Assembly (NCBI RefSeq): GCF_006345805.1
Contig: NC_043002.1
Coordinates: 94,054,001 to 94,118,000 of the forward strand
Origin: Octopus sinensis
Lineage: Eukaryota
DNA: 64,000 nt
Direction of reading: 5' to 3'
Shown here: positions 1 to 64,000 of the stretch, in pieces
How positions within the stretch are numbered: position 1 is the first letter of the stretch
Layout: each line of letters begins with the position of its first letter
Program-made: the position numbers and the translations under genes
The notes under the pieces: model-generated
What the model saw: only the letters and a program-made list of their open reading frames with translations
Database searches by the model: none
What the model was told of the DNA's origin: nothing

Positions 1-1092
1 CACAGGTACCTCTGTGTGTCACTGGCATAGGTGCCTTTACGCATCACCAGTGTGGGTGCGTCTACATGTCACTGACACAGGCTACAACTATGATTTCACT
101 TGACTTGACTAGTCTTCTCAAGCACAGCAAACTGCCAAAGGCCTTGATGACTTGTCATCACCTCTGTGAGACCCAAAATTTGAAGATCATGCTTCACCAC
201 TTTGTCCCATTTCTTCTGGGTCTCCCTCCACAGAGATCAGCACTTTTTTTACACAGCTGTCCTTGTCCATATACATCACATGTTTGCCTGAGTTAGGGTC
301 TGAAAATTTAGTGGTGATAACAGAATTGAATGGATTAACTTGTATTCTGTTAATCAGCTAAATCAAAATGCGAGCATGAGGTGGTCCCTCACTTTTTGTT
401 TTGTTTTTACCATTCAATAGTGTGCATGTGGCATGTTACTGATCCCTAAATTTTGATTTTTGTTATTAAATTCACCGGTTTTAATAATTTTAAGTGAAAG
501 AAGCTTGGTGAGTCATTATGTCTGTGAATGAACATTTGTCTAGATAGTAGCTCATTCTGAATTTCCTTCCATTTAGCATTGCATACAAATGTGATAAATT
601 TAGTTTAGGCTTTTCATGCGAGTAATGTGGACTGTCTCCATGTTTTCAATGGCACACACAAGCACAAGTGGACAAATACATTGTGTAATTATGTAGTTGT
701 TAACTGCAGTGTTGTATATGTGTGGATACTAGTAGGTGGTTTGTTTTATGTTGTGATAGGCTATTGTAATTGAAGTTTGTTTTGTTTAGAACATGAAATC
801 TCTGATACTGTAGCAATGGTAAAATGTATCCAGTACACTATGTAAAGTGGTTAGTCTTAGGAAGGGCATGCCATAGAAACCATACCAAAACAGAAATGAA
901 TGAGTAAGCCTCAGTTTCCGGAGCATACCCAGGAGGACAATAACTTTGAATAAGAACCAACTCAAACTGATATATATATAATGGTACACACACTCTCTGG
1001 GTCTCAAGATATCATTGAAAGGTCTAACGTTAAATAATTTATGCGATTTTAGAAAATTTATTCTGATGTTGTTTAATTTTCTAATTTTCCAG

Positions 1093-1321
1093 ATAAAGTT
1101 GTTGGTGATACTATTTTGTATTATGGATGCCGAAACAAAGCTAATGACTTCCTTTATGAAGAAGAACTAAATCACTTTATTGAGCAGAAATCTTTGACCA
1201 AACTCCATTTGGCTTTCTCAAGAGACACTGCTAAAAAAGTCTATGTCCAACACCTTTTGATGGACAATCGGGAAGAAACTTGGAAATTATTGAGTTCAGG
1301 TGGACATATATATATCTGTGG
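1093..1321 (+). CDS. POR: NADPH-cytochrome P450 reductase, penultimate coding exon (NADPH-binding domain)
   Basis: ttttccag acceptor at 1091-1092 and gtaagt donor at 1322. Translation KVVGDTILYYGCRNKANDFLYEEEL...LHLAFSR...KVYVQHLL...GGHIYICG matches the remembered POR C-terminal motifs (LYYGCR, AFSR, KVYVQH, YxCG). Confidence 0.95.
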
Positions 1322-1399
1322 GTAAGTAAGACTACCAAACATGGAATTTGTTTTGAGTTGTAGAGTCTTTGTTATAATCTTTGTGAAATCTGGTTTGAG

Positions 1400-2718
1400 T
1401 TGTAGGAACTGAGTTGCTGTCTGGAAAGAGAAGTAACTTTTATTTTTACTTATGTTTAATGATGGATAGTGTTGATGCTGGAGTTAATTGTTTATTAGAA
1501 GTAGCCAATGGGTTTCTTTATGATTGTATTTTTCTACTGTAGAAGTGGTGAAGTAGGAACATATATTACAGTAAAAGCATTGCAGATAATTACTTTCACA
1601 AGGTTGTGGAAGAAATGCCTATACTTTGGCAAGAGCTGTTATAGATTTAGGAATAAGTAAAGAAGTAGGTGTGTTATTGCTTAGCTTGTACTGTTGAAGG
1701 AAAAATGAACAAGAATGTTCTTCCTTATTATAGAAGTATCCTCTTAATCATGTTTTCCTAAGGAAGAAAGTTTGGCAAAATTCTTAAAAGATGTAGTAAA
1801 TGAGTAAAAGCAGAAGTGCTAGGAAGAGAAGCAGGTGCCATTACATCAGTTATTGTTGTGTACATTCAAATCTGCCTCAGTCTAGCAGATTTTCACATGC
1901 AGAGAGTGTGCTGAATGACAAGGAGTAACCCATAGATCTATCTTCTCAGTTTGTACTATGTCTCTACCTAACTGATGTCTGAATTGCATGCACTGACATG
2001 CAATGATGAAGGATATTGGGTGCAATATGACAGTCTGGATATAAATGCTCTCTCCACTGTCTAATCTGTTTCTGATCACTTGTAAATTCTGGTAGTGGTC
2101 ACAGCAGCAGTGAACAAATGGACTCATTTGGAGTGCGACAGCTGCTGTTTCTCTGTGAAGTGTGTATCTCAACACAGTGTTTGGGGGCCAGTGAAGTTAT
2201 TGATGTCAGAGGTGTTTTTATGTGTATGTTCTTTGTTTGCCTGAGTTGAGTCAGAGAGAAGTTTTTCTAGGATGTTGTTGTAGTAATTCTCTGCAGTGTT
2301 GTATATGGGTCTCGATGTACAGAGAAGTTAAAAGTTTTTCATGTTGTAACAGGAACTGCCTGTGTTGAAGCTTACTGCAGCTACAAACTGTGCCTTCCTT
2401 TTACATCTTTAGGTGGCCTTTCATGTTTTTATGTCTTGTAAGTAGTCTGGGTGTGACTTGTGTACAACCTGTTATGTTCACTGTTTTGTGTCCTTTGTAG
2501 TTTACTGCGGAGAGATTGGAGGCTCAAATCTGGCATAGTCCATAAAGAATATAGTGTATTTTTTGTACACAATTATTTCTTTTTGTTGGCTAGATGTGAT
2601 ACTTGTGATTGCTCAAAGTATGCTTGTGTGCTATTTTCCCTTCTTTACTGTTTCTGTGTTGTGAATGTTGTAAAGGAATGCTTTGTTATTCTTTGTATTT
2701 TTGCTTTCTGCATGTATA

Positions 2719-2754
<36 letters not shown>

Positions 2755-2960
2755 TAATTGAGTATGTTGATTGGTTGTATTTGATGTTCTCTAGTATTGC
2801 TGGTAAGAAGCAGGACATTAGATTTGGTCAGTGCTACTTCAAGTCTGTTGTTGGGAAGCCAGGTTTTTAGGTGATTTCTCTCAGGCTGGAATAGTTATAT
2901 GACAGTGTCTGGAGAATGGTAGCGGAATGTGAGTATGATACATATGAGGCTGTATGTATG
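1400..2960 (-). mobile_element. Probable heavily decayed LINE reverse-transcriptase remnant, antisense in the POR intron
   Basis: Sustained G+T strand skew and faint RT-like peptide traces on the minus strand; no intact motif. Confidence 0.3.
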
Positions 2961-3011
2961 TTTTGTGGTGGGCATTGAGGAAGTTGTGAAGTTATATGTT
3001 GAAAAGAGAAT

Positions 3012-3248
3012 AAGGCGGCGAGCTGGCAGACACGTTAGCGCGCCGGGCGAAATGCTTAGCAATATTTCGTCTGTCGTTACGTTCTGAGTTCAAATTCCGC
3101 CGAGGTCGACTTTACCTTTCATCCTTTCGTGGTTGATAAATAAATAAAGTACCAGTTTTGCACTGGGGTCGATGTAATCGACTTAATCCCTTTGTCTGTC
3201 CTTGTTTGTCCCCTCTATGTTTAGCCCCTTGTAGGCAATAAAGAAATA
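3012..3248 (+). mobile_element. tRNA-derived SINE, family A (about 235 bp), full length
   Basis: Head AAGGCGGCGAGCTGGCAGA (A-box-like), GAGTTCAAATTCC (B-box-like), tail ...GCCCCTTGT...AAAGAAATA. About 20 related copies in the window. Probable TSD tatatgttgaaaa. Confidence 0.9.
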
Positions 3249-3457
3249 TATATGTTGAAAAAAGTGGGTGAAAAGATGAATCCCTGTGGTACTCAATTCT
3301 GACAATTACAATTTCTGGAAATTTCATTCTGTAAGTTTAGTGATAACTCTAGGTTTTAATGTTTTAGGTATTTGTGATTTTACAATCAGTTAGATAGAAT
3401 TGGTGTGGAGTTGCTATGTGTAAAGTAAGTGTTATAAATGTTCTCATTATTATTATT

Positions 3458-3625
3458 AAGGCAGCGATCTAGCAGAATCATTAGCATGTTGGGCAAAATG
3501 CTTAGTGGCATTTTGTCTATCTTAAGAGTCTGAGTTCAAATTCCACTGAGGTTGGCTCTGCATTTCATCCCTTTGGGGTTGATAAAATTAGTACTAATTG
3601 AGCACTAAGGTCGATGTATTGTAAT
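3458..3625 (+). mobile_element. SINE family A, diverged partial copy
   Basis: Recognisable head, B box and body. Confidence 0.75.
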
Positions 3626-4023
3626 TGATTTACTATCTCTCTTGAAATCGATGGCCTTGTGCCAGAATTTGAAACCATTATTTATAATGCTTTTTAAACT
3701 TTTCTCTATTTCTGACTCTGATTCTTTATCCATCTCTCTATCTGTCTCTCTTTTCCATTTCTTATTACCTTTTTCCAAACTATCACATTTTACAATAGCC
3801 TCACTAATTTGTGCTAAACATCTTATGGAAGTTCTAGATATAGTAATGCATTTATAAACAATAATTTTCTGTTTACTCCTTACTACCCTGTGAGGGATCA
3901 GAAAATGTATTTTCCCTTTTAAAGTTTCCTCGTCTCAACCTATTGCTATTCTGTTTGCCAAAGTCTGTTCTGATAATTGATGTTTGACATAGTAATATTT
4001 TGTAACACTTTCCAAATCTGCAC

Positions 4024-4451
4024 TGAGTGGCTGTGTGGTGGTAAGAAGCTTGCTTCCCAACCACATGGTTTTGGGTCCAGTCCCATTGCGATACACCTTG
4101 GGCAATTGTCTTCTACTATATCCTCAGCCCTACCAAAACCTTGTGAGTAGATTTGGTAGACAGAAACTGAAATAAGCTCGTTGTATATATATATATATAT
4201 AATAAATATTAGGGAATAAATTCAAAATTACAGGGAAAAAATCAGATTTAGGATTAAATCCAATTTTATAGTAAAATATTATATAATATTAATTAGAGAC
4301 AAAACCACTATTTTGCAAAACAAACAAGGAAAGACTTAATCAATACATAAAATTTTTATAAAAAGTTAAAAAAAAGTTAACTTTTTTTATTAAAATTTTA
4401 TGTATTGATTAAGTCTTTCCTTGTTTTGCAAAATAGTGGTTTTGTCTCTAA

Positions 4452-4489
<38 letters not shown>

Positions 4490-4685
4490 TATTTGTGTCT
4501 GTGTTTGTCCCCCCTACATTGCTTGACAACCGATGCTGGTGTGTTTATGTCCCCATCACTTAGCAGTTTGGCAAAAAGAGACACCGATAGAATAAGTCCT
4601 GGGGATTGATTTGTTCAACTAAAGGTGGTGCTCCAGCATGGCTGCAGTCAAATGACTGAAACAAGTAAAAGAATAAAAGAATAAA
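4024..4685 (+). mobile_element. tRNA-derived SINE family B: head, interrupted (TA)n, tail
   Basis: Head gagtggctgtgtggtaagaagcttgcttcccaaccacatgg..., related to 7948-8110. The 3' module ends ...gactgaaacaagtaaaagaataaaagaataa. Confidence 0.8.
4280..4464. repeat. Inverted repeat/hairpin, about 75-bp arms
   Basis: 4280-4356 is the reverse complement of 4392-4464 apart from one 4-bp indel. Confidence 0.9.
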
Positions 4686-5038
4686 AAGTCAGTTTATTGA
4701 CATCATTTATGTAGTCAATCTGTTATTTCTAGTCAACACAGAAGGAACAAATCAATCTAAGCAAGCATTTAAACTGTCCATATTGGCCAAAATATTCTAC
4801 CTATTTATGTCCAAACTGACCAAATCTGTCTTCTCACATCTAATCTACAATGTCAGTATAAAAAATAAACTATGACATCATTGAAATCTCAAGGCTACAA
4901 GATAATGCAGGATAAATTCAAAATCTTGTTAATAAATAAGTGTTACATTTGAGTGAGGAACCTGAATGCTAAAGGGTTGAATATAATTTTCTTTTTCCCT
5001 TGTTTTACTTACTGGAAAACATTGTCTTTGCATTACAG

Positions 5039-5186
5039 TGATGCACGTAATATGGCCCGTGATGTCTACGACACATTGATATCAATAATAATGGAGTTTG
5101 CTAAGTTACCTAGCAAGCCTGAAGCTGTTGAATACATGAAGAAGATCCAAGCAAAAGGTGGTTATTCCTGTGATGTATGGAGCTGA
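5039..5186 (+). CDS. POR: NADPH-cytochrome P450 reductase, terminal coding exon
   Basis: ttacag acceptor at 5037-5038. Splice phase fits the previous exon (gg|t = Gly). Encodes DARNMARDV...KGGYSCDVWS*, the POR C-terminus with Asp and Trp retained. Confidence 0.95.
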
Positions 5187-5287
5187 AAAAGAAAGTTATA
5201 TTTCTACACATAAACAAATTTATAAACACACATTATATTCATATGTTTTTTTTTTAATGAAATGTTATTTCTTTAACAAACGCTGAT

Positions 5288-5293
5288 AATAAA
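5288..5293 (+). promoter_or_regulatory. Candidate polyadenylation signal of POR
   Basis: AATAAA about 100 nt after the POR stop codon. Confidence 0.45.
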
Positions 5294-5609
5294 AAATATT
5301 TTTAAGACTAACCTTTACAGATGGAGTGAAAAGGAATTTATTTTATATGATAATCAATATTGAAAATAGTAAATGCATCATAAGTATCAAGAACTCTATG
5401 CAGATAATTTCAATATATACAAATACATACATTCGTACCATGATCATTGTTTTTACATTCGCTTTTTACATTTGGTATGTATTGGGTGAAAATTCTTGAG
5501 ACTTTATACAATGGTTGGATGTTCTTGCTGATGTCAGACCTTACTTTTTTTCTTTTTTTTTTTTTTGCAAGTAAGATTCTTTCTCTGTCTTCACTTATTG
5601 AACCATTAA

Positions 5610-5829
5610 CCCTTTCGTTACAGTATTTATTTTGAGATGCTCTGTGTTTCTTTCAATTATTTTAAATATAACAAGAATTTAGTAAAATAACTTAGTTATC
5701 ATTAAACAAGTGTTAGGAACATAAATTGTGACTAAGGTTTGGTGGTATATTTTAATGCAAAACTTATGCAAACAAGACATTTGTACTACAGAGCCAGAGC
5801 TGGTTTTGGCCGGGTTGGTAACGAAAGGG
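5610..5829. mobile_element. piggyBac-type MITE
   Basis: TTAA at 5606-5609 and 5830-5833; TIR CCCTTTCGTTAC / GTAACGAAAGGG. Confidence 0.85.
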
Positions 5830-6737
5830 TTAAGCTACAAAACATTTTGTTTATGGTGAACATAAACAATGTCACCATAGCTGAAGCTGTCTCTTCACAT
5901 TGACATAAGGAGACACACACACACACACACTGGTTTCCTTATAGTTTCTGTTAACAAAATTTCACTTGCAGGCTATTGGTCAACTCAATGTGTCAGAAGA
6001 TGACACTTGTCCTAGATACCACACTGTAGAATTGAACCTGAAACCTCTTTGTTGCAAAGCTAGTGCTTTAACCTTTTGGACTTGCTTGTGTACCATCATT
6101 TAACATCTACATCCCCCCACCCGCTTTCTCAGTTACTTTCCTTCCCCCACCCTAAACCACTTCAATTTGTTATCTTCCCCTGCCTGCTGTCTCCACCAAC
6201 CACCTCCTTTCTCTGAATTCTCTCCCCTGTGCTGTTCTCCATCATTAACATCCCACTTATCTGCAATTACTCTCAGTGTCCTCACATATCTACTGCAAAC
6301 CGTGCTCCAGAGTCTCTTCTATATTTCCCTCCATCATTTGCTACAGTCACCTCTATCCTGTCCAAACCTCTGTATCACCTCACTTATTCTCACTACCCTC
6401 AATATCCCTCGAGGGCATGTCCTGCCACATCTTTGCCACCATTTCTATCACTGTTACTCTTTTTATCTTACCCTCTGACCCACCTGCTGTCTATATCTTA
6501 CTAACCCACCTTTCTCTTCCAACCAAGTGGGATATAAATATATCTACTCTACAGCAAGATATCTATCTCTGTCTCTTTATACCATTAATCTCTCATCAAC
6601 TAGCAAAATGCCAGTCCCCTACTTTCTCAATGCTACCTCACTCCTGCCAGTTGTCAAGGTTTTGTCTTGCAATTTACTTGGTAAACCTGTCAGTGATGGT
6701 GCTGTATAAAAAAAGCACTGGTTCTGGTGCCATATAT

Positions 6738-6969
6738 GTTTCTTTATTATCCACAAGGGGCTAAACATAGAAGGGGACAAACAAGGACAGACAAACGGAT
6801 TAAGTCGATTACATTGACCCCAGTGCGTAACTGGTACTTATTTAATTGACCCTGAAAGAATAAAAGGCAAAGTTGACCTCGGCGGGGTTTGAACCCAGAA
6901 CGTAACGGCAGACGAAATACAGCTACGCATTTCGTCCGGCGTGCTAACGTTTCTGCTAGCTCGCTGCCT
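6738..6969 (-). mobile_element. SINE family A, full length
   Basis: Reverse complement of the family A consensus. Confidence 0.9.
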
Positions 6970-6989
6970 CTGGTGCCATATAGAAAGCA

Positions 6990-7150
6990 GTCAGTGCACA
7001 CTGTAAAGTGTTTGGTGTTAGGAAGGGCACCCAACCATAGAAACCTTGCCATAACAGACAATGAAGCCTGGTGTGGGTCCTGGCCTTGCCAGCTCCTGTC
7101 AAACTGTCTAACCCATGTCAGTATGGAAAACGGATGTTAAATGACGATTA
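6990..7150 (+). mobile_element. SINE/LINE 3'-tail module (RTE-like tail)
   Basis: ...ggaagggcacccaaccatagaaacc...catgtcagtatggaaaacggatgttaaatgacgat; a related fragment lies at about 835-900. Confidence 0.5.
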
Positions 7151-7554
7151 TGATTAACATACTTTCATGGACCAGACAGTATTAGTTCAAGCAGATTCTC
7201 TGACCCAGTGCTTTTCCTGTCACTAGCCCTCACCTGTTTTCAAGCAATATATTTTCCATTAGTCTGAACATTAAATTAAAATAACCCTTTATCTTTCATA
7301 CTTAATATATATATACAGACTGTCAGGCTAGTTATTAAGGTATTTGTCCTGAGATAACATCTGTTATGGATGTCCTGTGTTAAAAGTGCAAAATAGATCA
7401 GGGGAAAAAAATTCGTCCCTGCAGCAGCCAGTGAGAATGCTAGATGTGTTTTGGCCTTTTTGTGTCTTTTCAGTGGTCAGTACTCAGCCAGCTACATGCT
7501 TGGGCAAGAATTCATCACCTCAGACATAGGGGGGAAAATAAAATGAATAAAATA

Positions 7555-7865
7555 TATGTTGGGACTCTGGTTATGATGAGTGTCCCAGTTTATTCGATGA
7601 AGTGAACAGTCTGTTTATAAAATTAACGTGCAATTGACCGAGCACTCCACAGACACCTGTACCCTTAACGTAGTTCTCAGGAAGATTCGGTGTTATAAGG
7701 CTGGCCCTTTGAATTACAGGTACAACTCCTTTTTTACAGCTTAATGGATTGGAGAAATGAGAAACGGTGTCTTGCTGAAGGGTGAATAGTGTCTTGCTGC
7801 TGGGAATTTAACTCTCAACCTTATGGTTGCGAGCCGAATAGCCTAACCACTAAGACACTTGCCGT
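7555..7865 (-). mobile_element. tRNA-derived SINE family C, diverged
   Basis: Colinear with 60851-61177 (cccttaacgtagttctc...ggctggccctttgaa...cctaaccactaag). Confidence 0.75.
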
Positions 7866-7947
7866 CACTGCCTGCCTGCCTGCGTGCGTGCGTGCCTGCC
7901 TGTCTGTCTGTGCACATGTATATACGTCTCTGTGTGTGTGTATAAAT

Positions 7948-8107
7948 GTAGGAGTGGTTGTGTGGTAAGAAGCTTGCTTACCAACCACATGGTTCCGGAT
8001 TCAGTCCCACTGTGTGGCACGTTGGGCAAATGTCTTCTACTATAGCCTCGGGCCAACCAAAGCCTTGTGAGTGGATTTGGTAGACGGATACTGAAAGAAG
8101 CCCGTTG

Positions 8108-8110
<3 letters not shown>
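7948..8110 (+). mobile_element. SINE family B head
   Basis: aggagtggttgtgtggtaagaagcttgcttaccaaccacatggttccgg...ctgaaagaagcccg followed by (TA)n. Confidence 0.85.
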
Positions 8111-8160
<50 letters not shown>

Positions 8161-8409
8161 TGACTAATCCAGAAACGTACGTTCTCAAATAACCTTTGCA
8201 CTTGATTTTTTAATGTTTTTTCCCCCATACTTTTGTGAGTTAGTTTAGGCAAACACTATCTGAGAGAGATCTTCTTTAAGTATTAGAAATAGCTGAAGAA
8301 ATTTCTTTAGCTGCTATTTCTAATGAGTTCAGTATGTGGCAAAGTAATTTATTTTACTAAGCCCTTATATATAATATATATATATATATATAAAACACCC
8401 ACATAATAT

Positions 8410-8545
8410 ATACGACGGGCTTCTTTCAGTTTCCGTCTACCAAATCCACTCACAAGGCTTTGGTTGGCCCGAGGCTATAGTACAACACACTTACCCAAGG
8501 TGCCACGCAGCTACTTACCACACAGTCACTCCTGCGCCTATAAAG
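8410..8545 (-). mobile_element. SINE family B head, inverted relative to 7948-8110
   Basis: cgacgggcttctttcagtttccgtctaccaaatccactcacaaggctttggttggcccgaggctatag. Confidence 0.85.
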
Positions 8546-9589
8546 TTACTGCGCCATCAGTAACTTTATATACTCTTTTACTCTTTTACTTGTTTCAGTC
8601 ATTTGACTGCGGCCATGCTGGAGCACACTGTTGAATTGTGCCAGTGACGAAAGCTAAAAGTGAACTGGCCGATAGATTGGTGAACAGAATAGTTCCTCCA
8701 TCAGGCTTTCTTCTTGCTCAGTTTCCCCTGAAAAGTTCTGGTTGAACTTTGGCTATGGTAGAATACAATTTTACAAGGTATCACGCAATTGTAGTGAACC
8801 GAAAACAAGCTTTGGCCTTGTTTAAAAATATCGAATACAAACGACAAAAACGCTTTCTATTTTTCTTAAGGTGAAAGCTCAGTGTATCCACATGATAAAA
8901 TGCGAGGACAATGATAGGAAGATAGCATACTTTCCAATCGAGACAATAGTCATTGTTACTAGACTTTACTCATCGTTAAACATATGCTACTATGAATGTT
9001 CGAGCGAGTTAATGGATTTGGCTAAAATAGGTAAGTGGATTAAGGCCAGTAGCTATTTGATATAAGAGATGGTGCTTCAGTGATGGTGGTAATGGGTGCA
9101 GTATGCAATAAAGCCACCAAGTGGAAGGCCTTTGACTGATATCAATCTGATTTTTTTTTTCAATGGGTTGAAAATAAATTGATTCATTGTTTTACGATCC
9201 CAAAATAGATAAAAGACAATGACCTTTCTCACTGCATTTATTATCAACAATTATAAAATTAGAATTTTAGGATTGTCTTAAAAAAAAAAACAATTACCAG
9301 GATCTTTCGCTATACGGACGTTGAACTTTCTGATAATCTTGCTGTTACACGAAATCCTGTATTGCAAAATAAATTTTCTCATTGCTTTTCACGTTATAAT
9401 ATCAGATACGGCGAGTGACGCATTCAGTTTCCAATAACAGGGACCCTGCCTATAAAGCTAATCTATGATGACCTTACAGATCACAATTTTGTGGTCTATG
9501 TAGTCGACGATTTTAAAACGTGGACAACCTATACTGTCCCCGTTTACTATCCTACAGAATACTCGATCTAGAGATGACCATATGCGGTT

Positions 9590-9800
9590 TGTTCATGTCT
9601 GCATTAGCACACTCGGGAAATCCAGTCGGTACCTGTCAGACAACTGGAGATGTCTGAGAAAGTTTGCGAGGTTTTTGCTTCTCTTCTCAGCGCTACGCAA
9701 CCTAAAAGAACATCTAAGATGACGTTCCAGTCGCCCACTAACACTAAAGAGCGGGACGTTCCTAGGAAATCCTGACACCCGAAGAAATCAGGCTATGCTC
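9590..9800 (-). mobile_element. L1/Tx1-clade APE endonuclease fragment
   Basis: Homologous to 14087-14482 and 15259-15519 (FRLxxxxA...FLRHL...SVLM). Confidence 0.55.
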
Positions 9801-10009
9801 CCTCTGTCGGATCTTAAAAGCTACAACGAGTCTAAAGACACCCTTTTCGTTACTCGCGTTCAGGACTCCCAATCTCGGTCGAAGTGTGCAACAAAAATTG
9901 ACATGAAGGCTTGCGGAAAGTTTGGGGAGAGAAAGTGGGAAGACATAGTTCCGAAATACATTCATACGACACAACACCAAACATCTGATTTAAATTCGAT
10001 AGGGTTTTT

Positions 10010-10650
10010 CTAAGGATGTGGGCGGTACTTGACAACACAGCCTTTTTGGATTTCTTTGACAAATGGCTCTAATGGGATGCTGTCTAGATTTTTCTGATAC
10101 CTCCTTTTTATCATTCCAAGGGTACCTGTAATAACACGGACGGTTTTCCCTTTAAGTCTTTTGTATTTCAATTTTTAGATCCTTATATTTACTGAGCTTG
10201 TCAAATTCTTTGATAGACATTTTTATCAGAGGGGAAACTTATATATATCAGTTTAGAAATACTTTGTTCCCCCTCTTTAATGAATATGTCTGGTCGATTA
10301 TCCTGATTTGTTCTGTCAGCGTAGACTAGAAAATCCCAGAGGATGGTGATATTTTCGCTTTTCAGCCTTTGGTTCGGATACTGTTCGTACCAGTTAGCAG
10401 GAGTGCCGATATAATAGTGTTTACATGTTTTTCAATGTAAATACTACACTAACCTATTGTGGCAATTTTTATATTCGTTTAGTGTTAGCACAAGACAGCC
10501 GGAAACAAGATGGTTTGTTGTTTCATCAAATTTGTTGCAGAATCTGCGTTTTGGGTTTGCACCGTTTTTAAGAATATTTGCCAGGTAATTTCTGGCAAAC
10601 AAACTTTGGTCTTGTGCTGTCACTTTGAAACCTTCAGTTGCTGTTTTCAA
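10010..10650 (-). mobile_element. RLE-type (R4/Dong/NeSL-like) non-LTR retrotransposon 3' fragment
   Basis: TEGFKVTAQDQSLFARNY...RFCNKFDETTNHLVSGC resembles the AQDQ / CCHC-knuckle region. Downstream KLSKYKDLKIE and VITGTLG are RLE motifs. Confidence 0.75.
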
Positions 10651-11569
10651 TCATGAACTCCTCAGCCACTGATAGGTTGTTTTTTGGTCATTATCAGCCT
10701 TTTGGCTTCGAAGGACATATTGTCTTCGCAGGGAGTTCTGGCTCAACCGCTCAAGTCGTTTCTGTCTGTTCTTTTTAAAAGTTTGATTATTTTGCTTGCT
10801 TAGTAGTAGCGATTTCAAGTTCAATATCCAATCGGGATTAACGTCACGTTCCCATATTATTCTTATTATTATTAACGGTGGAAGTAACAGCAACAAAAGC
10901 ACATTACCGACAACAACAGTAGAAGCCTCCTAAACAACGACAACAAAAGAACAAAGCAGACACACCCACGAAATATGCTACCCTGCTTTGGGACCTTCAG
11001 ACATGCCGTTCAGATGACACACAAGACCCTAAATGACGAAAATTGCCTAACAGAAAGATAACAAAAACCAGAAAAAGCACTATGGCAACAAAAAGGCACG
11101 AAAGTCCAAAAGCAAAGGATATACATTTAAACAATACATCAACACTGCCTGCAACGTAAACACCAACACTATCAACACCACCACCACCACCACCACCATC
11201 ACATCCAACAAAAGCCAATTCACACCTACACCAACAGCGAAAACAGCACTCGCAACACAAAGGAAAAAGATGAAATCATTAACTCCCCTACCGTAGACAA
11301 AAACTTAATGAATTCATTAACGAAAACAAATATTACGTTGACTACATCGCATCAACATATAGCATACCGACACGCGTAAAAATCGTCAGAACCACACATT
11401 TTAAGAATCAGATGTCCCAATCGAATAAATTTCTATAACAATATTAACAAAATATTCTAAGTTTGCCCGAAGAAACACGCACAACTAGTCGGGAGGATGG
11501 AACACCCGTCCTTCTACATGAATAATGTAAATGGTTCTTCACAAATTCCTCCTTCTTATTCAGCATAAC

Positions 11570-13400
11570 CATACTCAGAATAGGTAGTGTCAATGCACGT
11601 GGCCTGAATTCGCCTTGGAGCAAGGCCACCTGCTGAATGACCTTAGGTCACTAGATATAGATGTAGTAGCAACCAGTGAAACCAACATTTCCTAGGAACG
11701 AGCCTTCATGCCCAGCTTTGGCTAAAGGTTGTATACAATTTTAAGTTGGCCGAAATCAGGAAACAGAATCACTGTGTTGTTTTGGAAAAGTTTGAATCTC
11801 ACGATACAGACCATATTCGAAGACTCGGATGGTAAAGTGATGATATAAGACGTGATCAGCAGAGAATTCCATATCTTCAAACTAATGACCGGTTACGCCC
11901 CAACAAGTGTGGAGCAACCTGATTTCTTAAGGCATCTGGAGGTCTTTCTAGAAACGTTCGCTCTTTAGTGCTAGTGGGAGACTGGAATAGTATCTTGAAT
12001 ACACAGTGAGATTGTGTAGGGCTGCTCAGATGTTTACAATAATCTAACAGGTACCGAATGTGCTCGTGTAGGCAAGGACAAATTGCACTCGGATTATAAA
12101 GATCATATCTAGATATGGCATTCAATACAGACAGCTTATGTTATCCACAATTTAAAGTCTTTGGGTACACGTACGGTCACCTTGGGTAGGCTTCATAAGC
12201 GAAAACCTGGTTACTGAAAGCTGAACACGTCATTCCCTATGTGTAAGATTACAAAGACCAGATTACTGAATTAGTTATGCAAACGCTGACAGGGACATCG
12301 ACAGCGATAAATGGTTGTCCACCCTGAAGAGCACTATTATAATAGAATCGATAAGGTTTAGCAAGGCAGTAGCAGTAGAGAAAATTAGCTTATAGGAGGA
12401 CCTAATTAGATACATAGTAAAGAGATCATAATTTATGTGTTTGCGGTAAAATTGCCCTTCGACAATTTCTTCAGGGTGAAGCACGAAAACTACTTTCTAA
12501 GGATTAAGGTGCGTGCTCTAACAAGAAGAAATAAAAGCTGTTCGATGGGGCTGTGTGAGCAAGGCTTAACATGGCAACTAAGCCATGATTCGGTCTTTGG
12601 AAGATTACGCTCAGCGCGTGCTACTCGATGTGTGTGGTTTTTCAGCGGCACATCATATGGATGTTCGGGGCGTGTGGTGGGCCGTATCGCAGGATGTACT
12701 TCAATGCCTATCTCGACGACCTACTGCAGCTTTCGGAGTATTATCAAAGGCCGATAACAGCCAGTTAAATACAAGGAATGATAACTAGTTGCGCGAAATG
12801 CAAACCACCTCGTTAAGATGGCTCGTATTAGAGTTTACGATTATATGCTAGATTTTTTTCGGTGATCTCTTGGCAGATCTATCACAGCTAGCATTAGAAC
12901 GGAAGAATTTCCATTTCTGTGAACCAAATAGGTGACTTGCTGTTAAAAGACTCAAACAAAAAGAATAATTTTTCGGCCTATATCTCTGCTAAACTCAGAT
13001 TTCAAGATTCGGACCAAAGTGTTACCAAAGAGATTTGGCGTTTGTCATTTGTGGTCTGGTTGGTGATGCATCATCCTGAACATATTTATCCATGACATCC
13101 TCCACTTTATGCGATTCATAACAGAGGGAGTGGATAAGGACCCTGATCAACTTAGATCAATCAAAAGCTTTCGATACAGTCGACCACCAATACTTGGCGG
13201 TTGTCTTCACAGCAGCCGGTTTCATCCCATCTTCAGAGATTGACTAGCTGCAATGAATAACCACTGAACAGTGACATCTGTTTGGTAGTCGGAGTAAATG
13301 GCCACCTATTGGAACCGTTCAGTATTATAAGCTCTGTCAAGGTTATCCCCCTTTGTTTCTTCTGTGTGCATTGACTCTAGAGTGATCTGTGTAGGTATAT
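11570..13400 (+). mobile_element. Decayed L1/Tx1-like ORF2 (APE endonuclease to RT)
   Basis: IGSVNARGLN at about 11580, DVVATSET, LDQSKAFDTVDHQYL at about 13150-13195, and a QGxPL-like trace at about 13340; many frameshifts. Confidence 0.8.
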
Positions 13401-13649
13401 GCGTCAACGTAATATTAGTTTCAAATTTTGGTACAAGTCCAGTATTTTAGGAGCGGGAGCAAGTCAGTTACATTGACTTCAGAAGGATGAAAAGCAAAGT
13501 CGACCTTTGCGGAATTTGAACTCAGAACGTAAATCTTAGAAGCAGGGTCACTTACTCAGCAACCTCAGGTTATCAAATATAGGTGTGGTGGCCATAAGCG
13601 AGACCGAAGTCGCGGAGACTTCCCTTCTGAAGTTAGTCATCGCATCCCG

Positions 13650-15720
13650 TATATCTTCGGCTGTTAACTGCGCTTCGCAGAACGTCGCATCCTAAGCCGA
13701 AAGGCGCGAAATGCCGTCGAGGTAGGAAGTGAAATCCACCTCCAATTCTGCTACACTACGCACTCTGTACAGTTCAGCTGATGAAATTCCGCACACATCT
13801 GCTTGGACTCGAGTTGCAAGAACCTGTCTCGGCCCATCAAAGACCGAATTGTGGCTTTGTTTCCTCGTTGTGCCTCTTCCATCCGGGCCATCGAACGGGT
13901 TTCATCCACTCGTATCTTAGTGTACGCATCCTAGCTCTGACAAAGCAACTTTCGTGCCTGGAATTGAAGTGTTGATCAAGAGCCAATCTTGCCAGCACGT
14001 CGGTCGCTATGCTTTTATTAAGTGTCTCTTCTATTTTCCTTACTAGGTTTCCCTCTATTCTAGATTGCTCTAACACTAATTCTTTACTAAACCCTAACGC
14101 CTCTTTTCAGGGCTATCCACCATCGGTTGTTGAGGATTGCATTCGACAACTTCCGATGGACTAACTTACTAACCCGGTCTTCGAAAGCTTTATGAACCAG
14201 GGAAGACGCGTTGAGCGTCCAGTATCCGGGGCCCTGCCCATGGATTCTAACTAAGTCGCTCTCAGAGAGATCCACTGGCATTAAAGAACGAGACATCCCA
14301 AGGAAAACCTCAAAAGGGCTGAAGAAATACGGCTGCCCCGTCCTAGTCGGGGTGTACACAGCGACTAGTCTAAAAGCCCCACCTTCGCTATTGCTGACAT
14401 CCAGGACTAACAACTTACCATCCGGGTTCAGGAAGATCGTCCGTACCTCGAGATCCAGTCCTTTCTTAACCAACACTGACACCCCACCCCACTATTCCAG
14501 GGCGACTAAGAGATGCGTAAATACAAAAGTCGTCAAAAATAGGAGGTAGAGTGCGCATGTTAGAAACTCTGATCTCACTGGCGTCTATCACATCCAAAGC
14601 TAGTAACTTGAAGTCACCTTGCTTCCAGGACGACATAAGGCCACTTACCTTTTTGTAACCTACTCTAATATTTGCCATGTTGACCGGAGAGAGTTGAGAG
14701 AAAGGAAATGAGTGGGGTTACTTATCCTCCCGGTGTTGTCGGCAGGCGGGTGGCTCGATCTCTGAGTTTGGTTGGAGCTCCTTTGGGAATCCCTTTAAAA
14801 GTTTGTTCGTGGAATTTACATTCAGGGTTCCCACGTCGTAGAGGAAAACCTTCTAATGTTCTTGTACATGTTGAGTGGCATTCGCACTAACGTTAAGTCA
14901 TCTAGCACTTTAAAAGTGCTGGTGACATAAATTGCACTCCCTCTCTCTATGTCTTTATTTCATACTATGAGGGTCATCAATTCATCATTGAAAACGTCAG
15001 CAGATTTGTGAGGCTTTTTCACCTCTCTTCTAACAGCTAGCCCCACACAATCCAAATGTGCGTCTAAAATGTCTATTTCTTTACTACCCACAAGGGGCTA
15101 AACACAGAGGGGACAAACAAGGACAGACAAACGGATTAAGTCGATTACATCGACCCCAGTGCATAACTGGTACTTAGTTTATCGACTCCGAAAGAATGAA
15201 AGGCAAAGTCGACCTCGGCGGAATTTGAACGCAGAACGTAACGGTAGATGAAATACGGCTACGCATTTCGCCCGGCGAAAATGTATAAAATGTCTAAAAT
15301 GTCATTCCAGTCGCACATTAGCACTAATGGTCGAGACGTTCTCAGGGAAACTTCCAAACGTCTGAAGAAATCCGACTGTCCTGTTCCTGTCGGAGCAATA
15401 ACAACCACCAGTCTGAAAGCTTTCCCTTCACTACTATTCACACCTAGGAACACCCATTTACCTTCTGGGTCCAAGAAGATAGCCCTTATCTTGAGATCCA
15501 GACCTCTCCGGAACAACACCGCAGTTCCATCCTCTCATTCTCGGTTGACATGGAGATAAGTAAACCTCGCACTCACCGAAAATGGGCAAGAAATTTCGTC
15601 GGTCAGAGAGCTTGGTCTCACTGACAGCCACGACATCTAAACTAAGAGACCCGAGATAATTGAATAGGTGGTCCTGTTTTCAAGGCAACCCCGGATCACG
15701 TACATTTATACTGCCTATTC
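13650..15720 (-). mobile_element. Decayed L1/Tx1-like ORF2 fragments, with two APE-domain copies interrupted by a SINE
   Basis: GAFRLVAVYTPT...FEVFLGMSRSL (14087-14482) and KAFRLVVVIAPT...FFRRLEVSLRTSRPLVLMCDWND (15259-15519). Confidence 0.75.
15074..15277 (-). mobile_element. SINE family A, 5'-truncated
   Basis: Reverse complement of the consensus. Confidence 0.9.
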
Positions 15721-16339
15721 TGTGCAAGGCAACATTGGACAATGAATTAGATGGAGAATAGGAGAACTACTTCCCGTAATTTTGAGAGGAGCGACCGATA
15801 AGTATTCCGTGCCTATGATGTGGGTGTTTCTACAAGCAGTCATTTGTAGGCTTTTGTTAACACGTTTTGTAAAATTTCCCATCCCATCAGGGCATTTCTT
15901 CTTAATGTTTTATATGTTTTGATGTATTTGTATGGATGTTATGTGTGTAGCTATGTTGGCTGTCGGTGTAATGGAATTGCTCTGAGAGATGTCTGAATGG
16001 TTGTATATGCTTTCCATTTTTGTGTAGTTGTTCGTGTCTATGACAGTGTAATTGAGGATGTTTAAATTTTGCTCGTGATGGGATTTGTGATAAAATTGTC
16101 GTGTGTATGAATTAGATTGTGCTTGTAGTGGTGGTGTCTATGATAGTGGTGGTAATTATGGTGGTGATGGGGATGATGTTGACAATGTTAGTGTAGAACT
16201 GTGGTGGGGGTGGTGTTTGAGCATTGGTGTTCAAAAGCATCCTCCCATTTGTTCGTATCTGTCAATTTTTTGTATTGGTGTGTTTTTGTTCCTCTTTTCT
16301 TGGCCTTGGTGACCGTTTACCATTTAGTCTCATCTCTGT

Positions 16340-17300
16340 CCCCTTCGTTATAGGACATGTCTGAGTGGTCCGAAGAAGGGATGGGCATTTTGGTGTTTTA
16401 TTGAAGTAGCTGTTGTTGTTTTAGGGGTTTCTGCTGCTGCTGTTGCTGCTGTTGTTGTGGTGATGCTGCTGCTACTGCAGATGCTGTTGTAATTGTTGTT
16501 GTTGCTGTTTTCGCTGCCGTTAGTTTCGGTCTTGCTATTGTTGATGTCGTGGCCACCTGTCTCTGTTGGTGTTGTTGTTGTTGCTGTTGTTGTTGTTGTG
16601 GTGTTGTCAGGAGCGTTGGTTTCTTTTGCTGTAGGCCAAAGGCTTCGAGGTGATGTGTGTCCCACACAGCTGACGTCTCAGCCTTCTTCCCTCAACAGCC
16701 ACGTGAAGCTTTGTGCCATCTGGTAGGGCTATGAAGTCCGGACTGGCTTCAGTACTTTGTTGATATTCCTGTATTAACAACTGCATACCTTGTTCTAACC
16801 GGTTTCTCTTCCGTATTCTCTGTATTTGCAGAATACTGGTTTTCTCGTCTATGTCGAAGAGAATTGCTACCACCAGCCAGCAGAAGTCGATTTCTGATGG
16901 CGTATTTATTATTCTTATTTTAAACACTCTTCGGTAAAGGTAAATGGGGATGAAGAAGAGTTCGTCACTCGTTAAGGTGGCGGTTAAGTGAATTTTGGTC
17001 TCTTCTTCTGAGGTGAACTTGAATTCGACAATCCTATACTCCCGCCCTTATTGGCTATATAAGCTTTGCTCTTCCAAATTGGTCGCAGATATTTTTCCAT
17101 CTGCTAGTGTGTGCCTGCTTCTTCTAATTGCTTTGTATAGAACTGTCCGCAAATTAGCTTCAGTGCCACATTTCGCCCACATTACTTCAGCATACATTTT
17201 GCCCTTTTAAATTCATTTTCCTTTATAAAAGTTTCTTCAATTATTTGCCGCGTTACGCCGGCGAAACCCTGACAGCGGACTTGCATGGTTCATTTTCCTT
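16340..17300 (-). mobile_element. Probable decayed LINE ORF1 with zinc-knuckle remnant, upstream of the minus-strand ORF2 fragments
   Basis: LPDGTKLHVAVEGRRLRRQLCGTH resembles a VEGR..C..CG..H knuckle and is followed by a Thr/Gln low-complexity tract. Confidence 0.45.
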
Positions 17301-17710
17301 GTTCTTGCTTTTTTCGTTAATGATGTTGGGTTTGCTGTTGTCACTGCTGGGGGTGGTGGAGGTGAAAGTGTTGTTGCTTTTCGTTGTCATTGATTTCTTT
17401 TGCTGGTACTGTGGTGGGAATGTTAGGAGTTCTAAAGGTGGGAAGTTACTTTCATAATTTTCCGTGCGGTGGTGTTATTGTTGTTGTTGTCGTCGTCGTT
17501 GTTGTTGTACTGCTGTTGTCACTAACTTTTATAATTTGGCTGTTCTGAGGATAACGGGTGGTTTTCGTCCGCCATCTTTCTTTTAAAACAAAATTTGAGG
17601 AACGTGTTTACTAGACAAACCTCAATTTAGTCCCCAAGGGCTACAAGTGGAGGAAAATTAACGAGTTCCCTAAGGTCCAGGTTTGTTCATCTATGTAATA
17701 AAAACAAATG

Positions 17711-18163
17711 GGATCTTTTCGGTTTGAACGGCAGTTTTTAACATAATTTCTAGATAACTAAAAAATGTTAAACTTCGTATACTGGTAGAAATGTGTTTAT
17801 AAAACATCTTTTTCTCTTGGCTTTATTGAGAAAATTCTATAGTTTGTAAGATATTTGTTGTTTTTTTCTTCAATTTCTGCAATTTCAACCAATCAGTGAC
17901 GTCCATTGAAGTAAACAACATTCTGTGCCGTATGAATATGTCCCTCGTTTAAGAAACAGATTGGGCTTATTTACATTTGTGAAGAAAATAAATATACCCT
18001 TCCCCCCACCCCTAACCCTAACTCTAACCCTAACCCTAACCCTAACTAACCCTAACCCTAAAATAGATTGAAATGCAATAGATCGATACTAGGGTCATAA
18101 TTATGGGCGACAATTTCATATGGCACCGCTAGAAAAGAACTGCCGTTCAAACCGAAAAGATCC
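17711..18163. mobile_element. MITE with GGATC-terminal TIRs, 8-bp TSD and internal (CCCTAA)n
   Basis: TIR GGATCTTTTCGGTTTGAACGGCAGT; TSD AACAAATG at 17703-17710 and 18164-18171. Confidence 0.9.
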
Positions 18164-18304
18164 AACAAATGTACAATATATAACTTTGTGTAACAATGCA
18201 AATAGAAACTAACTTACAGGAGCGCTGCGCAATACATATCGATAGACCATCACCACGACCACCACCACGAACAACAACAACAACAACAACATTTATTATA
18301 ATAA

Positions 18305-18440
18305 TGGTTTCAAATTTCGGTCGGTAAAATAAATACCAGTGCACAACTGGTACATATTTTACCAACCCCGAAAGATAAAAGGCAAAGGGGACCTCGGTGG
18401 AATTTGAACTCAAAACGTGAAGGCAGACAAAATGCTGCTT
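18305..18440 (-). mobile_element. SINE family A fragment
   Basis: accccgaaagataaaaggcaaaggggacctcggtggaatttgaactc. Confidence 0.7.
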
Positions 18441-18581
18441 AGCAACAACAAAACAAACTACTGCAATACACAAACAGGAGGAGTCTACGCTCCTCTAATC
18501 CCCACAAAAATAAGAACACAATGTTGCTCCCACCTCAGGAATACGGAGGTGCACAAGGTGATGCAGCAAAAACTCGCATGA

Positions 18582-18582
<1 letters not shown>

Positions 18583-18629
<47 letters not shown>

Positions 18630-18835
18630 CCTTTCTACTATAGACACAAGGCCTGAAATTTGGGGGAGGGGGTAAGTTGATTACATCAATCCCTGTGTAT
18701 CACTGGTACTTAATTTATCGACCCCCGAAAGGATGGCAGGCAAAGTGGACCTCGGCGGAATTTGAACTCAGAACGTTAAGCATTTCGTCCTGTGTGCTAA
18801 CGATTCTGTCAGCTCACTGCCTTAAAAATATTGAT

Positions 18836-18869
<34 letters not shown>

Positions 18870-18943
18870 TAATAATAACAATAAAAATAATAATAATAAT
18901 ATAATAATAATAATTATTATTATTATTATCATTATTATTATTA

Positions 18944-18978
<35 letters not shown>

Positions 18979-18980
18979 GT

Positions 18981-19043
<63 letters not shown>
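18583..19043. repeat. (AAT)n, (ATT)n and (TAC)n trinucleotide arrays flanking a SINE A variant (about 18630-18822, minus strand)
   Basis: Read directly. Confidence 0.9.
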
Positions 19044-19044
19044 T

Positions 19045-19230
19045 TTCAACTGTAGGTTCGTGGCCTGAAATTTCGGGGAGGTGTTTAATCGATTAAATCG
19101 ATTCTGTGCTCAATTTACTTCATCGATTCCGAAAGGATGAAAGGCCTCGGCGGAATTTGAACTCAGAACCTAAAGCCAGAAGAAATGCCGCGAAGCGTTC
19201 TGTCTGACGTGGTAACGATTCTGCCAGGTC
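19045..19230 (-). mobile_element. SINE family A variant (short tail)
   Basis: ggcctgaaatt...ccgaaaggatgaaaggcctcggcggaatttgaactcagaac. Confidence 0.75.
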
Positions 19231-19329
19231 ACCGCAATGATGATGCTGATGATGATAATATTCACTGGGAAATGCGCAAGGAGTATCGACTTCAATCAGA
19301 ACACAACTAGTGTGAACATGCACCTGAAA

Positions 19330-19745
19330 AAGTGACTGAAAATGACGAGGTTAAACTTCTTCGAGAGTTTTCTATCCAAACGGCTCAATATCTAAGAGTA
19401 TAGCAGAGCAGACATCTTGGTGTTTGAGAAGAGGGAACGGATTTGCTATATAACTGATGTGGCCTATCCATTTGATACAAGGATAACAACAACAACAACA
19501 ACAACAAAAGAGAGAGAGAGAATTCAACAAAGTAGATGTATACTAGCACCTGAAGTGAGAGATTAGCAGATTGTGGGGTTGCAGAAAAAGTGAAGTCGTA
19601 TTAATTGTCATTGGAGTATAAGAAAGAGAGGGAAGAGGCTCAAGGAGTGAACTGAAAAGATTTGCCTTGTAGAAGCACACAAAATACTTGCAACAGGCTT
19701 GCTTGTTAGGAAAGGTGAAAATCATTCGAAATTTCTTGGATGGCT
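19330..19745 (+). mobile_element. RLE-type non-LTR retrotransposon 3' end fragment
   Basis: KLLREFSIQT...RADILVFEK...ITDVAYPFDTRI...LQQACLLG matches the restriction-like endonuclease domain pattern. Confidence 0.65.
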
Positions 19746-19857
19746 GAGGTCACAGTTGGTGACTTGTTTACAGAGAGTAAATCTACCTAAATTCCATCGT
19801 AGGGGTCCGATACAAAAAAAAAATTAAACAAAAATAAAAATAAAAATAAACACTAGT

Positions 19858-20062
19858 CCTTTCAACTATAGGCAGAAGGCCTGTCATTTTTGGTAGAAGT
19901 GGTTTACATCGACCCCAGTGCTTAACTGGTACTTATTTCATCAACCCTGAAAGGATGAAAAGCAAAGTTGACCTCCACGGAATTTGCACTCAGAACGTAA
20001 ATACGGATGAAATATCGCCAAACATTTCGCCTGACGTACTAACGCTTCTGCCAGCTCACCAT
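19858..20062 (-). mobile_element. SINE family A variant
   Basis: Reverse complement of the consensus body and head. Confidence 0.8.
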
Positions 20063-21039
20063 CTTCAATTATTATTGGAAAAAACCCGGAAAGACAGCGA
20101 ACAAGGGTGCACGTGTATAGTTTTTAATTTTATGTTCTAAGGAAGAACTAGAATGAGTTCTACAAGCATATATGCATCCATTTCTCGGCTTAGTCTGAAA
20201 TAATGGTGATGGAACTGAAGCTAGAATCATATTGATATTGTTTATAACCTAAGCCTACATGATGACGCGAATTAAATGCTGTATGAACTCAGAAAATATT
20301 CGTCATTCTTGAAATGATGTAACCTGCTTTCAATTAAAACCCATTCCATAGTCATTCTATGGATACACATGGCTAAATTAGATGAACTGGACTGTGAGGC
20401 CTATCTGTATTGGTGGTAAACAAACGGTAAAATACGAATCACTTCTTCGCTACTCAATCCACTTGGCCATTTGCAACTCTCAATCCACAGAAAATTATAG
20501 TATACATTGTCATTCGCTGGTTGTTTCTCGTGTTTAGAATTTCAATTTCCTCCTGAGTAGATCCCCCATGTTGATAGGAGTTTATGAGCAAAAAGACCAA
20601 TCCTTGCATGAAACAAGTAGGCAAAGAGGAGTTAAGAGAGGGCGTAGTTGTTGTTGCATTTTGCGTTCTTTACATTTTCTTTTCAGAATTCTCTTGACTT
20701 AAAAAAAGAAAAGGACCAGTTTTGATTGTGATAGTGCGCAAGTTGGAACGGCTCCGAACGTTGCTCACGTCTTTTGCCATTTCTTATTGCACATAAGATG
20801 TAAATTAAAATGAAATGAGGAAAATTTCACTACATATCCTGTGAATACTCAATGGCATAGTATCATATTTATATCTTGTCTACCATAGGCTAGGACAGTA
20901 TTGTTATTTTCACAGTTTGCTGTAACAAACTATGTAAATAACGATTTCTATTCAATGACAAATTTTCAAGGCATTCCTTCTTTATTTGGGCCCTCGATAA
21001 CTGAAGTAGTCTCAGGGGTATTTTAATAATAGAAATAAA

Positions 21040-21240
21040 GAAAAACCCGGTGAAACATATTTTTCTCTATGTCTAATCACAACTAGTTTCAAAGAAGAAT
21101 CAGTTTCAGTAAGGTATTTATCGACCCCGAAAAGATGAAAGGCAACGTTGACCTCGGCGGAATTCGAACTTAGAACGCAGAGAACTAGAACACATTCTGC
21201 AAATATTCTCTCCGACACTGTAACGACTCTGCCAATGCAA
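21040..21240 (-). mobile_element. SINE family A variant, diverged
   Basis: tcgaccccgaaaagatgaaaggcaacgttgacctcggcggaattcgaact. Confidence 0.75.
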
Positions 21241-21996
21241 CGATTGTCTAAGCATACAATGAGTGCAATTTATAGCCGTGTCTCTCCACATGTCAGCAAC
21301 ATTCTGCGTTCAACACCATTATAAAATTAATTCTATTCCTTCTCACCGTGCTTCACTATTGAGAACATAGATACATGCCAAAATATCTGAAATACATGCA
21401 TATGACGTGAACCTCTGGCTATAATGTCAAGTAGGGGTGAACATATTGAAGGTAGAACATAAATAATCTAATTAGAAATGTCGTGAGAACACCATTAACT
21501 CAACGACCAATATTTTAATCATGCTGGTAAGTACGGAATATAAAAACGGGTACATTTCAGTCTTATTAGATCTCTTCAGCGAAACAGAATTTTTTTTTAG
21601 ACTACACTTATTGTCATAAAACCCCAGGATCGAATCTCCACCGAAATCTAAAGACTACAAGCAAAGTAGATGCACCCATCTTGTTGAACAAAATTTAGCT
21701 AATTAGCATATGTAGCTGTACAACCGATAAGACATTAAAAAAAAAAAAAAAAATCCCTGATTTGACACTCGTTCATTAGCGTTTGATAGGTTAATTAAAC
21801 TTCACAGATATGGTCTAACGCAACAAATTCGAATTGTTCAACAAAATTTACCATTATATAAAGGTTCGCATAAATAATTTTTTTAAAGCAATTTATTGCG
21901 AATATATTCAATTTTCAAAATAAAATTAGAATTCAATATTAGGAAGTGAATGAAAATATAAGAACGAATATAAAATATCTTTTAGTTTATTCTAAA

Positions 21997-22395
21997 CTAG
22001 CAGTATCGCCCGGCGTTGCTCGGGTTTGTAAGGGAAATAACTATATAAGCATTTTTAGAGAGTTATAGCCAAAAAATAGAAAAAAAAATGCATTAAAATG
22101 GAAAAAAAAGTGATGGTAAATTTTTTTAAAAATCGTTCACTCATCGTAGACATTTTTAGAGAGTTACTTCCCTTATATAATAGCGAAAAAATGCATTAAA
22201 ATGGAAAATAATGATGGTAATTTTTTTTTTAAATCGTAGACTCATCGTAGACGCGCGCTAATACCCAGAAGGGCTCGATATGAATCACGACTATAAGATA
22301 CCCGCTTTTGGTTAAACTGCACCGCAAAATGTGGGAGTAGTTAGGAATCTAAATCGTAGGAGACAGACACACAACTTCACTTTTATATATAAAGA
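21997..22395 (-). mobile_element. Non-autonomous Helitron-like element
   Basis: Minus strand starts TC, ends with hairpin cccgagcaacgccggg and CTAG, and is inserted between A and T. Near-identical to 29460-29855. Confidence 0.85.
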
Positions 22396-22560
22396 TGTGA
22401 TTCGCATGTTTAGAATTTGTGTTTTAATCCAATATAATGAATTAATGAAAACTTAGAGTTAATTTTACGTAACAAATTTGGCTCAGTATACAATAACGTT
22501 GTTGAAGCATTTTGCGAGAGAACTAATATATACAGACACTGGTGACACATAGGTGATATA

Positions 22561-22761
22561 TACGAAGCGGGGGTACTGGAAAGTTCTTGGTTTTGGGCCA
22601 AAAAAAATATATAAGAGGATCAGTTAATTGTGATTTTATTCAACATATTCCCCTCTCAGATTCACACACTTATTGCAGCGATCGTTCAGTTTTTCTAAGC
22701 CATGTAAAAGAATTCGGAAGGTTAGGCCTCCAACCAGGAACGTCACAGCCCGCCCCCCGTA
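22561..22761 (-). mobile_element. Mariner-derived MITE carrying the transposase C-terminal remnant
   Basis: TIR-like tacga..ggggtactggaaagtt; minus-strand GLEKLNDRCNKCVNLRGEYVE*. Related copy at 30734-30955. Confidence 0.65.
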
Positions 22762-23085
22762 AACACACACACACACACATGCACATACGCACACATACAC
22801 ACACACATGCACATACGCACACACACACATGCACATACGCACACACATACATACACACATGCACATACGCACGCACACACACATGCACATACGCACACAC
22901 ACACACATACGCGCGCGCACACACACACACATGCACATACGAACACACACACACATGCACATACGCACACATACACACACATGCACATACGCACACATAC
23001 ACACACACATGCACATATACGCACACACACACATGCACATACGCACACACACACACACACACACGCACTCTCCCACACACAGGGT
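22762..23085. repeat. Complex (CA)n/(CACATGCACATACG)n minisatellite
   Basis: Read directly. Confidence 0.95.
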
Positions 23086-23381
23086 TTGCAAATAAGCTGA
23101 TGTTTCAGATCTTAAGTGAAAGAGGATGGTGAAAGCTAAAGAGAAGTGGACGAAACAAGTGTCTCGAAACTTGTTTAGAAGAAAGGTGTAAAGAATTGGT
23201 GACAGAGTACCAACATATAAAGTTTGGCGGTTTTTTTTTTTTGCAGTTTGGTACTGGTAGTAATATACGACAAAGTTCACGAACATTTTAGTCAGATGCT
23301 GTTGATATAACACAAGAAAGACGAAAGACTGTCGTAACTGACTTACATCCAATATTTCTTATCATAGCAGAGGCATTCTCT

Positions 23382-24389
23382 TTACGAAGAATCTTCCAGG
23401 GTTGAATCTGTTGTGGAAGTAGTTTTGAAAATTTTTATATTGAATAATTCTTTTAAAATTTTCAAAAATTCATTCCGGAAACGAGCATTTAACATACCAT
23501 AAACAACAGGATTTAAAGAACTGTTTAGGATCCACAATCTTATGCCGAATTCCTTGAGTCTCTCAACTGGTACCGATAATTTGATGTTTTTCAAAAGAGG
23601 ATATGTTATGCCTAAAAGCAAACAAGGGATAAAGCTTATCACAAATAATACAGTGATACTTGCTATAATGGAATTAACACGTCGACTTCTTCTCCTCTTT
23701 TCAGAAAATGTCCTCCGAAAATCTTTCTGATCGTTTTTCCGTAGTGAGATGCTCTTTTCTCTGAAGCGTTGTTCAGCCTTGCGTCTGACTAAAACATACA
23801 GAACAGACATTACGACTAATATGATAATGTTAAAAATTAGTAATCCAATAAAGTAGTGTTGCAGTTTTGAATATGGTACAATGTACGTACAAATGGACAG
23901 TCCATGGTAGTCAATCCGGTCGAAATACAAAATTGGTGGTACAGATACCAAAATAGCAATGATATTGATGATGATAGCTGATATTTTGGCGTGACGTATT
24001 GTAAGTTGATATTTGTTGAACCGGCAAACTTTGTTGTATCGCTCCAGAGAAATGATCAAAAGAGTTAGTTCAGACGAAGTACAAGTAAAAAATACCATAA
24101 ATTTATCCATCTTACAAAGTATATTGTTTGGATAGTCGAGGGTATATAATATAGATGTTAATTCGAGAGGGATACCAAATAAACAACTCAAACTATCATA
24201 GATAGCCAGGAAAAATATGAAAATATTCAGAGGTGATTTCCTAAGGCGAAATCCATAAATATACAGAACAAACAAGTTTCCGAAAATTCCTATAGGCATC
24301 ATTATTATCAAGAATATCAAAGCAGGTCGTGTTGTATGTAAAGGATATATCTCGCTATCATTTTGTGTCATGTTTTCTGTAAATGCCAT
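23382..24389 (-). CDS. Orphan rhodopsin-like (class A) GPCR, copy 1, 335 aa
   Basis: Seven hydrophobic segments, N-terminal N-glycosylation sites, TM1 GN, TM2 LAIYD, TM3 C...LERY, TM7 NPVVY. Polypyrimidine/TAG acceptor at 24396, 6 nt before the ATG. Confidence 0.93.
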   Translation of the reverse strand: MAFTENMTQNDSEIYPLHTTRPALIFLIIMMPIGIFGNLFVLYIYGFRLRKSPLNIFIFFLAIYDSLSCLFGIPLELTSILYTLDYPNNILCKMDKFMVFFTCTSSELTLLIISLERYNKVCRFNKYQLTIRHAKISAIIINIIAILVSVPPILYFDRIDYHGLSICTYIVPYSKLQHYFIGLLIFNIIILVVMSVLYVLVRRKAEQRFREKSISLRKNDQKDFRRTFSEKRRRSRRVNSIIASITVLFVISFIPCLLLGITYPLLKNIKLSVPVERLKEFGIRLWILNSSLNPVVYGMLNARFRNEFLKILKELFNIKIFKTTSTTDSTLEDSS

Positions 24390-25104
24390 TATTTACTATA
24401 AGGGAAAATAAAAAAAAATTTTTTTCAAGAATATTGAAATATATCAGTTATAAGAGAGAAACTAAATACGAGCTTCAACAGACAACGTCTGTAATGGAGG
24501 CTGTAAGAAATGTTTTTCAGACTAACGACCAAACAACTTTGTTTTAACAAAAGTTTCAGTAGGGATGGAAAGTTAAATTATTATGAACAAACGTACATCC
24601 TGAAAAGATAAAACACATGTCAAAAGAAACGTTCAGATGAAATTGAATTTTTGTAAACAATGACACATGAAAGCTAGATTTGTCTTCTATTTTCCTGTTG
24701 CAGGAAATAAGGCAAGTAGTGTTGATTACGAAGCAGTGAAAGAATTAAATTTCGACAAAAACACAGGAGTGTTTGTTTACATCAATCTTTTGCACCATAA
24801 CTTAGTTCATAGAAAATTAAAATCCAGTATGTTTTGCTGACCACGGTTCGAAGGACAATCTGATATTGGTGGGGAGAATGATTGTTATTTTTGAGTTATT
24901 TAAAAATATATCAACAGAAGGTTTACAGGTGAACGCTAATTATACATCAAAAGTCTGATAGATAATGAAGTTTAATGAAGAACAAAGGTGAGGATGTTTC
25001 TTAAGTTGTATTTTGTTTCTTTGTTACTTATCAAAAAACAAAACAAATAAAATAATTTAAATTTACTTTTGATGATTAAACAAAAGAAACTTTTATTATT
25101 TTGC

Positions 25105-25310
25105 TTGTAAGACAAGGCGTCGAGTTGACAGAATCGTTAGCATGGAAGACAAAATGCTTAGTTGCATTTCTTCGGGCTCATTTTTTTCGGAATTCGTCTT
25201 TCCTTTTCATCATTTCGGGGTCGATAAAATAAGTGCCAGTTGAGTACTGGGGTCAAGTAATCAACAAGTCCTCTACCCCCAAAATACAGGTCTTGAGCCT
25301 AAAGTAGAAA
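25105..25310 (+). mobile_element. SINE family A variant, diverged
   Basis: aaggcgtcgagttgacagaatcgttagc...tttcggggtcgataaaataagtgccag. Confidence 0.7.
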
Positions 25311-25588
25311 TATCATTTTCTTGTAAGTGGTGTGATATCAGATGGAAAATGAGTCGAGTACATTACAAAATGTCTTGTTTTGAATCCATATTCTATTGTC
25401 GCTAACTTTGCTTTTCATGCTTCTGGTATCAATCAAATATCTATTAGTTACTAGACTCAATATAACTGTTCCGCGCCACCACCACACTTCCAAATTTGTA
25501 AACTTTGAGTCGATGTTAGTAATTAATTTTAGGTTATCTTCAATAATCTCATGACAAGTTTGAGGTTACAACGCTGTTTGTGTCATGG

Positions 25589-26542
25589 CTACTTCTGCAG
25601 ACAAGTCAGGAAAATCTGACGGAAGCGACTGTTTAATAATCCATAGACAATGGGGTTTAATGCACCGTTAAAGTACCACATTCGATAGCCCAGTTGTCTC
25701 AAAGATTCCATAACTTCTGTAAGTTTTACATCACTTTGTGGATAAGCAACTGTGAAAATTAGGCTAGGGATGAAACTGAATGCAAATAAGAACGTAATGC
25801 ATATAAGAATTTTGTTTGTTTGTCTAATCTTTTTATAGGCTGTTAAGTTTTGATGGTGCTCGTTCATGTTATTCAAATTTAGACTTACTATATAGTTCGC
25901 ATGCTTCTTAGCTGCCTTCCAAATGCGGTAATATAATAGAAGCATTATTATCAAAATGATTAAGTCAATTATCAGGTATATTAAGAAATAAGTTTGAAAA
26001 AATTTCTCATAAGCAGGTTTGAACATACAGACCTCAACAACTAAATTTGGTGAAATAGGAATCGCTAGTTTATCGAAGAACACTGCACCGAAAAACGCAA
26101 TTACAATGGAAAGGAAACCAATTATCACAGCCGTTATTTTAGCTTGTCGAACCGAAAGTTGTTGCTTATCATGACGGCAAACTATATTATATCTCTCCAC
26201 TGCTATCACAAACAAGGTTATAGCCGAAGTAATGCTACTGTAAAATATTAAAAATTTTTCTAGTTTACAAAGAATTCTGTTGGGATACATCACAGGATAA
26301 CACGAGCCGACTATTTCTAGGGGTATTCCGAAAAAGCAGCCAATCATGTCAAAAGCAGCCAAAGAAATTAGAAAAATATGAACAGGTAGTTTCTGAAAAC
26401 GAAAGCCATAAATGTACAAAGCTGTAGCATTGCCGAATACACCAATAGGCATCAAAATAGAGACAAGAATAATTGATGGTAGCATAATAAGAAATATGCT
26501 TGAATTAATATCTTCGATTGTGGTGGTATTACTATAATTCAT
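25589..26542 (-). CDS. Orphan class A GPCR, copy 2, 317 aa
   Basis: GN, LAAFD, C...AVERY, SFIP, NPIVY; close paralog of copies 3 and 4. Confidence 0.93.
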   Translation of the reverse strand: MNYSNTTTIEDINSSIFLIMLPSIILVSILMPIGVFGNATALYIYGFRFQKLPVHIFLISLAAFDMIGCFFGIPLEIVGSCYPVMYPNRILCKLEKFLIFYSSITSAITLFVIAVERYNIVCRHDKQQLSVRQAKITAVIIGFLSIVIAFFGAVFFDKLAIPISPNLVVEVCMFKPAYEKFFQTYFLIYLIIDLIILIIMLLLYYRIWKAAKKHANYIVSLNLNNMNEHHQNLTAYKKIRQTNKILICITFLFAFSFIPSLIFTVAYPQSDVKLTEVMESLRQLGYRMWYFNGALNPIVYGLLNSRFRQIFLTCLQK

Positions 26543-26832
26543 TTTGTTTTATTTTACGTTTTCTTTCTTTTACAAATTTCCAACCGGAATATATTTACCT
26601 TCCACATATATTTGATATCCTTTAGGAGGCTTTTTTTTTCGCACGTGGTAGTTGAATGTCTTACAATTACATTTGATTATGTAACTTTTGTCTAAAAAGA
26701 GTCCACCAATGATTCAAATACGAACGTTAAAAGTCAATGTAAAGTTTTATGCATTTTACTCAGTAATGTCATCAGTCGATTTTTATCTAAGTAGAAGGAA
26801 AACGTCCTTACATTGTTAAGGGCAACAGATAT

Positions 26833-27060
26833 CTGAATTGTAAATGTAATAATAATAAACAGAATAACAATGGGTCCTGGATATGAAAGATAAGCGGAAA
26901 AAAAAAACCCGGAAGGAAATCGGAAATGTATAAGTGTTTATAATCATGTCACGGGAATGGTGAAGCTAGTCGTATCTTGAATAAAGCTAAACCAAGAAAC
27001 CTGAAGTGATTTGCGATCTGTACCCCTCGGTTAAGCAAATACCGGACCGTGATTACTTAC
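26833..27060 (-). other. Predicted 5'-UTR intron of GPCR copy 2 (paralogous introns at 33374-33560 and 49574-49789)
   Basis: Minus-strand GTAAGT donor and AATTCAG acceptor at equivalent positions upstream of copies 2, 3 and 4. Confidence 0.6.
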
Positions 27061-28436
27061 ATTGTGTCTATAGAGAACATAAATAAATTCGCCATTGTTC
27101 TCTCTATTCTTTAAGTAGGCCTTGGTGAAGAGACTGTAAGCAAGACCATAGCAAACCCTCTGAGACCTGTTTGAGTGGCACCCTTAACTTTCCGCTGAAA
27201 CACTTACAAGTCATGAACTTGCATTAAATGAAAAAAATTAAATGAAAAAAAAAAATCTTACCCTCCCTCTTGCCTCTTTCGTTGTACTCTTCACAATGAG
27301 AGAAAAGTCAAGCACCGCAAGTAGATGTGTGAAAAACGAAATTTGAATTTTGAAAAAGTCTATCTATAAAGCGACATTTTGAATAATTTATTTTAAACTT
27401 TATCTGCTAACTCATCAATTATTCAGTTATTTGGAACAGATGGGTTTTGAGATTTAAATTAGGTAATTTTTTAAGATTTTAGTTCTTGTGTATAAGGGGC
27501 CCACCGAACTTGAAGTGCCCCAGGATCTCACTCCCTGGTTTAAATCCGGTTGGGGGCACACTCGTGTGGGCATGATCGAACGTCTTAGTGAGGGACTAAA
27601 GGGAAATGGTAAATTTTTTTCGTTAAAATATTAGGTGGGAAATATGCGAACGATATAAAGTAATTAGTAGTATTACTATTATTACTATATTATTACTTAT
27701 TAGTTATTTCTGGGATGACTAAATATAAGCATCTGTGGCGTTTCTAACTAGAGGTGAAGAGGACCCATTCCCTGTCAGCAAAGAGATCTGCTTTATTGTA
27801 CACATCAATATCTCTATATCTAGTTTTACTTGGGTTTTGCTTTCTCCATAAATTTTGTCTCACCACCCCAGCATTCTTAATACTGGATCTGCACCTGTAA
27901 TTGTTTTAGATTTGAACGAAGAAAGGAAATGTTTGTTGAAGACAGAGGAAATGTTTATTCACAGAGACGTATAATAAATAGAATGAGCAATGAAATAAAC
28001 TTTACAATTTCGGACATGAGTTCTTATACTCATCAATAAAAAGTCAAAAAGCGGTGATGTATGTTGGCAATAGAAAAATGTTTGGGACATAAGAAAGAAA
28101 CGAAGTTTGCGAAACTAAAGAAACTAAGAAAAAGAATTGCAATGAAAACAGATCTGGCAATGGAAATGAGAATCGCAGCAGAGGAGAAGCAGGGTTAGTG
28201 GAGAAAAAAAAAAAAAAAAAAAGAATAAAAATCTCTCTTTCATCGTTTACTCGCTTCAGTCACTGGATTTCGCCCATGCTTGGACATCGCCTTAAAGGAT
28301 TGAGTCGATCAAATCGGCCTTGGTTTATAAAAGCCTGACGTTCATTCTGTTTGTCTCTTTGTTGTATCGTTAGGCTATGGAGACAAAACAAACCAACACC
28401 GGTTGTCAAGCGGTAGTGGGAGACAAACACAAGCTC

Positions 28437-28472
<36 letters not shown>

Positions 28473-28479
28473 ATATATA

Positions 28480-28575
28480 AATTTTTGTTTCAGTTTCTAT
28501 CTATCAGATCCATTCACATGGCTTCGGTCGGCCCAAGGCTATTGTAGAAGATGTCGCGCAATGACCACAGCTGAG
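28480..28575 (-). mobile_element. SINE family B head, decayed
   Basis: cagtttctatctatcagatccattcacatggcttcggtcggcccaaggctattgtagaagat. Confidence 0.6.
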
Positions 28576-28977
28576 CAAAATTCAAACCGAATAAAAGATA
28601 TCGAAACAAAAATAATAAAAAAATAAATAAAAATAAAAGAAAGAAAGAAAGAAAGAAAGAAGAAAGAGTAAAAAACAAATAAAAAGAAATTCTGGAAATA
28701 TGTAGATTGTTGGAGGAAATAAAATTGAAATAAAGGTAAATATAAATATAAAACTGACGAATAAAGAATATTTATGACATAACATGAATAACGTTGTATA
28801 TGTTATGATAATATGCATATATATATATATATTATATATATATCAGCCGAAATTGCGAGGATGATCCGGTTCTTGACTGAAGATTAGAGGCTTCGAATGA
28901 CCCGTCCTTTTTTTGTGTCGTCTATTTGAGTGTCTTGCGTTCTTGTCCCATTTTGTATTTTTATATATATATATTTT

Positions 28978-29024
<47 letters not shown>

Positions 29025-29459
29025 TACATTTATACATACATACACACATATACATACATGCATGCATGCATCCATACATATATGCATATATACATTTGAG
29101 GTTACATAAATCATATAACCTGTCTGGCAAGCTTGTGTGTGTGTATATATATATATTATAATAATTAATTCTTAGGTTAACAGCGGAAAATAACGATACA
29201 AATTACGCACACGCACATACATATGTAGTGTGTATGTGTGTGCCTTTGTGTGTGCGCATGCTGCGTGAATTTTTTTAATGTATATATATATGTACGTATG
29301 TATGTATATATGTATGTAGTAAATATTAGTTATATAATAAAAGGAAGATTGCGGGGGTAAAGAAACCGTAGTGGGAGTAATTTAAGAAACCGCGATAACT
29401 AGAGCAGGAGAAAGAAAATAGAATATAGAAGCAAAAATGGAGTTAAAGCAAGAAGTATA

Positions 29460-29855
29460 TCTTTATATATAAAAGTGAAGTTGTGTGTCTGTCTCCTACG
29501 ATTTAGATTCCTAACTACTCCCACATTTTGCGGTGCAGTGTAACCAAAAGCGGGTATCTTATAGTCGTGATTCATATCGAGCCCTTCTGGGTATTAGCGC
29601 GCATCTACGATGAGTCTACGATTAAAAAAAAAAATTACCATTATTTTTTCCCATTTTTAATGCATTTTTTTGCTATTATATAAGGGAAGTACTCTCTAAA
29701 AATGTATTATTAAATCTCAGAACGTAAAAAGCTACAGTAACCCCCCCCCCTTTGTGGTTAGCTATATTGAGATGGCTATTATACTTTACATCTCTAAAAA
29801 TGCTTATATAGTTATTTCCCTTACAAACTCGAGCAACGCCGGGCGATACTGCTAG
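29460..29855 (+). mobile_element. Non-autonomous Helitron-like element
   Basis: A|TC...hairpin...CTAG|T. Confidence 0.85.
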
Positions 29856-30145
29856 TTACTTATAAAAGATAAAAAAAAATTAAGACTTAATATATTTAAA
29901 ATATAAGGGTTAATTGTATATGGTGAGCTACGATAAGGACTCAACGCTTATAAGAAGCAAACATATTGGATTCCCAAAACCCCTTTGTTTACCCGAAGGA
30001 ATTAAATTTTTTACGACGATTAAATAATTGGAAATTAAATAAATGAATTTCATGTTTCTGAGGTATTTAATAAGGGATTTAATAAGGAGTACAGGATTTT
30101 GATTTTAAATTTGAAATAGCGAAAGTTTAATGATTTGATAAAACT

Positions 30146-30574
30146 GGATCTTTTCGGTTTGAACGGCAGTTTTTTCTAGCGGTGTCATATGAAATTGTCA
30201 CCCATAATTATGACCCTAGTATCGATCTATTGCATTTCAATCTGTTTTAGGGTTAGGGTTAGTTAGGGTTAGGAGTGGGGGGAAGGGTATCTTTTTTTCT
30301 TCACAAATGTAAATAAACCCAATCTGTTTCTTCAACAAGGGACATATTCATACGGCACAGAATGTTTTTTTTACCTCAATAGACGTCACTGATGGTTGAA
30401 ATTGCAGAAATTGAAGAAAAAAAAACAATAAATATCTTACAAACTATAGAATTTTCTCAATAAAGCCAAGAGAAAAAGATGTTTTATAAACACATTGTAC
30501 CAGTATACAAAGTTAAAAATATTTTAGTTACCTAGAAATTATGTTAAAAACTGCCGTTCAAACCGAAAAGATCC
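30146..30574. mobile_element. GGATC-TIR MITE, second copy, inverted relative to 17711-18163
   Basis: Same TIRs; TSD ATAAAACT at 30138-30145 and 30575-30582; internal (TTAGGG)n. Confidence 0.9.
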
Positions 30575-30733
30575 ATAAAACTTAACGGAGGCTTATCCGT
30601 TTTTCTGGGTATTAAAACGTATTCCCGCGCTGACTGACGCTGTTCCTGATATAGCTGGCTGTCAAATCAATGTAAGAAAGAGGTGTTCTATTGTTATCGA
30701 TTGTGTTAGAAACGGCTAATACTATTCCCTGAT

Positions 30734-30955
30734 TACGAGGGGATACTGAAAATTTCCTGGCTTTATGGGTATCACGAAAGGCCTTGCTGGAGGCCCAACC
30801 TTCCGAGTTCTTTAACAGGGCTTAGAAAAAAACTGAAGGACCTCTGCTATAAGTGTGTGAATCTGAGAGGGGAATATGTTGGATAGAATCATAACTAACC
30901 GATCCTCCAGTATTTTCTGTTACCCCAAGCCACGAACATTTCGGCACCCGTTCGT
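30734..30955 (+). mobile_element. Mariner-derived MITE
   Basis: tacgaggggg...cacccgttcgta ends; internal homology to 22561-22761. Confidence 0.6.
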
Positions 30956-30969
30956 AAGTGTTTAATAGT

Positions 30970-30971
30970 AC

Positions 30972-31007
<36 letters not shown>

Positions 31008-31290
31008 ACACACACACACACACACACAACATACACACACACACACACACACCACACACACACTAACACACACACCACACTACACACACACACACATACA
31101 CACACACACACACACACACTAACACACACACACACACACTAACACACACACACACACACACTACACACACACACACGCACACACACACACACACACACAA
31201 CACACCACACACACACACACACGCACATACGCAAGCACGCCCACCCGCACACGTTCATATACATATACACACACACAAACATATTTGTAT
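30970..31290. repeat. (CA)n microsatellite
   Basis: Read directly. Confidence 0.95.
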
Positions 31291-31673
31291 ATGTATATTT
31301 GATTGGAATGCAATTGATTGCAGATAGTTGTGCTCGGAAAAAAACAAAAAAAAAACAAACAAAACACAAACAAAACAAATTCCCCACCCCCAAAAACAAA
31401 ACAAAAACAAAAAAAAAAGTTGAAGTATCAATTACCTGTATTAGCAATTAATGAAATACTCAAATATTCGAAAACAGATTAAAGGAAAAATTATATATTA
31501 ACAGTTTTTCAATCGCATACCACATTTAACGCGCGGGTTTGTATTTATGTAAATGTATTTTATCAATCAGTTCGATATTGAAACAATTGTCAAACCACAA
31601 ACAACCGAAAGCAAATGCATCTGATCTTACAGCTTCTTAACAAGGAAAGGTTTTCATAATCTTTTGCTTCTGT

Positions 31674-32669
31674 TTATTGTGATGCACCTGAAGATACGAT
31701 GCTGTTATTTTGCAGACAATTTAGGAAAATCTGACGAAAGCGGCTGTTTAATAGTCCGTAGACAATAGGGTTCATTGCACCGTTAAAAATCCACATTCGA
31801 AAGCCTATTTGTCTCAAAGATTCCACAAATACTGGAATATCCGCCTCGTATCTCGGTGGATAAATAATTCCGAGGAGTAGACCAGGGATTAAGCTGATAA
31901 CAAATAAGACCGTAATGCACAGCAGAATTTTATTGGTTTGTCTAATCTTTGTGTATGTTTTTAAGTTTTTTTGGTGGGCATCCGCATCCCCGAAATTTCG
32001 ACTTTCCGTATAGATAGCACGTGTATAATGCTTTTTAGCTACCTTCCAAATGCGATAATATAATAGAAACATTATTGCCAAAATGATTATGTCGATTAAA
32101 AGTGATATCAGAAAATAACTTTTAAAAATTTTATCATAACGAGATGTATAAACACACATCTCAACGTTTAAATTTGACGAAATCGGAATTTTCATTTTAT
32201 CGAAAAACAAAACACCGGGTAAGGCAACTACGATGCACAGGAAACCAATTATCACAGATATTATTTTAGCTTGACGAACCGAAAGTTGCTGTTTATCATG
32301 GCGACAAACTTTGTTATATCTCTCCACTGCTATCACAAACAATGTGGAAGTTGAGGTACTGATGCTGTAGTATATTAAGAATCTTTCCAGCTTGCAAAGA
32401 ATTCGGTTGGGATACATCAAAGGATACAATAATTCGACCATTTCTAGAGGTATTCCGAAAAGGCAACCAATCATATCAAAAACAGCTAAACAAATTAGGA
32501 AAATATGAACTGGTAATTTCTGGAAACGAAAACCATAGATGTACATGGCTGTAGCATTGCCGAATACACCAACAGGCATCAAAATAGAGATGAGAATAAA
32601 CGCTGGTCTCATAGCAGCAAATGTGTCTCGATTAATATCCTCGATTGTGGTAGTATTGCTATAATTCAT
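31674..32669 (-). CDS. Orphan class A GPCR, copy 3, 331 aa
   Basis: GN, LAVFD, C...AVERY, SLIP, NPIVY; intact ORF. Confidence 0.93.
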   Translation of the reverse strand: MNYSNTTTIEDINRDTFAAMRPAFILISILMPVGVFGNATAMYIYGFRFQKLPVHIFLICLAVFDMIGCLFGIPLEMVELLYPLMYPNRILCKLERFLIYYSISTSTSTLFVIAVERYNKVCRHDKQQLSVRQAKIISVIIGFLCIVVALPGVLFFDKMKIPISSNLNVEMCVYTSRYDKIFKSYFLISLLIDIIILAIMFLLYYRIWKVAKKHYTRAIYTESRNFGDADAHQKNLKTYTKIRQTNKILLCITVLFVISLIPGLLLGIIYPPRYEADIPVFVESLRQIGFRMWIFNGAMNPIVYGLLNSRFRQIFLNCLQNNSIVSSGASQ

Positions 32670-32889
32670 TTTATTTTAATGTTTGTTTTTTGCTTATGAA
32701 TTCCTTGTTGCAATATATTCACTTTCCACATAAATATATCCTTGTGGAGAGTATTTTTTCGCTAGCGATATTCATTTGGTTTACAATTACATTTAATTAC
32801 GCACCTTTTAGTCTTAAAAGAGTCCTTCAATTATTCAAATACGAACGTTAGAAGTTAAAATAACGTTTTTGTATATTTCACACTGCAAT

Positions 32890-33285
32890 TAGCGCGCCGG
32901 GAGAAATGCTTAGCGGTATTTCGTCTGTCGTTACGTTCTGAGTTCAAATTCCGCCGAGGTCGACTTTGCCTTTCATCCTTTCGGGGTCGATAAATTCAGT
33001 ACCAGTTACGCACTGGGGACGATTTAATCGACTTAATACCTATGTCTGTCCTTGTTTGTCCCCTCTGTGTTTAGCCCCTTGTGGGTAATAAAGAAATAGG
33101 TATTTCGTCTGTCGTTACGTTCTGAGTTCAAATTCCGCCGAGGTCGACTTTGCCTTTCGTCCTTTCGGGGACGATAAATAAAGTACCAGTTTCGCACTGG
33201 GATCGATGTAATCGACTTAATCCCTTTGTCAGTCCTTGTTTGTCCCCTCTGTGTTTAGCGCCTTGTGGGCAGTAGTAAAGAAATA
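32890..33285 (+). mobile_element. SINE family A head-to-tail dimer inside one TSD
   Basis: Junction AAGAAATA|GGTATTTCGTC at about 33098. TSD tatatttYacactgcaat at 32872-32889 and 33286-33303. Confidence 0.88.
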
Positions 33286-34625
33286 TATATTTTACACTGC
33301 AATGTTATCAGTCGAAAATATTCACTTAAACAGATGAAAATATGCCTTGATATTTGTCAAGACCGACGTATATCTGAATTATAAAGATAAAAAAAACACT
33401 AAAGCAAAGAACAAGTTATGGGTGTGAGAAATAAACAAGATACAAAAGGAAAACGGAAATATACAAAAAATATACAAGTGCTGTATATTATTAGCTGTGT
33501 CGTGAATAAAGCTTCATCAGGAAATCTCAATCTCTATTCTCCAAGACATTGTTTATTTACATAGTGTGTTTATAAAAAAACGTCAATAAATTTCTCATGG
33601 CAAGGTGGCTGAAAAGGCGGCGAGCTGCGAGAATACCTAGTGCAAATTCTTAACGGCGTTTCTTCCGACTTTTTATCTTCTAAGTTCAAATCCCATCAAA
33701 ATGAACTTTACCTTTCATCCTTTCGAAGTCGATAAAATAAACTCCTAGTCAAGTACTGGGGGCGATATCATCGATTACCTACTTATTCTAAATTTTCTAG
33801 CCTTGAACCCAAAATTGAAACAATTATTTAGCTTGACTGAGGGGGTGGGGTAAGGGTCTGTAAGCAAAGCCATCGCAAACCCCACGAGAACTGTTTGACT
33901 GATGCCGGTAACTTTTCGCTAAAACTTTTACAAATCGTCGAAAGAAGAAAAGCCACGTCGAGAACGGAATAACAGAATACCATCGTTCCTTAGCGGAAGG
34001 ACTTGGAGTGGTGGTCAGTGCTGCGTTTGGACAGTTGGATACCATATGGTTTGCGGGAAGAGAAGTGATGGTGTGAAGGTAGTACGAGACCACATGAGTA
34101 GCGCTAGCAAGAGACACAAAATTTTAGGCTAAAAGTTGAGCGACTAGGATATGTGTATGAATGTAAAGAGATATTCACATCATCAGGACAGCTGACCTCC
34201 ATGACGGTCCATACTTTTTCTTGTCTGCCCCAACTAACAATACTCAGCCTATTATACTCTTTTACCTGTTTCAGTCATTTGACTGTGGCCATGCTGGAGC
34301 ACCGCCTTTAAATTATGTTTACACTTGATAATTATTTTGATGGGAATGTTCCATCAGCATTTCTTTTGTTGGTGATTGTGCATATATTCAATAATAGGGT
34401 GGGGTGGATTCTCTAAATTTATTCCAGGACAGCCTTTTTTCCGGATGACATTGCAACATTGTTTTTGCGACAGCGTCATGTCGCATACGTAGATAGCTCC
34501 TTGATGACATCTTTAGGCACCTGCTAATCACGTGTGATGTCTTCCACAGAAATATGACATAATCTACATTTTCGTTTGCATCAAGGTACTCCAGAGGCTT
34601 TACTATCTCTTTTGTTTATTAGGTA

Positions 34626-35127
34626 CTAGCAGTATCGCCCGGCGTTGCTCGGGTTTGTAAGGGAAATAACTATATAAGCCTTTTTAGAGAGTTACTTCCC
34701 TTATAGATGCCAATTCGGGCTTTCTTAGCCATTTCTGTTTTGGTGTCTTCAAGCCATGAAATCGTTGTTCTAAAAGAACGCTGGTCTCCTTGACAATGCT
34801 TTACGACATTGATTTCCTTACACTCCCTTCCCCACAGCTTCACGAGGGAGGGAAGAAGGGGGAGAAGCAACACAGGTGCAGATGTGACCATGGACGCCAA
34901 CTCCGCCGCCATCGACACACGAAAAAGTATGCATTAAAATGGAATAAAAAATGATGTTAACTTATTTTTAAAATCGTAGACTCATCGTAGAAGCGCGCTA
35001 ATAGCCAGACGGGCTCGATATGAATCACGACTATAAGATACCCGAATTTGGTTAAACTGCACCGCAAAATGTGGGAGTAGTTAGGAATCTAAATCGAAGG
35101 GGACAGACACTCACACAACTATATAGA
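34626..35127 (-). mobile_element. Helitron-like element, variant carrying about 200 bp of different internal sequence
   Basis: Same CTAG/hairpin end and 5' region as 21997-22395; 34700-34920 is not shared with the other copies. Confidence 0.8.
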
Positions 35128-35239
35128 TTTCGCAGCGATCTCCTGTACTTGGATTGCAAATGCATAACCTTCAAAGTGTGATGTGATGTAGCGGTCACAG
35201 GTTCAAGAGAGTCTGCGCTTCATGCCGATATTATTGCTT

Positions 35240-35471
35240 AGGCGGTGAGCTGGCAGAAACGTTAGCACGCCAGGCAAAATGCGTAGCCGTATTTCGTCTG
35301 ACGTTACGTTTTGAGTTCAAATTCCGCCGAGGTCGACTTTGCCTTTCATCCTTTCGGGGTCGATTAAATAAGTACCAGTTACGCACTGGGGTCGATATAA
35401 TCGACTTAATCCGTTTGTCTGTCCTTGTTTGTCCTCTCTGTGTTTAGCCCCTTGTGGGCAGTAAAGAAATA
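35240..35471 (+). mobile_element. SINE family A, full length
   Basis: Matches the consensus. Confidence 0.9.
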
Positions 35472-36252
35472 GATATTATTGTCTTCTTCAAGTCTTCGTA
35501 AAACGTACTCATGCATAGTCTTTTTTTTAGGTATACCCAGCAGTTCACATTCAAGCCTTTTTTTTTTTTTTAGGTATTCTAGTGCGGCTGTTTTAGGGTT
35601 GTATGGGGATTCATCAGGAAGAGAGTTTTTCATGAGGAGCTCGCTGCCGAGACAGAATATTGTTCTCTTCATTTCCACCACTAAGTCAATCTATCATTTA
35701 TTTTTGCTGTTGTTGTTTAGCAGGTGCTCTCTATAAGACATTTGAAGGTAGTCCTCACTCATCTTAAGCCTGTATCTCCTTTATCTCTTCTAAGATAGAA
35801 CCCATAGATATCACTATTCCTGCGGAGATTTCCAGTTGATGTCAGTATCTCACGGATTTTTACTTTTATGCAGTGGATTTCCATTACAGATCACGATGTA
35901 CCCCAAGTGTTGTAATCAATACTGGTACTGAAAATGAATTTTGGGGTATCTTATTGTAAGAGGAGAGCTCATACTGCCATATGTCTGGCATAATATTCTC
36001 GGGGTCACTCTATTTTTAGTCTCAGTACCTTCGTATATGTTTTCATCAATACAGTTCTATATTCAAGAGATGAGGAATTATGTACACTATTTACATTATT
36101 TACATTTGACGAGTATTTGTCCTCATCTTGTTTGTTGTTAACACAACGTTTCGGCTGATATACCCTCCGGCCTTCATCATTTCGCTAAGCATTTCGCCCG
36201 GCGTGCTAACGTTCTGCCAGCTCGCCGTCTTGAAGAGATCATATTATCATTA

Positions 36253-36590
36253 CATACATACACACATGCATGCATACATACATACATACATACATACATA
36301 CATACAAGCATACACATAGACATACAAGCATACACATAGACATACTACATACATACATACACACACATACACACATGCACACATACATACATACATACAT
36401 ACATACTACATACATACATACATACATACATACATACATACATACATACATACATACGTACGTACATACGACTGCACACGCTCACGAATATATACATATG
36501 TACGTGTACACACACATACGCACGCACGCACACAAGCCCACACGTACACACACGCACAGACAGACAGACACACACACACACACACACACT
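36253..36590. repeat. (TACA)n/(CA)n microsatellites
   Basis: Read directly. Confidence 0.95.
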
Positions 36591-37052
36591 TGACATAAAT
36601 ATACTCATATCTAACGACATCTCAAGTTGCCACTCCTCTTCTTCTACAATTGACAGCATTGAGATTTCCTTCTGTCATTGACATCCTTGTAAATAATGAA
36701 TGAAACAATTGTTCGGCCGAGGGAGCACCTTCGCTGGTAGTCGCATTCGAGAAGAGTACAACTGTCGACGACGAATCTGTAATAAAGATCGTTCCGCCGA
36801 CCTCCCTGAACAGGGAGGAGCGAGCCTGTTTTTTCTCGGTAGTTGCTGTGGCGAAAGAAGTAGTATGGAAGACGAGAGTGAAAGGAATTGCAACAGGCAT
36901 GTTCATCTCCAGTCTCGAGCTAATCGACTTTTTCGTTTTTCACATGAAACGGAAAATAAGGCTGGAGAAGAAATGCTTGTCGCAATGTGTGTTTCGTAAA
37001 AGATGGAAGTCTATAGCAAGTATGTTGTGAGTGAAAGAAACTGTTTAAACGA

Positions 37053-37170
37053 GTTTACGGCCATATCACTTTGAAAACACCGGTTCTCGTCCGATCACCG
37101 AAGTTAAGCAAAGTCGAGCCTAGTTGGTACTTAGATGGGTGACTGTTTGGGAAACCTAGGTGCTGTAAAC
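37053..37170 (+). rRNA. rrn5: 5S rRNA sequence, isolated copy, probably retroposed
   Basis: 118 nt colinear with eukaryotic 5S. Stem I GTTTACGGC/GCTGTAAAC, stem II ACTTTG/CAAAGT, box A AGTTAAGC and box C-like GATGGGTGAC. Followed by T-rich gtctttctgtctt. Confidence 0.92.
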
Positions 37171-37183
37171 GTCTTTCTGTCTT

Positions 37184-37400
37184 AAGGCGGCGAACTGGCA
37201 GAGATGTTAGCACGTCGGGCGAAACGCTTAGCGGGATTTCGTCTGCCTCTACGTTCTGAGTTCATATTCCGCCGAGGTCGACTTTGCCTTTCATCCTTTC
37301 GGGGTCGATTAAATAAGTACCAGTTACGCACGAGTTAATCCGTTTGTCTGTCCTTGTTTGTCCCTTCTGTGTTTAGCCCCTTGTGGGTAGTAAAGAAATA
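37184..37400 (+). mobile_element. SINE family A fused 3' of the 5S sequence
   Basis: Full head and tail, with a small internal deletion. Confidence 0.9.
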
Positions 37401-37913
37401 AGAACCTGTTTAAACGAGAATATAAAAAGGAGAAGGCAAAGTCTTCAGTGTGAGTATGTGGTTTGTGGGGTCGACCGCGTCCTCCACTTCATTTTTTGTA
37501 AATCACTCGTTCTCATTTAATTGTTTGTTTATTCATACGTTTCGTCTCATTCGATACCCTGACCCCAATGTTTGTTTTGTCTGTCCTCGTATCGTCCCCT
37601 CTTTTTCTCAACTTGATGGTTAATAAAGAAATTGTCTGTATGGTGCAGGAAAGGATGCAGGATATGAAGCGAGACCTTTGTTTAATAATGTGGGATTGCG
37701 GATTCTGGGGAGTGTTTGAGAGGTTTGCCATAAGTGGATGAAGATCGCAAAATGATGATGACGTTGATATTTTTTATGTTGTGTGTGTGGTGTTGATAAT
37801 GTTGATAGAAATGACAATGATGATTGTGGTGGGGCATTTGGTGTTGATGATAGTGATGAAGTTGTTGGTGGTGTTTAGGTTTGTGGTGTTAGTGTTGACG
37901 GTAGTGGTAGTGT

Positions 37914-38514
37914 AAGGCGGCGAGCTGGCAGAATCGTTAGCACGCCGAGCGAAATACTTAGCGGTATTTCGTCTGCCGTTACGTTGTGAGTTCAAATTCC
38001 GCCGAGGTCGACTTTGCCTTTCATCCTTTCGGGGTCGATAAATTAAGTACCAGTTACGCACTGGGGTCGATATAATCGACTTAATACCTATGTCTGTCCT
38101 TGTTTGTCCCCTCTATGTTTAGCCCCTAGTGGGTAATAAAGAAATAGGTATTTCATCTGCCGTTACGTTCTGAGTTCAAATTCCGCCGAGGTCGACTTTG
38201 CTTTTCATCCTTTCGGGGTCGATAAATTAAGTACCAGTTACGCACTGGGGTCGATATAATCGACTTAATACCTATGTCTGTCCTTGTTTGTCCCCTCTAT
38301 GTTTAGCCCCTAGTGGGTAATAAAGAAATAGGTATTTCGTCTGCCGTTACGTTCTGAGTTCAAATTCCGCCGAGGTCGACTTTGCTTTTCATCCTTTCGG
38401 GGTCGATAAATTAAGTACCAGTTACGCACTGGGGTCGATATAATCGACTTAATACCTATGTCTGTCCTTGTTTGTCCCCTCTATGTTTAGCCCCTTGTGG
38501 GTAATAAAGAAATA
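37914..38514 (+). mobile_element. SINE family A trimer: head plus three 184-bp units
   Basis: Units start at 37964, 38148 and 38332. TSD ggtagtggtagtgt at 37900-37913 and 38515-38528. Confidence 0.92.
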
Positions 38515-38836
38515 GGTAGTGGTAGTGTTGATGCTGATGGTGGTGTTTGCGTTAGTGGTCGTGTTGATGTTGACGTTAATGGTGGTGGTGTTGGCGTTTG
38601 TGGTGGTGGTGTTGACGTTGTTGGTGGTGTTGATGGTGGCGGTTGTGTTGATGTTGGTGGTGGTGATAGTGCTGAGGATAGTGTTGTTGGTGATGGATGT
38701 GGGGCTGGTGGTGGTGTTCGTGGCGAGGTGGTGGCGATGACATTAGTGATGTTGGAGATGGTGATGTTGCTGATAGTATGATGGCGTTGATGGTGGTGGT
38801 TTTATTGGGTTTTGCAGTGCTTTAGTAACTGATGAA

Positions 38837-39608
38837 GGATTTATTCCATCTCAATCACAGATTTTTTAATTAAGTTTTTTTTTTTTAACTAAATGGTTTG
38901 AAACTTCGAATACTGGGAGAATTTCTCACGTAGAACATGGTTTACTCTGAACGTTTTTGATGAAATTTGGTATTTTAGAAGTCATTTCGTGTTAAAGTTG
39001 TCGTATTTGGGTAATTTCAACCAATCAACGACGTGTATTCAATTGAAGAAAGCTACTGCTGTTTGCGATAGTAATCGAAGAGGAACAACGTCCAGGTCAT
39101 CTCTACTAAATGTCACCACTCTGTTCTATTCGTATGTCGAGCGAAGACGATGTCACCTTTATTCTTTCTTCCTTTCTAGTATATTCCAAGTTTCAAACTG
39201 TTTAGTTCAAAAAAATAATTAAAAAGTCTGTGATTGAGATGGAATAGATCCAGAGTAAGGAATGCACGGTGCTGACTAGAAAGGAAGAAAGGATAAAGAT
39301 GACATCGTCATCGCTCGCCGTACGAATAGAACAGAGTGGTGACATTTAGTAGAGATGACACGGAAGTTGTTGCTCTTCGATTACTATCGCAAACAGCAGT
39401 AGCTTTCTTCAACCGAATACACGTCGTTGATTGGTTGAAATTGCCCAAATACGACAACTTTAAGACGAAATAACTTCTAAAATACGAAATTTTATCAAAA
39501 ACGTTCAGAGTAATCCGTATTCTACGTGAGAAATTCTATCAGTATTCGAAGTTTCAAACTGTTTAGTTAAAAAAAAAAATTAATCTGTGATTGAGATGGA
39601 ATAGATCC
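38837..39608. mobile_element. Foldback MITE with about 330-bp inverted arms and GGATC-like ends
   Basis: 38837-39180 is the reverse complement of about 39285-39608. An extra copy of the terminal ~70 bp lies at 39181-39251. Confidence 0.8.
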
Positions 39609-40039
39609 CTAACTCTTTCCCTCCCTTCTACACCATCAACTAGCAACCAGTGAGCGAACTTGTCACTGCCACTACTATTACCGTATTTTCTGGTGTATAA
39701 GCCGCATTTTTTTTTTTTTACCTTCCATGTTTTGATAATGTTATTTTTTTTTATCTAATAAAGACTTTTATATTGACGAAATGTGTTTGTTGTTGATTAT
39801 AGTAAGGTAAAATCATGACAATAACGATAGATCTCATAGTTGTAAAATAATGGATTCTGAAACTACATATACGTCAACAACAAAAAAGCTAGCCGCGGGC
39901 TCGTTGCTCTCTGGTGTTGATTAACTCCCCTGTCAGTACATAGACTTGTGCTATGTTTGTGGTTATAAGGGTCTTTGAGTGTTATTTCTAGCAATGTAAG
40001 TGCTACCATACACCCTCAGTTACTATTAGTGACAATTAT

Positions 40040-40175
40040 GTGTGTGTGTGCATGCGCGCGTGTGCGTATATATATAAAATATATATATATACTATATATA
40101 ATATATATAATACATATATATATACATATATAGATAGATACATACATACATACATACATAAACATACATACATAC

Positions 40176-40213
<38 letters not shown>

Positions 40214-40297
40214 CTATACATATATATATATATATATAATATATACATATAAGATATATAATATATACATACATACATACATACATACAATACATAC

Positions 40298-40328
<31 letters not shown>

Positions 40329-40390
40329 ATATATCAATATATACATACAATATATATATATATATATACATACATATACACACACATTAT

Positions 40391-40421
<31 letters not shown>

Positions 40422-40496
40422 ATTAATATATAACATATACACACACACGCACACACACCACATATATATATATATCTATATATAATATACTATATA

Positions 40497-40534
<38 letters not shown>

Positions 40535-40543
40535 ACATACATA

Positions 40544-40585
<42 letters not shown>
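40040..40585. repeat. (TA)n/(TACA)n microsatellite
   Basis: Read directly. Confidence 0.95.
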
Positions 40586-40586
<1 letters not shown>

Positions 40587-40639
40587 GAAATATTAAATAA
40601 CTAAGTCTCTCTAAAAGAGACAGCGGCAGCGTTCGGAAA

Positions 40640-41036
40640 ATAATAGTTATCGCCATAATAATATGGCATTCTTATAAAAATAAGAAAAAAAGCTGTCCGC
40701 TTATTAGCTCCATGGGCCATCGCCTTTAAGTTAGCTATTTGATACACAAACTGTATCCATATAACCTTCGAACAAGGGAAGTCAGTCGCTCCACACTACT
40801 TACCGGCAGCTACAGACGCGTTCGGGGTATTGCCCTTTTCAATGCAGCGTAGCCAGCCAGTAGGTGTCGCTTCCGGTAAGTAGTGTGGAGCGACTGACTT
40901 CCCTTGTTCGAAGGTTATATGGATACAGTTTGTGTATCAAATAGCTAACTTAGGCGATGGCCTCATGGAGCTAATAAGCGGACAGCTTTTTTCTTATTTT
41001 TATAAGAATGCCATATTAGTATGCGATAACTATTAT
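40640..41036. repeat. Long near-perfect inverted repeat (about 165-bp arms, about 66-bp spacer), foldback element in (TA)n
   Basis: 40640-40805 is the reverse complement of 40872-41036. Confidence 0.92.
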
Positions 41037-42230
41037 ATACTATATAACATTTATATAATATTTATATTACAAATATATTACAAAATTATACAATAAACAA
41101 AAAACAAAGATAGATACAGGTAATGTAGCATCAGCGAGGTATATTACTTTGACACTCAGGAAAATTGGAAGAGACTTTGAGGTTTCCAGGCTCAATTTTT
41201 CTACGAAGAGGGACTTAGAAAAGAGAACAGATGGAAGGAAGAAAAATAAAAGTCGGTCAGAGAAAACAGTATGTCTGGATCAACGGTTGCACATGTCGAA
41301 TTGGTTGGGGACAAGGGTGGCGAAGTAACCTGGCTAAAGTTTGTCTACGCAAGCATGTGTGTGTAAGAGAATAATGTGTGCGTGTGTATATGTGTGCTTG
41401 GGCGAATGCATGTACATGTGTGTGTGCAAGCATGACGGGCAAAACTGATATTGGAGGAATTTGAACCCTGAACGTAATGAGACAGAAGATAATATTCTGC
41501 CAATAATTGTTCTCACGTTGGTATTTGGCCAGAAATTTGGAAGAATAGCTAGTCGTTTAAATTGACCTCACTATTTGGACCGGTACTTTATTTTATAAAG
41601 ACCAAGAATCTGCTGGTATGTTATGTAAGGGAGATAACTAAGAAACTTTTTTGTTTTGACTAACGTTTATTTCCCTTACGTTATTTCAGAATGTATATTT
41701 GAATTTCGTTTCTAACATCATTTTTAAAAAACTTAATAAATTTTATATTACACCAAAGTCAGTTTGCATTCCAGCAGAATCATAGTGGTCAGAATAACAC
41801 TCAGAATGAAACATACTGGTGAAGAATTAGGAATATTCTTAATCAGTATGTTACAACTTTGTTCTCCTTCAAGATAATTTAAAAAAATAAAACAGCAGGT
41901 TTGAAATGATTTATTGTGTACACTGGACAATCGGCTGCTAGCCGTGAATTTACAAATGATAATACTGCAGATCATGAAGACGATATGGTTTAAACATTTG
42001 GCGATGAACATATCCAAAGAATCATGCTATTGGATGCATGAAGAGAAGATCAACGATTAAAAGTCATCGATATACCAAGCGAAACAGGCAAAGCATTTTT
42101 GCTCAATATGTTGTGTGTGTAAACAAATGAATACATACATACCTACATACATAAGTACACACACACACGCACACACACACACACACACATACACACACAC
42201 GCACGCACAAACACATACACACACAAACAC

Positions 42231-42293
<63 letters not shown>

Positions 42294-42543
42294 CACACAA
42301 GACACTTGCGAGCACAAACCCTCTCTCTCCCACCATTGCTTGACCACTGGTGCTGGAGTGTTTATGTACCCGAAACTAAGCGGTTTAGCAAAGTTTTCCG
42401 ATAAAATAACTACCAGGCTTTAAAAAAAAGGGAAAATGGGACATAAGTACCGGGTTCGATAACTCGATTAAAATTCCTCAAGGCGGTGCCCCAGCATGGC
42501 CTTACCCTAACAACTAGAAGAAAGTAAAAGTAAAAGATAAAAG

Positions 42544-42593
<50 letters not shown>

Positions 42594-42630
42594 GTATGTA
42601 TGTATATATCTATTATATATATATATTATA

Positions 42631-42662
<32 letters not shown>

Positions 42663-42884
42663 GTATTCTTTTAGGAACTGGATGTATGAAACGATAACTA
42701 ACTGTATGTATAAGCACAAAAAGAAAATGACTCTCCCCAGACATAACAGTATGTAGTATTTGGATGGATTTATTATATATTTATATTTGCTTTGAGAACC
42801 AGTTCAAAAGAAATACTTCCGGTTTCTCCAAAGTTCTTGTGACGTCGCTATATGTATGTATGTAGGCTAATATATCTAATATAT

Positions 42885-42965
<81 letters not shown>

Positions 42966-43223
42966 GAGGAACATGAAGGGTTTAGTTCACTGGTGATCTA
43001 AACGAATAGGCCACGCTGAGTAAGTGCTATAATCGGTCATCCGTTAGACTTTAAATTCACCTTACCCTAATTAAATATTACAAATGACTTGAGATACTCG
43101 TCCTACCTTGGCTTTTGTAGTCCTTTTTCCTTCAATACATACATACATACATACATACATACATACATACATACATACATACATACATACATACAAACAT
43201 ACATACATACCATATGCATATAC

Positions 43224-43259
<36 letters not shown>

Positions 43260-43539
43260 ATGCCATATTGGTTAGGATGTTGCACTCATGATCGCTAGAT
43301 CGTGATTTCAATTCATAGGGCGGGTACATATATATTTATATATCGCCTGAAGAAATGAATCCATGAAAAGTAATCTACCCGATGGCCACGGACACTAAGG
43401 ACTAAACTGCAATCATCCCAGGAATACACACTGTGATCTTAAGAGATATGTCACTTGCAGAGACGCGCGTAGCGATGCATTCAATGTTTATAAATACCAA
43501 ATATTTTTTTTTACTATGTATATATGGATATAAACTTAG

Positions 43540-44240
43540 ATAAATTTAGATATGTTTTGACCGAAGATTGGTCCTGGCCATGTCTAACTTAATAGCACCA
43601 CCTGATAGGATTAGATTCCGTTTAAAGGAAATGGGATTTTTTTTCCTCTTTGATCTGTTTCGGGACAATGTTAAATAGAGCAGGGCCTATTGAGGAAAAG
43701 AAATTGTGTTGTAGTGTATTTATGTGTTGTAATCTTGAATTGGGTAGGGGACGTATGGCCCATGGTCCTACACTTGGATGAATTTTGAAGCTAATGTTGC
43801 GGTCGTTTTGGGCAATGCTGGTGGTATATTCTCCACATTGTGCAAATGATGTACCGCTCACGGCGGCACTTGAGAGAATAGAGTTTCAATGCTTTAAGGT
43901 GGTCCAAATAATCGAGATCATTCATGCCCTTAATTCTCCCTTAATTCTTTTAGTAAATAACCTCCGAGAAGTGGAATCTTGACGTCTTGTTCTCTGGACC
44001 GGAAGGTTCTTAAGATCCAGGAGCTCATCCTACGAGCTATATCGACCTTATTGTTGATGTGAGCACTCCAACTGAGATTGCTATCGACATTTACTCCTAG
44101 ATTTCTGATATTATTAGATGCTGTAAGAGGTTCATCTGAAGGAATAGAGTTTGGCTGTTTTAGTATAGTCTTTTTCCAAAATGCATCAGCTCAAATTCTA
44201 CCTCGTTTAGTTGCATCATTTTGTCTTTGTCAGCCTATTG
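43540..44240 (-). mobile_element. CR1/L2-like LINE 3' fragment
   Basis: SSWILRTFRSR...YLDHLKALKLYSL...RRERY...SSIGPALFNIVPKQIK. Confidence 0.7.
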
Positions 44241-44252
44241 ACTCACAGTAAT

Positions 44253-44316
<64 letters not shown>

Positions 44317-45136
44317 ATATATATAATTAGTTATGAGCTACTAATAGTTTCATATACTGGAGATTATCTAGACAGGTTTTAATATTAGTAGCCCATAATT
44401 ATATATTGTTTACATTAAACAATGTCTATTTCTGAAATGGAGTACATTATACGTACATACATACATATATACATACATACATACATACATACATACATAC
44501 ATACATACATACATACATACATACATACATAATACATACATACATACACATATACATACACATATACATACATACATACATACATACATATACATACTTA
44601 CATACACATACATACATATACATACTTACATACACATACATACATACCTACATACATACCTACCTACATACATACATACATACATATATATATATATAAT
44701 ATATACATATACATACATACATACATACATACATACATACACATATACATACATACACATATACATACATACATACATACATACATATACATACTTACAT
44801 ACACATATACATACATACTAACATACAACTAACCTACATACATACATACATATATTATATATATATTAGATATATATATATATATATACGTATACATACA
44901 TACATACATACATACATACCTACATTCATACCTACATACATACATACATGCATATATATATATATAGATATAGATATATATACATACATACATACATACA
45001 TGCATACATACATACATACATACCTACCTACTTCATCCTACATACCTACATACATACGTACATATATATATATGTTCTACATACATACATACATACATAC
45101 ATACATACATACTACATACATACATACATATATACA

Positions 45137-45221
<85 letters not shown>

Positions 45222-45235
45222 TATATATATATACG
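44240..45235. repeat. (TA)n/(TACA)n microsatellite block
   Basis: Read directly. Confidence 0.95.
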
Positions 45236-45800
45236 AGAAGTTGTCGAACTAAGCAGTAAAATTATACGTAACTTCCTGAAGATATTATTCTTAGTTGTGA
45301 TGACTTTGTTCCAGTTGACGAAGGGAGCAACGTTGTATCCACTAAAAGTCTTAATGCCTGTGGTTGTACCGTCTGATTTTAACAGTAAAAAAACTGGAGC
45401 CCTAATAACATTGTTGAGAAATCTTCATCACAGAAACAACAATTACAACAATACGCGAATGTAGAGATATGTAGAAATATGCAATAGTTGTTCGGATTAC
45501 CATTAGTGAAATGACGAGTATCAATAAAGGATAAAACGTTGTTTAATTTTCCAGTGTCCTCCTGCAACCCGTTAATACAGATTTGCATTTTTGTTTTCTT
45601 CTTCATCTTCAATATCATAATGTACTTTCTGAAGTGGGTAGAATAATGAAGTAGAAATATATTCATTTTTGAAATATAAAAATTCACATCGTTTAAAATT
45701 TCAAACATTTTATAAATTAATTGTAGTTACCTCCCTTGTAATATGTTATGTATCAGGCATTTGTTTAATCTATATACATAAAACTGAAGGTGTGTAAGTG

Positions 45801-45839
<39 letters not shown>

Positions 45840-45842
45840 ATG

Positions 45843-45874
<32 letters not shown>

Positions 45875-46331
45875 CATACACACACAAAGTGCGGCAGAAG
45901 TAATGCCCTTTCTGCATTTAATAACTCTTATATATAAATGCAAAAGAGCGTTACTTCTGCCGCACGCATTGTGTGCGTGTGTGTGTGTGTGTGTGTGTGG
46001 TGTATGTGTGTGTGGTTGTGTGTGTGTGTATGTGCGTGTATATGTGTATGCATCACTAATATTCGAGAACTACCCAAATTACTATTAATACCAGCCGCCT
46101 GTCAATGAGGGTCTTAATCCACACAGTATCAAGGTATGATATAATATATATGTATCACAACACACACACACACACACCACACACACACACACATATATAT
46201 ATGGAGCGTCATGAGCCCCAAAAATGTTCAAATTCTTGCTTACTGCGAGCCCGGTGCAATTTTTAGACTTTCTGTAATGTGTCAAAATTAAAACAATATT
46301 GTAATGTGATATAATAGTTTCATTATATACA

Positions 46332-46377
<46 letters not shown>

Positions 46378-46747
46378 AAGAGAGAGGAAAGACAGATGTA
46401 TGTATATAATATATATATATATATATATATAAACCCATGAGCAGTTTTTCCATCGATCGATCAACTAAACCCTCGTTGTCATAACCCGAGGATGCCACGA
46501 ATATATATATATATATATATACATGCAATGTGTATAGAAACGTATACATGTGCTTATAAATGTGCCTAATATACATTCATATACATCAATACATCCATAA
46601 GTGTGTGCGTGGGTGTGTGTTGCATAACTATTTATAGTGTAAAATATACTTATATATACATGTATATATATTATATATATATATATTATACACATACATC
46701 TATATATAATATATATGTGTGCGTGTGTGCATATATATATATATATA

Positions 46748-46817
<70 letters not shown>

Positions 46818-46830
46818 TATATATATATAT

Positions 46831-46908
<78 letters not shown>

Positions 46909-46980
46909 TGATAAAACGTAAGATAACAAAAGAAAGAATAGACCTCATATATATGTAAATAGAGGAAATTTATCTATACA

Positions 46981-47140
46981 ATATGTTACATTACTCGGTA
47001 GTCAAGATAAAACTCTGAGTTTCAGATGCCGAAGTGGAAATTCCACACACCATCTCTTCGGTAACCGAAGAGATGGTGTGTGGATTTCCACTTCGGCATC
47101 TGAAACTCAGAGTTTATCTGACTACCGAGTAATGTAACAT
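46981..47140. repeat. About 160-bp palindrome with a 1-nt loop
   Basis: Centre ctcttcggt-a-accgaagag at 47063; arms extend to atatgttacattactcggtagtc. Confidence 0.93.
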
Positions 47141-47238
47141 ATTGTATTATATATATTATATATATAATATATATATATTTATATATATATGCACACATGC
47201 ACACACACATATATATATATAGATGTTTATACATATAC

Positions 47239-47280
<42 letters not shown>

Positions 47281-47431
47281 ATATAAGTATATTTTACATA
47301 TAAATAGTTATGCACACACACACACGCACACACTTATGGATGTATTGATGTATATGAATGTATATTAGGCACATTTATAAGCACATGTATACGTTTCTAC
47401 ACATTGCATGTATATATATATATATATATAT

Positions 47432-47800
47432 TCGTGGCACTCCGTCGGTTATGACAACGAGGGTTCTAGTTGATCCGATCGATGGAAAAACTGCTCATGG
47501 AGTTAACGTGTAAGTGGCTGAGCACTCTACAGACATGTGTACCCTTAACGTAGTTCTCAGAGAGATTCAGCGTAACAGTGTGTGACGAGGCTGGCCCTTC
47601 GAAATACCGATACAACAGAAATAGGAAGAAAGAGAGAGAGAGAGAAAGTTGTGGTGAAACTGTACAGCAGGGTTCGTCACCACCCTCTGCCTGGTGGCGC
47701 TTTATGTGTTTTCGCTCAATAAACACTCACAATGCTCGGTCTGCGAATCGGAACCGCGATCCCACGAACGACTGCGTGTCCGCTGCCCTTACCGCTGGGA
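47432..47800 (-). mobile_element. SINE family C / composite
   Basis: tcgtggcactccgtcggttatgacaacgagggttc...cccttaacgtagttctcag... Confidence 0.75.
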
Positions 47801-48275
47801 CGTTGCGCCTCCACACACACACACACACACACACGCGCACGCACGCACGCACGCACGCACACACAAACACACGTGTGTGTGTATGTATGTATGTATGTAT
47901 GTAGGTATGTATGTATGTAGATAAAACTTGGAAAAGGATGCGTGGCGTTCCATCATATAATAATATAAATAATATATAAATATATGCATATATGCATATA
48001 TTTATATATTATTTATATATTATTTATATTATGTATGTATGTATGTATGTATAAACATGTGTATTTGTACACAGAAACTTATATAATTTTTTCGAAACTA
48101 ATACATTATGTATAGTTATTCCAAAAATGTTTTGTCACTCGTCAGCATTCATTGTGACATGAATTGTTTTCAATAAGTTTGATACTATGATAATGGTATA
48201 TTAAAACACAGGTAGTTAAAATGAAAATAAAGCCGATTCTCACTGTTCATTAGTGAAAATCGATATTTTCTCCGT

Positions 48276-49295
48276 TTATCGTGAAGTATCTGAGGATGCA
48301 CCCCTCTCTGTTTCATTGGTTTTCCTGAAAACAATTCTGCAAAATATGTTCTTGGCAATCCGACGAAAGCGAGTATTTAATAATCCGTAGACTATAGGGT
48401 TCATTGTACAATTCAAGATCCACATTCGAATGACCACGTGTCTGAAATACTCCGCAACATCTGGAATGTGTTTACCTTCAATTAGTGGGTAAGTAATTCC
48501 GAGTATTAAACCTGGGATAAAGCTGATAGCAAACAAGAATGTAATGCATACGAGAATTTTATTGGTTTGTCTGATTTTTGCGTAGGTTCTTGTGTTTTGA
48601 TTGCGTGCATTCATATTATTAAGATTAAGATTTATCGTATAGTTTGTAGGTATATAATGTTCCTTGGCCACCTTCCAGATGCGTTGATATAAAAAAAACA
48701 TTACTGTTAAAATAAGTAAGTCAATTCCGAGAGATGTCAGAAAATAATTTCGGAGCCTCTCATACCCATATCTATAAAAGCAAACCTTTTCGACCGAACT
48801 GACCGAAAATGGATCGTTCATTTTTTCGAAGAATAAGGCGCCGGGTAAGGCTAATCCGACGGATCCGAAACCAATGGTCACAGTCATTATTTTAGCTGCT
48901 CGAACCGAAAGCTGTTTTTTGTTATGGCGGCAAACTTTATTATATCTCTCCACTGCTATCACAAGTAAGGTTATAGTTGAGGTAATGCTGCTGTAGAATA
49001 TAAAGAATTTTTCCAGTTTGCAAAGAATGTTGCTAGGATACATCTTAGAATACCACAATGCGACCATCTCTAATGGTATTCCGAAAATGCAACCAATCAT
49101 ATCAAAAACAGCCAAAGAAATTAGGAAAACATGAACAGGTAGTTTCTGGAAACGAAAACCATAAATGTATAAGGCTATAGAATTGCCAACTAGACCAACA
49201 GGCAATAAAATAGAGACGAAAATAAACGCTGGTTTTAAAATATTAAAATACTGTCTATTAATATCTTCAATTGTGTTGTTATTGCTATTATTCAT
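48276..49295 (-). CDS. Orphan class A GPCR, copy 4, 339 aa
   Basis: GN, LAVFD, C...AVERY, SFIP, NPIVY; intact ORF. Confidence 0.93.
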   Translation of the reverse strand: MNNSNNNTIEDINRQYFNILKPAFIFVSILLPVGLVGNSIALYIYGFRFQKLPVHVFLISLAVFDMIGCIFGIPLEMVALWYSKMYPSNILCKLEKFFIFYSSITSTITLLVIAVERYNKVCRHNKKQLSVRAAKIMTVTIGFGSVGLALPGALFFEKMNDPFSVSSVEKVCFYRYGYERLRNYFLTSLGIDLLILTVMFFLYQRIWKVAKEHYIPTNYTINLNLNNMNARNQNTRTYAKIRQTNKILVCITFLFAISFIPGLILGITYPLIEGKHIPDVAEYFRHVVIRMWILNCTMNPIVYGLLNTRFRRIAKNIFCRIVFRKTNETERGASSDTSR

Positions 49296-50205
49296 CTTGT
49301 TATTTTACTTAGTGTTTTTTGTTTATGAATTTCCAACTGGAATATATTCACTTTCCACATAAATTTGATATCTTTATAGATAATTTTCCATCACATTGGA
49401 TTACAGTTACATTCAGTAACGTAACTTGAATCAAAAGAAAGTACTTCAATGTTTCAAATACAAAATGTTATGAATATAAAGTTTTATACATTTTACCCTA
49501 TAGCGTCATCAGGCTCAAATTTTCAGCTACACAGACGAAGAAACATATTTATACTCTCAGGGGCAATATGTATCTGAATTAAAAACAAATAATAAAAGCA
49601 AACAGACAAAGAAGAGGTCATGTGATTAAGAGATAAAACTTGATATAGACAGAACAATGGAAATGTCTGAGTGGGAAAATCTTTGATGAAATTTCCAAAT
49701 ATTTAGAGAATAAAGCTTTTCTAGTAATTCTAAAGTGGTTTCCTAATCGTATTCCTCGGTCAAACAAATGTAACGCTGCGAGTACTTACGTTTTAGATCT
49801 ATGAAGTGCACCAATAAATTCCCCATTGTAATTAACTACTTAAATAGAGTGTAAGTGTTTCCGGCTAACGGCAAGATAATGTTTATTTTATAAATACTTA
49901 GGCCATCCTTAGTTCAAATTACATATAATTGTGGTAGTGGCAAGAAATACACAACTCTTGACCTTATTTGGTATGTAGGCGTTTGTATATCTACGTAGAT
50001 GATTCTATATTATTAAATAGTGTGTTAATATCAACCTCGCTGTGCATGTATGTATATAAAAAACGATGAAAATCCTCCCCGAGTCATAAGTTCATAAGGC
50101 CGCTTTCCCGGATTTAGTGGCATACTTACAGGATATTCGGACTAAATTTGACTGTTTGTATGAAGGGGGGAAAAACACAATACCTAAGCCAAAATTTAAA
50201 ATATC

Positions 50206-50438
50206 TATTTCTTTACTACCCACAAGGGGCTAAACACAGAGAGGACAAACAAGGACAGACAAACGGATTAAGTCGATTATATCGACCCCAGTGCGTATCT
50301 GGTACTTATTTAATCGACCCCGAAAGGATGAAAGGCAAAGTCGACCTCGGCGGAATTTGAACTCAGAGCGTAGCGACAGACGAAATACCACTAAGCATTT
50401 CGCCCGGCGTGCTAAAGTTTCTGCCAGCTCACCGCCTT
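50206..50438 (-). mobile_element. SINE family A, full length
   Basis: Reverse complement of the consensus. Confidence 0.9.
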
Positions 50439-50459
50439 ATAAAGATATCAACTAGATTG

Positions 50460-51150
50460 TGGCAAGGGGACAACAGTTTACTGAAAGTAGTCGTCCTCAG
50501 CTTCGACCACGGCCTCAAGATGGCGTATGCGTCCCTCACAGTGCCTGTTGGAAGATTTTCGAACACCTCCTTGATCTTGGCCACCAGCTCGGCCTTGATG
50601 TTGCAGGTAGAGCGGTTGGTGTATTTCTAAACCGCACCCCACATATAGTAAACCATGGGATTACAATTACAATTGGAATGATTAAGAGGCCAAAAGAGGC
50701 TGGTGAAGTAGAAATTCTCCGATAACCACTTGCTTCCAGCAGCCACTCTCTTCAGCCAGGGGTTGACTGTAGTCTCCAGCAGCTTCCTATAGCTGCCTGA
50801 ATTGGGTTCTATGGTTCTGATGCTGCGGTTGTTGGATAAAATCTGGCGTGTGGTCGCAGTCAGAATGCCTGCTGTGTCCCTTCTTGCTGGCCAACGCTTC
50901 GTTCTCACTGTTGTTGCTGTTTATGTCACGTCTCACAGCTTTCACAGTGTTCATAGAGCATCGAACAGTAGTCATGATGTCGGCATTTTGATACCCGGCA
51001 CGATTCATCATTATACAGGCAAATCTTTTCCAATATTTAGATGCTTTCCGGTCCTCTATGTCAACTAACTTTTTCCGAAGTACGGCCTTAATCTTTATGC
51101 TTTCCAACGCTATTGACTGTTCACCAATACATCAAGTGGTTCCTAAAAGA
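50460..51150 (-). pseudogene. Decayed Tc1/mariner-type transposase
   Basis: HTH-like N-terminus (RAGYQNADIMTTVRCSMNTV) and WPLNHSNCNCNPMVYYMWG, resembling WPxxSPDLNPxDxxxWG. Confidence 0.6.
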
Positions 51151-51403
51151 AAGGGACATAAAAATCGTCAAATTTAGCTCGAACAAGAAGTATTTCAGAG
51201 CAGCATTACTTTTTTTTTTGCCAGCTGAGTGGACTGGAGCAATGTAAAATGAAGAGTTTTGTTCAAGAAATTAACGTGTCACACGGTCCAAGAATCGAAA
51301 TCACAATCTCACAATCATGAGTGCAACACCCTAACCACCAAACCACACATGTATCTAAATGGCTTTCTACATAAAAGCAGATAGATAGATAGGTAGATAG
51401 ATG

Positions 51404-51441
<38 letters not shown>

Positions 51442-51689
51442 CAGATAGATAGACAGATAGATAGATAGATATAAGTTATTTGATCCTGCGATGAAACATC
51501 AATTTCTGATTTTTGTACTTGCGATTAAAACACACACACACGTACGCACACACACACATACACTCACACACACACACACATTCACAAACATGCATTCACA
51601 TATAGTGCCACTCCCTAAACTTCATTTGACACCGAAGTCCTTTGGTCCGCTGGTCATATCTACGAGCAAAAAGGTAATTTAATTTTTAA

Positions 51690-54480
51690 TTTACTGCTTT
51701 AATTATAAAATTATCTCTTTCTTGTAACATTACACCACGGATATTGTTTTTATTAACTGAGTCTTCAAGTTCACACAATTTATTAATTGCTATTTGCTCA
51801 CCCCAAATGAGTGGGCTACCATCACAGAACGGGAAAATTGTCATACTGTACGACCTTTTACCGTCTTGCTCGAGCTGGAAAGGGAAGCCTGCGATGTCTA
51901 GGCCGTGCTTTACGATCATGTTAAAGGCGATATGGCGTGGAAGGTGGAGCACTGTGACGGTGGAGGCCGAAATAATCCACTGTGGTTCCGCAGCGGCATT
52001 CACGTGGCTCACAGATCTGGAGATCAAGCTTCAGGGAAACGCCAATAAATAGGTAGTCGCTATTAATTTGAGTACAGTTGTGAGTGATAACACTGTATTG
52101 AGCCTGGCTCATCTGCGAGGCTCGGCAGCTGAGCGGAAACATGCCAGACAGTGCTGGTCAAGTCGACGCATTAGCTCGTCAGCGCTCATGCTACATTAGA
52201 TGGCGTCTCATTACTTTTAAGAGGACTGGACGTCCTCAGAGGAGAGAGAGGGATGGACGTTAGCGGGGCGCAGGCCGAGATGACTCTATGTCGCATAGGC
52301 TGCCTCGCGTTCCCCAATCACTCAGTTGACTCAAATGTGTTGTGTAGAACTCTGTTAATGAGGACACAGCAGCAAGAGGTTACCGACGAGATAAGAGCCG
52401 CCAGGGCCAGTGAGACCGGAGATCGAAGGCAGAGGCCGTCATATTTGATGGGTAAAGATTGCCTGCAGGCATCCAGTGTCGTTGGACCAAATGCTGCACA
52501 TCTCTTTGGCGGGCTGTTGGATACAGGTATCGTGATCCGTGAGGAGAGATATGTAGTAGCAAGGGGCACTGCGGAGGGTATACAATAGCTTCGGTATGGC
52601 GAAGCAGTTCCTTAACAGGAAAAATGCTGGTTGGGCGTCGATCGCCTTCCGTCTGTCCATCAATCTTTCTAGATGGAGGAGTTTAGACCTGAGGGTGGAG
52701 CGAATGGCTGGCGGGGGGATCGGCGAACCAAGGATAAGGACGCCCTCCTTTGGGGTCACTTGTACCTGATGAAGTAGTGAAGTACGTCCGGAATGGAGGC
52801 CGTAAAGCCCTCTGCCACATAGTTGGATGAGTTTATCTCGAGGCCGATCCTCGATAGAGCAGGAACCACTGACTGGAGATCGTATCAGACACTCTCTACT
52901 GGACTACCTATCATCGCATCGTCCAGGTACCAGACGTTGAAAGGAGCCATGATTCTCCGAGCAACGCTGTTCACCCCTAGAACAGAGTGCTCAATGTATC
53001 ACCCTATTCAACGCCGATCGAAGATGATATGACCTTATCTGCACCGAGGAGCATGCTCGGAGCCCCGTACAACAAGTAAGCTAGCGAGTAGATAGACAGG
53101 GCATGTCTGAGGCAGGTCTGTAGCAAGTGGTCATAGCGTAGACAGTTGAAAGCATTTTCATATGTCAAGCTTGACAATGAGGTGCTTGGAGTTGCTCGGT
53201 GACGACTTATGAGGTGAGTCATTGAAAAACTGTCCAGCGGCACTAGCAGCTCCCTCGCACTCGCTGGATACGCTGACTCCCAGATGTATCGGGCTGAGTT
53301 CTCCAAGTTCAGATGCGACGGTCGCGAGTCTTCGAAAGACATTGCCCACAGCGATGGGGCGTATGCCAGCGTCCTTCATGAGAGCAATTAGGCCGTCCAT
53401 GGCGCTGTAAATGAATCGGTTGACTAGAGCCGTAACTGTACCCAGCAAGTGGCGCTCGGCTTCGACAGTGAGTGGAGACAGCAAATCATTGAAGTGATCG
53501 GGGCGGAGATCGTCGATACCTTCGCTGCAACTGACAGGGAGAGACCTCAGAGCCGAAAAGACGACCTTCTCGGAGGCCACGTATGGTGTCTGAATGTCGG
53601 GTGGTGGTATGGGCCTGAGGTATGTACGTTTAAATCGGACAGGACATCTTCGGTAGGGTAGAGGACGGTGTCATCAGAAGCGACTAGACTGACAGCCGCT
53701 AAGACATCACCTTCGATGAGTTTGGCGTTTACACGGTCACGTAGGCGCTTTGAGCCGGCATTAGAGTAGAGGTCTCCGAGGGTGAGAATGGGCAGAGCAC
53801 AGCATGTTCGAATACGCTAGGACGGGATGTTGGCCCTGACTAGGGCTGCTGTCGACAGAGCACTTCGATCGGCAGCAGTGTTGAGGAGATCAAGAGCAAG
53901 CAGAGCAAAATAAAATACTTGATTTCACTAGCATAATCGACCAGATCCTAGGGCTTTCTCAATTGAGGATACGAGGGTATTAGCACCAGGGCCATTTTCG
54001 GGATTTTAAAAGGGATCTTACGAAGCCTCCCGAGGCAAAGGATGTTGACTAGTGAGGACTAGGCGTTGGGCAGGCATGCCATCTCATCTGAGGGTTGATG
54101 GCCGCTGATGCACTGCTGAGGAGAAGAGGCGGCTGCTGCATCTCTACATTGAGAGCGTATTCGAGGCCATTTGTGTCAGCCCGACGCCAGAAAGATGAAA
54201 AAACCACATCTTCAACAGTTCTTCCCTCTTTTGGTGGTGGCGCATATACAGCAGGTAGCTTTCTGTGGGGGTTGGGGGCTGGGGAGCATAGTCGGGGACT
54301 GGAGCACCGTTCGACAACGAGTGCGTTGGCTTCCCCTGAGGTGCGGAGAAATTGATTGGCATCCTGAAAACGGGTGGGAGACGGAGGTTATGGCCGCTGG
54401 AATGGGAAAGTCGAAGATCCAAGCCGTGCAGAAAAAAAGAAAATTGAGATCAATGACAGGAGATAGGCAACCTGAAATCC
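51690..54480 (-). mobile_element. Decayed CRE-clade-like non-LTR retrotransposon (RT plus RLE)
   Basis: GIRPIAVGNVFRRLA, LGVSVSSECEG, LIVKLDI, ENAFNCLR, GVLILGSPI, LLRNCFAIPKLLYTLR, CRCGTTVD..GLH and DGKR...P...G..LIW. Confidence 0.8.
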
Positions 54481-55217
54481 TCTCCAACTTCACTCTTTCT
54501 TTCTCCCTTAGACAATCGCAGCGTCCAGTCCGTCCGTATATTCATATTTGTGTGTATGTATGTGTGCGTGTGTGTGTCCAAAATATAAGTATGAGAATGA
54601 ATATAAATATAAATATGAATGTTCATACGTATATTTAAAAGAAAGAAAAAGGAAAAAAGAAAAAAGGTAAGAAAGGGAAAAGAAAGTTCAGTCAGTTTGG
54701 CTTGAGGGTGATGGTCCAAGGATGTACGCATAAGCACAGTGCAACGTTACTTTACAATGTGTTCTGGCCACTGTTAACGTGGACATACGTAGTTTGTTTG
54801 GGAACTTTCTGTGTATGTCGCAATATCCATGGCGCTGATGAAGTTTTTGGGGGTTTCGTGAGTTGAAACGACAATATGTGGATAGACGAAAGTAGCCAAA
54901 TCATTTTCTTTCTTTTTTTATATTTTTCGCTTCCGTCATTCCAGCTCGTCAAACTTTTGAAACTATTATACTAAAATGTGGGAAAATATTTCTCCCAAAT
55001 CCTATACTTTGAAGGTTTATACATCAGTCAGTCTTTCGAGACACTGGCCAACCAATTTGTTGTTACTGTTAATTTCGTGTTACTTTCGCAAAAAAATTTC
55101 ACTGATGATACTGATGTTTGGTATCTGTCACTGTTACTGGCGTTATTCTTCAACTTTATTTCTCAATTTGTTTATGACCACCAATTTTCAGTTATCTCTG
55201 CTGAACATTAGATGTTA

Positions 55218-56326
55218 TTGGGTTGTTCGGAAAGTTCCTGCCGATTTTTAAAGGAAAGAAAAAGGTCAGTAAATACTTGCCGTTACATTTTTAATCAACC
55301 AAACATGAAGTGGAAATCAGAAGGAGCAAGATCTGGTGAATATGGAGGGTGGGGTAACACATCCCAGCCGAGGTGCAGCAATTTTTGTCTAGTTCCCAAA
55401 GAAACGTGCAGTCTTGCTTTATCATGTTGGAAAACAACACCCTTCCTGCTGGCCAATTCTGGACGTTTCTCTTGAATTGCTGCGTTTAACTCCAGTTGTG
55501 TGCAGTATTTCTCAGAATTAATTGTCTGGTTACTTGAGAGAAGCTCATAGTACAGAATTCCTTTCCAATCCCACCAGACACAAAGCAAAACTTTTTTAGG
55601 GTGAAGACCCGCTTTTGGGGTGGATAAGGGTGTCTCATGTCACTTATTCCAGGATCGCTTTCTCTGAACATTTCGGTAGATAATCAATTTCTCATCACCT
55701 GTCACAATTTGCTTTAAAAAAGGCGCGTTTTCATATAAAGCGAATCATAGATGGAAATGCGATCCAAAAGGTTCTTCTCACTCAACTCATGTGGTACCCA
55801 AACATTGCAGCGATTTGTGTACCCAAGCTTTACCAGCTGCTCATGAACGACGGCTTTTGATAGGTTGAGGCTTTCTGCCAATTCTCAGGTTGTGCAATGT
55901 GGGTTATTCTCAATTAATGACTTGATTTGGTCATCATCTGTAGTGGTTGGTCTGCCTGATCGCTCTTTATCAATAAGGCTACAATCTCCAGCTCGGAACC
56001 TTGCGAACCACTTCCGTACAGTTCTTTCGGATAAAGAAACATCACTGTAAACTGCGCATATTTCTTTGGTTGCTTGTGAGGCATTTTCCCTTTACGGAAA
56101 AAGAAAAGCACCAAGTGCCGAAAATGAACTTTCTCATCTTCCATTTTAAAGGGTTACAGAATTAACACAGGTTATAGGAACATAAATCTTCTTCCACGAA
56201 AAGATAGCTTAAACTGTGCACTAAATGGAGGTGTAGTCAAATCCTATTTTATAGACTCAACCATGTTCTAAAATAAGTCGAATGGTAAGCTGCTATAAAT
56301 TGGCACGAACATTCCGGACAACCCAA
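55218..56326 (-). mobile_element. Mariner (DD34D) transposon with both TIRs and a frameshifted transposase
   Basis: TA|TTGGGTTG...CAACCCAA|TA. MEDEKVHFRHLVLFFFRKG at the N-terminus; CVWWDWKGILYYELL, HDKAR and HPPYSPDLAPSDF. Confidence 0.9.
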
Positions 56327-56759
56327 TATTTCAGTTGATGTACACTACTACAAGTTCCTGGTCGTAGATTGGTGGATTAAAAAAGATATCGGAAAAAATA
56401 TCGAAGCATAAAAATAAGCACATCTAAATGGCAATCTAAAATACCCTCTTCCCCAGAAAATGGTTTTGAATCGCTGCATTTGCATACGTTATTTTTATTA
56501 AGAAAAGTGAAAGTAGAATTCTATGAACAAATATCGTTTCATGATTATTTAACGTTTAAAGTGATCCACAAAACACGCAATTCCTTTTCAAACTAATCGT
56601 TTTCTGAAGCATTTATGGTGCTTCTTCGTTTCCAGAGTCCTATAAAAGTGAAACATAATTTTGAAGAAAAGTAATTTAATGGAAACGACATCCTTAATCT
56701 GTAATCTTCGATCTGCTGTTTATCACTTGAACTCTTATTCTATTAACATTTGATCAACT

Positions 56760-58330
56760 TTGTTTGCAGGCTTACTTATCTGCCCCAGACGGATGGATTA
56801 CTTACCTGCCCCAGACGGCTGGATTAAACGAAGTAAGTCTACATGGCTGTTGTCATTTCATGATTAGTTGTTCAGACTGTTTTCTCTTTGCTTTTATTCA
56901 GATTATACTTTCACTCAGAATATCCAGTGTACCACGAATTATTCAACTGTCTCCAAAAGAATTTCCAAAGAAAGAAGTGAAAAAATGCTATTACTTTGGC
57001 AAAGGCAGCACTTGGCATGATGTTTCTTTGTTTTCAAAAAAGAAAACTTAGAAGCTAAGGAATAATTAGTAACAGATGTCTCTTTTGAGAAACTAGCTTC
57101 ACTCCCAAGTGTATCTGCAAAACATAGGAGAAACATATCAACTCAAGATATTGAGGATGGCGAATCGTCGCAACCTTCTGACATGAATAGTGAATTGCCA
57201 TCTTATAATCTAGATCGAGCCTGATGGTTTTCTGCCAGAGAAAAGTACGTGTCTATTTTAGCTTCATACCAACGCTATGCGCTTCATGTTTTCTTTGTTG
57301 AAAAATAAATAGGAATATTTAGTGCGATCTTTGGAAGGAAATAAAGGAGAACTAACTTTGAAGCTTTTGTGAGAAACTCTTTGGTCAGCAAGAGCATATA
57401 CTATGGAAGCCCACGTTGATGGATATTTAAAATGGACTCAGAGATACTGAAGATGATTTAGAACAAATACCTAAAGCAAGACATGAAGCTCACACATTGG
57501 CAGATAAAATGGACTGTCTTGAAACTGTTCTAATGGCCAAGATCTGAAATTTAATTCTTGTACGGTTGAACAGTAAAAATAAAGATTTTCAAGGAGGTTA
57601 AGTTGATATGAATAAAGTGGCGGATCCAATTGATTCTTTGAAAAACTTTCTGAAATTATATCGTGATAAGAACGAAGGGTTGGAACTGGATGCCAGGAAC
57701 ATGTGTGGAAGTACAAACTATAAAGCAACGATAGATAAACCGAGGAAGAGAAAGAAACGTGTTGCAAATGTAGCATCAACCTCGGAGGAAGTTGTCCTTT
57801 CTGCAAGAGAAAAATTCAGATGCAGGACTTTCAATGTCATTTTAGATAAGTTGCTTGTCGCCTTACAAAAACACAAGGGGTTTATCCATTAGTGCATGAC
57901 AAGTTCAAAGTTATAGTGAACTTATGTAGTTCATTTGATGCAGAGATAAGAACTGAAGCTGACAAACCTACCACCACTATCTCCTGTAATTTTAGCAATG
58001 TGTTCGTAAAAGAAATAGTAGTTTGCAACTATTTATAAGCTTAAGTTATGTTCCATCCCATCTCAATAAGCACTTTTAGTCCATAATGGACTTGCTGAAA
58101 CCTTACGAACTGCTGATGAGGCTCTTAGAATATATTTGCACTTGATGGTCTCTAGTTGTTTAGGAAAGAGATCATTCAGAAAACTGGGACTTTTAAATAA
58201 TTAGCTGAGAACCACGATGATGCATGACAGACTAAGTATTCTGTATCTCTTTTGGATGTAGAGAGCAATATTTTAAAGAAGATAGGGTTCAAAGAAATCT
58301 AAAGGTTTTTCAAATACCAAGTGCAGAAAA
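56760..58330 (+). pseudogene. Decayed hAT transposase
   Basis: LETVLM..I..LILVRLN, FRCRTFNVILDKL, and hATC-like ALRIYLHLMVSSCLGKRSFRKL...LRTTM..DRL. Confidence 0.75.
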
Positions 58331-59539
58331 AAAGAAAGTCTTTTGGTAAGTTTTGTAGAATTTGGAAAACCTTGTACTTAGTTTAGATGAAAAAAATTTG
58401 CATTCGTAGATGCATTTAAACTTTCATGGATCAGAAGTTAACTGCGAGCTTTTTTAAATTCATAACATGTAATGACGTCAGTTCCGGCGTGTAGATTACT
58501 TCAGCGTTTACTTACACTTCTATACTTTTCCATTCTCTCAAATTCTTCCTAGCCTACATTTATAGCTTCCTCCCAGGCCAATCAACACACTCTTATGCAG
58601 ATAAATACCACAGATAATTACCGAGCACGAACAAGCATCATCTGTACACGACCTTGACAAAAGGAAAGAAGCACTAAAATTACAAGGAAACAATCTCACT
58701 ATGCAGGGACCACATGGAACTGAACCATCTGACAGTTTTCATTATCTTTACTTATCAGATCTACTCATCTACAATGGAGGCATAAAATGAGGGAGGGGCG
58801 CCGTAACAGCAGTATATATCGAGAAATTTGTAGATAGATTACTGGGTGATATCTTAGAGAAATTACATTATTGTTGGTGATACAGCATTGTGTTTGCGAC
58901 TAAGTGACATGCGATGACGATTCTCTCTCGAACTGAAATAGACTCTCAGCCTCTGTATCATGAATGGTTATGTGGACCACTCCTAACGAAAGTTAGAGCT
59001 TCCTTCGACCACTACATAAAAAGTACTTTAAAAAAGGTTTTTAGATATACTTTTATTTTAGTTGTTTACGCTATTTCATGCTTGTTTATACTCGTATACA
59101 TTCAAATTTCACAAATGTCTTTATTTAAATTATGAATCATATTCCTTTCGATAATATCAATATGATTACAAAACTTCGTTGTTGACGATATTTTCTGTTT
59201 GCTCAACACTAATTGCTGGAGTCCGTTGCTCTACTCATAGTAACATATAACTGTGTAAACATCGGAGTGGGTAAAAATACACCTACACGATCTAAAGTCT
59301 TGCTCAGTGCCTTGTTTGCTGTGAATGCGCGAGCGGAATCTTTTAGGGTTGCAAAAAATCAAACTAAAACTTATCTCTCACTGTTCTATGCAAATAATGT
59401 CTGAATGTTCTTGTACCATGGGTTATTTTAAACTGACAAAACTAAGATGTAAACAACAGCCGCTTCGATTAGCCGTTTCGAATCCTGCTCGAGACTGACA
59501 CTCTTCAATAAGCACTATATACTGACACACACACACTAT

Positions 59540-59847
59540 ATACTGGCACACATTTTCCCCATTTTATTTTCGCAATCCTCTTCATATCTACGATGGGGGA
59601 AAATCCAGAGTTAACCCTCGTCGCCGGAATTTTAACCCCCCCCCCAAAAAAAAAATTAAAGGTGATTTGTTAATACAAAACTCAATAGCCACTAAATAAT
59701 CATACTTTTCCACATTTTTTTCGTTAAAAACCTTTCTGATTACCTCCTTCGTAATCCTGAAAAAGCATTGTGACCATCGGTCCAGCCGTTTGACCGTGAA
59801 GAGGGAAAAGGCAGACAGACGGACATAACACTCATTATAGTTAGATG
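59540..59847 (-). mobile_element. Possible Helitron/Helentron-derived short element
   Basis: Minus strand starts atctaactataa, followed by a gtctgtctg microsatellite. Confidence 0.35.
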
Positions 59848-59858
59848 ATCTCAGATGA

Positions 59859-59921
<63 letters not shown>

Positions 59922-59954
59922 GTATCTGTCTGCCTGTCTGTCTGTCTTTTTTCT

Positions 59955-60179
59955 TATTTCTTTATTGCCCACAAGGGCTAAACATAGAGGGGACAAACAA
60001 GGACATACAAACGGATTAAGTCGATTACCCCGGTGCGTAACTGGTGCTTAATTTATCGACCCCGAAAGAATGAAAGGCAAAGTTGACCTCGGCGGAATTT
60101 GAACTCAGAACGTAGCGGCAGACGAAATACCGCTAAGCATTTCGCCCGGTGCGCTAACGTTTGTGCCAGCTCACCGCCT
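59955..60179 (-). mobile_element. SINE family A
   Basis: Reverse complement of the consensus. Confidence 0.9.
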
Positions 60180-60850
60180 GTCTGTCTTTTTTCTGTCTGT
60201 ATACGTGTGTATGTATGTATGTATGTATGTATGTATGTATGTCCCAATTATTACATTCCCTTTTCAGTGCCGGAAGATATTCAAATTTTTAATAACTGCC
60301 GACTTTGTAAAACCTCAAGTGAGATTCACACTGAAGCACTGCTCACATGTCTGGGATGGTACAACTCTTGCAAATATATTTGACTGCACCCTCAGAAGTA
60401 GATCTTACTAATTAGCGGAGATATGTTCCGAGAGTGCAGCTGTTACATATCACATTTCTCATAGAATGAAAGATATGAAATGCTGGTGTTTGAGTCGGGT
60501 TATAGCTGCGTATAATGATGCACAACACTCGCGAAGAATTAACAGAACTTTATTCACCTCACAAAATATTTTCAATGATGGGAGGACAATTCTGTAGTTA
60601 TTACAGATTAGTAGTAGGCTAAGTAGGCTCTGTTAATACGATGTCACAACATGGATAAACATCACCATGGATTCACGACTCAGTTGAATAAGAAGTCGTT
60701 TGAACAACTGTTAAATGCAGCAAAGCGCTAATGTGGTTTGCATGGTAGCGATTTTCCACGATCTGAAATTTGGCGCTCAAAATAAGCCTATTTATAAACC
60801 TCGTTAGGGAGACACACAAGAAGATTCTAGAAACCTGTATTATATATACA

Positions 60851-61177
60851 TAGGAGCACTCCGTCAGTTACGACGACGAGGGTCCCCGCTGATATGATCA
60901 ACGGAACAGCTTGCTCATGAAATTAACGTGCAAGTGGCTGAGCAATCCACAGACATGTGTACCCCTAACGTAGTTCTCGGGGAGATTCAGCGTGACACAG
61001 GGTGTGACAAGGCCGGCCCTTTGAAATACAGGTACAACTCATTTTTGCCAGCTGAGTGGACTGGAGCAACGTGAAGTAAAGTGTCTTGCTCAAGGACACA
61101 ACGCGTCGCCGGGAATCGAACTCACGACCTTACAATCGTGAGCCGAATGCCCTAACCACTAAGCCACGCGCCTTCAC
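60851..61177 (-). mobile_element. tRNA-derived SINE family C, near full length
   Basis: Minus-strand head ggcgcgtggcttagtggttagggcattcggc...gagttcgattcccgg has A- and B-box-like motifs and continues into a non-tRNA body. Confidence 0.88.
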
Positions 61178-61199
61178 TAGAAACCTGTATTACGTAATG

Positions 61200-62640
61200 T
61201 CTCGATGCTGATTGACCAGTTAATAGGCCGAGCACACGATATGTCTGTTAGTAAGCCTTGGCTTTTACTTGGCAATTTGTCGATTCGGTTCCTTTGTATC
61301 AATATGATGGTTAACAGAGTGACTGGACTCTCGTTTTTTAGAACAGTACGAGTGATACTTTAAAAATCCTAAAGAATCGTATGATAACGATTTGATGCAG
61401 ATGGGGAAAAGAAAAGAGGATTGACGATAGAAGGCTTGGTGTAACTCCGTTCTGTGAATCTTCAGTCGCCAATGGTTCAAATTGGCAAGAAGCTCAAAAT
61501 GGGACAGGAAGTCGGTACCAAGGTATGAAGGTGATAATAATCCACTTGAACCGTCGCCTTAAATTGAAGTCCAAAGTCAGACTTTTCACCGTAAGTGAGA
61601 AGAGGAGAATGGTTCGTAGCTTGCAGGATGATGGCTGGTGGTTTCGTGAACCAGACAAGAAGTTGACAGACCACATGCTGCGAGTTTCTCTTGTATCCAC
61701 TAGTAAACGCTGCAACGAAATGACGTCGTAGACAAAAGAGACCCGGTAAATTGATATTTCGTCCCAGAGATGTAGTCGCGTTTAATTCCTGGCGACAGAG
61801 TTTTCCCGCTGATGAGTAGATGACTTAAAAATGATAAGGTGGGATGCATCTATTCCAAAACGACTGTGATACCAACAGAGTGATGAAGAATTCCGGCGAG
61901 GGCTGCAGAAACGCTTTCAACGTACCTTGGAAACTCTAGCTCCTCAATCTTGTCCGTTAGAGCTTGAATTTTCTAATCGGTCGTCTTACAGAACTATGCC
62001 AACTCAGAGGATATTGACTTTTTTGAACAGAAAGTTGTGTTAGTCACAGAGGCAAAAAATATGGAAAGATAAAAATACTGGCCGTTAGAAATGGGAATAA
62101 ATGAATTCTCTCGATGTTACCAGATAAATTTGGCTGCTATTTCGAGGAAAATGCTAGATTAGCGCTTAGCCAATACTGGTCCTTGTGTCATCGCTTCACG
62201 TAGTGGGGGATGTGGCGGTAGAAACATATTGTCGGCTTTCTGTCACCTTTGATCTTTGATGGTGCATTTTGGAGGGGCTGTCACTGTGCGTATCGTAGTC
62301 GCTTGGTAATTCAAAAATTTATGTAGTAAGACGGGTTTTCGACAACTCTGTGAAATATTCCTAAATGAAATATCAGCAACCCCTCGAAATGAGGTGGGAT
62401 GCACTTGTATGCATCTATTCCGAAACGACTGTGATACCATCAGAATGATGAAGAATTCCGGCGAGAGCTGCAAAAACGCTTTCTCAAAAATTTCCGGCCA
62501 CAAGAATTTGAGCGCAACTCCTCGAAATTCCCTTTCTGCTTACGTTTTACCAACAACGAACAGAAGTGTGAGCTGAGCGCCAACTACTAAGACCATACCG
62601 GTTTAGAAGGGCTGGAAAATATCAAGACCGCTGCTCATCC
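61200..62640 (-). mobile_element. Probable decayed LINE RT region containing an ~85-bp direct repeat (61838-61920 / 62393-62482)
   Basis: The repeat is read directly; the RT-like traces are weak. Confidence 0.35.
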
Positions 62641-63273
62641 TTCTTCGAATAAACCAGTGACTTTTAACATTGGCATATTTCTAATTCAGGCATAAGGTGA
62701 GCTGATTTTGAGGAAAGATGTTTGTCGATACCACTGACACCAGCACATGACTGGAACATGACTGGAATTTTTATAAACACTGGAAAAGTGAAAGCAAAGT
62801 TGACTTGGGTAGGATTTGAACTCAGATCGTAAAGAGCCGGAATGCATAACGCAATGTATATTTTTTTGGCGCTCTAACTATTCTGCCTAATATTTGTTTC
62901 TAATATAGGCATATGAACTGAAATTTTGGCGGGGTCGAGAGGTTTAGCCAATTCCATCAACCTGGGTCTATGATTCGTTCATTATTTTTATCGACCCTAG
63001 TAGGATGAAAGGCAAAGCAAACCTCAACAGAATTTGAACTCAGAAGACAGAAAGGTGGAAAAAATACCAGGTACTTCTTCCAACGCCCTATCTATTCTTC
63101 TTATCCACCCCAATTAAAATGATCCGTGAATGTAAAGCTTTTGCATTCTGTTATGAAAATTAATGGTTTAGTCAGAAAAAGAAGCTATGCAATAGGATTG
63201 AACTGGGATATATTACGTAGTAACAAACGAATTTCTTAATTACATAACCGTTCCTGTACACTATTTAGATAGT

Positions 63274-63542
63274 GGAATTTGAACTCAGAACGTAGCGGCA
63301 GACGAAATACCTATTTCTTTACTACCCACAATGGGCTAAACACAGAGAGGACAAACAAGGACAGACAAACGGATTAAGTCGATTATATCGACCCCAGTGC
63401 GTAACTGGTACTTATTTAATCGACCCCGAAAGGATGAAAGGCAAAGTCGACCTCGGCGGAATTTGAACTCAGAACGTAGCGGGTGACGAAATACCGCATA
63501 GCATCTCGCCCATCGTGCTAACGATTCTGCCAGCTCGCCGTC
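63274..63542 (-). mobile_element. SINE family A plus partial second unit with the same multimer junction
   Basis: gacgaaatacc|tatttctttac at 63301-63322 is the reverse complement of the AAGAAATA|GGTATTTCGTC junction. Confidence 0.88.
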
Positions 63543-63729
63543 TTACGCTATTTATGGGGATGTTTATCGTTTCTATCAAATAAAAACACAATATCATTCT
63601 GTTTGATTGTGTTAGTTTCTTTGTGAATGTCTTCTGAAAAGTAATCCAGGGCAGAGCCTTCACCTGTGTTTGTTTCTAAAAGCATCATTCCTCTAAATGA
63701 TGCGTGCTAATATATGTAGTTACAGTTTT

Positions 63730-64000
63730 GGATCTTTGCGGTTTGAACGGCAGTTTTTTACATAATTTCTAGGTAACTAAAAAATTTTTAACTTCGTATA
63801 CTGGTAGAATGTGTTTATAAAACATCTTTTTCTCTTGGCTTTATTGAGAAAATTCTATAGTTTGTAAGATGTTTGTTGTTTTTTCTTCAATTTCTGCAAT
63901 TTCAACCAATCAATGACCGTCTATTGAGGTGAAAACATTCTGTGCCGTATGAATGTGTCCCTCGTTTATGAAACAGATTGGGTTTATTTACATTTGTGAA
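63730..64000. mobile_element. GGATC-TIR MITE, third copy, running off the window
   Basis: ggatctttgcggtttgaacggcagtttt; interior colinear with 17711 onward. Confidence 0.88.

Follow-up and report, generated by a model that had tools for sequence, protein, structure and literature searches.

A tandem array of four intronless group 1 class A receptor genes in Octopus sinensis, probably responding to endogenous ligands

The window analysed here is a 64,000-nucleotide stretch of Octopus sinensis chromosome CM016864.1 (GCA_006345805.1). It carries a tandem array of four class A G-protein-coupled receptor (GPCR) genes with intronless coding sequences (G1 to G4, Table 1), which we consider, with fair confidence, to be functional orphan members of the coleoid-specific class A "group 1" receptors that respond to an endogenous, probably peptide, ligand. 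As the initial annotation reported, all four reading frames are uninterrupted, co-oriented and 317–339 codons long. G2 lies upstream of G1, with 1.2 kb between the stop codon of the former and the start codon of the latter, and G4 is placed 15.6 kb upstream of G3. No other open frame in the window reaches 300 codons, and none did so in 200 simulated windows (second-order Markov; longest, 247 codons). The genes are not new to annotation: the exact sequences of all four proteins are already deposited in NCBI, UniRef and nr. Nor does the picture of a region in which nearly every other ORF has decayed hold up: the surroundings are ordinary eukaryotic intergenic DNA, rich in CA, TA and TACA microsatellites and with a SINE-like repeat, and a tblastn search across the window found no decayed, extra or pseudogenised GPCR copies.

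Membership of class A is clear from the matches to Pfam 7tm_1 (PF00001), which score 81–116 bits against a gathering cut-off of 30.5, that of G1 spanning profile positions 1–260 of 260. The switch residues of the class (N1.50, D2.50, E/R/Y3.49–3.51, P6.50 and NPxxY) are kept in all four proteins. In G3 numbering they are N38, D65, E116-R117-Y118, P262 and N300-P301-x-x-Y304, and, like the cysteine pair at 3.25 and in ECL2 (C92/C172), they show no variation among the four copies or their orthologs. Every motif listed in the initial annotation was found: ERY at 3.49–3.51 and GIPLE in TM2 (with E2.61) in all four copies, C-K-(M/L)-(D/E)-(K/R)-F in TM3, R7.40-x-W7.42 in TM7, and SFIP (G1, G2, G4) or SLIP (G3) in TM6, which places F or L at 6.48 rather than W. 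In addition, 4.50 is I and not W, 5.50 is I and not P, and the N-terminus is short (about 20 aa). ERY, F6.48 and variable loops are frequent among class A receptors, and F/L6.48 together with the absence of P5.50 and W4.50 is also seen in lipid- and nucleotide-type members of the class. The retinal-binding lysine of opsins is missing from TM7, where 7.43 holds I or Y in the four copies, and I, Y or T when the orthologs are counted as well, and an opsin identity was rejected. An aminergic receptor was likewise rejected, as every copy has I or V at 3.32 in place of the amine-binding Asp, although the best PDB sequence match of G1 is an α2A-adrenergic receptor.

The cluster is the O. sinensis copy of a published expansion. 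Ritschard, Fitak, Simakov and Johnsen (2019, Proc R Soc B; PMC6408891) described group 1 as a cephalopod-specific clade of 63 sequences that is characterised by tandem co-localisation and tissue-specific but divergent expression, and that sits within or next to a clade of molluscan receptors with neuropeptide-type annotation. The Octopus bimaculoides proteins at the sites syntenic with G1, G2 and G4 are sequence-identical to A0A0L8HWH5, A0A0L8HWJ7 and A0A0L8I745, respectively, and Table S2 of that study assigns all three to class A, group 1; the G3 ortholog, XP_014788334.1, had no certain match to a Table S2 accession. The earlier reading of a lineage-specific orphan family is therefore right, and already published. 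Nothing at the O. sinensis locus differs in kind from the published one, but it is whole on a chromosome-scale assembly (order G4-G3-G2-G1), whereas version 1 of the O. bimaculoides assembly split it over at least three scaffolds. When 1.84 billion representatives were searched by profile, about 18 full-length relatives with a short ICL3 scored 200–600 bits. Most of the top matches come from unlabelled read-set assemblies, and the labelled relatives at these or somewhat lower scores are all from cephalopods (O. bimaculoides, Argonauta, Sepia). The first labelled non-cephalopod matches, at 190 bits or less, are long-ICL3 molluscan receptors with inconsistent automatic names.

All four genes have 1:1 orthologs in O. 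bimaculoides, with the same copy number and order. G1 is 91% identical to A0A0L8HWH5/XP_014768801.1 (syntenic site L007:18993–20000), G2 94% to A0A0L8HWJ7 (L007:16865–17818), G3 92% to XP_014788334.1 (L007:10001–10996) and G4 89–90% to A0A0L8I745/XP_014789247.1 (L004:10001–11017). Intact ORFs number four in O. bimaculoides, two in the octopod of read set SRR11869391 and three, co-oriented, in Argonauta, which shares the order and orientation of G4-G3-G2. In the tree, G4 grouped with the Argonauta copy P0007 (90% bootstrap), and the G3 ortholog was the sister of G2. Purifying selection, proposed earlier from the intact frames, is borne out by dN/dS values of 0.17–0.65 and by ORFs that are intact in every species compared despite dS of up to 1.3–1.7. 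For G2, dN/dS was 0.41 against O. bimaculoides, 0.28 against the SRR11869391 octopod and 0.17 against Argonauta; the values for G3 were 0.34, 0.22 and 0.18, and those for G4 0.52 and 0.19. Short branches gave 0.34–0.65 and longer ones 0.17–0.29. The values between the two Octopus species (0.34–0.65) are high for a housekeeping neuropeptide receptor and weigh against our main reading, as does the positive selection reported on some group 1 branches (PMC6408891).

Table 1. Receptor genes and flanking features (positions in the window).
Feature	Position	Strand	Description	Evidence
G1	23382–24389	−	335 aa, single-exon CDS, class A GPCR	ORF; Pfam 7tm_1, 2.2e-33
G2	25589–26542	−	317 aa, single-exon CDS, class A GPCR	ORF; Pfam 7tm_1, 7e-26
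Conserved block upstream of G2	26543–26949	−		O. bimaculoides L007 9603–10000 (upstream of G3 ortholog) aligns, ~76% identity
G3	31674–32669	−	331 aa, single-exon CDS, class A GPCR	ORF; Pfam 7tm_1, 1.3e-22
Conserved block upstream of G3	32670–32889	−	truncated by SINE-like insertion	alignments of upstream regions
SINE-like repeat	32915–33269		184-bp unit, 1.9 copies; ~250 bp upstream of G3 start	TRF
G4	48276–49295	−	339 aa, single-exon CDS, class A GPCR	ORF; Pfam 7tm_1, 5.9e-27
Conserved block upstream of G4	49296–49637	−		O. bimaculoides L007 9651–10000 aligns, ~73% identity

The AF2 model of G3 (pLDDT 87.4, pTM 0.83) has the class A fold, with seven TM helices, H8 and an ECL2 β-hairpin. A Foldseek search of the PDB with this model gave 1486 GPCR matches at E ≤ 0.001, and the best 47 are all peptide receptors (NPY2R, CCK1R, OX1R, GRPR, NTSR1, QRFPR, NPFFR, opioid, ETBR and SSTR2; TM 0.62–0.76), with flat E values of 4e-12 to 4e-10. 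The family profile ranked NPFFR1/2, AT1R and CCK1R first in the PDB, again with flat scores (134 to 103 bits over NPFFR, AT1R, CCKAR, α2A, M1, NMUR and NPY2R), and in single-sequence searches ten or more receptor types matched with E values between 1e-15 and 1e-10. Automatic names of the orthologs conflict (AT1-like, galanin-R2-like, NPY2R, C3aR-like, Gq-rhodopsin). Placement within one bilaterian neuropeptide-receptor orthogroup (NPY/NPF, CCK, NPFF/SIFamide, AT1-like, somatostatin/AST-C or orexin/allatotropin) was rejected on the flat scores, which give no clear best match. Orthology to a characterised receptor clade, the outcome that the initial annotation had set against its own proposal, was thus not found: no characterised receptor stands out, and identity to PDB entries is a flat 16–23% over NPY2R, CCK1R, AT1R, NPFFR, opioid, orexin and α2A receptors. 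Because this low, flat similarity extends to α2A-adrenergic and muscarinic receptors, the peptide assignment rests on fold features and structural neighbours and not on orthology. With vertebrate RFamide/NPY-type and related peptide receptors (NPFFR1/2, NPY2R, CCK1R, AT1R, OX1R and NTSR1) the family has in common the 7TM + H8 architecture, the ECL2 β-hairpin, the C3.25-ECL2 disulfide and switches of the ERY/DRY and NPxxY types; besides the low identity, it differs from them in F/L at 6.48, I at 4.50 and 5.50, and a very short N-terminus and ICL3. G1 to G4 are most likely receptors for endogenous peptide-like ligands, and the peptide or metabolite ligand that the initial annotation offered as its alternative is better supported than its chemosensory branch.

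G1 is the most divergent copy, with about 40% identity to the other three. Among G2–G4, identity is 0.78–0.80 in TM2 and TM3 but falls to 0.43 in ECL2, 0.39 in ICL3, 0.27 in ECL3 and 0.07 in the C-tail, in agreement with the divergence of loops and tails noted previously. The paralogs differ at pocket positions 3.33, 3.36, 3.37, 5.43, 6.48, 6.51, 7.39 and 7.43, and the paralog-specific residues are also present in the matching Argonauta copy. These positions, along with ECL2 and ECL3, suggest related but distinct ligands or potencies. With its switch residues intact, each protein would act as a conventional receptor that presumably couples to G proteins. A polar, probably peptide, ligand of endogenous origin would bind in a predicted vestibule formed by E2.61, D/E3.28, K/R3.29, E7.32, R/K7.35, R7.40 and W7.42 beneath the ECL2 β-hairpin; the paralogs would have this scaffold in common.

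Two alternatives to a peptide ligand at functional receptors bear on these data. An endogenous non-peptide ligand (a lipid, nucleotide, metabolite or atypical amine) would fit the residues at 4.50, 5.50 and 6.48 as found in lipid- and nucleotide-type receptors, the short N-terminus, and the α2A-adrenergic receptors that are the best PDB sequence matches of G1, and the conserved charged pocket residues might suit a small polar metabolite just as well. We regard it as rather unlikely in view of the ECL2 β-hairpin, the nearly pure set of peptide receptors among the structural neighbours, the first ranks of NPFFR, AT1R and CCK1R by family profile, the absence of D3.32 for amines, and the published placement of group 1 among molluscan sequences with neuropeptide-receptor annotation (PMC6408891). 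It is also conceivable that some or all copies are ligand-independent or redundant and are drifting to loss, the ORFs being intact as a result of recent duplication or gene conversion. The dN/dS of G1 between the two Octopus species is 0.65 (NG86) to 0.88 (ML), paralog dS (0.5–0.8) is lower than Octopus–Argonauta dS, and the 5′ 120 codons of G2–G4 are unusually alike at third positions (0.8–0.88); the last two observations suggest some gene conversion. Nevertheless, we hold drift to loss to be highly improbable, since the frames are intact in all species compared, dN/dS drops on longer branches, every switch motif is preserved and the orthologs are transcribed with a tissue bias (tau 0.77–0.87).

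The tissue distribution of the orthologs bears on whether the receptors could instead detect external cues, for example in some sucker cells, in the lips or in the olfactory organ. The values are from published bulk RNA-seq of O. bimaculoides, a panel without olfactory organ, gills and lips, and may be blurred by multi-mapping or read-through among G1–G3. For the orthologs of G1 (share of expression 0.37 in posterior salivary gland, 0.13 in retina, 0.02 in sucker, 0.03 in skin) and G2 (0.29, 0.16, 0.035 and 0.036, respectively), the bulk of expression lies in the posterior salivary gland, the retina and nervous tissue; for that of G4 it lies in brain and nerve cord (0.41 in subesophageal and 0.22 in supraesophageal brain, 0.15 in axial nerve cord, 0.05 in sucker, 0.016 in skin). 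The chemosensory leaning of the initial annotation sits poorly with these figures, in which sucker and skin each account for only about 2–5%. Tandem arrangement, short N-termini, intronless coding sequences, variable ECL2 and ECL3, and dN/dS that is raised over short branches would all suit chemoreceptors, and the gap at the olfactory organ leaves room for them. Other group 1 genes, on Scaffold18646, are skin- and sucker-biased, so the family as a whole may have sensory roles. Lineage-specific class A expansions, likewise tandem and confined to one lineage, have been proposed as chemoreceptors across Lophotrochozoa (Nath et al. 2025, MBE; PMC11886862); in that work their defining trait is that species share no 1:1 orthologs, and they are few in cephalopods, which rely instead on ionotropic chemotactile receptors. 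An expansion of that type was rejected here: each of the four O. sinensis genes has a syntenic 1:1 ortholog in O. bimaculoides, Argonauta has three co-oriented counterparts, copy number is fixed and the window contains no pseudogene fragments, the opposite of the birth-and-death pattern by which chemosensory expansions are defined. The single coding exon is not diagnostic either: OvAstCR1 and OvAstCR2 of Octopus vulgaris are intronless class A genes and deorphanised peptide receptors (bioRxiv 10.64898/2026.02.18.706622), so the lack of introns in the CDS does not speak against neuropeptide signalling, although they are distinct genes that encode 410 and 443 aa, map to two other chromosomes and are orthologous to somatostatin-type receptors. 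Matches to nematode Srv (16.8 against 21 bits) and Srw (18.6 against 22.2) and to vertebrate olfactory receptors (7tm_4, 19 against 27) are weak and all below gathering scores, and these families were rejected. Moreover, the pocket is not significantly more variable than the rest of the helices (18/38 identical positions against 107/177 other TM positions, p = 0.15), and TM3 is the most conserved helix. On balance, a chemosensory function of the four receptors appears distinctly unlikely.

Under the preferred reading of endogenous ligands, the ortholog data would make the posterior salivary (venom) gland, nervous tissue and the retina the main sites of action of G1, G2 and probably G3, which may form one shared transcription unit, and would place G4 in the brain and axial nerve cord. 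A more specific proposal, and a speculative one that we would not expect to hold, is that G3-G2-G1 is a co-regulated, perhaps co-transcribed, unit for putative cephalopod-specific peptides controlling venom-gland secretion, with G4 as a brain paralog, or else that the array has a sensory role in the olfactory organ. If true, the venom-gland or the olfactory reading would supply the first ligand and function for the group 1 expansion.

Alignment of the four upstream regions revealed no conserved splice acceptor in the conserved upstream blocks. Neither O. bimaculoides nor the SRR11869391 octopod carries the SINE-like repeat at the orthologous position, where the L007 and L002 alignments show gaps. 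Judging from the alignments, the non-coding upstream block common to the paralogs is probably a 5′UTR or promoter that moved along with the duplication unit.

Four tandem class A GPCR open reading frames, G1 to G4, lie on the − strand of the window. The initial annotation had described four co-oriented receptor frames here, and the ORF scan agrees with it: five ORFs of at least 200 aa were found, namely G1 to G4 and one CA-microsatellite artefact. Four open frames reach 300 codons or more, whereas 200 second-order Markov simulations of the window yielded no such frame (simulated longest, 247); their length is not a product of chance in this AT-rich DNA. All four proteins exceed the Pfam 7tm_1 gathering score, and their matches to Srv/Srw (nematode), 7tm_4 (vertebrate OR) and 7tm_3 (class C) are weak and below the cut-offs. 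G2 and G3 share ~70% identity, G4 is ~60–62% identical to these two, and G1 is ~40% identical to the others. The motifs read earlier from the sequence are all present, i.e. ERY at 3.49–3.51 (GPCR helix.position numbering), S-F/L-I-P in TM6, GIPLE in TM2, C-K-x-(D/E)-(K/R)-F in TM3 and R7.40-x-W7.42 in TM7, as is the lack of Lys at 7.43. NPxxY was also found, and the G-protein switch residues are intact in all four.

Features of the window and aligned segments of O. bimaculoides
Feature	Position	Strand	Details
G1	23382-24389	−	335 aa ORF
G2	25589-26542	−	317 aa ORF
G3	31674-32669	−	331 aa ORF
G4	48276-49295	−	339 aa ORF
N-terminal motif of G3	32628-32657	−
Conserved block upstream of G2	26543-26949
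Conserved block upstream of G3	32670-32889
Conserved block upstream of G4	49296-49637
SINE-like array	32915-33269		184-bp unit, 1.9 copies, 92-98% matches
SINE-like array	37963-38518		184-bp unit, 3.0 copies, 92-98% matches
Long microsatellite	22636-23352
Long microsatellite	30973-31227
Long microsatellite	36251-36469
Long microsatellite	40036-40583
Long microsatellite	44449-45234
Long microsatellite	46085-46929
Nucleotide alignment to L007 (G3-G2-G1 orthologs)	33953→10605
Alignment to L004 (G4 ortholog)	57224→39918

The exact sequences of all four proteins are already in NCBI, UniRef and nr. In O. bimaculoides, the orthologs of G3, G2 and G1 lie intact at one locus (L007), with order and orientation as in the window, and the G4 ortholog lies at a second (L004). 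The proteins of these loci are identical in sequence to XP_014788334.1 (G3), A0A0L8HWJ7 (G2), A0A0L8HWH5 (G1) and A0A0L8I745 (G4), and Table S2 of Ritschard et al. 2019 (PMC6408891) assigns the last three to class A "group 1". Group 1 comprises 63 receptors of O. bimaculoides, Callistoctopus minor and Euprymna scolopes, an expansion specific to cephalopods that sits inside a clade of mostly molluscan receptors with assorted neuropeptide-receptor annotations, and for which tandem co-localisation and branch-level positive selection were reported (PMC6408891). In its central idea, a lineage-specific family of orphan class A receptors in a tandem cluster, the initial annotation is therefore right, though this has been published before. 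Little here is new: annotations of the genes exist, and the 2019 paper already covered the family, its restriction to one lineage, the tandem layout and the tissue expression. Another group 1 gene, A0A0L8HPF2, is a plausible candidate for the G3 ortholog, since its gland/retina profile is near-identical and its length fits, but there is an offset of ~10 residues in its domain coordinates. The nearest named relatives of G1 to G4 are proteins of O. bimaculoides and Argonauta hians, with conflicting automatic names ("type-1A angiotensin II receptor-like", "galanin receptor type 2-like", "neuropeptide Y receptor type 2", "C3a anaphylatoxin chemotactic receptor-like" and "rhodopsin, GQ-coupled"); such contradictory naming is typical of an orphan family.

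When 1.84 billion cluster representatives were screened with a profile of G1 to G4 and their orthologs, scores fell off gradually over ~18 full-length relatives whose ICL3 is short (200–600 bits); at 190 bits or less came a large set matching in two pieces that flank a long ICL3. Most top matches stem from unlabelled read-set assemblies. Every labelled relative at 200–600 bits and somewhat lower belongs to a cephalopod (Argonauta, Sepia pharaonis, and O. bimaculoides with another group 1 gene, A0A0L8HMG6). Outside the cephalopods, labelled matches begin with receptors of gastropods and bivalves that are uncharacterised (Aplysia, Mactra, Physella "GPR101", Haliotis "orexin receptor 2-like", Biomphalaria "D2-like"). 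These data are consistent with a restriction to cephalopods, the tree itself being that of Ritschard et al. Family-wide traits are S-F-x-P in TM6, R/x-x-W in TM7 and an N-terminal N-x-T-(L/I)-E-(D/E)-(L/I)-N (residues 5–14 of G2 to G4). The last is retained across the wider cephalopod alignment down to ~30% overall identity; an N-terminus so conserved in so divergent a family appears unusual, and the motif could be relevant to ligand binding, folding or trafficking.

Between O. sinensis and O. bimaculoides (dS 0.07–0.11), dN/dS values computed by NG86 were 0.65 (G1), 0.41 (G2), 0.34 (G3) and 0.52 (G4). Values were 0.22–0.29 for G2 and G3 against another octopod (reads SRR11869391/84; dS ~0.27), and 0.17–0.19 against Argonauta hians (dS 1.3–1.7). 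Purifying selection acts on the four genes, though less tightly than on typical core neuropeptide receptors. In Argonauta, a single contig bears three intact genes in one orientation, ordered G4-like, G3-like, G2-like. An NJ tree pairs G4 with the G4-like gene of Argonauta at 90% bootstrap and gathers G2, G3 and the other two Argonauta copies into a 100% clade, whose inner bootstraps are 62% and 38%. One Argonauta copy matches the pocket signature of G3 (I3.36, S3.37, L6.48, G6.51, F7.39, I7.43) and one that of G2 (S3.36, Y5.43, F6.48, S6.51, Y7.43). Such paralog-specific residues, common to Octopus and Argonauta, argue for 1:1 orthology and lasting conservation of the predicted binding sites. 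With the inner nodes weak and synonymous sites saturated, the pocket signatures favour a G2/G3 duplication before the Octopus–Argonauta split. The dS among Octopus G2, G3 and G4 is 0.5–0.8, below that of Octopus–Argonauta orthologs (1.2–2.5, saturated), and third-position identity is unusually high (0.8–0.88) over their first ~120 codons; partial gene conversion between the tandem genes, or fast evolution in Argonauta, could account for this.

The spacing of the genes differs between assemblies. G4 is 16 kb from the G3-G2-G1 block in O. sinensis, and the G4-like and G3-like genes are ~26 kb apart in Argonauta, while in O. bimaculoides v2 (CM046606.1) the G4 block (3.64 Mb) is ~73 Mb from the G3-G2-G1 block (77.2 Mb). 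This represents either a large rearrangement, with a breakpoint at window ~33.95k–39.9k, or a scaffolding error.

AF2 modelled G3 with confidence (pLDDT 87.4, pTM 0.83); the model contains seven helices and helix 8, its ECL2 forms a two-stranded hairpin, and the conserved N-terminal motif lies in a helical extension of TM1. When compared with the PDB (Foldseek), its top matches were almost all peptide receptors (NPY2R, CCK1R, OX1R, GRPR, δ/μ-opioid, NTSR1, QRFPR, NPFFR, ETBR and SSTR2), with nearly level scores (E 4e-12 to 4e-10, TM 0.62–0.76, identity 16–23%). Scores were likewise flat in sequence searches with G3 (NPY2R, CCK1R and AT1R at the top) and G1 (α2A-adrenergic, NPFFR1 and μ-opioid), and with the family profile (NPFFR1/2, AT1R and CCK1R). 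No single ortholog among characterised receptors emerged from the structure, sequence and profile searches. An amine receptor is excluded because 3.32 is I or V, and an opsin because 7.43 is I, Y or T. Nor are the four genes the deorphanised AST-C receptors of octopus, which differ from them in length and chromosome (bioRxiv 10.64898/2026.02.18.706622). Conserved charges occupy the extracellular half of the bundle (E2.61, D/E3.28, K/R3.29, D/N5.47, E7.32, R/K7.35, R7.40). Divergence between the paralogs is greatest in the loops and tails and least in TM2 and TM3, and odorant-receptor-style hypervariability of the pocket was not significant (18 of 38 pocket positions identical, against 107 of 177 other TM positions; p = 0.15). 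Subtype families of peptide receptors have a common core and differing loops, while odorant-type receptors have a hypervariable TM3, TM5 and TM6. Set against this general background, the variation among G1 to G4 would be of the peptide-receptor subtype pattern and not of the odorant type.

Published expression is available for the O. bimaculoides orthologs of G1, G2 and G4 (Ritschard et al. 2019, PMC6408891), with tau values of 0.84 (A0A0L8HWH5, G1), 0.77 (A0A0L8HWJ7, G2) and 0.87 (A0A0L8I745, G4). That the orthologs of G1 and G2 are expressed in the venom gland hints that this gland may be under hormonal or neural control of a lineage-specific kind. Outside the window, O. bimaculoides Scaffold18646 carries another tandem cluster, of six group 1 receptors with a skin/sucker bias (Table S2, PMC6408891); two of its genes peak in skin (0.31–0.41) and sucker (0.15–0.22), and the skin/sucker-rich genes are better chemosensory candidates within the family than the cluster described here.

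Expression of O. bimaculoides orthologs, as fraction of total expression (PMC6408891)
Tissue	G1 ortholog	G2 ortholog	G4 ortholog
Posterior salivary gland	0.37	0.29	0.01
Retina	0.13	0.16	0.0075
Viscera	0.11	0.085	0.034
Optic lobe	0.10	0.11	0.10
Subesophageal brain	0.064	0.100	0.41
Supraesophageal brain	0.067	0.069	0.22
Axial nerve cord	0.079	0.094	0.15
Sucker	0.02	0.035	0.05
Skin	0.03	0.036	0.016

The best explanation, which we consider fairly probable, is that G1 to G4 are functional receptors for endogenous, probably peptide, ligands; the main sites of action would be the venom gland, the retina and nervous tissue for G1 to G3, and the CNS for G4. That the endogenous ligands are something other than peptides is rather unlikely. 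The initial annotation had leaned towards a chemosensory role. External chemoreceptors could act in organs outside the sampled tissues, but this reading is disfavoured by the low sucker and skin expression of the G1, G2 and G4 orthologs, by the stable 1:1 orthology of the cluster, and by a tblastn search of the 64-kb window with the four proteins, which recovered only G1 to G4, with no extra copies or pseudogene remnants; we regard it as improbable. Chemosensory lineage-specific expansions have been defined by the absence of 1:1 orthologs (Nath et al. 2025, PMC11886862). The single coding exon, taken earlier as a chemoreceptor sign, is no argument, since the deorphanised octopus AST-C receptors are intronless too (bioRxiv 10.64898/2026.02.18.706622). 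Drifting or ligand-independent duplicates are very improbable. Overall, the original observation is confirmed and its interpretation partly supported. One small branch of a coleoid-specific GPCR expansion can be seen whole and cleanly at this locus. Its four intact paralogs stand in a fixed order and each keeps a conserved pocket signature of its own, which makes the locus a tidy, compact target for a first deorphanisation in the group 1 family.

Conserved blocks of ~220–400 bp precede G2, G3 and G4, with a paralog identity (73–76%) about equal to that of the coding sequence; the region upstream of G1 has only short stretches in common with them. The block is probably a 5'UTR or core promoter duplicated together with the genes. 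No AG splice acceptor is conserved in register in the 220–400 bp upstream of G2, G3 and G4, so an upstream coding exon is not supported, despite the conservation. The contig of another octopod (L002) is collinear with the genome except for the SINE insertion, and is uninformative on transcript splicing. An NCBI protein of O. bimaculoides, XP_052824440.1 (986 aa, "uncharacterized protein LOC106868170"; CM046606.1, 77.2 Mb, L007:10001-20000), is a chimera of the G3 ortholog (1–331), a 16-aa linker, the G2 ortholog (5–307), one residue and the G1 ortholog (1–335). Either the annotation is at fault or the three tandem genes undergo read-through transcription; the latter, at which the model hints, would fit the expression profile common to the G1 and G2 orthologs.

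The receptor genes had been thought to lie among decayed ORFs. This was not borne out, as their surroundings are ordinary octopus intergenic DNA of microsatellite and SINE-like repeat, with no Pfam match to any of eight further window ORFs of at least 110 aa. Of the long non-GPCR ORFs, most are microsatellite artefacts: CA, TA, TACA and ATAC repeats give spurious ORFs of 110–238 aa, and a microsatellite-derived 238-aa "CVCVCV" ORF is found immediately downstream of G1. A RhoGAP gene is present downstream of the Argonauta cluster, and tblastx detected no counterpart in the window. The first SINE-like array, ~250 bp upstream of the G3 start codon, breaks the upstream block common to G2, G3 and G4. 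It is missing at the orthologous site in O. bimaculoides and in the other octopod, and is therefore a species-specific insertion, which probably adjoins the promoter or 5'UTR of G3.
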